DNA of 64,000 bases from Elsinoe ampelina (lineage: Eukaryota). The stretch covers positions 425,533-489,532 of the forward strand of contig ML992515.1 in assembly GCA_010093995.1 (NCBI GenBank), in the 5' to 3' direction. Position numbers and translations under genes: made by a program. Positions 1-64,000 of the stretch are shown piece by piece. Within the stretch, counting starts at the first letter, position 1, and every line of letters begins with the position of its first letter. Below the pieces are notes generated by a model. That model was not told the DNA's origin. It worked only from the letters and a program-made list of their open reading frames with translations, and did not search any database.

Positions 1-26
1 TGCATGGTCACAGCTGACAATCGTAG

Positions 27-255
27 ATGGTGGAACCCTGCTGCTGAATGGCAGTCTGCCGATCGCTGTCATCGTATCGGACAGAAACGTCCTTGTGTCA
101 TCACCCGTCTCTGCATCGAGGACTCTGTGGAATCTCGTATCGTCATGTTGCAGGAGAAGAAGGCGAACATGATTAGCGGAACGATCAACAACGACAAGGT
201 GGCAATGGAGAAGTTGACTCCGGAGGATATGCAGTTCTTGTTCCGCGGATCTTGA
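27..255 (+). CDS. RAD16: Last exon of a Rad16-like SNF2/RING nucleotide-excision-repair helicase (gene begins upstream of the window)
   Basis: Branch site CTGAC and TAG acceptor at 24-26. Exon reads [19 protein letters not shown] (helicase motif VI) and ends [10 protein letters not shown], the typical Rad16/Rhp16 C-terminus. Confidence 0.88.
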
Positions 256-794
256 GCTGTCCACGACAAGACACAAAACTCAAACAGCCGCTCAAGCTGG
301 CTCACTTCCCTTCATCAAAAGCATCTTACGCAAGTATTTGGTGGAAATTGGTCGGCATCCCCGGTGGAAATGGCACGATCTGCAAAGTATGGAGAGCATG
401 ATAAGCATTTGGGAGGCGAATGGGTTGCTGCTATTGAGCGAACAGTATCATAGTTGAGCATGCTAGCAGTCTAGCTTCGAAAGTGGAATGAATAGACTCG
501 TCACATGCATATACTTGGATCAGCTCTCGAGTTTGGTTATTAGCAAGTTGATAAACTCGGTTGAGGTTGAGATTGAGGTTGATGCATGCTGCTGTGTCCC
601 GAAGTGACCTCATTGAGACTTTCTTGGCGATGGCTGAGACCTCCGGGACTGAAATCTTGAATGGACAAAGCAAGATCTTGGTTCAAAGGTTGGGAAAGGC
701 AATCACTTTTCCTCGGGCTTGGTCTTCAAGAACAAGATGTACCACTTCAACATTGCAGCAGCTCCGAGATAGCAAGACCTGATTTGCGGCCATC

Positions 795-2471
795 ATGTCT
801 TCCCCGCCGGACTCACCAGCCACTACGTACCGCTTGGGTGGTCTGGCGCATTTCCTGCCGCTTGGAGAGGAACCTACTCTGTCCAGTCGTGGCCATCTAC
901 TTCCTCAGCTACTTCAGAATCGCAACTCTGCAAGCTATGCTGATTTACCCAAGCTGGCCGTCTCGCCTGGCCGACCGCGACGTCGGCCTTCCTCTATTGA
1001 CACTGGACCGCGAAGGGGCGAGGACGATGGAGAAGCCCAGCAAGATAGTGACTGGGAGACATTGGGGAGCGATCGAAGACGAAGTCTGGCGCCTCCAGCC
1101 ATGTTGACGCCCCAGATGAGGTCGCAGAGGTTGATTGGCAACTCGAATCCAAGATACAGATGGGAACGGTATTACAAGTCGGAGGAAGAGTTGAAGAAGA
1201 TGAAGAAGCCAATTCGGGAATACTATGAGCGGAACAACTATCTCATCCAGCAGTACATGTACATCGACCGATTACTGGACTCGTCCCTACCTCACAATCT
1301 GATTCAGGAGTACAGCCGGCCACAACCAGATGTGCCCCCAACCATCAGCGAGGAGAGCGGACAAACGTCTACCATGGCCTCACCAATGCTGAATGGATCC
1401 GACGGGACAAACACGCCGAATGACGGGCAAGAGAATGGGACAGCAAAGAAGCTCAAACGGACACCAAAAGCTCTCTACAAGGTGCAAGAGGACGAGAATA
1501 CCCCTCTCCTCAAGCAGCAGGATACCAACGATGAGGCCGCAAAACTCCTCCCAGAATACGAACCCGAGGAGGAGGTCGACTCCCAGTCCAAGGCCGTTAC
1601 CATTGCCATCTACGTCAACCTCGTAGCCAACACCATCCTGCTCGTTCTCAAAATCATCGTCACAGTCCTCACCTCGTCCGTCTCGGTCCTCGCCTCCCTC
1701 GTCGACGCAGCCCTCGACTTTCTCTCCACAGCCATCATCTGGACCACCACCTACCTCATCTCCAAAAACGACGCCTACAAATACCCCGTCGGCCGTCGCC
1801 GCCTCGAACCTATCGGCGTCCTCGTCTTCTCCGTGATAATGATCACCTCCTTCGTCCAAGTCGCCCTTCAAGGCCTCTCCCACCTGACAGGCCCCGACCA
1901 CACCATCGTCCAACTCACCATCCCCGCCGTAGCCATCATGGGCTCAACCATCATCATCAAAGGCGGCTGCTGGCTCTGGTGTCGCCTCATCAAAAACTCC
2001 TCCGTGCAAGCCCTCGCCCAAGACGCAATGACCGACATCGTCTTCAACTTCTTCTCCATCATCTTCCCACTCGTCGGCTACTTCGCCAAGATCTGGTGGC
2101 TGGACCCCCTCGGCGGGCTCTTGCTGTCCCTCTACGTCATCACCAACTGGGGCGGCACGAGTGTGCAGCACATCAAGAACCTGTCGGGGCAGGCAGCGAG
2201 CGCGGATCAGAGGAACGTGTTGCTTTATTTGACGATGAGGTTCGCGAAGACGATTAAGCAGATCCAAGGGCTGAATGCCTTTCATTCGGGGGATTTTTTG
2301 AATGTGGAAGCTGATATTGTGCTTGATGAACATACGAGTTTGAGGGATAGTCATGATCTGGGGGAGAGTTTGCAGTATGTGTTGGAGAGTGTGCCGTACG
2401 TTGATAGGGCTTTTGTGCATATGGATTATGCGGGGTGGAACTTGCCGACGCATATGCAGCAGGGGGAGTAG
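795..2471 (+). CDS. Cation diffusion facilitator (CDF) metal transporter, Mn-CDF/MTP-like
   Basis: 558-aa intronless ORF. Hydrophobic TM segments and motifs ASLVDAALDFLS, YPVGRRRLEPIG, ALAQDAMTD and C-terminal HDLGESLQ...RAFVHMDY. Confidence 0.92.
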   Translation: MSSPPDSPATTYRLGGLAHFLPLGEEPTLSSRGHLLPQLLQNRNSASYADLPKLAVSPGRPRRRPSSIDTGPRRGEDDGEAQQDSDWETLGSDRRRSLAPPAMLTPQMRSQRLIGNSNPRYRWERYYKSEEELKKMKKPIREYYERNNYLIQQYMYIDRLLDSSLPHNLIQEYSRPQPDVPPTISEESGQTSTMASPMLNGSDGTNTPNDGQENGTAKKLKRTPKALYKVQEDENTPLLKQQDTNDEAAKLLPEYEPEEEVDSQSKAVTIAIYVNLVANTILLVLKIIVTVLTSSVSVLASLVDAALDFLSTAIIWTTTYLISKNDAYKYPVGRRRLEPIGVLVFSVIMITSFVQVALQGLSHLTGPDHTIVQLTIPAVAIMGSTIIIKGGCWLWCRLIKNSSVQALAQDAMTDIVFNFFSIIFPLVGYFAKIWWLDPLGGLLLSLYVITNWGGTSVQHIKNLSGQAASADQRNVLLYLTMRFAKTIKQIQGLNAFHSGDFLNVEADIVLDEHTSLRDSHDLGESLQYVLESVPYVDRAFVHMDYAGWNLPTHMQQGE

Positions 2472-2647
2472 ACCGGTGAATGGTATAGAGGACTTTGTAT
2501 GTTTAATGGTGATATAGACGGGGGCAGAAGGTTGTCTCATCTCAACCGTCTCACATTCCGGGTTTTCAAGAGCAGGAAGACTCACATCAGAGCGCCAGAT
2601 ACGGGTGTGAACACATGTAAATCATCTCGCGTAATCTATCTGCCCTT

Positions 2648-3646
2648 CTACCATCCTCTCACAGCCAACTTCTCCTTCTCATGCATGCTCCCACAGTTGA
2701 TACCCACCATAGCCTCGCCCAATCCCTCACTAACCTGTGCAATGACCTTTGCATCCCTGTAATGCGTCGTAGCCTGAACAATAGCCTTTGCCCTCTTCGC
2801 CGCATCCCCCGACTTGAAGATGCCACTCCCGACAAAAACCCCATCACACCCCATCTGCATCATCAACGCCGCATCAGCCGGCGTCGCGATCCCTCCCGCC
2901 GCAAAGTTGACGACCGGCAACCTCTTCAACTGCGCCGTCTCCTTGAGCAACTCAAACGGCGCCTCAATCTCCCTCGCGTACATCCTCAACTCACTATCAT
3001 TCATCGCCGACGCCCTCGCAATCTCCTGGTTCATAGTCTGCATATGCCTCACCGCCTCGACCACATCCCCCGTGCCAGCCTCGCCTTTTGTCCTGATCAT
3101 CGCCGCACCCTCAGCGATCCGCCTCAGCGCCTCACCCAAGTTCCGCGCCCCGCACACGAACGGCACCTTGAACCCGTGCTTCTCAATGTGGTATGTAGGA
3201 TCGGCGGGCGTGAGCACCTCGGACTCGTCGATGTAGTCGCACCCGATGCTCTCGAGGACTTGGGCCTCGACGAGGTGGCCGATGCGCGCTTTGGCCATGA
3301 CGGGGATGGTGACGCTGGACATGATGGCGCGGATCATGGACGGGTCCGACATGCGGGCTACGCCGCCGTCTTTGCGGATGTCGGCGGGGACGCGTTCGAG
3401 GGCCATGACGGCGCAGGCGCCGGATTCTTCTGCTATGCGGGCCTGGGAAAGGGGGGGTTAGAAGAGGGGGAGAGGGCGGATGGGGGAAGAAGGTACCTGC
3501 TCGTCGTTGACGACGTCCATGATTACGCCGCCCTTGAGCATGCGTGCTAGACCGGCTTTGACGGCGAAGGTGGGCCCGTTGTCGGTGCCATTGCCGTTTT
3601 GCTTGGTGTCGTGGGAGCCATTGGTGGTGGGGAGGTCGCCGGCCAT
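2648..3646 (-). CDS. PDX1: Pyridoxal 5'-phosphate synthase subunit (SNZ1/SOR1/pyroA family), 2 exons, intron 3443-3496
   Basis: [14 protein letters not shown] spliced through a GT..AG intron to [23 protein letters not shown]. Also [30 protein letters not shown] and [11 protein letters not shown]. Confidence 0.97.
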
Positions 3647-4225
3647 TTTGGACGTGGGTGTGATGTCCTGCTCTTTGTTTTCTGTAGAGGGGTGGTGGGA
3701 GGTCGAGGTGAATCGTTAAGAAGTGGGGGAGGAGGAAACCAGGTGACGATGAGCAAGATAAGGCTCTCGGACTACGTCTGTCGGAGTTCGATCTACGCCC
3801 TATTGACAAGCAGAAAGAGTCAGAGGGATCACCGTCTGGCAAAAAAAGTCTAGCGATGTCGGGCCATTTCGAAATCTGACACAGACACAGAGACCCCACG
3901 GTTTCGCCCCTCTTGCCTCTTTCTGCCGCCAAAAAAAGAAGCCGACGTTTGCCGAGCCGCAGAAAATTCGAGGCCGAAGTTCAGGGTCCATTTTTGGATC
4001 CATTCCTGGCGTGGCGATCCGGAAGAAATCTGCAGGGACGAGAGATCTGGATCTGGATCGGCGTGTGCATTGGTCGACTCGGATGGGTTCCGATGCAATC
4101 TTGTGCGTCAACATGCCTCTTCTGGACATGGTGCATTCGGGAAGGACATCATACCGAGATCTGGCTGTCTTGGAGATTGTGTTACAGATTTGTATTACCA
4201 AAGATATGTTTCTCCAAGTGAATGT

Positions 4226-7065
4226 CTACACCGCTGCCTCTGAGCTTGTAGTGCTCGCACTGGAGTCGACACTGGTCGTACTGGACGTCGAACTGGATGT
4301 CGAGTTGGCCCCGACAGAATTCTGGTTGGCGCCCCACTGGTTGTTCCAATCGTTTCCTGCTTCCTTCGGGGCTTGCATGAACGGCAATGCGTAACAGCCA
4401 TTCGCGATACCACCGGTGATGCTCTCCCTGACCGCCTCGCCCATCAAAATCTCCGGACCTTTATCGGCGTCCTTTGCGAGGAATACTTTTGCTGGGTTCT
4501 TACCTGGGTCGTCGAATGAGCACAAGACTGCATAGAACTGATTCTTGTTCCTGTCCTGAGCGAGGTAGTATGCTTTCGTGCCCTTGGGCGAATCGTTGAC
4601 GTTCTCATCGGCTGACAGCGATCCGGTCGTGTTGGAGAAAGCGTAGAAGTTGACGAATTCACTCCCTTTGGGCATCTGATTGTCCTTGTGGAGGCGCAGT
4701 CTGCTGACACCGAGCTTATCCATGCTGTCGGTGTAGTAATGGAACAATCTGCTCACACCATCGCCAACGAGACTGTTCTTCGAGGTCTGGAAGACGCGAG
4801 AGCAGGTGAGGTTGGCAGCTTGACCCTCTTCACTTCGAGGGCGCAGATATAGGTTCCCGTCAGGGCAGCCCATAAGGAAGAACTTTTTGGTCGCGTCGAC
4901 AAGCTCGCTGTATTCTGTTCCTCCTTCGGCGGTCGTGTTGTACCCGTTGAACTTGGGCGATGTGATGGACGCATCAGATGCCAACATGGCCGGAGCGTAG
5001 TTTGAAGCAGGTTCCTCAGGGTTGCTGGGGTCAGTGGGTTCAGAAGATGCAATTCTACAAGCAGTCAGTCCTCTGAACACAAACGACATCTTGATCGACC
5101 TACTTGATGCAACCCTTGGTAAGACTCTTGACATAGGGCGTGATCAAGCTGAACTTCTTGCCCAGAATATCGGCAAAGAGCTCATTCTTAAAGTTGACCT
5201 GCGTAGCGACACCAGCACAACCATCAGTTTGGGTGATGGATGCTCCTGTTGCGTCGGCTGAAGCAGCAAACTCTGCTTTGGCCTCGAGACTGATGATTCC
5301 GTCAGTATTCGATCTGGTAGATGGTCAAGAGCGGAGCTTGCCTTGGACGCTCAACGACACCGACACCGAGCTTAAACTTGCCGCGCAGGATGTTGATACC
5401 AACAGTAAGACCGATAGGGAGACCAATCTCAGCAGCAACCGCGACCTGCCCAGACGCCTCGAAGATGGGCTCAAACTGAGGGGTCCAACCAGAAGAACCA
5501 GTACGACCCTTTTTCGCAAAGTCCAACGTGGCCTGAGCATTCTGAATAATGAACCTCGCACCAGCAAGCAGTCTTCCCTCAGCATTTGCTGTAAGGGAGA
5601 AGTCCGCGCCCAACTCAATCCAAGGACCTGATCTGTCAGCTCTACCCCCTCTCACCAGCCAGATATCCACTCACCAACCGTGATAATCCCAAACGACAAC
5701 CCAGGCAACCCCACATGGGCAATCTCCTTCTTACTCCCACTCTTCAACACGCCCTGCACATCCAACCCCAACGCAAACCCCACATTCAGATTCAAATTCG
5801 CCTGCACAATCCCCTCCTTGAACCCACTGTCCAACTGCCAACTCGCCTTACCATAAACCCTCAGACTCCCCGACGCCCCACAATCCACACAGTACACCCT
5901 CACACTCCCATCCACGCTCGTCCCCCCAGCCCCCTTGCCATTCCCCCCACTCGTCTTCTGCCCCTTCCACTCCTTCAGCAACTTCGCCTTCTGCCACGGT
6001 CCCGCTGCGTTCCCTCGGTCCTTCGGGATACTCCAGCTGAACTTCTTCTCGAATTCCTTCGCCAACGGCTTGTTGATGCCCGGGATCTTGATCGGGAACC
6101 AGCTCAGCCATCCCCGCTTGTACAAGTGCAGATGCAGATCCCGCTTTTCGGGGGGGGTTATCCGTCTGCCCCTCTGCGGCCGCGTTGGCGATGTCTTTCG
6201 CCTCCGTCTTGTTGAGAAGCGTGCTGGTGCCGTCGAGTGTCTTGTCTGCTGACTCGACCACGACGTCGTCCGCGGATTGATCACCGCCTACGCTCTTGAC
6301 GTACGCGCCGAAGGAGGTTTTGGAGGCGTCTTCGTAGCCCCTGCAGCCGTCGAGGCGGGTGTCGAAGCCTGGGCCGAGGGTGGCGACAGGGAGACCGTTG
6401 ACGGTTTCGGTGGCCGCGCAGGCGGTCGCGGCGGAGTCGGATTGACGCTTGAGGAGGGCTTTGGCGGGGGCTTTGGCCGCGGGTTCGTACAGGCCCCATT
6501 CAAAGTCTACCGCGAAGATGTAGTCGTTTGGTTCGACGAGGTCGGCGGAGCCCGTGGCCGTGTTGGAGGAAGCGTCGAAGGTGAGGGTGTGTGCGAGGAT
6601 GTAGCAGTAGTCACCACGGTCGTGGTCTGGGCAGATGTCGGCGTAGGTCATCATGAGGAGGTCGGCGTAGCCATCCCATGATTCTTGGGCGATGTTGAAG
6701 GATTCGGTGTCGCTGAAGCGGATGGTGACTACGTCGGCCACATCGTCGAGGTTCACCGCATCATCAAAGTCGATATTGACGGCAGGAACAGTGTAGGTGA
6801 TCTTGGTGGTACCGAAATGGTGCTCGGCGCGAGGGTCGGCGGCGCCATTCTGAGCGTAGTACAAAGTCTGTTGCTTGTTTGCACGGATGTTCTTGCGCTT
6901 GTTGGTGGTGACATTCCAGTGTACAGCGGGTTGCAGAGTGATGCCAGGCAGCTCCTCACCAGGTGTCCGCTCTACAAGAGTGGTGAATGCATCTGAGCCA
7001 GCTGGTACGGCGACAACGGCTGTGGCAAGCAGTGCCAGGCTTTGGAAAAGCTGGTAAGCCCTCAT
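4226..7065 (-). CDS. Large secreted protein of unknown function, with an apparent 1-nt frameshift at 6150-6157. Introns 5628-5674, 5290-5341 (GC-AG) and 5055-5103
   Basis: Signal peptide MRAYQLFQSLALLATAVVA, Kex2-like KR sites, a YCVDCG motif, a beta-rich middle region and an S/T-rich tail. The ORF pieces join in frame across the three introns. It recalls DUF7029/DUF7223-type fungal proteins, which I have not verified. Confidence 0.7.
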
Positions 7066-8063
7066 AGTGTAAAGAATGACTAGAGGTGGGACAATGTAGA
7101 GCCTCAAGAGCACGGGACTTACTGCCTTATAACCACGAGCGACTTTTTACTGTGTTTACCTGAATATCACGATCTAACCAGATGTAAACTGTGAGATGTC
7201 CCACGAGGAGTCTTCTCACTAGCCGCAGTGCTTGAGACTCTTTACCGCCCTCGTATAACTGACCCTGACCTATCGAACGGTAAAGTCCCCTCGCGGCGGA
7301 TGTCGGCTTTGAGGTCCATCTTGGATGTTGCACAAAGCCGCTGCGGAGACTGAGAAATGACAGAGCACACTTGTAAAGTATCCATTTGTCCAGCAAGATG
7401 ATTTCAAGCCGACTGCCATTGGGGAATGATGCTTTAGCCATCATGCGTAGTGCAGGTATAGGTTAGGTCCTTCTTTGGAGAGAGCGAAGAATTCATGGTC
7501 GTTCTGGCGGCATGGAAGGATGGGACCAGCCGCTTGAACAGGTGGAGGATCCTGAGATGTTCCCTTGCACAGTCCAAATGTTTTCGGCAGGTAGATGTGG
7601 ACATGACCGTTGGGAAATCGACAGCTGAACGGCAGAAGAAAAAGGTTCCATCTCGCTTGTCCGATGATTGGGGTGGAAAATAAATGCTGTCAAGCCAGTC
7701 AAGGGGGAAATTCCAGATTAGCCTCAACGGCTGAGCCAAACGGCAAACGTTTCTCCACGCTACCAAGCAGGACGTTGTGGATGGTGAAGAAATAAAAGTA
7801 GAGGAGAGTCAACCTCGGCGAGAGTACCTCACAGAAATGTTGTTCTACATTGCTAGGGAGTCGTGGCTCCCGTCCTTGTCTGGGTGTCAGGCAAAAGCTG
7901 ACGGTGGCGACGAAATTGTTAAACAGCCAGGTCATCTTTGATGGGGAAACGCATCACTCGTCTCCGAAATACAGTCCTTGATAGTTGAGCCCAGGATCGT
8001 ATTCCTTGACATGTAGCTGTGACCGGCAAGTGGCGGAGCATGTTACTCGCATAAGCCGCAAGG

Positions 8064-8927
8064 CTAAGCTTCACCAAGCATGGCAGCCACACCGTCCAGA
8101 GCCGCATCCTCCTCCACCTGATTCAGATCTTGCCGGACTCGAATACCATCGTAGTCACCAATTTCGATCTCCAGTCTTCTTTCGTACGCTCTGGAGATGT
8201 AGTTGGTGCGGGTTGCCGCCACCTCGAACTTGACTTGCGGATAAGTCTTTTGTACATGCTCCAGATTGACATGAGTAGGATGTAGGGAGATTTCCTCGGT
8301 CAGCCATGGCGCGACAATGATATGTATAGTTGCCACTCTACTCAGTCTGGTTGAAGATCGAAGGAAAAGGTCCAATTTTGATCGAATGTGAGGCTGACGC
8401 CGGCTGTAAGTCAATTGCAAGGTCTTCAATCCTGGTAGACCACACAGCTTGGACACACATCGTTCCCAACAAAGACCTTCTCTCTTGTCCCATCGTGGAT
8501 GAGAGTCGGACCTTTGGTTGGGGTGGTACCGAGGTTTTACAAAAGGTATCATGATGATCCCGATGCGGCGAATTTGATTCGCATTCTTGTCGCCCGTACT
8601 GTCTCGGAATGCGAGAAAAGCCTGGGAGCCCATGAAGAAGAAGCGTACATTCTGACATAAAGCGCTGATTGTCTCATAGGATGTGCTCGGGCCGATCAGT
8701 GGCAATGCCAGGGGCCGGTGGCATGCCTCTGCTTTTGTGAAGGAGCCTCCAGCTTTTCGCGCTACTAGGTACTCGGAGTCGCATGTGTAGCACGGATACT
8801 CTTCGAAGCTTCCATAGCCAAGACCATCGGTAGGCAGGTCGTTCCAGAAGAATAGGGCGGTCCCTCGGTAGACGAAGTGCCAGATGCGAAGTCGGATTTC
8901 CGTGGGAAGATCCAATAAGCCGACCAT
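8064..8927 (-). CDS. Fungal F-box-like (LLDLPxEIR) protein
   Basis: ATG at 8927 gives MVGLLDLPTEIRLRIWHFV, an F-box-like N-terminal motif. The frame stays open to 8064. Confidence 0.7.
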   Translation of the reverse strand: MVGLLDLPTEIRLRIWHFVYRGTALFFWNDLPTDGLGYGSFEEYPCYTCDSEYLVARKAGGSFTKAEACHRPLALPLIGPSTSYETISALCQNVRFFFMGSQAFLAFRDSTGDKNANQIRRIGIIMIPFVKPRYHPNQRSDSHPRWDKREGLCWERCVSKLCGLPGLKTLQLTYSRRQPHIRSKLDLFLRSSTRLSRVATIHIIVAPWLTEEISLHPTHVNLEHVQKTYPQVKFEVAATRTNYISRAYERRLEIEIGDYDGIRVRQDLNQVEEDAALDGVAAMLGEA

Positions 8928-9951
8928 AGGTTCGATCACGTCAAATGATGGTATATGTTGCAAGGTATGCACACCTCGCAAGGCTGATGGGGGCTTGTTA
9001 TCTGTTGTAGGGTCCCATGCCAGTGTTATCCTACCAGGGAGGCCGGTCACTAGTCCCGATCGAATAAGGATACTGGATAACGTCTCTGATACTCTTCGAC
9101 ATCGTCGACGTGTTGATGGCGTCGCTTCCCCAGCAATAGCTGCGAGCAGAGTGTTCCTGATGACGAGCTTTCGGGTTCTTTTCTGCTCTGCGTTACTCAG
9201 CTGCTGCAATTACCATCCGAGGTCTTGTGCACCGTCATTGTAGATGACATGGAGTTGCCCTAATGATGTAGATGTTTCAACGGCATTCACACACCTCTTG
9301 CAGGGGTTGTGCTAGTATTCGGAATGGGCGAAGTTGGCAAAGATGGTGAAGCTGAGGATTGCGGTAAAGTTGTCTGGCAGGATCTTGAGCTTACCCTTCG
9401 ATGAGATGACGGCGTGCTACGAAACTAAAGAGCAGGATCTAGAGGTCGCGGTGTGTTTAGCTTGGAATCTATGATAGGAGATGCGACAATCGCCGCATGA
9501 ATGGCGGGTGATGATGTTGTGGTCTGAGGTGCAGGTCGGACCATCAGCGAGGTGTTGCAAAGCCCGGCATGTACACAACACGTCTCTATAAAGCATCACA
9601 CAAACAATCGAAATCAGACACTGCCTTAGATCATCACTGAGGTGCTACATGTCCTTAGTCTGATCTACTAAACGCTTCTCGTATCATTCATTGGCGATTG
9701 AGCATTCCTGCGTCCATAACGCTGCCTATAACGCTGCCGGATAACTGCTCCGGATCCCGCAACCCCACGTCGACCACTACTCACGTGCTACAGCACTACT
9801 GGCGCTAACTAGCCACGAATGTAATCCATCTCTCTAGCCTGACCAGTCGCAGAGCTCCAGATGCAGAAGGTAGTGCCTGAGCTCAGCAGCCCGTGGCCTG
9901 AGATGCGCCCCCATCATGGTATAACATGTCCCTGGCAACCCGACACGTATG

Positions 9952-10593
9952 TTATTTTGATCCCTCACGTGCATCTTTTTGAAGCAGCATTGCCGCCATG
10001 AAGTCCTCCCAATGACTCCTCAGGACATGCCTGGGGAAGTCCACACTCAGAGTCGTCGCGGGTGAGATCTTGCGCAGCACACGAACACGACCCGGCCAGA
10101 AATCGTCTGCACTTCGGTTGTTCGTGAATCTCCGACCAACGCCATTGCGCATTTGAATATTCATGCTCGGATACCTAGAAAAGTCTTCATGTGAAAGCCA
10201 AGGCTCCATGCGAGCCACAGTCTGGAATTCGTCTACTGTAATTGACAGATGCTTGAAGAGAAGGGGTCGAGCTTCGTGGCAGATGGTTTTGCAAGCGTAC
10301 GGGAGACTTAGCAGATTGACCGCCGACACCATTGCGAAAGGGTCTGTTGGTCCAGCAGCAGGTTTACGGATATGCTCGTAAACACATAGCTTTGTGCTTG
10401 AACGCTCCTCGACGAAAATCTTTCTTCCCGTGAGAACGTAGCCCCATATGTTGAGTCGAATCTCGGTCGGTAGGTCCAGCAGGCTCTTGCGTGGTGGTGG
10501 AGAGACTCCCGGATCGGCCGAATCAGTGCCAGGTCGGTGCTCTGGCAGAGCGTATACCGCTGGTGTATCGACAGAGCATCGAAGTAGCGCCAT
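9952..10593 (-). CDS. Second F-box-like protein, paralog-like of the 8064-8927 gene; 3' end may be spliced
   Basis: SLLDLPTEIRLNIWGYV and LSLPYACKTICHEARPLLF, typical of this fungal family. Confidence 0.7.
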   Translation of the reverse strand: MALLRCSVDTPAVYALPEHRPGTDSADPGVSPPPRKSLLDLPTEIRLNIWGYVLTGRKIFVEERSSTKLCVYEHIRKPAAGPTDPFAMVSAVNLLSLPYACKTICHEARPLLFKHLSITVDEFQTVARMEPWLSHEDFSRYPSMNIQMRNGVGRRFTNNRSADDFWPGRVRVLRKISPATTLSVDFPRHVLRSHWEDFMAAMLLQKDAREGSK

Positions 10594-10762
10594 GTTGACT
10601 TGCAATCTTGTCGGAGGTCAAGTGAAGTGAAGGTGATGAAATTCTGTGTGAAGTGAAGAGATAGATACCTCACAGCCCGACTTTTCCTTCACTCCGAAGC
10701 ATATGAACCCACATGCTGGCAGCTTCAGCGAGACGACATGGCTCTTTCCGACGAATCGATGG

Positions 10763-12436
10763 TCATGAGTACGTTGTGGAGGCAAAAAGCAGTAGCGTCT
10801 CAGCCATGCATAAGACCGTCCATCCAATCCAAGGAGCAGATACGATACTCGATCCTCCGGTGAATGGCACTACTGTGCTGTTCCTCCTATCAGACCCAGT
10901 ACCGGTAGGTCGTCCTTGAGTCGCTGGTGTCGCTGAGCCATCTGACCCGGTTTGACTCGCTCGAGATCCCAATGCCGAGAGTATGTAAGCACCCATGCCG
11001 CCGACGACCTCACCGACTCCATCAATCTCTTCAGCTCCCACATTGTCGTGACCGATCTGATTATCACCGTCCACGCTCAGTGTCTGAGGCGGGAGAAAGA
11101 ATGTGACCATGCTTGCAGGTACTGCTGTGCCAATCTCAGAAGCAATGGAGGCCGTGAAGGCAGCGACATCCATCGTCACAGTCTTGTCAGCGACAGGCAC
11201 GCCATTAGAGTCCTTGAAGTCCTTGACAGCTGGATCATCACCAGTTTCAGATGGTTCATGCATGGGTGGTCCGTCACCTGTTCCAGTACTAACAACCACC
11301 ATTGATCCTGCGGAATTCATGCTGACCGCCTTTTCTGCAACGATTTGGGCTGGACCACCGGGCACGAGTGTCTGGCCTCCGACAACCAATGCAACGCTAG
11401 TCCTTGAAGGTGCCACCTCCGCACCGGCTGCGTTTGTTGGGTTCACATTCTGTGCGGCGGGCATCTCTTCCGGGTTCGAGTTCGCTTCAGCGACGGGCAC
11501 GTCTGGTGTAGTGTCGGGTTGAGGAACGTTGTGAGGTTCTGTCGGATGATCTGCTGGAGAAGCGAGGCCGGGGTTTGGCTCCGTCTCCGCGGCGGAACTT
11601 CGAGTAGGCGCTGGTCGCTCAGGCTTTGGTGTAGGTCTTGGAGTCGGCGGGAACGGGAGAATAGGTGTGGAAGGTGCAGGTGTAGGACTATCGCCGATCG
11701 TGGTCAGACCTGAGTCGGCAGTCCTGGGAAGGACAATTCTCTCCGTGAGGAATGGTGCTATGCGCATGGTGCGAGGAGAGTCTAGGTTCCAAGGCTCACA
11801 TGTCGCCCAAGCACCTAGATGAGGGAAGGCTTTGTCGAAGTCCGGAAAGTATCTGATGGATGTGGTATTGCGACAGGCGTCTGTATATTCGCCGGATAAT
11901 CTTCCGGTATACGTGCTTGTCGAGAGGTCAAGGAAGCAGAGGCCAGGAGTTCCGGAGACGCCTTCTCGCTTAAAAGAAGCTGTGAGCCAATTTGCAAGAC
12001 GTCTTCTCCCTCAACTACAGTCCTATAACGTGTAAGATGCTGGCTCTAATTTAGAATCAGGGCGAGGGACTTGCCGATTGTTCACGTTTATGATGCCACC
12101 GTCGGGAAACACAACAGTGGACTTGCAGTCCGCGCCGTAGTCCTTGAACTCTGACCATACCAAACTATCGTGTCGAGTTCGCAGAGATGTGGATTGGCAG
12201 GGCACTGAAGTCGAAGTCGAGTTCGTGTTAGGGTCAACAATGAGGTATGATGTGCGTCCCCACGAATCTGCAGTATCGTTTGCCCATGAAACTACGAGCG
12301 GCTTAACATGTAGTCTGCAGAACGTCGAGCAATTCCATGATACCGGCGGCGCCGAACAAAGCTGGAATGCTTGTGGGAATGTGCTTGTGGAATTTCCGAT
12401 TGTACTGACAAGGGCAGTGAAGATCGTGGTATCCAT
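10763..12436 (-). CDS. Probable Pro/Ser/Thr-rich GPI-anchored cell-surface protein; 5' exon structure uncertain
   Basis: The 334-aa ORF has PT-rich repeats, a VVGGQTLVPGGPA motif and a C-terminal FTGG followed by a hydrophobic tail. Its frame is open upstream to about 12,010. The Cys-containing ORF 12023-12436 is a likely upstream exon. Confidence 0.55.
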
Positions 12437-12875
12437 GCTAGAACGAAGCCCGAAACGTTGCGATCGTCACGTATGATAAAACGGCATTGTGAAGCTTGTC
12501 AATCATTTTGAGAACATACCTGAAGATGATTTTGACACCGCCCCGCCGTGTTCGATAGTGCGACTTCCTCCCGCCGTATGTGTGACCGCACTTTCGGAGA
12601 GCTGAGGTGCGGCTGAAGATTTCACAGCGTTGATTGGTTGATTCTTGATGTATGCACCGCGCCGCCACACACAAAATCATGCCGCTCGAAGACCATTATC
12701 TCAATTGCTCGAAGTTCTGCTGATCAAGTATGCCCACGAGGTCCATTGTCAAGCCATTCGGTGAGGGAAATCCCCATTAGTGTTCGAACGTCCGATCCTC
12801 AGCCATTGCCAGCGCTCTAGACTCGCGACAAAGGCTCCCCCACGTCAACTTCGGGCCTTGCCTTACGGCTAAGGT

Positions 12876-15800
12876 TTAGAATTTCCCGATCGTGCCTTTT
12901 GATTCGGCCCAGAAGTTCTTGACCGCATCCGTCGTTCCCTTCCCACCTCTCAGCATAGCCACCCGACTCACGAATACCCTTTTCTGCTGCGGTGTTGCTT
13001 TTGCTGTCTCTGGAAAGGCACTGCCATTCAGAGCTACCTCCAGCATGGTCTTCGCTCGAGGACTAGCCATCATGAATGCCCGAAGGACCTTGCTCACTGC
13101 GTCTAGTTCAGATCGCTGCGCATTGCCTCCCAGCTGGTGCACTATCGCGGAGGCTACGTGGGGTAGCAGGTCATTGATGATCTGCTGGGAATAGTCGACC
13201 AGCCCTGGTGCAGGCGGGATGATCTCGTTCCGGGCGAGCTGCTGGGGCAGAGCAATGATGGCTGCAAGAAACGCTGCGGTGGTACGCTTCAGCATGGGGG
13301 TGTCGGATACCAGTGCGGACAGGCAGAAGTTGACCATAGCGGCGAGATTCGGAGAGGCGAAGAGGACATCGGAATACCTCGACAGCAATCTCTCCAGAAA
13401 GTCGACGCAGAGCTGTGCAAGCGCCGGATCAGACGTGGGCGAGTCCAACGACAGAATGATCGACGAGACGCTACCGAGAATAGCTGAAACCTCGTCGGGC
13501 ACGCGGATGGTCGTTGATCTGCTGACCGAGGAGACAAAAGCACATGCTGTGGTAAGCAGAGCTTCGAGTCGTGGCGTGGAAGGTGCCATGGAGGATAGAA
13601 AAGAGCTGGTCAACGAAGGGGAGAAGGTAAATGGTCCGGGCATCGTTTCAGACAATCCCACTCTCAGAACCGAGCAAGCCCCCTCCCATGCGTCACCCGA
13701 TTCTGGTATCAGCGTGATGCATTGTAGAATCTCCAGGATCAAGCGTACGATAGCCTCTCCAGCTTCGCCACCCCAGGGATTCAGCGATGAGGTCGATTGA
13801 GCCGCAGGATCTCCGTCATCGTCGAGAATCACTTGCCTCGGCCTGTCATGCAGCGCCTTACCGACACCGGCCAGGCACTGAAATGTTGCTACCAGTAACT
13901 GCTCACCTGCTTCTCGTTGCCCAGAAGAGATGACATCTTTCGCGAGACTAGCATCCGCATGTAGGCGTTCGATGATCCCTTTCAAAGGCTCGATTTTCAG
14001 CTCTTCGCGAGGCAATGCTTCGACCACGAAAGTGATTGCGCTGTAAAGCTTGTCTCGTTGATAGGCGGTCAGGCCTGTTGTGGCTAATGTCTTTCCGCAA
14101 AATGCCGACAGCTCCTGAACCATGTTCGTCAACTCCTCGCGGCACGCCGAACAGATGGAAGCAATGCATTTGGCCAGTAAATCTGCAAGCTTGGGAGTAG
14201 TGCCGACATTTTCTTCCAGCATCTTCATGAGTAGGGTCAGCATGTCCGGGATTTGCTTCGGTTCGTCCTGGAAGAAGGAGCTGTAGCTATCAATAAAACG
14301 CACAACGATGCGTTTCATCCTCAGATCCATGTTACCAAGCGCCGCAGGGTCAAGTATGTGCTTGAAAAGGCCGGAACTGAAGATACGACCAAGTCCTTGA
14401 AGCGTTTCGGGTGTGCTTTCCCAATCATATGCCATATCGATGAGGATTTGGAGGACTGATTCGACCCGAAACCAGTTATTCTGCCCCACAGCCTGCTCTA
14501 GCTGATCGGCACAAATGTCGTATATTGGCATGAGATCCAGCTCCGACAATTTGACCAAGTATTCCGCAAAATCTTGTCGTACACGCTGCCAGTTCTCGAC
14601 GTTATCAGGATCAACCTCGGCCATAGTCTGGTCATCCTTGCGGTCCAGCACATCGAAAAAAGCTTGGATCATCGGGTCAAAAACGGAATTCGAATCCAGT
14701 TTTGGAATTCGAGTGAAGTCGTGTCCAATTTCGAGGTCCAGTTGGTCCGCAAATTCAGCCCAGAACTCCATGGCTATGTAAAGAAGATCGCATCCATCCT
14801 CCGCCCAATCGATACCGAAGAGCTGATTCGTCATGATTTGAAAGAATGGCTGGAACTTGGGTGCGGTGGGTTGTACCAAGATCTCTTCTAGCATGATCTT
14901 GCCCCAAGCACCTACCAACTTGAGAAGTGGGAGCCGCTCCTCGATGCTGGAATCTTCAGTCGCTTGCAATGCGTGCTCGATCGCCGGCCACATCTGATTG
15001 AGCTGACTTTTGTTGATTGCATTGGGGTCGTTTAAGATTGCCACAGACAGTGATTCGGCAGCCGCAAAGACCAGTGAGAAGTTGGGGCTATAGAGGCTCT
15101 GTACGACCGCATTGCCCAAATGCTGATATATAGACCAGACGTCGACATCTCTCTGCCACCGATTGACGCCGTACAACAGCCATTCCTGGGATAGTCAGCA
15201 GTGATAGCGACCAGTAAGACATGAGCCGTACGCTGAAGACATTCAAAGCCTCACCGTAGAGCTGCCCGGATGAGTCATCTCTTGAGATTCCTTCCAAAAC
15301 AAGCGCACTTAACACAGGGGACGATCGCTTCAGCGCTTGTTCAACCTCGTGGCTAGGGAGTTAGCTTAGTTCTAAATGATCGAGACAAATTATCTTACGT
15401 CTTGAGTGTGTTTCCATCCAGGGATCCCAAATCCTCAGACAGGATCAACGCGAGTTTGAGTAGAGCTCGGAGCTGTCTCATAGTGAGGCTGGCAACATGA
15501 TGGACAAGAGGAACAGCAGTATTTTTCGAGTCACTGCCAATCAGATGAAGCAGAGCCTCGCCCAGGGGGTCTTGCCAGATACGAGGTGCGTGCGTGAGAA
15601 ATGATCCTAGCACTGACCAGAGCTTGTCTGTGACTCTGGAAGGTGTGGCATCGTTGATACATGTCACGAGCCTGTCCATGACTCGGTCCAAAATTTGTCG
15701 GGAATCGTTCTCGTCCAACGTTGAGACATCTCGATTGACCTTGATCTGAAATGTGAGAGCTCCGTAGAATTGGAAAACACTGTCATTTGTCGAGAGCAGC

Positions 15801-15934
15801 TTGTCTGCTATGGTCCATCCGTCAGGTGAAAGCTGGAGCTCCTGCAGCTGCTGAGAGATGATATTCGCTCGTCTTGCTTGAGACGGATCATTCAGTTGCT
15901 TGATGAGCGTCGCAGCCTGCTCAGATGGGTCCAT
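12876..15934 (-). CDS. Importin-beta family karyopherin (importin-13/transportin-SR-like), multi-exon
   Basis: The N-terminal QQLQELQLSPDGWTIADKLL...QFYGALTFQIKV is an importin N-terminal pattern. The body is long and helical, HEAT-like. Introns lie near 15,354-15,398 and about 15.18-15.23 kb. Confidence 0.8.
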
Positions 15935-16289
15935 GTTCGCCCACCTGCTCCAGGCAGCCTTCAACGAAGACCTCTATCGTGGTTGGTATGTTGAAACTGA
16001 TGTGAGGGAGGCGTTGGAATGTGGACAACCATGATGGAGCTTCAGAAAGGGAAGAGCAAGGTACTTGACCACATTCTGGCATCTCGCAAGATTGGCGTTC
16101 ACTTTGATGACCCGAATGAACGTGATTCGGCTGTCAGATTGGAGTTAATGGTATGAAGACTTGTAATGGCGGCAGTAGAAAAATGGACAGCGGACAAAAA
16201 GTCTTGGCGGTTCGGTCATTGAAATGATCGGGTACAGCGTGACGATAGACAACTCGATTGCGACATGTGTTATACTCCCATCATTGCTC

Positions 16290-18364
16290 ATGCTCAGTAG
16301 CGTCAGGACTTTTCTCCGGAAACCTTCAGTGGTACGACAATTCGGCACCAGCATTGCACTCCGATCCAGCGCCAACATGGACAAAGTCAACACCACGGAA
16401 CGTATCACGAGGCTCAGGGAGCTCATGAGAGAGCACAAGGTAGACATCTACAGTACGAAGACCTTGAATCGGATCAGAGCGCTGACTGACCTGTGTCAGT
16501 CGTCCCATCGGAAGACAGTCATCAATCAGAGTACATAGCTCCTACTGATGCAAGAAGAGGTATATGTACCCCACCATGCATGGAGCATCAAGCTAATATT
16601 ATGCAGAATACATCAGTGGCTTCTCTGGTTCAGCTGGAACAGCTGTTATAACGAGCGACAAGGCCACCTTAGCTACAGATGGTCGATACTTCAATCAAGC
16701 CGGCAAGCAGCTAGACGGCAATTGGTTTCTGCTCAAGCAAGGACTCCAGGATGTCCCTACATGGCAAGAGTGGACAATTGAACAATCGGAAGGCGGCAAG
16801 ACGGTCGGTGTAGATCCGAGTACAATTACAGCGCCAGAAGCCCGAAAATTGGGAGAGAAGATCCGCAAGAAGGGCGGCAATGACCTGGTAGCGGTGAAAG
16901 AGAACCTGGTGGACTTGGTATGGGGCAAAGACAAACCTGCACGACCGAACGAGCCTGCAAAGGTGTTGTCGAACGAGTTCTCAGGGAAGCCATACCAAGA
17001 AAAGATTGAAGAGCTAAGGAAGGAGATTGACAAGAAGAAAGCGGCAGGCATGGTTGTGTCGATGCTGGACGAGATCGCGTGGCTTTTCAATCTGCGAGGC
17101 AATGATATCCCTTACAACCCGGTCTTCTTCTCCTACGCGGTCATCACACCAACGACAAGTACACTGTACGTCGACGAGACGAAATTGGTTGGGAATGCCA
17201 CAGCACATCTCGCAGGGGTTACTATCCGACCTTATGACGCCATCTTCTCGGACATTGAAGCTCTTGCCGCCTCTTCACCCACCACGAATGGGGCGTCGAC
17301 GCCAAAGAAGAAGTATCTGATATCGACAAAAGCTTCATGGGCACTCTCGAAAGCTCTCGGAGGAGAAGAAAATGTGCAAGAGCTCAGAAGTCCCGTAGGA
17401 GACGCAAAGGCCATTAAGAACGAGACGGAACTCAAGGGCATGCGGAATTGTCATATTCGTGATGGTGCAGCACTCAGCGAATACTTCGCATGGCTGGAAG
17501 ACCAGTTGATCAGCAAAGGAGCGACGCTTGATGAGGTACAGGCAGCGGACAAGCTGGAGTCGATACGGTCGAAACACGAACATTTTGTTGGACTTTCTTT
17601 CGACACCATCTCGTCTACTGGTGCCAACGCTGCGGTCATCCACTACAAGCCCGAGCCTGGGAATTGCAGCGTCATCGATCCAAAGGCAATCTATCTGTGT
17701 GACTCTGGAGCTCAGTACCTAGACGGTACCACGGACACTACCAGAACGTTACACTTTGGCGAACCCACACCTATGGAGCGGAAAGCGTTCACACTGGTAC
17801 TCAAAGGACATATCGCGCTCGACCTGATCATATTCCCCAAGGGCACTAGTGGTTTCGCCCTAGACACGACGGCGAGGCAATATCTCTGGCAGCAAGGGTT
17901 GGACTACCGTCACGGTACTGGTCACGGCGTGGGATCCTACCTGAACGTTCATGAAGGGCCGATCGGTATTGGTACTAGGATTCAGTACAGTGAGGTCCCG
18001 CTTGCGATTGGCAATGTCATCTCGAACGAGCCAGGCTATTATGAGGACGGCGGATTTGGCATCCGGATCGAAAGTGAGTTGAACAGCATCAAGCTCGCCG
18101 GCAACATGCTAACTCTGGACAGACATCATCATGGTCAAAGAGGTGAAGACGGAGCATCAGTTCGGTGACAAGCCGTTCCTTGGATTTGAGCATGTCACCA
18201 TGACTCCAATGTGTCGGAAATTGATCGATACATCCATTCTCACCCCCAGCGAGCTTGCCTGGCTTAATGCTTACCATGCTGAGGTATACGACAAGACAAA
18301 AGGGTTCTTCATCAATGATCCTCTCACCACAGCATGGCTAGAGAGAGAAACAGCTCCATTCTGA
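16290..18364 (+). CDS. AMPP: Xaa-Pro aminopeptidase P (M24B), 4 exons
   Basis: Motifs [55 protein letters not shown] and [21 protein letters not shown] introns near 16.45-16.50, 16.56-16.61 and 18.07-18.12 kb. Confidence 0.95.
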
Positions 18365-18443
18365 TCAGCATGGCCGGCGATGATCTAGATAGTACAGATA
18401 CCCCTCAAGCACGCTCCCACTGCTGTCTGCCGTGACTGTCCGT

Positions 18444-18966
18444 TCAGAAGTCTGCAAATCCTATCAATGCAAACGTGGCACCGAAGCTAAGCTTGAATGC
18501 AGCATTGTCCTGCACCAGCGATCGTAGATCAATGTTCGTGACATAGCCTTGTATCCGCTTGTATGGCACGATGTGAATTCCTCTCGATTCGAGCATCTGT
18601 ACACCCAGTATCAGGAGCCCGATGATAAGCGTGAGAGACTTTGAGAAGGTCGACACAGCCATTCCAGCGAAGACACCTACCGACTCGTTAATTCATGCCG
18701 TCATGATTGTATCAAAGCATACCTAAGATACTGCCAGCGCTGATTTGCCTGATGGCTCGAGGATTCAGCCCGCCACCTTGACCGAAAATAGGCACCTTGG
18801 CATCCTTCTGGTACTGCGAGTATGACCAGTCCTTAGCGCTCACTGAAGATGGTGACGAGTCCAGAAGCAGTGTTCGTCTGTGTAACATCGGAGACAGTAG
18901 AATAGAGGATGCCCCCAATGCCGAGATGCCCAGCATCATGGGGCGTCGAGCGAACAGAAACGCCAT
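18444..18966 (-). CDS. FUN14: FUN14-family mitochondrial membrane protein, 2 exons
   Basis: RQISAGSILG, an intron, then GVFAGMAVSTFSKSLTLIIGLLILGVQ and C-terminal NAAFKLSFGATFAL. Confidence 0.8.
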
Positions 18967-19149
18967 GGTTGATGGTATGCAGCTTATGGGCGGACTAGCG
19001 ATTTGATCGTGAAATAAGGCTGATCGATTGTCCAATGACGATCGACAGAAGCTAGATCAATTATCGTAGGGCTGTGTTGAAGGATGGTGGTATAGCAAAC
19101 GTCACATTGTCGCTGACAACCACGCTTCTTGGCGTGGAGTTCGCCGATC

Positions 19150-19291
19150 TGTTGTAACTGGCAAATCGGATCGAGAGACGTGTGTTTCATTCAGAGAGTT
19201 ATAATAACCGATTTATCTACTGTGCGTACGCTGACTTATCAGTACCAGTTCTTTAGTGCTAGAGAAGCTATACTAGCCTTCTATTATAACA
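19150..19291 (-). repeat. Copia 3' LTR (142 bp)
   Basis: Direct repeat of 63775-63916, differing only by 11 C>T/G>A transitions. Confidence 0.95.
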
Positions 19292-19590
19292 CTCCCCCTC
19301 TAGTATAGATTGTTAAAGCTAGAGAACTGTCCTATTATATATAAGTAAAGTAATTAGCTTATTACTTTATCTCTTTATAATTGCTTATAATTATTAGTGT
19401 TAGCTAATTATTAGTAAGAATTTACTATTAGTTTAGCTTATAATTACTAGTAACAATAGTAACTCTTAATAATAGCTAGGCAGCTATTATTTATATAAAT
19501 AGACTAGCTTATAAGTCTTAATTAAAGAGATATAAGTATCTAACTAGCCTCTTTATAATTTCTTCTTTCTTTATTATACTTATAGTAGTA

Positions 19591-20330
19591 NNNNNNNNNN
19601 NNNNNNNNNNNNNNNNNNNNNNNNNNNNNNNNNNNNNNNNNNNNNNNNNNNNNNNNNNNNNNNNNNNNNNNNNNNNNNNNNNNNNNNNNNNNNNNNNNNN
19701 NNNNNNNNNNNNNNNNNNNNNNNNNNNNNNNNNNNNNNNNNNNNNNNNNNNNNNNNNNNNNNNNNNNNNNNNNNNNNNNNNNNNNNNNNNNNNNNNNNNN
19801 NNNNNNNNNNNNNNNNNNNNNNNNNNNNNNNNNNNNNNNNNNNNNNNNNNNNNNNNNNNNNNNNNNNNNNNNNNNNNNNNNNNNNNNNNNNNNNNNNNNN
19901 NNNNNNNNNNNNNNNNNNNNNNNNNNNNNNNNNNNNNNNNNNNNNNNNNNNNNNNNNNNNNNNNNNNNNNNNNNNNNNNNNNNNNNNNNNNNNNNNNNNN
20001 NNNNNNNNNNNNNNNNNNNNNNNNNNNNNNNNNNNNNNNNNNNNNNNNNNNNNNNNNNNNNNNNNNNNNNNNNNNNNNNNNNNNNNNNNNNNNNNNNNNN
20101 NNNNNNNNNNNNNNNNNNNNNNNNNNNNNNNNNNNNNNNNNNNNNNNNNNNNNNNNNNNNNNNNNNNNNNNNNNNNNNNNNNNNNNNNNNNNNNNNNNNN
20201 NNNNNNNNNNNNNNNNNNNNNNNNNNNNNNNNNNNNNNNNNNNNNNNNNNNNNNNNNNNNNNNNNNNNNNNNNNNNNNNNNNNNNNNNNNNNNNNNNNNN
20301 NNNNNNNNNNNNNNNNNNNNNNNNNNNNNN
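19591..20330. other. Assembly gap (other gaps at 36,614-36,623, 60,321-60,460 and 61,746-62,372)
   Basis: Runs of N. Confidence 1.
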
Positions 20331-21198
20331 TATCTCTTTTAGTAGTACTTTACCTTAGAGGTTCTTACTAAGGGCCTATATACTAGAGGTATTATTAGGT
20401 ATAGTTAATACCTCGATAACTTATACTAACTCTTACTACTTTATAGTAGTCCCTATAAATTTTGTAAATCCTACTAACCTAACTACTACTAAGGTTTATA
20501 ACTTAGCTACTATAGTAATAAACTATATAGTAGAGCTTATAAGAATTATAGCTACTAGCTACTCTAGTTAGCTTTCTCCTATTTATACCTTTATACTAGG
20601 CCTAGCATTAATAAGGTATAGTAGATCTAGATCTAATACTTCTATAAGGTCTACTAGTAGTAATAAGGAAAGAAGTTCTCCTTCTATAAAGAAGTAATTT
20701 AAGGTAGTAGATAGATAAAGGTTATTAAAGGTAATAATAGTACTAAGTAGTAGATATAGCTTAGGTATAAGTAGCTAGTAATAGAGTTATAGTAGCTTTT
20801 CCTTTCTCTCTTCTTAATAATAAAGTAATTTACTTTAAGCTTTAGACAAATAAGATAGCTTAATAAGTAGTAGTAGTATAGATAATATACTTAAAATAAT
20901 AATATATATAAAATCTAAATAAGTATATAGTATAGATATACACTAAGTAATTAGCCTTTGCTAATTAATTAAGGATCTTATTAAGAGACTTAGGCTTTAT
21001 AAGTATATTAGCTAATTACTAAGTTATATTAATATACTTAAGCTTAATTACTCTAAGTTTATACTACTCTCTATAGTAATAATTCCTTAGATTAATATAC
21101 TTAGATCTCCTTAAGTTAGTATAATCTCTTATAAGTTTAATAGCTAATTTATTATTAATAAAAACTATAGTTAGGCTAAGGTAAATATTAGTAAGTAG

Positions 21199-24100
21199 TA
21201 TAGGGGAGACTCGGTATATAGCTCCGGCTAAGTCCGTTACGTAATAAACTCTCTCTAGCTGCCTTCTATATAGCCTCTAGCTACTACGAATAAAGGCAGC
21301 TATTAGTTTATCTATCTATCTAGCTTATAGATATCGGTGGTTCTATACGTTGCTATATACCTACCCTTATAGTTCTAATAGCTCTCTTTAGTTATAGCCT
21401 ATAGAATTATTACTATAGACAATTAAATCATGTAAGATTGTCCTAATTTAGAACTTGTCTAGATAGATAGTAGTATTATTAAGGACATCTCGCGTCCTTA
21501 GTCGAGAATATCGAAAGAGCTAGGAGATAATAGAGATAGCTAAGAGAGGCATACTTCTACTAGTAGTAATAGTAGCCGCGTAGCTATTATGTTAGAAGTA
21601 ATAATAGCTTAGCTAGACGAAGTTAAAAATTTAATACAGGACTATAATTGACTTTAATATACTAGCGCTACTCTAGCTAGAGGCTAGATAACTACTAAAG
21701 TAGTTTCTTTAGCACCTCCGGGGCTAGTATTAATAGGTCTACCTACTATAGGTTAATCTATAACGCTAATAACTAGGGGGCTATTAACTAAGGCTAAGGA
21801 GCTAGAGCTATATAAGGCTAAGAGCATCTCTAAGGCTTAGGCCTTTAGAAGGAGCCTCTAGATAGTCTTTAACTACGAACTAACGTAGTTCTCTAATCCG
21901 GAGAATTCGGACTAATAACGTATTACTTACGTAGTAATATACCTTTCCCTATCTCTCTAGAAGACGTAGAAACGCCTCTACACGCTAGACTTAATAAACT
22001 AGCGTTGTCTCTCGTACGAAGGGGACTTCTTAAGCTTTATTAATAATTAAGTAGAAGACTCTATTAACTAAGAGATAAACGTAGTTCTATCCTATTATAG
22101 CTACTACTAGAAGAATAATAAGAGCGCCTAGAAGTTCTCTAATTAATTAGTATCTCTAGAAGAGATAATCGAGCTAAAGTATAATAGTAAGTACCTAGCT
22201 TAGTACTACCTAGCTAAACTATTGCCCGATCTACGTAAGTAGATCCTATAGTTCTCTAATGTACTAACTACTTATACGGAGCTTATTATATAAGTCTCTA
22301 CTCTTAAGAACCTTACCTAGAGTAAAGACTATAACTAATAGAAGCGCTATAGAGCCTCCCCGGAGGCGTTTAGTAGTAATTGTAGAAAGCGCTCTAGAGG
22401 CGAGAGAGGAGACAAGTAGAAGAGTAAGGGTAAGGGTAAGGGCTAGTAGAGAGGTGCCTACTAGAGAGCTAGCTATTAGGCTAGCGGCGGAAATAATCCC
22501 TAAGGGAGTCTCGTAGGTAAGTGTTTCTACTATTATAAGAAAGAACACTACGCCTACTTCTATTCTAAGAAGCTAGATTCGAGCTAGAATAGTAGTAGTA
22601 AGGGAGGTAGTAACGTTAGAAATGTAAAGGCGAAGAGCAGCACGCCTATACCTACGTAACATATTATAGAACGCTAGAGAAGCCTACCTCGGAGCTATAG
22701 AGCTTCTATAGTGCTTCTAGTATAGGCTCGCTCGAGCCTAGTTCTTAGCCCCGATAGTAAGGTCGAGGTTAAGGTACTCTTAGATAACATAGCTAATGTT
22801 AACGTTATTAACCTAGCGTTTATACTCTAGTATAACTTATAAAAGGTAGATGTAGAGTACTCTTAGGTAAGAGGCTTCTAGGGAAAGAAGGCTTACTATT
22901 ATAGCGCCTATAAAGTAGACTTATACCTTATAGACGACACTAGAGTAACGCGAGAGTCGAAAGGCATTTTTTATACGTTAGAAACTAGCTCTCCTATTAT
23001 CCTTAGTAGGCTATAGCGTTATAACTAAGGTGTCGTAATAGATAGCTATACTAACTAGTAGAGATATAGCTATAATATCGCTAGCGTTAGAGTAGTATAA
23101 GCGAAGGAGTTTATAAATCTCCTACTCGCTAGAAACTAAGGATTTACTCTAGTAGTGTCTAATATAACACTAGATATAATAGTTCGGAAGGTGGCTAAAT
23201 CCTCTACGGAAGAACTACCTAGTAGAGCTATAAACCTACTGCCCTACGTAAAAGAGTTTAGCGATGTGTTTATTATTAACTCTATACATATACGTGCTAT
23301 AGATAGTGTAGTGTACTCTATCGATCTAACAGAAGAGAAATAACTTCTCTTTCGACCCCTTTATAACCTCTTAGTAAAGGAACTTATAGTGCTTTATAAG
23401 TACCTTAATAACACGCTAGCTAAAGAATAAATCCGTAGGTTAGAGAGTCTAGCTAGTACACTAATCCTTTTCGTTCTAAAGAAAGATAGTAGTCTACGCC
23501 TATACGTTAACTACTATAGCTTAAACGCTATTACTATTAAGAATTAATACCCTTTACCCTTAATTAGTAAGACGCTTAATAGGCTAGGTAGAGTAGTAGT
23601 ATACTCTAAGCTTAATCTAAAGGATGTATACTACTGTATTAGGATTAAGGCTAGAGACAAGTAGAAAACTACTTTCTAAACTTGCTATAGCTACTTTAAG
23701 TACATAGTTATACCTTTTAGCTTAACTAACGCCCTAGCTATGTTCTAGGCCTATATTAACTAAGTACTTACGGGGCTAGTTAATAACTTCTATATAGTGT
23801 ATTTAGACAATATTCTAATCTATAGCAACTCTATAGAGGAGTATAAGAAGTACCTAGAGAAGGTACTAGAGAGGTTAAGGTAGTTCGCGTTATATACGAA
23901 CCTAAAGAAGTATAACTTCTTTAAAAAGAAAGTTAAGTTCTTAGGCTTTATAGTAACTACCGAGGGAGTTACGATAGACCTCTAGAGAGTTTCTATAATT
24001 GTAAATTAGCCGACCTCTCGGAGCTACTACGAGGTTTAGTAGTTTCTTAGCTTTACTAACTTCTATCGAAGGTTTATCTAGAACTATTCGAAGATCGTAG

Positions 24101-27100
24101 AGCTCTTAATAGCGTTATTTAAGAGGTCGTAGAAAGGAAAGCAATTAGCACTCTAGAAGTAGGCTGCCCTAGAACAAAAGGTATTTAAGGCTATTTAGAA
24201 GGCCTTTACCGAGGCGCTAGTACTTAGGCACTACGAGCCGTCTAGGCTAATTAAGATTAAGACTAACGCGTCTAAGTAGACACTTAGAGCAATTATCTCC
24301 TAGTTAGTTCCAGTTAGGGACACTAGTAAATAGCACTCTATTACTTTCTAGTCTTATAAGCTACTCTCTATAGAATAGAACTACGAGATCTATAATTAGG
24401 AGCTTCTCTCTATTATAGAGACATTTAAGCAGTAGAGACACTACTATAAGGGTACTCTAGACCTAGTCTAGGTAATCTCTAATTATAATAACCTAAGGTA
24501 CTTTATAACGACTAAGTATTTAAACGGTCGCTAGGCCTAGTAGGCTATATATCTATAGGTATTTAACTTTATAATTAAGTACTACGTAGGCTTTAAGAAC
24601 CTAGCGGATACTCCCTTATATCGTCTAGACCTAATAGTAGATAAGACAGGCCTTATAAATAGCCTACTAACTTTGTAGTTAAAGCTAGAGGCTAGCTAGC
24701 TAGCTATAGGTAGTATAGTGTAGCGAATCTGCATATCCTTACTAAAACGCTTAAAGGGCACTACTTTAGAAGAAGGTATAGACGTAACTGTCTACGTAGT
24801 ATACACTAGTTGTTTAGACACGAACGAGGACTAGAGAGACCTCGAGAGGTTTCTAGAAAATAAGTCTAAACACAAAGAAGACGCTAAGGACGCTAGGGGT
24901 AGTTCCCTAGAAGCTAACTAGCCTAACTAGCTACAAAGTAAGTAGTTAAAGCATAGGGAGGCAAGGCTATACTAATTAGACACGATGCTAAGATTAATAC
25001 CTTATATCGCTACTATAGTAGTAATAGAAGAGGAAAATCTATAGAGAGAGAGTTCTAGTAACTAGCTTCTCGAAGCTATCTATAGTCTATAGAAGTAGAA
25101 TTTAATAGTGTAGTAGCGCGCGAACCTCTCTATTTAGAAAGCTAATAGAGGCTCCTTAGTATAGTATTAGAAGAGTAAACTTCTATATAAGGATAATACC
25201 GTATATGTACTAGAAGATATAGCACTCTATATAGAGTTACTACAGTAGTACTATAATAAGTTTAATAGTAGTTACTTCGCTTATAATAAAACATATAAAC
25301 TCTTAGCTAGAAAGTACTACTAGTCTAGTATATATTACAACGTCGATAACTATATTAAGACGTGCTATGTTTACTAAACTATAAAGACTTAGACCTATAC
25401 CTCTTATAGTAAGCTTACAAATTTGCTAATGCCTAAGGCGCTATAGAAAGAGTTAACGATAGACTTTATTATAGATATACCTCTAAGTAAGCTAAATAGC
25501 GTCGTGTATAACGTAGTACTTATAGTAGTAGATCGACTTACTAAGATAGTAAAGTATATCCCGTGCTAGAAGACAATTATAGCCTAGTAGCTTACCGAGC
25601 TATTTTTCGATCGAATTATACTAGAGTATAGTGTTCTAGAAGGAGTAGTATTAGACTATAGAACAGTCTTTACTACGGCCTATTAGTAAATGTTTACCTA
25701 CGAATTATAATTCGTAAGGCGTTTATTAACTACTTTCTACCCTTAAACGAATAGATAAATAGAACAACAAAATAGATCTCTAATCTAGTATCTACGCTAT
25801 TATAGAGCGTAGAACTAATTAGATTAGTCTCGCTAGTTAAAGATAGCAACTTACGTAGTAAATATCTCCTAGAACGAGACATTATAAATGTCCCTATTCG
25901 AGATGTATACTAGTAAGAATGCTAAGAGAGATTCGAATAGGGACTAAGAGCGTTCCTCTTAGAGGAGAGTACTAGCTATATAAGATTATATAGCTGCCCT
26001 AGTCTCGATAAGGTAGGGCTTATAGAAGCGCTAGAAGTAAGCTTAGGAGTAGTAGAAGGACTCCTATAATAAGTAGCGTAAGCTAATGTTCTTTAATATA
26101 GAAGATAGAGTTCTTCTATCTACTAAGAACCTAAGGCTAAAGGTGGTAAAATACAAGCTAGCGCCGAAGTACTTTAGACTATTCGAGGTGCTAGATTCTA
26201 TAGGAGCCTAGGCATACTAGTTATAGTTACTAGAGGGGTCCTATATCTACGACGTGTTCTACGTCTTCTTACTTAAGCTATATAACTCCTATAGAGGTAC
26301 CGAGGTAGATCTAAGACTAGTCGAGGTAGATAATAGTATAGAATATAAGGTAGAGTAGATCTTAGAGCATAGTTAGTAGAAAGAAGGCACGTTCCTAAAG
26401 GTGCTCTAGAAAGGCTATACTCTATTAGAGGCGACCTAGGAACTAGAAGAGGTATTAGAGAAAACTTTAGAGGTAGTAACTAAGTACTAGGTAAACGTCG
26501 GCTAGAAGGCTAATAGAAGAGTTATAAAGAGAGCATAGAGGTAAACACGGGTAGTATAGACTATATATTCTAAGAATCTATCTACTATAACTCTCTAACT
26601 CTATACTTAGAGTACTAACTACCTAGTCTTACTTAGTGCTACTCTACTTAGTAGTATAGAGAGTATTCTCGTACGTATCTTAGTAGGTAGTAACAATAGG
26701 GTTCTCTACTCTAGACCTTAGCTATAGGTTAGCCTTATAAGCTACTAGATTCTCTATAGTCTTATTACTAAAGTTAAGTATCTTATAGGTACTAATAGTA
26801 AAGGCGTAGAGATTATCTATAGAGAGGACAGTAATAAGAAAGTGCCTAATAGTGTAGTAGTAGTTAGCTACGGCCTAACGAGCGTTACTACCCTTAGGGA
26901 GCTTAAGAGACTTAGCTAGTAGGTCGACGTAACGCTAACGAGCCTTATCGCTACTAAAGGACGTAAGGGAGCAAGTCTTAAGAGCGAAGTAGTTAACTAC
27001 GGAACTAGTATAGAAGCTAACTAGATTACTAGCGGAAGCTTCGTAGGCTTAGGCACTTATAGGCAAATTACGCCTAATAGTACTACTAGGAGAGACAAAG

Positions 27101-28652
27101 CCCTTGTTATTACTATTAGCGTTAGTGTCGGCTATATTAGTATTATAGTTTAAGCAGGAAAAGTAGTAGATAGAGGTAGCTAGTATAGTAGCCTAGGTGC
27201 CCTTACTAGAGAATATAGTAGGCTTCTTAGCTAGGGTAGCAAGTTTCTTAGCCTTAGGCTTCTTAGGAGTAGTAGGCTTAATAGGCTTCTTAGGCTCTAG
27301 AGACCTAGTAGCCTTCTTAGCCTTATACTTCTTTCTATAGATATCTACGCGGAAGAGGGTTAGAGCTACTAGGAGGTTCTTACCGGAGTAGTGCTATAGA
27401 TAAGTTAGCGGTAAAGAACACTCTTAATAAGGTTAATACCTATAGCGTAGAGAATAGTAGTAACGTCTTCGATAGTAAGGTATAAGCTATATATTTTAGT
27501 AACCTTAGTGTACTCTAAGTCCTCTCTCTAGAGAGAGGTAATATTAGTACTAGCGTAAGTGTCCTATATACTCTTAGTCTACTTACGTTCCTTAACGAGG
27601 TTTATAGCCTCGATATACTTATTAGTATAGTAGTTATACTTCTCGATAGATACGAGGTTAGCGGAGTTCTAGGAGACGTAGTTATAGTACTAGATAGCGC
27701 TATAGGCGTTATTAACGCGGTCTAGTAGAATAGCGTCGTTAATGTTATAGTAAGTAACCTTTACGTACTTATAGTAAGTATAAGTCTTAGTAACCCCTAG
27801 GTCGTAGTTATAGGGAGTATCTAGCGGATATTAGTAGCGCCTCTAGAGGACTACTAGTAGAGTGCTAGAGACTTACTAATTATATCTCCGACGTAGTTAC
27901 TATAGTAGTAGTAAGGGGTAATATATAGTAGTAGCGCCTAAGAAGCTTTAGGAGCTATAGTACTTACTAAGGTATTCGAGAAGCTATATATAGAAAGGAC
28001 TAACGTATTAAGGCGTAAGAGGTGCCTATATAGGCGCGTTCTATTTACTATATAACACAATAAACACGGAAAGTAGATCTATACGCGTCGCTATCTCCTA
28101 GGAGGTAGTAGTATTATCTAAGGATTAACATTATAAAGTATCGATACGTAATACTCGCTTAGGACCTTTAAGGAAGTTCTACGTAGTAAACGAACTAATC
28201 CTATACATTTACTAAAGCGCTAGTTGTTTCTTAAAGCAATAAATGCTTTAGCTTATAATACAAAGAATAGCTATTAGAGGAGAGCTACGTTTGCCTTAAT
28301 ATATTAGTGTTGTTAGCAAATAAAGGCATAATAGATATAGAGAGTAAATAAAGAAGCTAAGTTCTTCCCCTATATAAGGAATACTAACTTACCCTTATAG
28401 GAGAGGCCTATAATAGCGATTAGAGGCCTACGAAGGATACGGTTTAATTAAGAGCGATTAAATATAAAGAGAGGATAATTATAGAGGAGACTCGGTATAT
28501 AGCTTCGGCTAAGTCTATTACGTAACGAACTCTCTCTAGCTGCCTTCTATATAGCCTCTAGCTACTACGAATAAAGGTAGCTATTAGTTTATCTATCTAT
28601 CTAGCTTATAGATATTAGTAGTTCTATACGTTACTATATACCTACTCTTATA
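21199..28652 (+). mobile_element. RIP-inactivated Ty3/Gypsy chromovirus 1 (7,454 bp), nested in the Copia RNase H region
   Basis: 173-bp LTRs at 21199-21371 and 28480-28652 with TSD AGTAG. Zinc knuckle near 22.52 kb, RT motif ILFVPKKDGSLRL near 23.46 kb, YLD(D>N) at 23,800-23,811, integrase, chromodomain EY(E)VE(Q)IL near 26.34 kb and a purine tract before the 3' LTR. Confidence 0.95.
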
Positions 28653-30554
28653 AGTAGCTTAAGTTTAATAATAAGATTTCTTAACTAATTAATCTCTCTA
28701 TAGGTCTTAGTAAGGGTAAGGTATTTAGCCTTAGTACTTAATAATATAATAATCTTCTATAGCTTTAACTTTTAAATAACTAGTATACTAAGTATATAAA
28801 TAATAGTACTAGATATAGATCTTATAGTTAATCTATCTCTAGCAAAGTCTAAGTTAAAGTAAGCCTTAATTATATTAACTAATAGTCTATTAGTCTTCTT
28901 AAAGGTAAGGCCCTTTATAATAGTCCTATTAATATACCTCTAGATCTACTTAGCTATAACTACATAAGCTATAGTTAGATTCTAAAGGAACCTAGCTAGG
29001 TAATTAGTAGTATAGCTAATATTAGGCCTTATGTTATTAGTGTAAGAACTAACGTAGTAAGTACGCTATACTAGCTTATCTCGGAGATACTATTCCCTAT
29101 AGAAGAATAAAATACTCTTCGCCTATATAATAGATAGAGTAGAGATTAGTCTTACGACAATCGAGGGTATACTAGTATAATACCTATTCTACTCCTATAT
29201 ACTTATCTTTCTAGCTTTAATATTCTACCTTCGTTACAATTCTAATCTCTCTTATATCCTATTAGATAGAGCTATACGGATAAGATAGCACTCTATACTT
29301 AGCGCTAGCGAAACAACTAACTACCGCTAGAGTAGTACTAGTATAGATAACTCTCTAATAGCTTAGCTATTAGCGAGACATTTACCGAATTAGCTATAAC
29401 TCTAGAGACAACTCCTATTAAAGATTACTAGGCTAGGGAAGAGCTAGCGCTAAGGCCGCACTATGCTAATATAGCTCCTATAGAAAGTATAGCTAATATA
29501 GGAAATAATACTATATATAAAGCACTTCTTGCTTATATTACTTAGCTCGAGAATATACTTAGTAGTCGCTTTCTAGTTATAGCGCTAGTGCTACGTAGTT
29601 ATTTTAATAATGTATAACTTAACGACATTTACCTAATAAACCTATAAATCGTAAGAGAGTATATACTAAACTTATACTACCTTAAGGCCTTAGAGTCTAC
29701 TATTATAGTAAGAGTTAAGGAATTTATATATATATATAATAATGTCTTTAAGATAGCGCCGAATATCTACTTTAAAGAAGTTACTTAGTACTATATAGCT
29801 ACTAGCTACTTAAAAGGTTAGCTTAGCTATAATTAGAACTCGTATACTAAGAGCGCTAGTGTTATACCCTCGTAGAGCCTAATATAGTTCTAGCTTTAGG
29901 ACTAAGCCTAGAGTTCTAAAAACTATAGTAATAGCTACGTAGTAAAGTTCTTTACGTTGTACTAGCGTAGAGAATAGTTAATTACTAATTTCTATATATT
30001 TCTCGATAGTTATAAGTTCTATATTAAGATAGCGCTACTCCTAGACAATGCCTGCTATATATAGCTTATTACCTATACTACGCCGGAGCTATACTCGGAA
30101 GTACTCTATTAAGGGAACTTACCCCTAATTAAGGTAGAACTTCTAGTATATCTATTCTATTTAGAGTAGAACCTACCGGGCTACTTTAACCCTATATAGA
30201 GGTAGTATAAGTATAACACTAAAGAGAAGACTAATACTTTTACTAAAAGGCCTTACTATAACGAAGACTATAAGGGCTAAAAGAACTAGTAGAGTAGCGC
30301 TAATACTACCTCTATAGCTCTCCGACCTAGTACTACTTACCCTTATAACATTTATAAGAGTCTAGACTATTAGGCGCTAAACTACCTCTAGAAGGACTCT
30401 TTAAAATAGATAGTGTTCTTACGTTTACTAATTCTAAGTAGCTCTAGCGCGATATAGAATATACGCTAAATTTGTACTACGTTACGAAATCTCTAACGCT
30501 AGGGAGCTACGTTAGACTACTTCTAAGTAACTAACTTAGTTTAACTTAGTTTAA

Positions 30555-32700
30555 TGTAATTCCCTAGTTACCCCTAGGTCCTACTTAGAAGTAATGTAGT
30601 TTTTCCCTATAGAAATCTAAAAACCTCTAATGCGTAGTAAATAGAGACGGCCTAATAGTAGATAGTATACTACGTGTATTTCTTATCTTAGTTTAAGCGT
30701 TTCTTAGTTCGCGAAGTAATTAGTTTATGTCTACTCTATAAGCTTAATAATATTAATTATAGAAATATTCTATTACGTAGCTTACCTTGTAGTATATATT
30801 ATATATGTCTATATATTATATAGACCTTATAATTCGTCTACTACGTCTAGAAAATTATATAAGGTCGCTAGAATATATATATTGCTTTATATTCTACCTG
30901 ACGCTACTCTCGATAATAATATATATACTATCTTCTTGTAATTCTATATTCTTATCCCTTAGTTCTATAAAAGTATCTCTATCTAGTAGATGTCTATCCT
31001 CCTTAATGTCTAAGATACTACTACTATACTTTAGGCTAATTCGGTACTATAAGACTAGTTTACGTAGTAGGCCTCTAAACTTCTTATATACGAAGGACAA
31101 AAAGTTTATCTACGTCTATATATCTAAGAAATTCTTCTACTATGCCTCGACCGCTAGCAAATCGCTATTAAGTTATCTGTCTTAGGACAGTATAGCACGT
31201 GTATAATTGAGTAGCCCGGGTAGATGTCGCTATTAAGTCTATCGATCCTTGTATATACTAACTACGACCTAACTTAGTTTAGTAGTAGTTAAAGTTACAA
31301 CAAGGTTGCTGTCTATATTAGGCATCTACGCTAGCTATACTTCTATCGTAGGAGTCGCTATAGAGCGATTTAGTACTTCGCTCCTATATATAAACTAAGT
31401 AGTACCTTAATACGCTATAATAGGGCATTTAGCCTTAATTAGACACTCTTCTCGATCTATTAGTATTAAACTTAAGAAGCCGATAGGAGAATTAAGCTTA
31501 CCTCTTAAAAGGTGCTTAGTAGAAGTATTTCGTACTAGTGCTATATAATAGCTATTACCCCTACTATTAGGCCTGTTATTATATACCTGACTTCTCTATA
31601 AGTTAGTTTAAAGTTAGGTAGGCCGAACTAAAACGAGAAGGTATATATGTACCTTTCCCTTATATCTTCTCTATCTAATAGTCCCTCTATAGTGTTAGTA
31701 TAAAGAGATATATTTAACACTACTACTACGATAGTAAGTCTATTTCTCTCGATATACTTAGTAAAGCTAAGTTTTAGCTAACGAAGGATAAGAACCTATC
31801 TCGAGCTAATCTACGCTAGGAAGTTATTCTAAATGCTTAGTTAGACATAATTAAGTTCTAAAGGTTCTATACGTTTAAATACTAGTGTTCCCTTAGGTAA
31901 GTAGGACTTAACCCTATCTACTTACTTAACTAAGAGTATATAAATCGTCGCTAGGAGGAAGGAAATAAGAAAGAGTATTAGTTCGTTAAAGTAATAGTAA
32001 GTACTAGCTATTATAGCTAAGCCTACACGTTCGACAAAGGCTACTTAGAAGGCTTTATATATTAAAGGACTCCTAAAGCATTTACGCTGCTATATATAAG
32101 TAATTAATTAATAAGTACATCTAGCGCGTACTAAATTGCTATCCTTATATTAGTACTTTCTTTTCTCTAGTAGCCTATATGCCTAATTCGGTAGCTCGCT
32201 ATTCTCTAGCTCCTTAGCTAGCTATTTATAGTAGAGTATCTTACTTACTATTCGTGTAATGTTATTATAACTATAGTAGAGCGCCTCTCGGAGCTATACG
32301 TATGTTAATAAGTAATTAGCTTTAGCTACGTAACTTACCTTACTAGCTATAACTACAGAAGGGTATTTGCCTATAGTCCTCTATAGATAAAGTACTAGTA
32401 GCTAGTTACGGACTAAGCGCTAGTACTATATAATTCGCGGGAGTAGCTATTAATTGTCTAATGTTAGTAATATTGTATTATAATCTACTCTAATAGCTAT
32501 ACTTATACGTAGATTATTACGTACTATCTTAAAAATGTTAAGATACTAGTTTAGTACGTTCTATTGCCTCCGCTTTACTATCTTAACTAGCGTAGAGGCT
32601 AACGTTAGACTGTTCTTATCGGGTTATAGCTCCCTTAAACTCGGATTAAGAGTAGTAATGTCTAATTTATGCCTTCTCCTTTATCTTTAATATTGTGTTT
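30555..32700 (-). pseudogene. Unidentified intron-containing gene relic(s) at the left end of the giant element
   Basis: Minus-strand frames broken only by TAA/TAG. GTAAG..CTAA..TAG intron-like signals near 32.3, 31.6 and 30.76 kb. Confidence 0.35.
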
Positions 32701-35290
32701 ATAGCCTACGTAGTTAGCTTAGTCTCCCTTAATGCTAAAGCCTTACTCTACTTTATCCTAGTTAAAATAACCTAAATTGTTATCTTTAGAATACTTATTA
32801 GTCTTATAGTCTAAGCTATATAGGCGCTAACGTGCCTAAGACATCTTAGTTCGTAATAGTTCTAATAAAGAGATATATAGGTATAAGAGAGTTAGTAAGG
32901 TAGGCTAGAATAATATATACTATAAGGGGGATAGATAGTTATCTTATGTGCGTTATAGTAATTTAGCGTTAGTTTAAGTTAGATAATAGCTTAGTTAGGT
33001 ATTTAAAGTGCATAACTTTCTTCTAATTAGAATTAGTTATATCTGCCTATACCCTAAGGTAATCTTAACTAGTAAGAGTATTAAATTAGACTTGTAGCTA
33101 GGTCTAACTCGTAGAGTACTAATTACTAGAAGCTAAACTAAAAAAGAAAGTTACTTAAACTTACTCGGACTAAATACTTAAACTAAATATAGTATTTGTT
33201 ATTAGGTTAAGTAACAATTAGAGTAGAAATACGTAGAGAGAAATTGTAGATTAAACTTAGACCGAGTAATTATATACTAATTTAAAAGACTATAGGAACT
33301 AGCTGTTATATATATAGATAGGTAGTATAATTTATGTAGTAGCTCTCTTATTAATTACGTTAGTAGTCCCCCCTTTGCCAAGTAGTATATCTTCTAAGTG
33401 CTAAAAGCATTAATTGCTTACTATCTCGCTGTCTAGGGTATCTAAATAAGACACGCTAGATAGAGTAGCTTATCTTTTGCTAATTATGTCGTAATAGAGG
33501 GCGAGTGTTAATTAGCTATTAGTAACTATATATAGTAATAGTAGAGTAGCACTATTAGTGTAGCGTCGTATACTCTTGTTTAATCCGAATAAGCCCCTTA
33601 AGACTCTACTAGTAAGGTCCGTAGAGGCGACGCTAAACGCGTAAAAAGCTTTACTAATATACTTCCTAAGTATATCGTTCTCTTACTAGAGTTATTTAAT
33701 TAAGCTTACGTTCTTCTCCGCTATTAATTGTAATTAGCCTACTTCCTACTAAACAAGTATAATGTCTTCCTCTAGGAGTTGCTATCTATTAAGCTATTTA
33801 GGCTACTAGGTCCTATGTCGCTTTTACTAGCTACTAACGTAATTATACTCTTCTCCGTATATATGTAGTAGAGAGCTTCTAATTTAAGCCTCTAGCTAGT
33901 TAGGGAGACTATTAGAAGACTATGCTTTAACACCTAAATAGATAAGAGAAGCCTATATACTTAATCCTATAGTCTAGATGTTAGCCGCTAGAGAAACAAG
34001 GTTAGTATAATTAATATCTATACTTAGGAGCCTAGCCGAAAGATACTAATAGACCTAATAGATTAATAGTAGGAGGATAGATAAGTAATTCCAAAGGGCG
34101 ATTTAGTTAAAAGATAAGAAAGAATAAAGCGTAGTAAACGAACTAAAACTCTAGGGTTTAGTAGTAGGTATAGCTTAGCGTAGATTGCCCTACTACTTTT
34201 TAGTTCGACTTAGTCTACTACCGGACTATTCTCCTTTATGCTTGCTTCGGCTAGATACTTTCCTTAATCTCGTTGCCTTATTAGAATATAAAGAGGTAAA
34301 CTATGTAATATCTTAGACAAGATAATAGCCTTAAACTAGATAGTATTCTCTATTATAGCGAAATGCGGCGTTCTATTGTCCTTCTAACCTATAACATTAC
34401 TTTGCTTATTATATATATAGTAGTCCGTTATAATCGATATTACTCTTAGCTAATTAAACTTAATATCTATATTCTCCTTAGACACGGCAGTTGTAGCTTT
34501 ATAATATATAAGTAGGAGATCTCTAATTAAGTAGATAGGACGTATCTCTCTATCCTTACGAATTACTAATAGTATATTATCTAGTTAATTAGAGAGTAAA
34601 GGCGCTTATAATTGCAATTAGTAATTCGAGGATTTATTCGAGGTAAGTGTATTAGTACTATTCTACGCTCCTCTAGGCTTATATAATCTTAAGTGTAACT
34701 ATACCCGCCGATGTCTAAAATTAGTATTTATCTTATAGATAAGAGCACGGAAGGTAGCTTAACTATTACTACTCTCTAAGAGCTCTGTTATATACCGAAA
34801 CGTACACCGAATATTATTACTATCTAGTGCTACTAGAAGTACCTTCTTCTCTAACCTTCTCCTATTAGAAATCGACCTAAATGTTCTTCTAACTATGCCT
34901 TTGCCTATTATAATATCCTCTAAGAGACTATATAAGTCTCTATAGCCTTTATCGTTAAGGGCGAGAGCTTACTTAATAGCTTTAATTAAGCATATTACTA
35001 GTTAATAAGAAGTAGATATAGGTGCAGCTACGGAGAGAAGGAGAGAGGTAAGAGTAGAAGAGTAGTAGTATAGGTAGCAATTCGGTGCAAGTGTTACTTG
35101 CGATAGATAAGCCTTAGATCTTAGTTTACTTATAAGAGAGACATACCGGAATTATGCTTAGTTATAATTAGTTAGCCTAAACTAACACTTGTAGAACTAC
35201 AAAGTTTAATATACTAAACTTTATCTCCTCTCGGTTTTATTATATGCTTATTATATAGCAATATAACTATATTACAAATACGATTTGTAA

Positions 35291-36055
35291 TAACGCCTTA
35301 GTTCGCGCTCTCCGCTTATACCGACCTAAACGTAGGTATTAGCGTCCCTAGTATAACCTTTTCTCTCCTTTCTATCTAACCTCGATAATAGCTAGCTATC
35401 TATTATAGTAGATTCCTACGCCTAGTACACTACAATTATTAATTGTTATATATACTATAGCGACTCTAATATTTACTTCCGCCTTACTACCGCTACCGCT
35501 TCTAATAGTATTCTCTATACTAGCTACGTCGTGTTTATAGAATTAACTACTACTAGTACCTAGTAGTTACGCTAGAGCAAATCTATTGTAGTATACCTCT
35601 CTATCTTGCCTACTACGCCGCTATAGGCTTAAGAGTGTATAAGGAGACTCCGATACCTCTTTCTCTCTCCCTGCTACTACTGCCCTCTATAGCTTCCTTT
35701 ACACTAGCTATGTATTATTAGTAGAATTAGCTACCGTCTCTACCTAGTAGCTATAACTAAGCGAATCTATCGCAGAGCATCTCCTAATCTTATAGATAGC
35801 GCTACTAGAGGTTCTAGCGTACGTAAAGAGAGTAGAGAAGCTAGCGTCTACCGGGGATTATCTACCTTATAGTATAAGAATATTAAGGAGAGAATTATAG
35901 AGGAACAACTAGTATAATAAAGAGGAAGAGATAGAGGCATATCGCGGGCAAAGATATATCTACTACCTCCTACTAGACAGTAGCTTACTATAGAGAGCAT
36001 TATAGGCGAAGCTATATTAGTAGTATTCTCTTTTATAATTACTTTTATAGCGGAG
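35291..36055. repeat. Direct repeat A, copy 1 (copy 2 at about 42,405-43,170)
   Basis: About 760 bp alignable base by base. Differences are mostly RIP transitions. Confidence 0.9.
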
Positions 36056-36806
36056 TTTTGTTATTAGTAGCGCTTTATTATAACTTTCTCGCGTTAGTAA
36101 TACACTTCTTTCTATGTAGATTATATATCTATTGCTCTAATCCCCCTTCTCTAACTAGTGAATAAAATCTCCTTGTCTAATACGTATAAGTATACTATAT
36201 ATCTTTCTTTATTCCTTGTTATTTGTCTTGTCTCCTGTCTACTATAAAGACATTAAGGTTGTTACTTTACACGATAATACTCTTTATTAAATAGTCTACT
36301 AGCTGTTTAGAGTATATATAACTTTATATATAGTACTAATATGTAAGTGTTTAGTATAGTTAATTACTTCGACACTAATTTTCTATAATAATTAGCACTT
36401 ATAACATTCTCTAATAGCTACGTTTTGTTTACTTACCTAATTTACGCCCTATAATATTTGTTAGTAGTAAACTAACTTATTTACTTTTAGTTCTAGTATC
36501 GACCTAATATTAGTAATTATTATATGTTACTATTAGCACGTACGAAACATAGACTTAGTTAACCTAGTTCACTTTTAGGTTAAGGCCCGAACTAGATCTT
36601 AGTTATAAGTATANNNNNNNNNNTATAGCATTTTAATATTATACTAGGTAGTAGGTATTTATAATTACTGCTATTTGCTCTATAGCGCTTAACTTACTAC
36701 GCTTAGTTCCTAGCTATATAATCTTAACTCCTCTAACCTTACCTGCCTTATATAACGCCTTTACTAGTAGACATTCTTATACTTATTAAATATATATAAT
36801 AGTACT

Positions 36807-38060
36807 ATACCGCCAAAGATAAAGAAGCTAAAGGTCGCTACTAAACCTATAGAAAAGATTCTACTTAATAACCTTATACTAGCTCTTGTTAAGAATGTAC
36901 TTTATAATAATAATGTTAGTAAGAAATCTATCTAATTCTTCTTTAATTAGGATAACTAGTAATACTCTACTACGTTTACGAGGATAAAGGAAATAATCTT
37001 AAAAGTCTTTACAGAATCTAATATTAAAATTAAGAAACAAGATAGAAGCGAGTTACGTAATTCTAAAGTGCTTAAGACACGCTTTAAAATTGAAACTAGG
37101 CTACTAAATAGCACGCCTAACGATTTTTAGCTCTTCGTTAACTAACTAGATTAGAAAGATCTAGACTAGTTTAAGGAGAACTTACGGACTATAGTTAATA
37201 TTAACAAGATAAAAGCTATATAGCGATTATTCCGAAATACTATATAATTAATAAGGGTAAATCTCCTATTAGTTAAAAGGGAAAGGACAACGTTGCTAGG
37301 CGAAGGAGGTACCTAGAGTCTATATCCTTTAGCTACCTCGTCTATATAGACACTAATACTCTTCTAAGTAAGAATACTGTCCTCGGAGAGATATATAACT
37401 TATATAAAGATAGGTAATAAGAGATTAAATTTATATATATAGCCTTGTTATAGAATATTTAGCTTTAACTAGAGGCTAGCGTCTAATTATGTCTAGATCG
37501 ATATTAAATTCGCTACGATCTAGATTATAGAAGTTATCGAAGCGGACACTATCCCGTATCTAATATTAAGAAAGAACATTCGCGTCTACGACTTAAGAAA
37601 GCCTAGTGCTAGCGAGAATAAGAATTGTTACGTTAATTACTACATTAGTAAGCTTAGGTAGATCCTTAACATTAGAGGTAATTACCTCTAACTCTACTAG
37701 CTTAATGCGTATAACTTTGTATAAGTCTTTACTATTAAAGACTCTTTCGATCTAGACGCCGCTATTACTAAGTATGTTATAACTCTTATCCCCGGTGCCT
37801 ATAAGATCTTTCTCTATCTTACTCCTTCTATAGTATTTATTAAAGATCTTCCTAACTTTATACGAAGTAAGTTTACCCCTTCTTTATTTATCTATATATA
37901 CTAACACTTATAGACAACTCTTATTAATATTATAGTAGCTAGCGACTACTTTCTATAGCCGAGGCTACTATAGAAGAGAACTCGGAAGTGTTTCTTACTC
38001 CTAAGAAGCTTCGCTTTATAGATATTAATACTAATAAGAAGCGTAAAGGAGATTAGTAGA
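36807..38060 (+). pseudogene. Unknown gene X, paralogous to about 44.4-45.25 kb
   Basis: Long frame broken only by RIP-type TAA/TAG stops (MPPKIKK...KKRKGD). The segment ATCTTTCTCTATCTTACTCCT near 37.8 kb matches ATCTTTATCTATCTTACGCCT near 45.05 kb. Confidence 0.45.
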
Positions 38061-38299
38061 AAGAGAATATTATAATATAGAACATTTAATACCCGCAATG
38101 GCGACTAAACTACTAAAGGTAAGAGCGGCGATGCTACTATATTTTATTTACTATTACGTTATTTACGAAACTATTTAGTTCTTAACTAATAAAGTTTTAT
38201 TTAGCTTGTTCTATCTCTAAGAGGCTATAGCCTCTATAAATTCTATAATTTCTATTATTGTTATTAGAAGTAAACTTACTTAATAGTTCTATAACTATA

Positions 38300-40720
38300 G
38301 CTAGATAGATTCTAACCGACCTAGCGACTTAGTTTGGAGTATAGTCTTACTTTATATAGTTTTAGGAGAATATAGCTCCTTCTCCCCTACTAGAAGAACA
38401 TAGCCTGTTTAGACTATAGCATATGCCGCCGAGGCGCTATTTATATTCCTACTGCTTTAATAGCTTAAAGAATATTATATAAGCTACTATATACCTAAGG
38501 CCGGCTATCTATCTAGATAAACACGATCTCTCGGAGCTCTCTAATACCTCTCCTAAGTTCTACTTTGTTACTAGTAACTTCCTATAGCTTGCCTAGCACG
38601 CTATAATATATTAGAGTAAAGAGAGTAAGTCTAAGAAGATAACAACTTACTTCTACTAACATAAGATTAACATTGGCATTAAAAAAGTAATATATTCTTA
38701 ATATTATTAATAATAGAAACGAAGTAATACTACTATAGATATAATAGACTAGGGCGTTTAATAATAAGTAAAACAAGTTAGTAGAATAGGATCTTGTCCC
38801 CTATTATAGTAGAAGCGATAGTACAAGTTTTAGTTCTATACTAAACTTAGAGTTAACTAAATTAAATAAGAATAGTATAGTGCTATAAAGGAGCGCGTAG
38901 GTGTTACTACTAATATAGTTATTAGGCTTTACTCTTATATACTAGCAAGGTTTACACGTAGCATACTTAGAAGTTAATAAAGAATTCCCGCTAACTATTA
39001 TTAGTTCTAGCTACTACCTTCTAATAAATAGTAGAGACGCTTTAGATTAGGTTACGCCTCCTAACTAAGTATAAACTTAAGTTAGTTTAGTTAGCCTAAA
39101 ACTAGAGACGAACTTATTTTATGTTAGGGCAGATAAGTCCTTTAAGAGAACGCTATAACGCCTAGCTGTCTTATACTTCTCCTTGTTAGGCAATTGCTAC
39201 TTAGTATTAGTATAGCTCTACTAACTATATACGTAGGTTTAGTATTAAGCTTAATATTCGATATAAGGTTAATTATACTAAGAGAAAGAGATTAGATGCC
39301 TACTACTTAACAAAGGCAGCTTTAATATAGTAGAGCTAGTCTCTATCTATAGGCGGTAAAGACGTATCTATTGCAAAGAATAAGAGAGAATAAACTAGAT
39401 ACGATTTAACTCGATATTACTATATAATATAATAAGAGGTAGCTCTCTATCTATGCGAAGGTAATATAAGAATAATTAAAGCCTATTATAGCCTTCTTTT
39501 CGTAAATATAATAGTCACTTCTCGTTTCTAGTTTAAAATCTTTATATTAGTCCCTATATAGATAGCTAGACTTCTATTTATTCCTCTTAACATGTATCTT
39601 AACCTAATTATAAAATATCTAGTAGCTACGCCTACTTTTATGTCTTATTAGGTTTAAGATATTCCTAACTAGAACTCTAAAGTTTTAATCGAGGATAGAT
39701 ATCTTAATTCTTTAGTAGCACTATATATATAAATTGCTTCGTATATAGAGGAGTATACCTTAACTACGATTATAGAGACGCTATATAGGAGAGAGTAGTA
39801 CGGAATAATATCTATATTTAACAAGCAAAAGGAACCTAGAGGTAATTATACTAGATGTTGTTGCGAGCTTACTTTATTTACTTTGCCGCCTCGCTAGTAT
39901 AGGAAGAGTAATAATATTAATCGACATTATAGTAGGGGCTATAGACACTTCTTAGACTTTATACTCCGAGCCGAAGCAGTAGACAAGTATATAGCTAGCG
40001 CTACGCTAGATTAGAAATATAGGGCCTTTATATTATTATCCCTAAGATTATAGAACAGAAAGCCTATAGTTAGAAGACTAAGAGGTAGTAAGGGATTATT
40101 CGTACGTATAACTCTATAGCGCTAGTAGTAGCTATAGTAGTTAGTTCGACTTAGTTAGTCTAGTTCGGTCGTTACTAATAAGAGAGCTATATCTATAATA
40201 ACTTAAGAGAATCCCGAATAGCTAAGCTATTAGGATCGATAAGAGTACTAAAGTCGTCGTTGTCGATTATAGAGAGAAGTCTATAGTAAGCCGCGTAGGT
40301 ATTATTAGAGTAGCTATGTTAAAGTAAACTTACTTCGAGAAAACTACGCTAGTTAGTTCGTAACTAGGAATAGTATATAGTTCTATAACAAGTAGAGTAC
40401 TAGTACTTCTGCCTTAATAGTGTAACTTCGCTTAACATAAAGTTAGTATATAGATCTAATTATTATAGTAGACTTCCGATAGTGCCTTAGAGAATATAAT
40501 ATTCGCTAGTATAGATATAATAATAGCATTTACGCTTAAGCTAACTATACTATCCTATCGGCCGAAGAAGTAAGTTAACTATAGCTACGATACACTAACG
40601 ATAATATAGAAGGTTATATAAGATAATATAGCGAAGCGGACGAACTAAAAGCATAGTTATTTAAACTAATAGAGGAGTAATAGCAAATTATTAGTTTATC
40701 CTTATTAAGATCGGTTAAGG
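38300..40720 (+). pseudogene. Divergent paralog of the SNF2-like gene with degenerate ATPase motifs
   Basis: Collinear patches shared with 45.3-48.1 kb (AAGCTAACTATA, TAATATAGAAGGTTAT, downstream TCACCTAAAAA..TTTAGTTTAGCG) and an intron-like stretch at an equivalent position. Confidence 0.5.
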
Positions 40721-41200
40721 GAACGCTTATAATTTTCACCTAAAAAGTACTAGTTTTAGTTTAGCGAACTAATCGACTACCTCTAATAGATTAACTATAG
40801 GCATAAACGACCTAATGTTATATAGCCGAGGCGTCTTTATATACTACTATTACTATTTTTTTATAGAGGCTATTTATAACTAACTTATTATAATACTAGC
40901 GACAAGTTAAGACATAAGATAGCAAAAGCTATAAATTGTTTACTAGCTAAAATTATTATGCCTACGCGGCACTCCCTGTTTTACAATTGCTATAAAAGCC
41001 TCTACTAAGGACAATAGCGCGACAATAGCTAATTAAGCACAGTATTTAACATTGTCCTTAAGTAAGGAATAGCCGATAAACCCTGTCGCTCGGATATATT
41101 AGAGTAAACTCTGTCTTAACGTGTCTAGTACTATAGCGTAGATACAATTTTAGCTTTAGTCCGCCGACGCTATATAATAGCTTAGTTCTATTAGCTCTAC

Positions 41201-41669
41201 TACGAATTACAGTAAATAAGAACTAAACTAAGTAATAAGGTAGAAATAATAGCCTATAGCTAGCGTAGAGTGTTCTTCCCTCTTCGCCTACTATATAGTA
41301 TAGTATAGTAGATAATCCTCTTAGTCTCTTTACTAACCTTAACTCTCGACCTCTAGCATATAGAACAGATAGTAATAGTAATAGTAGGCTTAATAGCGAC
41401 GTATACGAGAAAGAGGAGAGTATAGACGAGGTTATAATAGAAAGTATACACAAGAAAGAGTAAGTAATTATAGTAAGTATAACTAGTAGCACGTCTATAG
41501 GGTAGAGTACTAGGAGGTTATCCTTATCTAGTAGAGCTATATCCGATTATACTACATTCGAGATAGTAACTAGTATACTAGCTAGTAGCGAGGAGTTAGT
41601 AATAGATATAGTTTATTCTTAGTTTACGTTAACTAATCTTATCTAGATCTCCCTAAGTCTATAATATAT
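41201..41669. repeat. Direct repeat B, copy 1 (copy 2 at about 48,553-49,021); corresponds to the 5' part of the transposase gene
   Basis: About 470 bp near-identical apart from transitions. ORF-track entries 41223-41492 and 48587-48961 are homologous. Confidence 0.9.
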
Positions 41670-42040
41670 CCTTCGCCCTAAGCAATTAATAAGATATAGC
41701 TTAGCTAGAGACTCTTAGCTCGGCGCTCTAACGTTTAATAAAAGGCAAGCTACTAACTTAGATAGATAATTTTAATTTAAGTTAGGTCGTTATAGTAGAA
41801 GTGCCTTCTAGTAGAATATACTTGCCGTAGACTACTAGCCCCTATATAATGTTCTAACAAATCTACTTCTACCTACGTAAGAGTACTAAAGATATGTCTA
41901 AGTTATACACGCGAAGGCTATAGTAGTCTAACTAATAGCAAAATAGTATTTACTAGTAGGAAGCTTACTCGGCTTAAATTTAGTAGTGTAAATCGTTGCT
42001 TTACTCTATCTCTAGCATGTTATATATAGTAGTAGTAGAG

Positions 42041-42240
42041 GGCAGCCGGCAGGGGACGGCTAGTAGTTTATTACGTCGAACTAATAATTTCTTAGTTCTC
42101 TCTCTCGAAGTTTAAAGATAATCTAAAATTTCGACTTAACCGCGGCCGGTAGGAGATAGCTAGTAGTTTATCGCGTCGAACTAATAATTTCTTAGTTCTC
42201 TCTCTCGAAGTTTAAGGATAATTTAAAATTTTAACTTAAC
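42041..42240. repeat. Tandem repeat, 2 x 100 bp
   Basis: GCTAGTAGTTTAT..CGTCGAACTAATAATTTCTTAGTTCTCTCTCTCGAAGTTTAA recurs with a period of exactly 100. Confidence 0.92.
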
Positions 42241-45200
42241 TAGATTAAGCACTCCTCGGAACTTAATTATATAATGCTATCTAATTATATTCTTCTCTAA
42301 AGTTAGGTATTATATGTTTAGAGACTTATAATCTTTATAGTATTATAAACGTATTATAAACTCTGTTTATAGCGATATAACTACATCGTAGATACGATTT
42401 ACTATAACGCCTTAGTTTGCACCCTCTACTTATACTAACCTAAACGTAGGCGTCGGCGTCCCCGGTGTAATCTTTTCTCTCCTCTCTATCCGACCTCGAT
42501 AATAGCTAGCTATCTATTATAGTAGATCCCCTGCCTAGTATACTACAATTATCTATTGCTATATATATAATAGCAACTCTAACATTTACTCCCGTATCGC
42601 TATTACTACTACTTCTAATAGCATTCTCTACACTAGCTATGTCGTATTTATAGAATTAACTACTGCTAGTACCTAGTAGTTACGCCGGAGTAAATCTATT
42701 ATAGTATACCTCTCTATCTTGCCTACTACGCCGCTATAGGCTTAAGGGTATATAAGGAGACTTCGACACCTCTTTCTCTCTCCCTGCTACTACTACCCTC
42801 TATAGCTTCCTTTATACTAGCTATATATTATTAGTAGGACTAGCTACCGTCTCTACCTAGTAGCTACGACTAAGCGAATCTATTGTAGAGTATCTCTCGA
42901 TCTTATAGATAGCGCTACTAGAGGTTCTAGCGTATATAAAGAGGGTAGAGGAGCTAGTGTCTACTAGGAATTACCTGCCTTATAGTATAAGGATATTAAG
43001 GGGAGAATTGTAGAGAAATAACTAGTATAACAAAGAGGAAAAGATAGAGGAATATCGTAGGTAAAGATACATCTACTACCTCCTACTAGACAGTAGCTTA
43101 CTATAGAGAGCGTCGTAGGCGAAGCTATACTAGTAGCGTCCTCTCTTGCTATTGCCTTCCTAGTAGAGCTAGGCGAGGAATAAAGCGTATTTATAATTAT
43201 ATAGAATGTACTATTAACTGCCCGTTCTACGGAATATATAGTCTTTGCTCTGCTCTGCTACTTAATTCCGCATATAGCAATTATAAAGTCTAGATAATTA
43301 GATAGTAGTATATTACTTTCTTTGTTTCTTTACTAGCATCTATAAGCTATACTATACACTATACATACTATGCCCTTTATTCCGCTATAGGCTGCTAACT
43401 ACCTTCTATTTATGTTCTATTACTATTGTCCTTTATATATAAATACTAGTTTCGCTATTAAAATATTATTTAATTATTTTACGTTAACTGCTACTATATT
43501 CCCTCTATTTATTAGACTATTATCCCTTAAGATCTACCCTAAATACGACAATAGTATCCTTAGTATATACAGCATGTAAAATAAAAGGTAACTAAGTACA
43601 TAGACTATAGTCACTCTTAGTTTAGTGTCTAAACTAAGTAATCTACTATTATATATATGCTATATCTAGTATACTACTATATACTTAGTTTGGGGCCCGA
43701 CCTAAGTCGACTAAATTTAGGTTACTTCTCTCCTTAATTGCTTTAGTTTACCTTTATTTATACTCTCTTATATATAAATAAATAACTTATATAGCTCTCT
43801 AGTATTTCTTTAACCTCTTTAACTTCTCTTTTAAGCGCTCTTTACTTAAATATCTCCTCTTTAGTTAAGTCTTAGTTAGGTATATATCACGAAGTGTATA
43901 GACCTACTATGTTAATAAATCCTCTCTTTAATTCTTTTAAACTTATAAATATATAACACCTTTATAGGATCTCTTCTTTAACATCTACTATACCTACTTA
44001 ATCTATTTACTAGATATTATTCTAAGCTTTATTTATAGCATATACTAAGCTTATAGACGTATATAATATATCTAAGAATTAGCCTAATAGCGCTAGTATA
44101 GCTACTAATAATATTCCGCTCTACAAAAGACCTCCTATAGAAATTTAAGTATAGCTCGATAAAAACCTTAAGATTAAGAGATTCTTCCTTAAATTCTTTA
44201 ACTAGGATAACAACTAGTACGCCGCTATACACGTAAGAGCGTAGGAAGAATATAAGAATACCTATACAGTTCTAGGACTTAAATATAAGGAACCTTAGGA
44301 CAGCAATATTAATATAACTACAATTATAAATAATATTAAAACTTCCCTACGATACTCTTAGAATAACTATATAAAGATCTTCTTTTAAAAACTACACTAT
44401 TAAGACTAAGACTAGTTTAAGAGGAATGTTAGAAACTATAATAATATATCTAGTTATAATATTATTAAAGATTTTGTCCTTACTATTAAGGCGTAAGAGC
44501 TTAGAAATAAGAAGAATTAGACTAAAGTAGATAAGAAGGCTTATTCTAAGAAGTATATTAGAAAGTGCCCCTCCGCTACCTAGTCTAATAGTAGACTCTC
44601 CAAAAGATTAGAGACTTCTATACTTAGTAGCGGACTTATAGGCATAGATATTAATCACTACACTAGTTAGCCTATACGTTAGTAGCAAATACTAGAGGAC
44701 ATGTCTCGTCTAGTCTAGAGCATTATTAATAAAACTATTATTGACTTTATAATTGTTAAGTAATTAGACATTAGCCTAGGCGTAATTATAAAGAGAGGAT
44801 ATTTATATTGTCTATAGGCGTTTAGTCTAAGAATTTTAAGGTTATATCCGAGGAATTATAATTTAAACATATATAGCCTTAACAATATTAGGCTATTCCT
44901 AAAGGAGAAGAAGTTAGTTAGTAATAATATTATCCTTATATAGATAAATTATATAGAGCTATATAACATCCTATCTATCTTAGATAACTACGACCTACGT
45001 GCTACTATAATTAACTATATTAACTCCCTAGTCGAAGGTAGTAATATAATCTTTATCTATCTTACGCCTAGTATAGATCTAGTTAAGAAGCTCCCTAAAG
45101 AAGTACTTTATAAGTTTAATACTTAGTTAGACTTAGGTATATACTAATATACTTAGTTAACTCTCTTTAGTATTATAATAGTTAGAAGCTATTAACTCTA

Positions 45201-45299
45201 GTCTAGGAGGAAGAGGAAGAGGAACCTCTAGCCCCTTTATCTCCGGCTAAGCACCTACTACTACGTAAACCTACCCCTAAGAAGTAACCTAGCTCTCTA

Positions 45300-48060
45300 C
45301 TACCTAACAAGAATAATACTACTATCGACTATTGTCCTACTTAGGTGATAGAAGACAAATACTATAAGTAATACCGAGACAGTAATTAGTATTCCTTTAT
45401 AATTATACCTAGCAAGGAGCAAGTAAGGTACTATATTCTATTAGTCCCTAAGACGCTATCTATACCTATCTTAGCGCTTGTAACTTGTATATTTAATAAG
45501 ACTCTTAGTAGCTCGAACTTCGTTAAACTTTATACTATAAACAACAACGACAATAAGCAAACTAGTAATAATCTAGCTAACTAAAGCTTTATCCCTATAG
45601 GTACTAGAATCGATTACTAGTCCGAAGAGTTCTAGGAGAGAGTCTGTAACTTTATAGGCTTTAAGAAAGATATCTACTTACCGAACACTAGTATATAGTG
45701 TTTTAGTTAGAATAAGAAGTATCTAGTCGAGGTAGCATAGATGTACTTAGCGCTTATTACACTTAAGAAATACCTCGAAGGCTATCTAGTATTTATATTT
45801 ACACATGAGATAGAATTTAGAAAGACTCTAATAGGACTCTTCTTTCTCTTACTAATTTAGAACTTAAATAAAAAGGTTATCTAGGATACTAACTATACTA
45901 CTATACCTAAGGATAAGTAGAGTAAGTACCGGAAGGTAAAGACACTAGTCGACAAGCTATAGCTAGATATCACTTCTACGGATACTATTAGCTATAATCT
46001 AATTGTTAGCGGATTAAACGTAATAAAACAGTAGGCGTAGGAGACACGGAAGTTTATACCTAATATAAAGGTCGTCCTATGCTAGAGAAGAATATTCTAA
46101 GCTATGTAAGAATATAAGTATAGTAATATATATAATATAGACACTTTAATTTGCAAAGAGGATCTACCTATAGGCTACTACTAATAGGAGTCTTAGCTAA
46201 TAAATAAGTCTAGTAAGCCTATTAACACTATTATAGTCTTATAACTAGTCGATATACGTAAGCGACACCCCTAGACCTTATAGATAAATAATTAGTTCTT
46301 CTTTACTACTTGCGACACTATAATCTACTACTTCCTTAGTAAGAACAACATAAACGCTAAGGATTAGAACTTTGTTCCTAAGAGACAAGAGAGAAAGCTA
46401 GGGTCTACGCCTATAAACTAGGCCGCTATTATCTTTAATAAGTTCTATTAGGTTACTAGCTAGAAGACATAGACCTAGTATTATCTAGGAATGCTACTAG
46501 GGAGGCCTTTTATACTAGGTATAAGCGGGACGCTATTTATTAAGTGCTTAAACGTAGTAGCGTTCTTAATAGCGGCTATATATAAGGACTTTAGATTAGA
46601 AAAGCTTAATGTAAATAGAAGTAGAATAGAAGAATTTAATAAGAACTATATCTATAAATCTAAGTAGGAGCTAACTAAGGCTAAGGACAACAAACATTAA
46701 GTAACACTAAAGACAATACTAGATAAGACTTAATAAGCTATTGCTAATAAGCTTAACTTCTAAATAGTATCGGACTATGCCTTTGTAATTAACAAATAGT
46801 ATAAGGCAAACAACAACTCTAGTAAGTTTAATAAAAAGGGAAGTATATAGTTTATAGAAGAGATTATAGTAATAGTCGGTAAATAGAGTACTATTCTTAC
46901 GAATATTCTTATTAAGATAAATATAGACTACATCTAGAAACCTTTCGATACTACTTCTAGTCTACTAGCTATTAGAGTCCTACTATATTCTATCTTCGAC
47001 CTAGAGATCGCTATCGAGGATAAGTATCTTTATAGTCTTATAAATATATAGAAGAAGATTGAACAGGATATAGATAAGAGTATATAAGAGGTAATTAATA
47101 GGTAAAAGAACAAATCTAATAAGCCTAAAGTAATATTAGAGACAATCCTTAATAAGAAGACTAAGAAGTAAATACTAAGCCTAGTTACGCTGCTACTACT
47201 TTTCTCTATGTTTCTCGCTCTTATAGATATATTCTAGAATAATCCCGTAGTTATAGAAGAGTTTGGCGACTTTACTATTAAGTTTATCTACGAAATTATA
47301 TATAACTCCTCGGAGACAGCGCTATAGTAGTATATAGACAAGATCTACGCTAGTCCTTAGATAAAGGTCCTTTATAGTGTTATTTCTAAGATTATTAAGT
47401 AAAACGTCTCCTATTCGAAGGAGCTAAAGAGGTAAGTAATTGTCTATACGTTTATACTGTTAGTACTAGCGGTCGCTACGATAGTTAGTTTAGTCTATTT
47501 AGTCTATTTAGGTTATTGCTAATAAGGGCATAGTATCTAAAATAGCTCGAGAAGCACCTAGACGGCAAAGTAATTAGAATTAATAAGGATACTAATATAG
47601 TTATTGTCTACTATAGAATAACATCTATACTTGCCTATATAGATATTATTAACATAGCTATGTCTAATAATACATTTATTAAACCTAATAGGCCGGAAGG
47701 CTTAAGGATCTTAATTGCCTAGGGTAGAGCTATTAAGACTAGTCTTAATCTAAACCGCTTTAATACTATAATCTTGCTCGATATAGCGTTAGTGTTACGA
47801 TCTGTCCTTTAGTGTCTAGCTTAGGTCCGTAGGAATATTAAGTCTTAGAAAGCTAACTATATAGAGGCGTTTATAATAAAGCTAATAGCTTCGTTCTATA
47901 GGCCTCTAGAATAGCTTAATAGTAGACAGGGTAGGCTATTAATAATATAGAAGGTTATCTACAAGGAAATAGAGAAGTAGAGAGTAAAGATCTAGAAACT
48001 TTAATAAGCTATAGCGAAGAAGAACATAATTGTTATAGATAATAATTAAGATTGCTAGAT
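45300..48060 (+). pseudogene. SNF2-like superfamily-2 helicase/ATPase relic
   Basis: RIP-corrected motif I HEMGFGKT (45,804-45,827), motif II IIFDEFH (about 46,428-46,448), motif III GMSGTP (about 46,518-46,535) and motif V TGLNL..VILLD (about 47.74 kb). Ends are approximate. Confidence 0.78.
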
Positions 48061-48599
48061 AATAGTCTAACTATATCACCTAAAAATGTAATTCTTTAGT
48101 TTAGCGGACTAATTTAGTTCCCTATGTATATTAAACTATCTTTTAGGTCACCTAATATAATATAGCATCTAAACATTTCCTACTTCCTACTATTGCTAAA
48201 ATTTAGCTAGCTAACTCTAACTACAAATTTAGATCTTAAGCGATAAATATAGATATACTAAGGCAAATTAGTAAATGCTTAGCCTATAAGAAGATTATAT
48301 AATCTAGTAGAGGCCTTATCTAACATCTGCCGTATTACTAGAGGAGAGAGCTACTAATAAGTAATATAGTATAAGTCTTACTAGAGTAACGTAGCGATAG
48401 ACATCTACGTAGAGACAATACTAGTAACAATCCTCGCTTGTTTAATAAGGGAGAGCGCTTACTGTCTAATAAAGGCCGATAAGGTAGTATTACTAGTAAT
48501 ATATAATATAGTCTACTAACGCTAAATAACTCGCTAGTCTACTTTACTCCGCTACGAATAACAGTAACTAAGAATTAAACTAAACACTAGAGTAGAAAC

Positions 48600-51500
48600 G
48601 AAAGTCTATAGCTAGTAGAGAGTATCCTTTCTCCTTTATCTACTATATAGCATAGTATAGTAGACAATCCTCTTAGTCTCTTTACTAACCTTAACCCTCG
48701 ACCTCTAGTACGTAGAATAGATAGTAATAGTAATAGTAGGCTTAATAGCGACGTACACGAGGAAGAGGAGAGCATAGACGAGATTATAATAGAAGGCACG
48801 CACGAGAAAGAGTAAGTAATTACAGTAAGTATAACTAGCGGCATATCTATAGAGTAGAGTACTAGGAGGTTGTCCTTATCTAGTAGGGCTATATCCGATC
48901 GTACTACGTTCGAGATAGCTACTAGTATACTAGCTAGTAGCAAAGAGTTAGTTATAGACATAGTTTATCCTTAGTTTGCGTTAACTAATCTTGTCTAGAT
49001 CTCCCTAAGTCTATAATATATACACTAACACCGACGATGAACTAAATCACAATTAGTTAGGTAAGACTTAACTAAAGAAAGCCTTTATTAGCGGCATAGA
49101 CGTAGGTCTTACCTAGTAGCTTATAAAGGAGAAACTTAGTAGAGCCGTAATTACGTAATTACTTAAAGACCTACGTATATAACCTCTAGTAGAGAGCCTT
49201 AGTTAGCGAACTACGAATAAACTAACAGAGAAGATAGAGAATTTAGATACAGGCGGGGGTATTAACGGCTAGTAGACCTTAAGCTTTATACTAAACACTA
49301 ATCGTAGGCCTAAAAGACACACGTTCTAGTATCTAGATATTCTTATAGCGATACGCTTCTTGCTTAGCTATTGTAGTTTCGTAGTAGACATAGACTATAG
49401 CTTATATAGAGTCTTTACGGAAGCTGTCGAGAGTAAGCTACTACGACAAGTATATACTAAAATAGCAAGCAGCGACTAGTAGTAGGACATATAAAAGCGA
49501 CTTAGGATACTAGGGGCTACTATTATCCTATTAATCGTCGCGAGTAATTAGACCTAGGTAATAAACTATTAAGGAGATCTTATAGCATACACTATCTATC
49601 TATTATTAGGTAACCTAAAGGCGGAAGCATATAATAGCAACTACTAGCCGGGGTAGTTACTAATCGGCTTACTTTCTATTATTAAAGATAGTAGCAATAT
49701 TATTAAGGAGAAGACCTACTACGCTTGTATAAAGAAAATCTTTAACGCCGTTGTTAATTGCTACTTAAGAGAGGGCAAAACAATCTTCTATATAGATAGA
49801 AAGAGGTAGAGGTGCTTCCCTATACTTGCTGCTATACCTACGGATTACGCCGAATAGGTTACTATAACCGGTATAAAGTTACTATATTATTGTATAAGTT
49901 GCCTAATCGGTAAGGACGAAAGAGAGGATCTAGTAGTTACTATGCTATTCCGAACTTACTACTCTATATAGCAATAATAGCGCTTATAGAGAGAAGTATA
50001 CGAGAGTTAGTAGCGGAGCAAGAAGATAGATATAAGCTCTTAGGTTTATATAGTTAGTTACTTTGTGTAGGATCTTCCGTATACTAATATTTACTACGTA
50101 ATAGTACTAGATATTCTATACTAACTTCTTAAAGGCGTTTTAATATACGTCTTACGCTAGACTTAAAAATTGCTCTAGGATTTAATACCTATATAGAGAT
50201 TACTACGGTATATAAAGGCTAAAGAGACTATATAGCGAATAGGCCACTAGCGCTCGGTAAAGAAGATTATACTTAATATTATTAACAAGCGTTTCGATAG
50301 TATACTAGTGTTTTCTAGCATTCGATACTTCTTGCACTACTTAGCTATTAAGTAATAGACAGGTTAAGAGTAGAAGAGTATTATGCGCTAGATGCTCCTA
50401 GTATTTATGCTACTACTCGAGGAGGTTAAGGCGCCTTAAGCTATTAAGTTTATACGCGCACTAGTTAACTTTATATTACTAGTAAACTATAAGACCTATA
50501 ACAACGACATACTCCGGTATATTAACCTTACGCTCTTTAGAATAAACAAGTACAAAGAAACCTTCTAGGCCTATTATAGCAATAGGAAAGAAGAAGGCAA
50601 CTTTAACTTTCTAAAATAGCACTTAATAACACATTTTTCGAAGGCTATTTATAATTTTAGAGTAGTTACTAGCCTCGATTCTAATTATTTAGAGTATAAT
50701 TATGTATACTTTATTAAGGACGCCTTTAAACTTACAAATAAGAAGGCTAGATAGGAAGACTAGGTTACTACTTATAACACTAAACTAGTAAACATGTTAG
50801 TAGCATTCGATAACCCCTCGAAGTTAGTTAGGCTATCGGCTACTAAACTAATTAAGATCTAGAGTACGCTAGTTAGCATAAGCGATACAGTGAATGTCAC
50901 TTCTTAGTTTAGCTAGCCTAGCGCTAAGGAGAGAGCTATATAGCGTATAGTAAGAGAACTAAAGGCGCTTATTAATATGCTACCTAGGCTATTACTATAG
51001 TAAGTAATAGCGGTGTTTGTCCGCGAGGCTTGTTAAGGTATAGCCGATATAGGCTCTAACTCGAGAACTAAATACTCTAATTAGTTTAATACTAAACTAG
51101 ATCTCGATAGACTCGAACTAGATTCTTCCTAGGTAAGCAACCTCTGTATTAAGTTCTACTATTCTTTAAAGTGTAGAAAACTATCCGACTATAATCCTAA
51201 TAATCCTAATACGGACGAATAAGACTTTATCTAGTGTATAACTAAATAGTAGAGGATATATAGCAATAAGAGGCAAGACTAGCTCTAGGTATAAGAATAG
51301 ACAACGAACGACAAAGGCACTAACGGAGTATTACCTAATAGCCTATAAGGTAAGTTACTAGCTCGTATTATATTTATAATAACTATAGAGGATAGCTTCT
51401 AGTCTAGTAGATCGGGCCGGCGTTAACGCCTATACTATATAGGAGCGCTAGTAGATCTATATTAGCCTACTTAGCCGGATAGAGTAGCTAATCGAGAGTA

Positions 51501-51792
51501 TAGCATAACACTAATTAAGCCTTAGATAAATCGACGTACGCGAGCTAGACGGAACACTCTTACTAGTAGACGTGTCTACTCTACCTCGTAAATCTACTAT
51601 AGTATCTACGTCGTACTAGTAGATAAAACAAGGCTATATAGCCGGATATACATTAATAACATAGCCGACTTTAACATATATAATATACTATAGAATAAGT
51701 TATAGGAGTCTAAATAGCTCTACCTAGCTAAGGCTTCGAAACAAGAGAGGTTAAGATCCCTAGGCGTAGTTAGTAAGCGTAGTAGGCATTAA
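48600..51792 (+). pseudogene. Plavaka-family transposase relic
   Basis: RIP-corrected translation gives QVYTEMASGDWWWDMQ (TAG TAG TAG at 49,477-49,485), PGATIIPLIVASDQTQ, IGNL, RCFPILAAIPTDYAEQ and DILHQLLKGVL, which are hallmark Plavaka motifs. Start position is approximate. Confidence 0.85.
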
Positions 51793-52039
51793 CGAAGCTA
51801 GAGTACTCCTTTCGTAGCTAGAATAATCGTCTCTTACGTTAATAGCCTAACGCTTAGGTATACTTAGGTCAACTACTAGACTATGTTAGGTAGGCGAGTT
51901 ATAATAACTTCCGTAGGTATTACTCTAACTAGTTAGTTTATACCTGTGTGTTATTAGGTTAGTCCCTAAACTATATAGAGTTCGCGGCCTAAGGTGCCTT
52001 ATATAGTTTTTACGCTAAAGAGTTAGTCTATTCCTTTAC

Positions 52040-52450
52040 TAATTATAATAGCTTAGGAAATTATAGCGAGGCGTTATAGAAGTTAGTCTTTAAGATGCTT
52101 AAGACATACCCTAAGTATTTAGCAACAGCAGTAAAAGACTTAGGTTAGTAAGTTATCTTTAGGTTAGTTTCACTAACGGAGTTAGCAGTCTAAGAGGAAA
52201 GTTTATTCTCTATAATAAGTTTACTAATAAGACTCTAATATAGATAATAGCGCTTTACTCTATTTGCTATTATATCGTAGGGATCTACTTAATACTACTA
52301 GAGTAGTTACTAAGGACTTATTCCTTTCTATCTAACGGACAAGATCTATAATAACACTAGCTTAGAAGACCTACTAGGGAACATTCTTGTTAATCTCTAT
52401 ATATATACTATGCGCGGGAAACGAGTCGAGGAAGAAGCTACCCTTTAGTA
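52040..52450 (+). pseudogene. BTB/POZ-like domain relic (C-terminal part)
   Basis: DKIY(D)NTSxEDLLGNILV(D)LY. DNA-level match to 53.90-53.99 kb. Confidence 0.45.
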
Positions 52451-53319
52451 TAGTAAGTAGCCTCTTCCTTGTTCTCTAAAGCCTCCTCTATATCTACGTA
52501 GGTTATAAGTATTTCCTTATAAGATTATTAGTACATAATATGTATATAACAAATCCTATTTATAAGATTATATACTAGATTATCCTATATGCGCTATTAC
52601 TACAACTACTACTTAGTGGTAGTAATAGTAGAGCGGCGGGATATAGTAGGAAAAAGTGTTATTATACTTACCTCTAAGAGGGGAATACTCTCTTTCTTCC
52701 CTATACCTTTCTTCTCGCTCTCCGCTATAGTAAGGTATACTATAACTAAAGCTACTACTACTGCTTCCTCTATAACTACTATTACTCGTACACGGCTACG
52801 ACTATAGGTTATTACTAGAAGCTTAGTACGTATCGGAGTGACCTTATCTTTAACATATAGTAATAAAGTGCTACGATCTTAACCCGGACACTGCCTCTAT
52901 TACCTCTCCGACGACTACTATAACTAGCGCCGAGAGCTAGTAAGGTAAGAAGCGTACTACCCCTACCTTCGCTAGTGTCTATAGCTATGCTAGCATTAAG
53001 CTCGGCAAGGCAGAGGAGAAGGGTAAGAAGCAGAAGGAGCCTCTTATTATTACTAATTACCTCCTTGCCGATAACCTTGTAGATAGGTAGTTAGAGTAGA
53101 TCTTAAACTTCCTAGAAAGAGTATTTACTTCTCTGCTATAACTGTCTTCGAGCTGTCGTTTAGACTGCTATATCCTTAGTACTATCTCTAGGGCTGCTTA
53201 GACACTATACCGATATTCGTCGGACCTTACTTTTCTAGGTAGTCTTTTATAGCTCTAGAATTATCCTTCTAGTAGATATACTATTCCGTGTTAGTAGACA
53301 AGGGATTAGCTTAGCCTAA

Positions 53320-54003
53320 ACTAAATGTCTATTACATTTCCCGTACCTGTCTATGTTAGTGTTAATCTTCTTAGAATAGGCTATAGCCTTACTACTATAG
53401 CTACTATTAACGTAGTATATCTAGCTCCTATTATTATTCTCTTCCTATATTACCGATAACTTCTAAGTACTAGAATAGGTCTATAGGTATTTATACTTAA
53501 TGTCGTAACTATACTTAGCTATAATAATTAAGTCCTTCTTAGGAAAAGCTTTCTTACATCTACGAGTCTAAGTTATAAATGCCCCTCTATAAGCTTATTT
53601 TACATTATTAACGATATAGGCCGCTAGATAGTAGAACTCGTAGGCTATAGGGCAATAGAGGCGCTTTTCGTTAGTGTTAACCTTTGTTACTAGCTATATA
53701 GTCGCGCGAAAGTGCTTGTCTTTAGAGACATCTAACACTTTAATAGACAACTAAGTAGAGACGATAAAATAGAGTTAGAATAAGTATATATTAGTTTAGG
53801 GTTTTATATTGTAAGCTAGAGAATAAGGCGTATAATGTCTGCTTTCCTATTATAGCAAAAGCGCTTCTATACCGAGCTTTAATAATATAGAGTATATACT
53901 TCCTCTCTATCTAGTAGATAAGATCTATAATAACACTAGCTTAGAGAGCTCTCTCCGGAAGATGCTTGTTGATTTCTATATCTATTCTAGTCGCGGCAAG
54001 TAG
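53320..54003 (+). pseudogene. BTB/POZ-like domain gene relic
   Basis: LVDKIY(D)NTSxESSLRKMLVDFY resembles the IYxNTxxxSPLRxLLVD motif of fungal BTB proteins. Confidence 0.55.
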
Positions 54004-54031
54004 AGTATTTGTCTAATCTAAGGCACGTATA

Positions 54032-54097
54032 GTGCATTTAACTAAAATTAGGTAGGTACGGTGCGTTTAACTAAATTTAGGTAGGTACGGTGCATTT
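54032..54097. repeat. Subterminal tandem repeat, 29-bp unit, about 2.3 copies
   Basis: GTGCRTTTAACTAAAWTTAGGTAGGTACG at 54032 and 54061, with a partial copy at 54090. Confidence 0.88.
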
Positions 54098-57000
54098 GTA
54101 GCGACCTAACATAGTTGAACTTAGTTTAATACGGAGAAACCTAATATTCTAACTCTCTAGTAGCGCCGATAGTAACTTTATTAGCTAGTATTTTACTATA
54201 CACTATTATATCGCTATCGACCCCTTAGTAGTATACTAAGTACACGGCTTAGACAAATACGAATTAACTACCTATAGATATACTAAGTTAGCCTTTACTA
54301 TTAAGAATAGTAAAGGAATAACATAGGCGTTACGCTAGTAGTTCGAAAGTGTTAATATAACTAGTTACAATCTTATATTAGGCCTACTATAGCTATTGTC
54401 CTATAACTTCGAGATTTAGTAGAGCGCTAGTATATAGAGGCATTATACTAGCGCTATATAGGTGTTAATCCTAGATATACCTTTCTTCTCCTAGGAGCTA
54501 AATTAGTCTAACGCCTAGCTCTATCTAGTATATATATACTAGGACGAACCTAGCGCCCCGACCCTACTATACTAGCTTAATAACTACGTAGACGTTTTAA
54601 ATAAGAGCGTAGTAATAGTACTACCGGGTAATAATTTTACTTACTCTATTAATATTAAAGAGAGAGAATAGCTACTCTAGGGACCTATCTACTCCCTTAG
54701 TAAGAAGAAGCTTTAGGTACTTCGAGAGTATATAGATAATAGCTTAGCGATAGGTTAACTCTAGTATAGTACTAGCCCTACGGGGTCTTCTATTCTATTC
54801 GTTCCTAAGAAGGATAGTTCGCTACGCCTATATATTAACTATTATAGGCTAAATAATGTTACTATTAAGAACTATTACCCCTTACCCCTAATTACTAAGA
54901 TGCTTAATTACATTAAGGGCATATACTTGTTTAGTAAGCTAGACCTTATAGATACCTACTATAGAGTATATATCTAGCATAGCAATAAATAGAAGATAGT
55001 ATTCTACTATTGCTATAGCTACTTTAAATATACTATTATACCTTTTAGCCTTACTAATGCCCTAGCTATATTCTAGACTTATATATATTAGTACTTAAGT
55101 AGCTTAGTAGACTACTACTATATTATATACCTAGACGATATTCTAATCTACGCTAGCGACGAGTAAGAGTATTACTAGGCTATTAGGAGCGTACTAGACT
55201 ACCTACGTAAGAATAGCCTCTATATAAAACTAAAGAAGTATATCTTCGAGATAATATAGGTAGTATTTCTAGGCTATGTCGTTAGTAGTAATAGCGTTAT
55301 AATAGAGTAGCTCTAGGTATAAGCCGTCGCTAACTAGCTTACCTCTACTAGCCTTAAGGAGTTATAAACCTTTCTTAGATTTACTAATTTCTACTATTGA
55401 TTTATTAAGAGCTTCTCCTATATAGCGCTACTACTAACTATACTTATATAAGAGTTAGTCTAAGGGAAGTAAGTAGGCCTATTTCTATAGAGTAACGACA
55501 TATTATAGGCCTTCGATAGGCTTAAAGCTACCTTTACGTAAGTGTCTATACTATGCTACTTTTTATTAGGTAAGCCCCTCCGGCTCGAGACTAACGCTTT
55601 AGATTTTATACTCTCTAGAGTAATTTCCTAGTAAAACAAAAGCGATACTCCTACGCGACACTAGCACTCTATAGCGTTCTAGTCCTAGAAGCTATAAGGT
55701 ATAGAACTAAACTATACTACCTACGATAAAGAGCTTCTTACTATCGTAGAAGTAGCGTAGTACTAGCGCTAATACCTACTTAGCGCTACTACTCTAATTA
55801 AAGTCCTCTCTAACTATAATAACCTTAGGTATTTCCTAACTACTAAGAAGCTTTTATAGCGCTAGGCCCGCTATACTAAGGTACTAGTATAGTTTAATAT
55901 TATTATCTAGTACTATAGTAAGAAGACTAACTTAGCTAATAGTCTATTATATAGGCCTAACTACTATAAGCATAAAGAAGATATATAGAAAGAGCGCTAT
56001 ATATTAGTCTCTCTCTTAGAATAAGCGTTATAAACGCGAAGTAAAGGAGTTATACCTATATCTATTATAGACAAGAAACCTAAGGCTAGTAGGGCCTAGA
56101 AAGACAGTAATAAAGCTAGTATAGCTTATATACCTTAAACTACTCCCTAACGTAACGCGCTTATATAATTCTAGCGTACCTCTAGAATAGCGCCTATAAG
56201 TCTACCTATTACCTTAGGAGCGCTATAGCTATACTAAGAAGAGTTAGAGCCTCTAGAGTAAGAAGAGTAGCGCCTAGAGGACACTTACGCGGACCTTTCT
56301 CTAAGCCTAACTAGTAATATTAAATCGGAACGATATATGTCTACTCTAGTATTCTAGGACGTTCTACTACTCGCCTAGGAGACGCTAGAGAGCTAAGGGT
56401 AAGAAGAAAGCGTAACGCCTATATAACTCTAGGATACTCTTAGTAGAGAGCCTACTATAATTTTAGACTAGAGTTAGTAGATTATATATCTCTACGCTAC
56501 GTAAGTACTAGTAAATAAGACTATATATACTTCTTTTACTTCTATATCGCTCTAGGACCTTATCTATATAGTATAGTAAAGAGACACCTTTACTTATAGT
56601 AAGAAATAGAAACTTCTAAAAGAGAGAACCTTAACTAGTAACAGTGCTACCCCTAAGTAGAGCCTGTCTAGTAATAGCTTACTCCGGAATAGAGATAGGG
56701 TATATATCCTAGAAGAAACTACCTTAAGAGTAGAGCTTATATAGTATAATTATAACAACTCTTTAGGGAGTTACTTTAGCTATATAAAGACCTATCTTAA
56801 TATAAGAAGGAAGTACTAGTAGCTAGGTATGTCTATTACTATAAAAGCATATATCGAGCGCTACGACAGCTACTAAAGGCATAAGGTAACGTAGTATAAG
56901 CCTTATAGCCTCCTATAACTCTTACTAATCCTGCCTATACTCGAGGCCTTATAACACTAGTTACTTAATTTTATTACTAGCTTACCCCTAGTAGAGCTCC

Positions 57001-60000
57001 GGCCTAGCGTTATTATAGACGCAATTATTATGTATATCTATTACTTATCTAAGTTTAGTATCTATATGCCGATGTTAACTAAGCTTAACACTAGAGACTT
57101 TACTAATCTATTTAAAACAGACATTATAACATTGTTTAGAACGCTAAAGACGCTAGTCTTAGATAGAGAGTCTATCTTTATAAGCAAATTCTAGAGTGCG
57201 CTATACTAGCGCTAGAAGGCGTAATATAAGCTTAGTACTAGTTTCTATCCGTAGATAGATAGCTAAACTAAAAGGCAAAACTAGACGCTAGAGTAGTACC
57301 TACGCTACTTTATTAACTATTACTAGACGGACTAGCTATACTAGGTTAAGTAGGCGTAATTCGTGCCTATAACACGTATTAAGCGTTACTATATACTACG
57401 CTAGTGTAGTTCTTATTTATATAGGAAATACGCCTACTTAATAATATTAAGGTACTAGCGCTACCTAGCTACGTACTAGCGTATAACCTATTAGTTAATA
57501 ACTAAGTGTAATCTATTACCGAAACGTATATAGAGCTTGCCTAATACCTATATAAAGCATAGAAAGACTAAACGCTAGCCTATAATAGAGATTAATAAGT
57601 AAAAGTCTTCTATAATAGTAACGAGGTTATACTTAGTACTAAGAACCTTTATAGCGCAAGACCTAGCTATAAGCTATTAGCTAAATACATTAGGCCGTTT
57701 ATAGTTATATAACGAATTAGTACGTAGGTATATAAGCTACGCTTACTAGATAAAATAAAGCTAATCTATAACGTCTTTAACGTTGCGCTACTAGAGCCTT
57801 ATAGGCGTAGTAAGAGTATATACCTACCGCCTCTAGAGGTAGAAGAGCAAGAGAAATATATTATTAAACACATTCTTAATAAGGGCTATACTAGTACCCT
57901 AAAGGCGCTATACTATCTAGTAAAGTAGTAGGGTTACCCTATAGAAGAAAGTATATAGGAGCTAGCAAAAAACCTTATAAACGCTAAGGAATTACTATAT
58001 AAGTACGAGGTAGCTTAGCATAAGTATAGCGCTAGCTAAACACTCTAGATATACTTAGGATTAATAAGTTAAAGGCATAAATCGTAAAGTAAAAAGCACC
58101 TAGGCGTAGCGCTAGGTTAGCTTAGAGTATTATTAGTATATATAGGGGAAACACTAGCGTAGCGAAAACTATAGAATTATACTAAAGCGAAGGGGGCGTA
58201 GTATAGGCGTAGCGCCCTAGCCCTCTCTACCTTAACTATCTATAATATTCTCCTTAGTCTTATCCTTATTATTCTTATTATCCTCCCTAACACTATTAAT
58301 ATACCTAGTTAGCGCCCTCGTAGCGTTATTAATTACCTACGTAGTAGTAGCTTACTTATTCTTAGTAACTACCTATAAGGAAGTTAGCGTAGCTTACACG
58401 TTATAGAGGCATACTTCTAGACTTATATAATTAGTTAAAGCCTTAAGTATAAAGCTAGTATTACTAACTATACTTAGGCGTAGCGCCTTTACTAGCTACT
58501 TAGTATTAACTTTAGGGGCGGAGAGTATAGTAATAGCGCTATTATAGCGTAAAGAAGTTACACTATTACTCTTACTCTTATTAACTACCTTACTCTTGCC
58601 CTTAGTGTTAGACTTGCTCTATATACGCTTAGCGCTAGCCTTCTCGCATATATAGTTAGTATAGGTAGTAATCTAGCACTTTAGGAGAATAATATCCTTC
58701 TTAGAAGTAGTAGCGTCGTTATAGAGTAGTATATATATAGTAAAGTATTTATTCTAGAGCTTCTTAGTAGTAACTTAATTCTTAGAGTTAAGCTTAGTAG
58801 GCTACTAAGGTTAGTATAAAGTAGACACGGCATAGGTGTAGAGTATACCTAGTAGTAGTATTTGTTACTATAACTATAACAATTATAGTAGGTAGCCTTA
58901 GCCTTAGTAATCTAGTAGAGAGAATTCTTAATAGGGAGTATACTATCTTTAAGCTAAAAGTACTTATCAATAGCAATAGCGTAGCGTAAGTATAGTATAG
59001 AGTACTAGTTCTAGTTAGTAAAATCGCTCTTATAAGGTCTATAAAAGGTTAGCGCTAGCGTAGCGTAAGTACTATATATAATACTTACTCCTTAGGGATT
59101 TTAAGAGCTATAGTTATTAAAGTACGTAAGCGTATAGGAGGTAAGCTAGCGTAGGGCTAGAATAATAAAAGAAATTTTTTTTTGCTACGTAGGTACTATA
59201 CTAGGTTAGTAAATAAACAACTAAATAGACAAGCCTAATAGCTAGATCTATAGTAGCGTAGGCTTAGTATATACGCTAAGCCTCCTCTACTAGCCCTTAG
59301 GCTAGTAAGACCTAGTCTATACTATATAGCACCTAAAATAGATTACTAGTATAGTGTTAGACCTACGTAAGTATAGAGCTAGTATTAAGTAGAATACTTA
59401 CGCGAAGGAAGTATTATAAAGGAGAAAAGAAGGAGAGAAGGAAAAGAAAAGGATATATATCTAGCTCTAAGCTAAGACTAATCTAGAGAATAATAGGTAG
59501 TAGTATACGACAATAGATAGATTCTTATATATAAAGATAATAACATAAGAGCGCTATATTCTACATGTAAAGAATCTATACTATCGCTACTATATCTAGC
59601 ATATAAAGAATAATACTAGCTAGTATAAGCGCGCTATACGTACAAAGAGCGTACTATACCTAAGAGGCGCTAGTAAGACGCTCTTTCTTAGTTTTCTCCT
59701 ATACTAGGTTTTCTAGGTTTTATTAAGGCTCGTAGGCGCAAGGGCGTACTCTCTAAAGAGGAGAAATAATTATAAGAACTAACGTAGTAAGTATATTACG
59801 CTAGCTTATCTCGGAGATACTATTCCCTATAGAAGAATAAAATACTTTTCGCCTATATAATAGATAGAGTAGAGATTAGTCTTACGACAATCGAGGGTAC
59901 ACTAGTGTAATACCTGTTCTACTCCTATATACTTATCTTCCTAGCTCTAATATTCTACCTTCGTTACAATTAGCTAGATATTACAATTTACTAATAATTC

Positions 60001-63000
60001 TATTAAATGTCTTATAGTATTAAGCATTAACTTAGCTATTAGTTAGTTTATAGAGTTAATTAATAGGATGCTTTATAGTTCTTACTTAGTAAAGATTATA
60101 GCCTTTAAGCTTCTCCTTTAAGTAGTATAATTACTTAATCTTAATTATGTCCTTAGTTCTATAAAGTTAAACACTAAGAAAGAGGTTTAAGTTTATAATC
60201 TTTATTAGAAACTTAAGATAAAGATCTTTAACTAGCTTATCTATATACTTCTACCTAGTAGTAATAATCCTAAAGTTATTAACATATATAAGAACTATAT
60301 AATACTTGTTAATAAAGAGANNNNNNNNNNNNNNNNNNNNNNNNNNNNNNNNNNNNNNNNNNNNNNNNNNNNNNNNNNNNNNNNNNNNNNNNNNNNNNNN
60401 NNNNNNNNNNNNNNNNNNNNNNNNNNNNNNNNNNNNNNNNNNNNNNNNNNNNNNNNNNNNATATATAAGAATTACTCTTCTAGTTTTAGCTCTTAGTATT
60501 AGTATAAAGGTTCTAATAAAGTTAATACCTACTCTTTAAGTAAAGCCCCTTATAGTCTAACGAGCCTTATATCTTTTAACTTTACTATTAGTAAGCCTCT
60601 TAGTCTTAAAGATCTATTTACCTATTATTAGCCTAATACCTCTTAGTACCTATAATTTCTTAATAATTAAAAAGGTTTTAGAGTTAGTTAGAGCCTTTTA
60701 CTCTACCTCTATTATAGCTTACTAGTAATAACCTTTAGGAGAGAATAGTATATCTCTTACTATTTATAGGTCTAGCTTAAAATTAATAGTTATAGATTTA
60801 ATAATCTTACTATTATTAAGCTTCTTATAATTAATCTAGTAATATGTTCTAAAGGACCTTCTAATAGTTTCTTATAGTAAGAAAGATCTCTTCCTTTTAC
60901 TAGTTAGAGGTTATATATTAAATAGTATAATAAGGAAGTTAATATCCTTATTCTATATATATATTAGTAGTTAAATAACATTAACTATAGGATTAAAGGT
61001 TAAATGTAGTTTACTAATAACTTTAGGTAGTAGTGTTATAAAGTCTTTACTCTTATAATTAGTAATAATAAGTTGCTTCTCCTATTTATTAATAGGTTAA
61101 GGATCTAGTTTAAGATATTAGTATTACTCCCCTTATTCTTTAATAGGGGTAGATAATTGTTATTTATATCTAGGGATTAAAGGGTAGTTAGATATTAGTT
61201 GTTTAGCTTAAGGTTATTTAGCCTAAGTAGTTTATAGATTCTTATAACTAAAGGGTAGTTAATTATAGCTATAGCCTTAATTATAATTACTACTAAATAT
61301 CTACTCCCCCTAAAGCTATAAAGCCTTAAGTTATTATACCTATAGGATATATAGCTATTTAATAACTTATATTACTTAGTCTTTATAGACTATGTTCTTA
61401 TTAAATGTTATATAGGGTAATATAATAATCTTTCCCTTCTAGGCTTACTAAGTATAATACTAATAGAGTATCTAGATAAGGTAATTAGTTATTAAGTTAT
61501 TCTATATGCTAATATACTAACTAAGTAGTACTCTAGCTTAGAATTTGTATAATTTAGAAACATATTAGTTATAGATATAGGCTCTATAGCTAAAGCGTCT
61601 AATATAAGTTAATAAGACTAGCCTATTATTATTAAGAAGATCCTTTCTTAGTACTTATATAGGGATCTTCTTAGTTTTAGTATAGGTAATTCTATTACTA
61701 ATATAAATTATAAACTCTATAACTATATACTAGAGTTTAAGGGGTNNNNNNNNNNNNNNNNNNNNNNNNNNNNNNNNNNNNNNNNNNNNNNNNNNNNNNN
61801 NNNNNNNNNNNNNNNNNNNNNNNNNNNNNNNNNNNNNNNNNNNNNNNNNNNNNNNNNNNNNNNNNNNNNNNNNNNNNNNNNNNNNNNNNNNNNNNNNNNN
61901 NNNNNNNNNNNNNNNNNNNNNNNNNNNNNNNNNNNNNNNNNNNNNNNNNNNNNNNNNNNNNNNNNNNNNNNNNNNNNNNNNNNNNNNNNNNNNNNNNNNN
62001 NNNNNNNNNNNNNNNNNNNNNNNNNNNNNNNNNNNNNNNNNNNNNNNNNNNNNNNNNNNNNNNNNNNNNNNNNNNNNNNNNNNNNNNNNNNNNNNNNNNN
62101 NNNNNNNNNNNNNNNNNNNNNNNNNNNNNNNNNNNNNNNNNNNNNNNNNNNNNNNNNNNNNNNNNNNNNNNNNNNNNNNNNNNNNNNNNNNNNNNNNNNN
62201 NNNNNNNNNNNNNNNNNNNNNNNNNNNNNNNNNNNNNNNNNNNNNNNNNNNNNNNNNNNNNNNNNNNNNNNNNNNNNNNNNNNNNNNNNNNNNNNNNNNN
62301 NNNNNNNNNNNNNNNNNNNNNNNNNNNNNNNNNNNNNNNNNNNNNNNNNNNNNNNNNNNNNNNNNNNNNNNNGTAAGCCTAACTATACTAACTTCTATAT
62401 TAAGTAGCTTCTTTATACTAATAGCTTATTTAAATTTAAAAATACCTTTATATATCTTAATTATCAAGAACTATAACCTGTCTTTAATAAAGTGCCTTAA
62501 TATACTAGAGTTATAGATTACTCTATTCTTACTATAGGTTAAAGATAATAATATAGATACTACTACTACCCTATAGACTAGTATAATAATATTAATATTA
62601 GTGTTAGAGTATTTATCTAATTTACTTGCCTTAGTAGATTCTCTAGATTCTTTAATAGCTGCTTAACTTCTAACTTTCTTAGTCTTTAACTTGTTACTTT
62701 TGCCTTTAGCCTTTATACCTTTATTATTTAACCTATCTTTATTATCCCTTTTACTCTAACTCTTTAGTGCTTTCTTAGAGTACTACTTAAAGTAATCCGT
62801 ATTAGAGTAGACATAATAAGTATATTAAGTGTATTAATCCTTAATATAACTAGCTACTCTATAAATAGGGTTTAGATTAGTTCTTCTATTATATAGGGGC
62901 TTCTATATTCTAAGAGAGCCTATTATCTCTTTAAGACTCTTCTTATAGTTAAGGCTAGATCTTTAGCTCCTTAACTATTTAGTAGTCTTTATTCCTATAA

Positions 63001-63774
63001 TAAATATAGTCTTAATATAGTATAGAGGGAGCCTAAACTTATCTAGTTTAGCACTAATAGTACTTACTCTTTGCTCTATAGTAATAGTGTATTAATAATA
63101 GTACTTTATAAAATCTTTATAGTACCTTTAGGTGTTATAACTTATTATAATTACCTTATTAAGGTTATAGATAGCTATATATAGCTTATATAAAATAACA
63201 AGTTTAAATATAGCTTTAATAGTATCTAGAAGTTCCTTTAAAGTCTTCTAAGTTGTACTATAGTAAGGTCTAATAGATTTATAAATCCTTATTATAATAA
63301 TACTATAAGCAATTCTATTATTCTTATACTAGGTCTTATTCCTAACCTTATAGACTACCTTAGTGCCTTTACTAGTATCTAGGGCTAGTTCTTTAGGCTT
63401 TATAACTACTAGTATCTAGTTAATACTATAAATTATATATCTAAGTATATCCTTTTTAAGGAGGGCTACCTTAAGGGTTAATCTCTAAGTATTATAGTTA
63501 CTTTCTCTCTTAAGAATCTAAGTCTCGAGCATTTTTGCTAATCTAAATATAATAATAGTAATTAGCTAAAGGCCTATTAATTTAATTAATATAATTAGCT
63601 TGTTTAAGCTATTTAAGCCGTTTAATTAAAGGGTTAATATAGGCTACTATAAGTGTTTATCTTAATATAGCTAGTCTAGAATTTAGTGTAGGCGGCTTAG
63701 TAATCCTTTTAATAATAATACGCTTAATTTGCTATAGCTTTAAGTGCTTTTATAGAAGCGCCGGGCTTATAACC

Positions 63775-63916
63775 TGTTATAACTAGCAAATCGGATCGAG
63801 AGACGTATGTTTTATTTAGAGAGTTATAATAACCGATTTATCTACTGTGCGTACGCTGACTCATCAGTACCAGTTCTTCAGTGCCAGAGAAGCTGTACCA
63901 GCCTTCTATTACAACA
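63775..63916 (-). repeat. Copia 5' LTR (142 bp)
   Basis: Direct repeat of 19150-19291, followed by TSD CGATC. Confidence 0.95.
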
Positions 63917-63965
63917 CGATCTGGTCATGCACGAACAAACTCTCTTTCCATCATTCTCAACCAAA

Positions 63966-64000
63966 ATGGACCAAGTCAAGCCACAGAACGACAGAAGCGG
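63966..64000 (+). CDS. Possible start of a host gene (MDQVKPQNDRS...), truncated by the window edge
   Basis: ATG in strong fungal context (CCAAAATGG) after a CT-rich leader, in non-RIP sequence. Only 35 nt are visible. Confidence 0.4.
   Translation, partial: MDQVKPQNDRS

Follow-up and report, generated by a model that had tools for sequence, protein, structure and literature searches.

A RIP-degraded block with a Plavaka transposase relic and two paralogous upstream modules inside a Ty3/Gypsy element of Elsinoe ampelina

Nested transposon clusters occur in the RIP-affected AT-rich isochores of ascomycetes, for example in Leptosphaeria maculans. DNA mutated by RIP is recognized by a TpA/ApT index above 0.89 together with a (CpA+TpG)/(ApC+GpT) index below 1.03. 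Among the transposons to be considered here, Plavaka elements are described as generating a target site duplication (TSD) of 2-3 bp and as carrying the termini TGT..ACA (PlavakaA) or CATCA..TGATG (PlavakaB), and the TSDs of the clade to which they belong (CMCT/EnSpm-like) are given as 2-5 bp (Kojima 2025, PMC12730594). Giant Plavaka elements of 17.4-19.1 kb are reported from the red algae Bostrychia and Chondrus, where they contain tandem repeat arrays and the accessory genes PAG1-3, with an N6-adenine methylase plus SET and a ParB-like plus 2OG oxygenase content (bioRxiv 10.1101/2025.02.11.637652). In parallel, the Starships are described as cargo elements of Pezizomycotina that are defined by a DUF3435 captain tyrosine recombinase (PMC11162782, PMC10104507).

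The window analysed here is a 64-kb stretch of contig ML992515.1 in which an outer LTR-like pair (19131-19292 and 63757-63917) flanks an entire 44.6-kb repeat island. Sequence comparison placed one Gypsy element at 21154-28653, near a second Gypsy that hosts the block under study. The host is delimited by a 5' LTR with TG..CA ends (29041..29238, + strand) and a 3' LTR (59771..59968, +), both 198 nt long, whose alignment gave 186 identical positions, 12 transitions, no transversions and no gaps. The pentamer ATTAG stands on the outer side of both LTRs as a 5-bp TSD (29036..29040 and 59969..59973). On the pol side (54131..59770, +), Pfam recognized RVT_1 (54801-55277), RT_RNaseH (55572-55892), Integrase_H2C2 (56721-56885), SH3_Tf2-1 (57626-57805) and Chromo (57860-58009), all on the + strand. 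With its LTR pair, its TSD and the order reverse transcriptase, RNase H, integrase, chromodomain, the host has the make-up of an intact Ty3/Gypsy chromovirus. The left internal region (29239..30542, +) shows purine periodicity in a single phase and yielded neither a Pfam match nor a homologue, and the outermost AT-rich flanks gave no Pfam family in 18 windows. The LTR pair, the TSD, the pol domains and an exact flanking 13-mer thus bear out the preliminary description in viewing the segment as an insertion that splits one Gypsy. The gag/pol order that it also proposed holds for pol, while the gag identity of the left flank is given by position only.

RIP has affected the whole island. From 20 to 64 kb, TpA/ApT ranges between 1.7 and 2.9 and (CpA+TpG)/(ApC+GpT) between 0.12 and 0.37, both indices being on the RIP-mutated side of their thresholds; the corresponding values in the genic part at 1-20 kb are 0.44-0.89 and 1.1-1.5, and GC content drops from 0.50-0.57 to 0.17-0.38. 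Within the block, (CpA+TpG)/(ApC+GpT) is 0.23-0.32 in 2-kb bins between 32 and 54 kb; the 30-32 kb bin, which lies across the junction, has a value of 0.19. RIP across the block, as previously described, was therefore found again, with fairly even indices throughout. Purine/pyrimidine-coded comparison and a purine-periodicity map were used for this degraded DNA since they are insensitive to the transitions that RIP causes.

The block occupies 30556-54117 (23,562 nt) between two exact copies of the 13-nt direct repeat AACTTAGTTTAAT, at 30543..30555 and 54118..54130. The 13-mer occurs exactly twice in the 64 kb, both times at the block junctions, and its left copy can be extended to an imperfect 25-nt repeat (30531-30555) that includes 2 transversions. 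Subtracting the 23,575-nt repeat offset puts the right flank into the same purine/pyrimidine codon phase as the left one, an agreement with a chance of 1 in 3. The exact 13-mer at the junctions and the restored gag-pol phase both support the outer boundary of the block. Of the limits first proposed (30530-54129), the left one was about 25 nt off. An outer 13-nt repeat is equally expected from sequential nesting.

The two ends of the block read GTAATTCC... and ...CATAGTTG; they are not of the CA..TG type and display neither TGT..ACA nor CATCA..TGATG, and the exact 13-nt repeat takes the place of the 2- or 3-bp TSD of Plavaka elements. RIP could turn CATCA into the look-alike TATTA. No inverted repeat at candidate end pairs of the block scored above controls. 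Tests for LTR-like or inverted repeats likewise remained at control level for the ends of the units and of the block, for an element made up of the transposase alone, for the spacer when compared with either arm and for 40-nt probes of the termini. The interior of the block yielded no TSD, LTR pair or inverted repeat. The motif GTTTAATA was considered as a mark of sub-element boundaries and dropped, being common (25 sites) and falling within unit homology.

A Plavaka transposase gene relic was located at 49022..51850 on the + strand, in one frame and with no frameshift, by Pfam and by homologue alignment. It carries the RNase H-fold transposase domain of the family: the match to PF18759 (Plavaka) spans nt 49216-50142 and profile positions 5-317 of 325, with E=1.5e-28 and 100 bits against a cut-off of 26.3. 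A 984-aa homologue (P0001) aligned in a single frame over its residues 35-938 with 31% identity (E=1.5e-137). Among the named family members, a hypothetical protein from Polychaeton citri, an ascomycete, comes closest. The transposase relic named in the preliminary description is thus confirmed by both the profile and the homologue. An intact Plavaka transposase is recognized by its DDE catalytic residues and by C(2)C / H(3-4)H motifs. The relic is heavily damaged, with 80 stops in the 980 codons of the scanned stretch 49063-52002 and 71 stops in the 894 codons aligned to the homologue, and D192, invariant among homologues, is N in the relic. In a RIP-aware six-frame scan of the whole window, the gene scored 666 vs 37 for a reversed-protein control; one match near nt 33018 scored 39, and nothing else was clearly above the control. 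An earlier and looser version of this protein-to-DNA scoring had been too permissive (control 707) and was replaced by the recalibrated one. By these alignments the relic is full-length and the only one in the block, and it appears to belong to the EnSpm-like DDE transposases with an RNase H fold.

The 6.5-6.7 kb that precede the transposase are present twice in direct order. Unit 2 (42330..49021, +) is contiguous with the transposase gene, and unit 1 (35215..41732, +) lies upstream of it; both were delineated by purine/pyrimidine-coded BLAST and RIP-aware alignment. Tiles of the RIP-aware alignment between the units scored up to 974 vs a control maximum of 64, and a translated comparison gave E=1e-24. 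Two stretches are near-identical. Patch A of unit 1 (35256..36046, +), which has a 183-nt internal tandem repeat, matches 42370-43159 and reaches 92% identity with 0 transversions over 35515-35814, and patch B (41157..41671, +) matches 48509-49021. Both patches are sharp-edged. The homology of the units does not stop with patch B but takes in ~90 nt at the start of the transposase region, and unit 1 is truncated after about 60-90 nt (~30 codons) of homology to the transposase start.

Transversions amount to 0-1% in the patches vs 15-26% in the unit interiors. Interior identity is 0.54-0.66, vs 0.54 in an unrelated-sequence control, a proximity that makes the transversion ages of the units only rough. 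The interiors are ancient paralogues. The simple string of genes first proposed for the interior gives way to two old paralogous copies of a 6.5-kb module, the first of which is truncated.

Three other parts complete the block. The left 4.66 kb (30556..35214) is unassigned RIP-mutated DNA with weak periodicity, in which 18 short windows read in six frames gave no Pfam family and no internal repeat exceeded the control. A 0.6-kb spacer between the units (41733..42329) contains two 100-nt tandem copies (42042-42242), and it has no match in the rest of the block. Finally, the transposase is followed by a 2.27-kb tail (51851..54117) with a periodicity peak at 52.8-53.7 kb and no Pfam family. A 105-nt direct repeat within the tail (52321-52425 and 53900-54004) stops short of the 3' end and therefore marks no nested terminus.

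The search for cargo genes relied on Pfam scans of six-frame translations with stops recoded as X, covering 15 long frames and 44 short windows. Among the 15 long frames, which cover all six frames of the block, one gave a family, which was Plavaka; none of the 44 short windows gave a credible family, and the 18 windows of unit 2 gave none. The identical method recovered 6 families in the equally RIP-mutated Gypsy. The SNF2-type ATPase of the preliminary description was not recovered: neither SNF2_N nor Helicase_C appeared in any frame, the homologue search returned none, and phmmer of 45300-48299 (+ strand) against PDB gave 0 matches at E up to 10. Its two BTB-like segments fared no better, with no BTB match in Pfam, 0 matches of the candidate frame to 1.84 billion representatives by HMMER, and 0 for both unit copies in PDB phmmer at E up to 10. 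Its failure to find DUF3435 was repeated in the six-frame Pfam scans. Open reading frames of at least 70 aa in the block were rejected as genes, being low-complexity RIP products.

A purine periodicity of 3 bases, on which RIP has no effect, has its maxima at 36.9-38.4, 43.8-45.3, 45.3-47.7 and 52.8-53.7 kb (chi-square 11-28, 2 d.f.), the second and third of them in unit 2. These peaks bear out only in part the gene relics of the preliminary description, since neither homologue nor strand could be assigned to them, and homologue searches with the two best periodic frames were empty. A transversion codon-phase test for past selection in the units showed no bias, being either negative or without power, and + and - frames of the units aligned equally well, which leaves the relics in the units unproven as genes. 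Stop density per frame was discarded as a coding signal because even within known genes it did not tell coding from non-coding. When six-frame tiles were compared by tblastn with 80 metagenome loci that carry Plavaka, the matches were confined to the transposase and, incidentally, Gypsy pol, and the flanks of these 80 relatives had no match to the units, the left arm or the tail.

The block resembles Plavaka transposons in its full-length relic, which has the Plavaka domain and is collinear with the 984-aa family members, and differs from them in its ends, its 13-nt repeat, its size of 23.6 kb and its duplicated upstream module. A relative with a layout similar to that of the block is the metagenome locus L049, where 13-nt inverted ends of the PlavakaB type are separated by 9.6 kb and some 6 kb of other DNA stands 5' of the transposase. 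A RIP-degenerate form of its terminus was not enriched in the sequence (11 matches vs 9.3 expected). The block shares with the red-alga giants a large size, a link to Plavaka, a long region outside the transposase, possibly additional ORFs and internal tandem repeats; unlike them, it sits in a fungal host, is a dead copy and shows no sign of multiple copies sharing ends. Moreover, the PAG1-3 signals (DNA methylase, SET, ParB-like, 2OG-oxygenase) were absent from the 15 long frames and 44 windows, with 0 Pfam families. The RIP isochore nests of ascomycetes show the same GC drop, extreme RIP indices and LTR elements within LTR elements, and the difference here is that the inner block has no recognizable boundaries of separate elements.

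The reading that we prefer, and to which we give roughly an even chance, is that of a RIP-killed Plavaka-family composite inserted into a younger Ty3/Gypsy chromovirus, in its gag-pol region. It starts from the observed anatomy, with a single transposase, paralogous modules and a 13-nt flanking repeat. The core would consist of the complete transposase gene with the 6.7-kb module upstream and the 2.3-kb tail downstream. Directly upstream and in the same orientation would lie a much older paralogue of the module, truncated ~30 codons into its own transposase start, and the 4.7 kb at the left end would be content without assignment. The composite may already have been one unit before it entered the Gypsy, because the modules differ by ~20% transversions vs 0 in the Gypsy LTRs. 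Since no ends, TSD or inverted repeats can be assigned to sub-elements, movement as one piece is suggested by divergence only. The composite would have entered in a single step, through a staggered break of 13 nt, which is not the canonical cut-and-paste of Plavaka (2-3 bp), and RIP would afterwards have inactivated everything. The block is now without any functional part.

Other histories have to be weighed against this composite. One giant Plavaka-mobilized cargo transposon, cut at the outermost ends of the 23.6 kb, would fit with the single transposon protein, with the one exact repeat that bounds the block and with its fairly even RIP index; the periodicity peaks on the transposase side suggest additional ORF relics, the 9.6-kb metagenome relative has a long upstream region, and giant Plavaka with accessory genes are on record in red algae (10.1101/2025.02.11.637652). 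We nevertheless hold it to be improbable, as 13 nt is far beyond the published TSDs of Plavaka (2-3 bp) and of its clade (2-5 bp; PMC12730594), the ends are not CA..TG-type and have inverted repeats at control level only, searches of Pfam, PDB and HMMER gave no SNF2 or BTB cargo, and the units, left arm and tail match none of the flanks of the 80 relatives. Somewhat unlikely, in our view, is a sequential nest in which smaller, mostly non-autonomous or unrecognizable elements inserted successively after a first one had entered the Gypsy. The surroundings are classically nested, with the Gypsy at 21154-28653 and the outer LTR-like pair around the 44.6-kb island, and both units have sharp-edged near-identical patches, as might related members of a family. 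However, internal TSDs, LTR pairs and inverted repeats were not found, no clean decomposition gives one element both outer ends, and a relic of a reverse transcriptase or of a second transposase is absent, though such domains were detectable in the Gypsy control.

An assembly artefact, in which scaffolding errors in an AT-rich repeat produced the order or the duplication of the units, is very unlikely. It could be suspected from a 10-N scaffold gap at 36614-36623, within unit 1, and three further N runs in the island. Two public runs of one sample contained 0.55-0.58 of the sampled words; across 34300-54299 their contigs come in pieces of ~100 nt that branch into many variants and are too short for long-range order, and one weak joint, whose shorter side measures just 25 nt, connects 35479 with 42597. 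The transition-only variants of these contigs could represent other copies, alleles or another isolate. Against an artefact, both runs cover 30/30 bins, the units are too diverged for a collapse or mis-join, and the pairs of Gypsy TSDs and 13-mers match across the gap, their copies on opposite sides tying both contigs to one locus. Finally, we consider it extremely unlikely that the block is a Starship- or Crypton-like element that a tyrosine recombinase mobilized, the 13-nt repeat serving as recombination core and the captain gene being lost or unrecognizable. The likeness to Starships lies in a large insertion within a RIP-competent ascomycete-type genome, flanked by direct repeats and without clear inverted repeats, which that class does not require; the longest Starship repeats are reported to measure 6-16 bp, a range that includes 13 nt, and 23,562 nt exceeds the 15-kb cut-off (both PMC11162782). 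Against this reading, no DUF3435 or integrase family was found at either end, with 0 families in 18 windows over 30556-35261, the left 4.7 kb, at E up to 10, or in the long-frame Pfam scans. The sole transposon protein is a DDE transposase near the 3' third, not the 5' end. Lacking a DUF3435 captain, the block is not a Starship by that test.

Taken as a whole, the block is no clear case of a new giant element but a transposon graveyard of a fairly ordinary sort. The large multi-gene mobile element apart from Starships that was initially proposed retains the insertion and the absence of a captain, and loses the named cargo and the Plavaka-like ends. To call it distinct from every known kind would be an overstatement, given the giant Plavaka with accessory genes published for red algae (10.1101/2025.02.11.637652). 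What is new is the duplicated upstream module, the 10-N gap, the absence of terminal inverted repeats and a 13-nt repeat at odds with the Plavaka TSD. The locus also cautions that domains called by eye from RIP-mutated DNA, such as SNF2 and BTB, may fail profile searches.

The block provides a well-documented case of a dead element of the Plavaka family, in an ascomycete-type genome affected by RIP. It is doubtful, although conceivable, that the block or its 11.8-kb core (42330-54117) represents an undescribed ascomycete Plavaka lineage that has ~6.5 kb of upstream accessory ORFs without known relatives and could form tandem or composite 'macrotransposons', whose integration leaves an unusually long 13-nt duplication. 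If true, it would be a fungal counterpart of the red-alga giant Plavaka and a DDE-based alternative to Starships for the movement of large DNA in Pezizomycotina. Should other copies share its ends, there would be a DDE-transposase route for blocks of >10 kb in these fungi, besides Starships, and the two ORF relics upstream could then be regarded as candidate transposon accessory genes, for instance in anti-silencing as proposed for TET/JBP or PAG genes.

The block (30556-54117) that interrupts the host Gypsy element lies within a 45-kb AT-rich island of GC content 0.17-0.38, adjoining the gene-bearing part of the window (1-19 kb; GC 0.50-0.57). RIP indices of the island are extreme, with TpA/ApT of 1.7-2.9 and (CpA+TpG)/(ApC+GpT) of 0.12-0.37, as compared with 0.44-0.89 and 1.1-1.5 in the genic part. 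It is a fungal repeat island affected by RIP. In the GC-rich flank (1-19000), strong coding periodicity was observed in at least five stretches (approximately 1.2-5.1, 5.4-7.5, 10.5-12.3, 12.6-15.0 and 16.5-18.9 kb) that look like ordinary genes next to the repeat island. An LTR-like direct repeat pair (19131-19292 and 63757-63917; 140 identical positions, 20 transitions, 1 transversion and 1 gap) encloses the entire 44.6-kb island. The pair may be what flanks a third, outermost element as its LTRs, with both Gypsy elements nested in it; the presumed interior of that element gave no Pfam family. A second Gypsy-like element occupies 21154-28653, with LTRs at 21154-21372 and 28426-28653 (184 identical, 30 transitions, 5 transversions, 9 gaps). 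This element is older than the split Gypsy, and in purine/pyrimidine code its pol region (23302-24669) agrees with 54630-55999 at 77%.

Between the LTRs of the host Gypsy (29041-29238 and 59771-59968) there are 12 transitions, 0 transversions and 0 gaps, and the pentamer ATTAG flanks both. On the + strand 3' of the block, Pfam matches follow the order RVT_1 (E=3e-12), RT_RNaseH (8e-15), Integrase_H2C2 (8.5e-4), SH3_Tf2-1 (3.6e-11) and Chromo, the last below threshold (E=0.084). The matching LTRs, shared ATTAG and ordered pol domains thus indicate a single Ty3/Gypsy chromovirus that has been split. The split Gypsy and the RIP, as given in the preliminary description, are both confirmed. The 13-mer AACTTAGTTTAAT is exact at both junctions (30543-30555 and 54118-54130) and present at no other site in the 64 kb; likeness reaches 25 nt if two transversions are allowed. 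Between the two copies lie 23,562 nt. When the 23,575-nt repeat offset is subtracted, the pol side falls into register with the gag side in purine/pyrimidine codon phase, which lends weak support to these boundaries given a chance expectation of 1 in 3. Homology searches of the left flank gave no match to gag.

Plavaka reportedly owes its name to Iyer and colleagues. The Pfam scan (six frames, X in place of stops) found a family in one of 15 long frame translations, namely Plavaka (PF18759, E=1.5e-28, nt 49216-50142). The transposase relic (49022-51850, + strand) keeps one frame throughout, with 80 stops in 980 codons of the scanned stretch 49063-52002. It aligns with a Plavaka-domain protein of 984 aa over residues 35-938 of the latter (E=1.5e-137, 31% identity) and also with a hypothetical protein of Polychaeton citri. 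In a calibrated RIP-aware protein-to-DNA scan the relic scores 666 and the control 37; nothing in the rest of the window was clearly above control, one match near nt 33018 reaching 39. Forty-four short windows, covering the left 4.7 kb (30556-35214) and the unit 2 interior in six frames together with selected periodic frames, gave nothing credible at E up to 10, the sole listing being NARF (E=0.21). Applied to the Gypsy, which is mutated to the same degree, the identical procedure recovers six families, so a relic of the strongly conserved SNF2_N/Helicase_C pair should have been detected. The transposase claimed earlier is substantiated; the SNF2 and BTB relics claimed with it are mistaken or, at the least, find no support in these frames and windows.

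Because RIP makes only transitions, comparison of the block with itself used a purine/pyrimidine code and a score tolerant of transitions. Significant repeats inside the block are limited to two collinear direct units upstream of the transposase, unit 1 (35215-41732) and unit 2 (42330-49021), which are also collinear in translated comparison (E=1e-24). Two near-identical, sharp-edged patches, 35256-36046 versus 42370-43159 (patch A) and 41157-41671 versus 48509-49021 (patch B), contain 0-1% transversions, whereas the interiors contain 15-26%. A unit of ~183 nt is tandemly repeated within patch A of both (35398-35831; 42512-42944), and the 0.6-kb spacer after unit 1 carries two 100-nt tandem copies (42042-42242) identical in purine/pyrimidine code. 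Homology extends beyond patch B, ~90 nt into the transposase region, so module and transposase already stood together in an ancestor, and unit 1 is a copy cut short near codon 30. Since the Gypsy LTRs differ by no transversion, the two units diverged long before that element integrated and did not arise by duplication in place.

Peaks of a RIP-invariant 3-base purine periodicity lie in each of the units and in the tail (51851-54117). Their chi-square is 11-28 as compared with 7-11 for the transposase and 11-13 for the Gypsy RT, and they suggest ORF relics. Several tests did not bear this out. The + and - strands of the units align equally well. No codon-phase bias was found among transversions, and the periodic frames had no match in Pfam, in PDB (phmmer), among 1.84 billion representatives (HMMER) or in a word-based search for homologues. 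When every six-frame tile was run by tblastn against 805 kb of metagenome sequence (80 loci bearing Plavaka), only the transposase and incidental Gypsy pol were matched.

The best-supported reading, at about even odds, is that the block is a composite of Plavaka-family DNA, now dead through RIP, which would have existed before reaching the Gypsy and entered it in one step. The entry point would be a staggered break of 13 nt, and canonical Plavaka transposition would not be involved. Published Plavaka families have 2-3-bp duplications and TGT..ACA or CATCA..TGATG termini (PMC12730594), and the block differs from them in both respects. Neither the block, nor its units, nor an element reduced to the transposase showed inverted or LTR-like repeats above control. 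A sequential nest, assembled within the Gypsy, is a less likely alternative. That the block is a true giant Plavaka transposon with SNF2, BTB and other cargo (30530-54129), as first described, is unlikely.

The four N runs of the AT-rich island (19591-20330, 36614-36623, 60321-60460 and 61746-62372) represent either gaps in the scaffold or sequence that was withheld, and they imply a scaffolded assembly; the second, of 10 N, falls within the block. A scaffold artefact is considered improbable. Two public runs of one sample share a fraction of 0.55-0.58 of the sampled 31-mers. Contigs from these runs (X1 and X2), of the same organism, cover 30 of 30 bins of 34300-54299 in pieces of only ~100 nt, too short for long-range order. 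Their differences from the window are almost purely transitions, reflecting either RIP-type polymorphism of that isolate or near-identical extra copies. A tyrosine-recombinase element without captain, judged by Starship features from PMC11162782, is very improbable.

Giant Plavaka elements carrying accessory genes have already been described in red algae (10.1101/2025.02.11.637652). In a metagenome relative (L049:25-9645), inverted ends of 13 nt (CATCAGCAAAAAA) stand 9.6 kb apart; it has a two-exon transposase and, upstream of that, ~6 kb with unannotatable ORFs devoid of Pfam families. It is apparently a complete PlavakaB-type element of 9.6 kb, and its upstream DNA indicates that long upstream regions do occur in the Plavaka family.

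Follow-up and report, generated by a model that had tools for sequence, protein, structure and literature searches.

A probable relic of a divergent SNF2-like ATPase gene carried by a RIP-mutated Plavaka-type transposon

Positions 45300-48060 of the window, that is, of the whole 64,000-nucleotide stretch of DNA analyzed, probably preserve what remains of a divergent SNF2-like ATPase gene that a Plavaka-type transposon carried. We put the probability that a divergent ATPase gene of the SNF2 family (SF2) decayed here inside such an element at about 0.5. The element would be a cut-and-paste DNA transposon of the Plavaka type (CMCT clade), and the ATPase gene would have stood on the same strand as the transposase gene (domain at 49216-50142), between it and the 5' end of the element (42352). 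Duplication of the element would have come first, followed by RIP and then by further decay. Both the ATPase-like and the transposase genes are dead here, and this copy does nothing now.

Its sequence marks the window as fungal, from an Elsinoe-like Dothideomycete host. At nt 1-252 it carries a fragment of RAD16 with 100% identity to the Elsinoe/Sphaceloma protein, and an AT-rich, RIP-mutated repeat nest extends from ~19 kb onward. The RIP index TpA/ApT was 1.79 in the region compared with 0.53 in the GC-rich flank, and the index (CpA+TpG)/(ApC+GpT) was 0.31 compared with 1.3. The host RAD16 gene is intact and GC-rich, whereas the SNF2-like relic is RIPped and repeated.

The transposon is outlined by the following features.

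35238-41715, + strand: unit 1, a colinear copy (head, middle, tail), older or more decayed and without transposase domain (blastn/tblastn)
42352-43147, + strand: 5' 'head' of repeat unit 2, with a sharp homology start at TATTATA
48519-49061, + strand: 'tail' common to both units, just 5' of the transposase domain, aligning with 41167-41709
49216-50142, + strand: RIP-damaged Plavaka transposase domain (PF18759, E 2.5e-29, 103 bits)

The PF18759 match spans profile positions 5-317 of 325 and lies far above the cut-off of 26.3 bits, which qualifies it as a Plavaka domain. Frame 1 of 49000-51399, covering the transposase, contains 65 stops in 800 codons. The original prediction had an SNF2-like ATPase co-oriented with, and directly upstream of, a transposase. 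This arrangement is supported for a relic with SNF2-type N-lobe motifs, which lies on the same strand as the PF18759 domain and ~1.2 kb upstream of it. The tail may represent the start of the transposase gene; frame 0 of 48100-48899 has 19 stops in 266 codons.

The head of unit 2 matched 35238-36034 of unit 1 with 86% identity in blastn (686 matches, 101 transitions and 9 transversions), and the alignment of the tails comprised 447 matches, 71 transitions and 25 transversions. Upstream of the head start no similarity between the units was found. The two units lie side by side, and both keep the order of head, ATPase-like part and tail; a third copy was not found in the window. This sharp boundary common to two colinear copies fits the carriage of the relic inside the element. 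The TATTATA boundary is compatible, after RIP, with a CATCA or TGT terminus. TATTATA is common in RIPped DNA. In the window we found neither the 3' end of the element nor a target-site duplication, and no inverted-repeat partner of the unit start at 85% purine/pyrimidine match. A Gypsy element lies downstream, and its 5' LTR, sought to bound the 3' end, was not found either. Carriage of the relic by the transposon is supported by the shared boundary and is weakened by the failure to find the far end of the element, its inverted repeats or a target-site duplication, and by a transposase that is present in one of the two copies only. A reading of the 797-bp repeats as those of an LTR retrotransposon was rejected, with similarity fading gradually past the repeat end, no RT on either strand and no polypurine tract seen.

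The SNF2-like relic might be real and nevertheless not native to the Plavaka element, being derived from another repeat or from a captured or adjacent host-gene fragment that was co-duplicated or landed beside it. The presence of the transposase domain in unit 2 only speaks for such an origin, as do the end of unit 1 at 636 bp before the start of unit 2 and the element ends that were not found in the window. Transversions between the units amount to 20-26% in the middle and 1-5% in head and tail, which could mean a mosaic origin. Against it, the high-similarity tail stops at ~49023, with a weaker match to unit 1 continuing to 49082. The similarity thus ends ~130-190 bp before the transposase domain and leaves little room for an element end plus an N-terminal coding part. 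Furthermore, the sequence that follows the unit 1 tail resumes nowhere downstream in the window, including after the transposase. We regard a non-native origin as unlikely. Against an ATPase gene in the element, the unit 1 counterpart of motifs I-III was not alignable, and transversions between the two copies were unbiased by codon position (49, 47, 55), thus giving no sign of past purifying selection.

Standard searches did not detect an SNF2 domain in 45300-48060, whether by Pfam, by phmmer against PDB or by phmmer against 1.84 billion proteins. For Pfam, translations were used in which stops were read through as X. At E<=1 the + strand of 45000-48500 and the - strand of 43100-48600, each translated in three frames, gave no family. 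None reached threshold on 43100-45100 or on unit 1, whose + frames showed one sub-threshold match to Pif1_2B_dom (E 0.26). The region accordingly falls short of the Pfam gathering scores for the SNF2 family (PF00176 SNF2-rel_dom with PF00271 Helicase_C). In the PDB search 47312-48100 gave no match at E<=10, and 45660-46700 gave only two, both unrelated and with E 1.4. The search against 1.84 billion representative proteins yielded no match at E<=0.001. A homologous-protein search with the region as query was blank as well; it was also blank on the Plavaka part that Pfam detects, and its result is therefore uninformative for RIPped queries. Our own SNF2 profiles in plain hmmsearch with --max reached only -6.8/-6.9 bits.

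Simulated RIP left 87-131 bits, and the adjoining transposase retains 103 bits. RIP alone is thus an insufficient cause of the blank searches, and it follows that either the protein was very divergent or the ATPase part has decayed more. When a fungal SNF2 gene was degraded by simulated RIP together with 20-30% random substitutions and 1% indels, chain scores (the RIP-aware statistic described below) were 39-91 and plain-search scores were mostly near zero. This range matches the range found in 45000-48500. Mutation-aware comparison can in part recover RIP-decayed genes that Pfam misses.

We analyzed the reading frames from 43.9 to 47.9 kb. The segments below were picked post hoc, after viewing the data.

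43900-45099, + strand, frame 1: stop-depleted stretch (26 stops in 400 codons; 67 and 37 in the other frames)
45100-47199, + strand, frame 0: stop-depleted stretch with the SNF2-like N-lobe (50 stops in 699 codons; 79 and 98 in the other frames)
47200-47899, + strand, frame 2: stop-depleted stretch with C-lobe-like strings (14 stops in 233 codons; 27 and 32 in the other frames)

One frame at a time thus carries about half the stops of the others, and the depletion is at least as strong as in the verified transposase relic. The first stretch may have extended the ATPase at its N-terminus, or it may be what is left of another ORF. These observations bear on the reading that the region is plain non-coding, AT-rich repeat DNA in which every motif is pareidolia. 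An ORF search found none intact, and the longest one on the + strand of the region measures 64 aa. In frame 0, 45600-47399 contains 44 stops among 600 codons, and this best-frame rate of 7.3% lies near the 8.2% that base composition predicts. However, stop depletion is frame-specific over 2.1 kb, and 47200-47899 resembles 40022-40636 of unit 1 at the amino acid level (32% identity, E 5e-13). Together with the chain scores given below, which are also contrary to it, this makes the non-coding reading very improbable.

Motif candidates were fitted by reversal of RIP-type C>T and G>A changes only. The names of motifs I, Ia, II, III and V are our assignment, made by comparison with SNF2 proteins and with the consensus of the local profiles. 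By eye, frame 0 (the + frame beginning at 45000) contains THEIEFRKT (45801-45827), LIVSGLNVIKQ*A*E..KF.P (from 45999), IIFNKFY (46428-46448) and ISGTLF (46521-46538), and frame 2 contains RINKDT (47576-47593), RAIKTSLNL (47726-47752) and NTIILLD (47762-47782). After RIP reversal these strings fit motifs I (G.GKT), Ia, II (DEFH), III (SGTP) and V. No RING-like Cys/His cluster was seen by eye in the relic. The N-lobe candidates are the following.

45795-45827, + strand: motif I (Walker A) candidate IFTHEIEFRKT, aligned in the RIP-aware comparison to LLADDMGLGKT with 14.7 bits
45999-46139, + strand: motif Ia block LIVSGLNVIKQ*A*ETRKFIPNIKVVLC*RR..., 30.8 bits, the strongest block
46413-46475, + strand: motif II candidate, 14.6 bits against LILDEAHSIKN
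46521-46538, + strand: motif III candidate ISGTLF (SGTP whose P became L through C>T), by eye only

Motifs I, Ia and II occur in one frame and in the correct order. For motif II, three RIP-type reversals turn IIFNKFY into IIFDEFH. The motif Ia block is the sole stretch reported by plain hmmsearch (-6.8 bits), and the motif III candidate was left out of the best chain at both jump penalties. Motifs I, II, III and V had been predicted to be recoverable. At the level of sequence, the N-lobe motifs I, Ia and II are supported, and III more weakly by eye, only when RIP-type changes are modelled. Motif V on its own is not supported; its block gave 16.8 bits, and the C-lobe sub-profile (motifs IV-VI) reached 19.6, ranks 5-7 among 148 windows (median 15.75), which is insignificant alone.

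The comparison with SNF2 was quantified by a chain score, a self-designed statistic based on RIP-aware codon likelihoods and locally built SNF2 profiles. RIP rates were chosen by us, two jump penalties (8 and 12) and two SNF2 profiles were tried, and the comparison set comprised 38 segment-strands of the nest. The + strand of 45000-48500 ranked first of 38 with both profiles and at both penalties (z 4.2-7.0). At a penalty of 12 bits the bacterial-only profile gave 44.2 (z 4.2), and the score rose to 52.4 (z 7.0) in the mixed bacterial and fungal profile, to which fungal RAD16 sequences had been added. At a penalty of 8 the segment was again first with either profile. None of 150 dinucleotide shuffles reached 52.4 (mean 28.2, SD 3.9). 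The N-lobe sub-profile (motifs I-III) placed the region at ranks 1-3 of 148 windows, with 37.3 against a median of 15.5 (SD 3.7). On unit 1 the full chain score was 29.4 at penalty 12, which is not significant, and the C-lobe sub-profile gave 20.0 (rank 2/148).

As decoys, a DEAD-box profile and a reversed SNF2 profile at penalty 12 ranked the segment at 30/38 (z -0.85) and 24/38, respectively. On these two decoys the likeness is to SNF2 specifically and not to SF2 helicases in general. A profile built from RAD16 only gave 37.7 (rank 11/38, z 0.6), which argues against derivation of the relic from the neighboring host RAD16 by copying and in this respect weakens the case for a captured host gene. 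The relic and the host gene, a Rad5/16-like protein whose C-terminus lies at nt 1-252, share superfamily motifs, and the RAD16-only result does not place the relic in the Rad5/16-like subfamily.

Most of the chain score comes from one 47-residue block of 30.8 bits. The region could instead be the decayed ORF of some other transposon protein, with SNF2-like motifs that reflect partial chance or a generic P-loop likeness. The dependence on that single block would suit this explanation, as would the blank library searches, the insignificant C-lobe and the home-made statistic. Opposed to it are the first rank with two independently built SNF2 profiles while both decoys were negative, the failure of every shuffle to attain the score, and blocks I, Ia and II in order within a single frame. 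We consider another protein improbable as the source of these motifs.

The SNF2-like relic in a Plavaka-type element was compared with known systems. According to Kojima 2025 (PMC12730594), Plavaka termini are TGT..ACA (PlavakaA) or CATCA..TGATG (PlavakaB) with a 2-3 bp target-site duplication; the families were reconstructed from Agaricomycotina, TET-carrying ones being also noted for Pezizomycetes, and the extra gene is a TET/JBP dioxygenase. The element analyzed here is like PlavakaA and PlavakaB of the CMCT clade in its PF18759 domain, and its TATTATA start would result from RIP on either published terminus. It differs in its extra gene, a probable SNF2-like relic in place of TET/JBP, and no 3' end, inverted repeats or target-site duplication were found for it. 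The word SNF2 does not occur in the text of PMC12730594, and in our literature search on Plavaka, EnSpm or CACTA together with SNF2 no SNF2 gene was described in a Plavaka or fungal CACTA element. A precedent would be the Inton and Enton transposons, for which a single sentence of Bao and Jurka 2013 (PMC3627910), citing Kapitonov, reports an SNF2 helicase. As far as that sentence goes, they are likewise DNA transposons with an SNF2-type helicase beside the transposase, thought to aid transposition; no further paper of relevance turned up under either name. Helicase is listed among the accessory domains of fungal DNA transposons (PMC5751038, PMC3627910). Helitron (Pif1 helicase) and Academ (RecQ-type helicase) are similar in being mobile elements with their own helicase-like ATPase. 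Their helicases are SF1 Pif1 or RecQ-like and not SNF2, and the DEAD-box decoy was negative for our region.

While active, the ATPase would have been an element-encoded helper, most likely a double-strand DNA translocase that loosened nucleosomes or other complexes of protein with DNA, either where the element left or where it inserted. Such loosening would let the transposase work in packed chromatin, in analogy to the TET/JBP dioxygenases with which other Plavaka elements counter methylation-based silencing. The original prediction had proposed heterochromatin opening or the countering of host silencing; the ATPase might have served in this way. DNA transposons with their own chromatin or epigenetic tools show the reply of mobile DNA to host silencing. 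An SNF2 motor, if true, would be a mechanical reply, distinct from the TET/JBP dioxygenases of Plavaka. It is a tentative proposal that a Dothideomycete Plavaka-type lineage encoded a highly divergent chromatin motor of the SNF2 type for itself, either to help transposition or to oppose silencing, and thus had a second epigenetic counter-measure beside TET/JBP. The value of the dead copy is as a pointer toward intact relatives, and intact members of the lineage may exist in related species with weaker RIP.

Base composition, RIP indices and a host gene in the GC-rich flank together show that the AT-rich block of the window is a nest of RIP-mutated repeats, and place it in an Elsinoe-like Dothideomycete. 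G+C content was ~52% in the first 19 kb and 0.16-0.39 from ~19 kb to the end. The RIP indices of the AT-rich part were extreme, with TpA/ApT at 1.7-2.4 versus 0.53 in the GC-rich flank and (CpA+TpG)/(ApC+GpT) at 0.13-0.31 versus 1.3. The host gene is RAD16, an SNF2-family repair gene of which window nt 1-252 (+) encode the last 84 residues, the rest being cut off by the window start; the best database matches, the RAD16 proteins from Elsinoe batatas and Sphaceloma murrayae, were 100% identical over the aligned part. Adjoining RAD16 in the flank lies an intact 562-aa ORF (783-2471, +).

Within the nest, the stretch 45300-48060 (+) is, at a probability of roughly 0.75, what remains of an SNF2-like ATPase gene. 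No open reading frame was found there (longest plus-strand ORF, 64 aa), and database searches used translations read through stops as X. Neither the three plus frames of 45000-48500 nor the three minus frames of 43100-48600 matched any Pfam family at E<=1. Searching PDB with phmmer returned no match at E<=10 for 47312-48100 and only two unrelated matches (E 1.4) for 45660-46700. With phmmer, frame 0 (the plus frame starting at 45000) of 45600-47399 gave no protein at E<=0.001 among 1.84 billion representatives. A word-indexed protein search of the region was blank, which says little because the same search also misses the Plavaka part that is clear to Pfam. Plain hmmsearch --max with SNF2 profiles recovered the RAD16 fragment (nt 25-243; 59.5 and 95.4 bits) and gave only -6.8/-6.9 bits in the finding region.

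RIP changes C to T and G to A only, and therefore a codon-likelihood score of our own design was adopted. Each observed codon was scored by its likelihood over every possible ancestral codon, assuming RIP rates of 0.8 in CpA/TpG context and 0.15 elsewhere, and set against the profile columns, with a random RIPped protein as the baseline. Ungapped blocks were chained across any plus frame with a fixed jump penalty. All profiles were built locally: bacterial SNF2 (30 bacterial loci found with PF00176, plus E. coli RapA), mixed SNF2 (the bacterial set plus 33 fungal RAD16 proteins), a DEAD-box decoy (30 loci) and RAD16-only. Scores were ranked over 38 segment-strands of the nest, each 3.5 kb long and including the finding segment.

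Chain scores of segment 45000-48500 (profile, jump penalty: score, rank, z)
Mixed SNF2, 12 bits: 52.4, 1/38, 7.0
Bacterial SNF2, 12 bits: 44.2, 1/38, 4.2
Mixed SNF2, 8 bits: 98.4, 1/38, n/a
Bacterial SNF2, 8 bits: 88.7, 1/38, n/a
DEAD-box decoy, 12 bits: 24.8, 30/38, -0.85
Reversed mixed SNF2, 12 bits: 26.2, 24/38, -0.09
RAD16-only, 12 bits: 37.7, 11/38, 0.6

For the mixed profile with a 12-bit penalty, the median over the remaining segments was 24.7; the highest of them, at 37.3, overlaps the finding segment. None of 150 dinucleotide-preserving shuffles reached 52.4 (mean 28.2, SD 3.9, max 40.7). Outside the finding region, the second-best region for the SNF2 profiles was 27000-31000 (+), with scores within the noise range (segment 27500-31000, 35.7-39.3 at penalty 12; N-lobe, 23.4 for windows 27000-29000) and no similarity to the two units described below.

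The best chain contained the following motif blocks, to which a candidate read by eye is added; its remaining blocks resemble noise.

45795-45827, plus strand: motif I, IFTHEIEFRKT vs LLADDMGLGKT, 14.7 bits
45999-46139, plus strand: motif Ia, 30.8 bits
46413-46475, plus strand: motif II, IIFNKFY vs ILDEAH, 14.6 bits
46521-46538, plus strand: motif III candidate, ISGTLF, by eye; too weak for the chain
47729-47782, plus strand: motif V, AIKTSLNLNRFNTIILLD vs AGGVGLNLTEADRVIIYD, 16.8 bits

The lobes were scored separately on 148 windows of 1.5 kb. For the N-lobe (motifs I-III) the finding region took ranks 1-3 (37.3, 36.1, 32.7; median 15.5, SD 3.7, next best 23.4). For the C-lobe (motifs IV-VI) it reached 19.6, ranks 5-7 (median 15.75, SD 2.0), and unit 1, a related unit at 35238-41715 (+), reached 20.0, rank 2. 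The original prediction had named motifs I, II, III and V; given these ranks the first three hold, III by eye only, and V on its own does not.

Stop codons per frame followed a path with one depleted frame at a time.

43900-45099, plus strand: frame 1 depleted, 26 stops in 400 codons; other frames 67, 37
45100-47199, plus strand: frame 0 depleted, 50 in 699; others 79, 98
47200-47899, plus strand: frame 2 depleted, 14 in 233; others 27, 32
48100-48899, plus strand: frame 0 depleted, 19 in 266; others 29, 47
49000-51399, plus strand: transposase, frame 1 depleted, 65 in 800; others 93, 85

The binomial p of 1.8e-6 for the main segment is too favourable, because segments were picked after the sliding counts had been viewed. 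Frame asymmetry upstream of the transposase was at least that of the verified transposase relic. Unit 1 had no comparable asymmetry between frames.

Two neighbouring relics were recognised.

49216-50142, plus strand: Plavaka transposase domain (PF18759, E 2.5e-29, 103 bits, residues 406-714 of frame 48001)
54801-55892, plus strand: RIP-damaged Gypsy-type relic (RVT_1, E 2.8e-12; RNase H, E 7e-15), its LTRs not found in the window

As had been proposed, the SNF2-like relic lies upstream of the transposase in the same orientation; the distance is ~1.2 kb. Self-comparison of the window revealed two colinear units ~7.1-7.35 kb apart, with heads (35238-36034 vs 42352-43147) and tails (41167-41669 vs 48519-49021) each at 86% identity and weaker protein-level matches in the middles (e.g. 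47366-47977 vs 40022-40636, 32% identity, E 5e-13). Homology starts abruptly at TATTATA, at the same base in both, with no similarity upstream. The sequence after the unit 1 tail matches nothing else in the window. That the element carried the ATPase is favoured by the placement upstream of the transposase on its strand, by the RIP in both genes, by the common order of the parts (head, ATPase-like part, tail) in both units, by their start at the same base, and by the end of the high-similarity tail at ~49023 (with weak similarity to unit 1 as far as 49082), only ~130-190 bp before the transposase domain. The starting TATTATA is what RIP would produce from the published Plavaka termini CATCA or TGT (Kojima 2025, PMC12730594). 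Against carriage, TATTATA is common in RIPped DNA, only one of the two units has a transposase domain, unit 1 having none, and no inverted partner of the unit start, 3' end or target-site duplication was found in the window. The units are also adjacent, so that a single old local duplication could account for both. We consider it rather likely that the SNF2-like gene was part of a Plavaka-type element; that both readings hold jointly is about an even proposition.

Further repeats were observed in the nest. Direct repeats of 162 bp (19131-19292 / 63757-63917; 140 matches, 20 transitions, 1 transversion) flank the whole 44.6-kb AT-rich block; they may represent the LTRs of an outermost element, or else a host segment duplicated and then RIPped. 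The element at 21199-28652, bounded by 173-bp direct repeats (21199-21371 and 28480-28652, 93% identity, 7.3 kb apart), is probably an LTR retrotransposon; 23464-23822 inside it is 72% identical to 54792-55150. The Gypsy relic and the two Plavaka-like units all lie between the members of a 199-bp direct-repeat pair (29043-29241 / 59773-59971, 94% identity, 30.7 kb apart). Within the 636 bp separating the units, a ~100-bp tandem repeat (42041-42250) is present in about two copies.

Decay was simulated on 12 back-translated RAD16 proteins. RIP to G+C 0.31 retained 62-66% of residues, with 87-131 bits by plain hmmsearch and chain scores of 175-204 (bacterial profile). When 20-30% random substitution and 1% indels were added to RIP (8 proteins per setting), chain scores dropped to 39-91 and most plain scores to around zero, as in the finding region; after RIP alone the scores are higher. 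The extra decay is real, because many transversions separate the units in their middles: they account for 151 of the 764 bases aligned in the C-terminal part, versus 9 of 796 in the head. By codon position these numbered 49, 47 and 55 in the C-terminal part, with no third-position excess and no sign of past selection. The transversion share was very uneven across 35238-49082 (head 1%, tail 5%, middle 20-26%), which could reflect gene conversion in patches or, alternatively, a mosaic origin. Since the neighbouring transposase, with a comparable RIP load, still scores 103 bits, we think that the ancestral ATPase had probably also diverged widely from canonical SNF2 proteins.

That DNA transposons can carry an SNF2 helicase is already in print as a general idea: Bao and Jurka 2013 (PMC3627910) cite Kapitonov for such a helicase in the transposons Inton and Enton, and a search on these names gave no further relevant paper. 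Muszewska 2017 (PMC5751038) lists helicase among the accessory domains for filtering fungal DNA transposons. The available text of Kojima 2025 describes PlavakaA and PlavakaB with their termini, TET/JBP being carried by PlavakaB, and the word SNF2 is absent from it. No account of such an element turned up in searches combining Plavaka, EnSpm or CACTA with SNF2; within the reach of these searches, an SNF2-like gene in a Plavaka element is thus apparently unpublished. Judging by the TET/JBP genes that Plavaka elements carry, it would be a reasonable guess that the gene helped to open chromatin or to counter silencing, as originally suggested. The copy in the window is dead, and its interest lies in pointing towards intact relatives.
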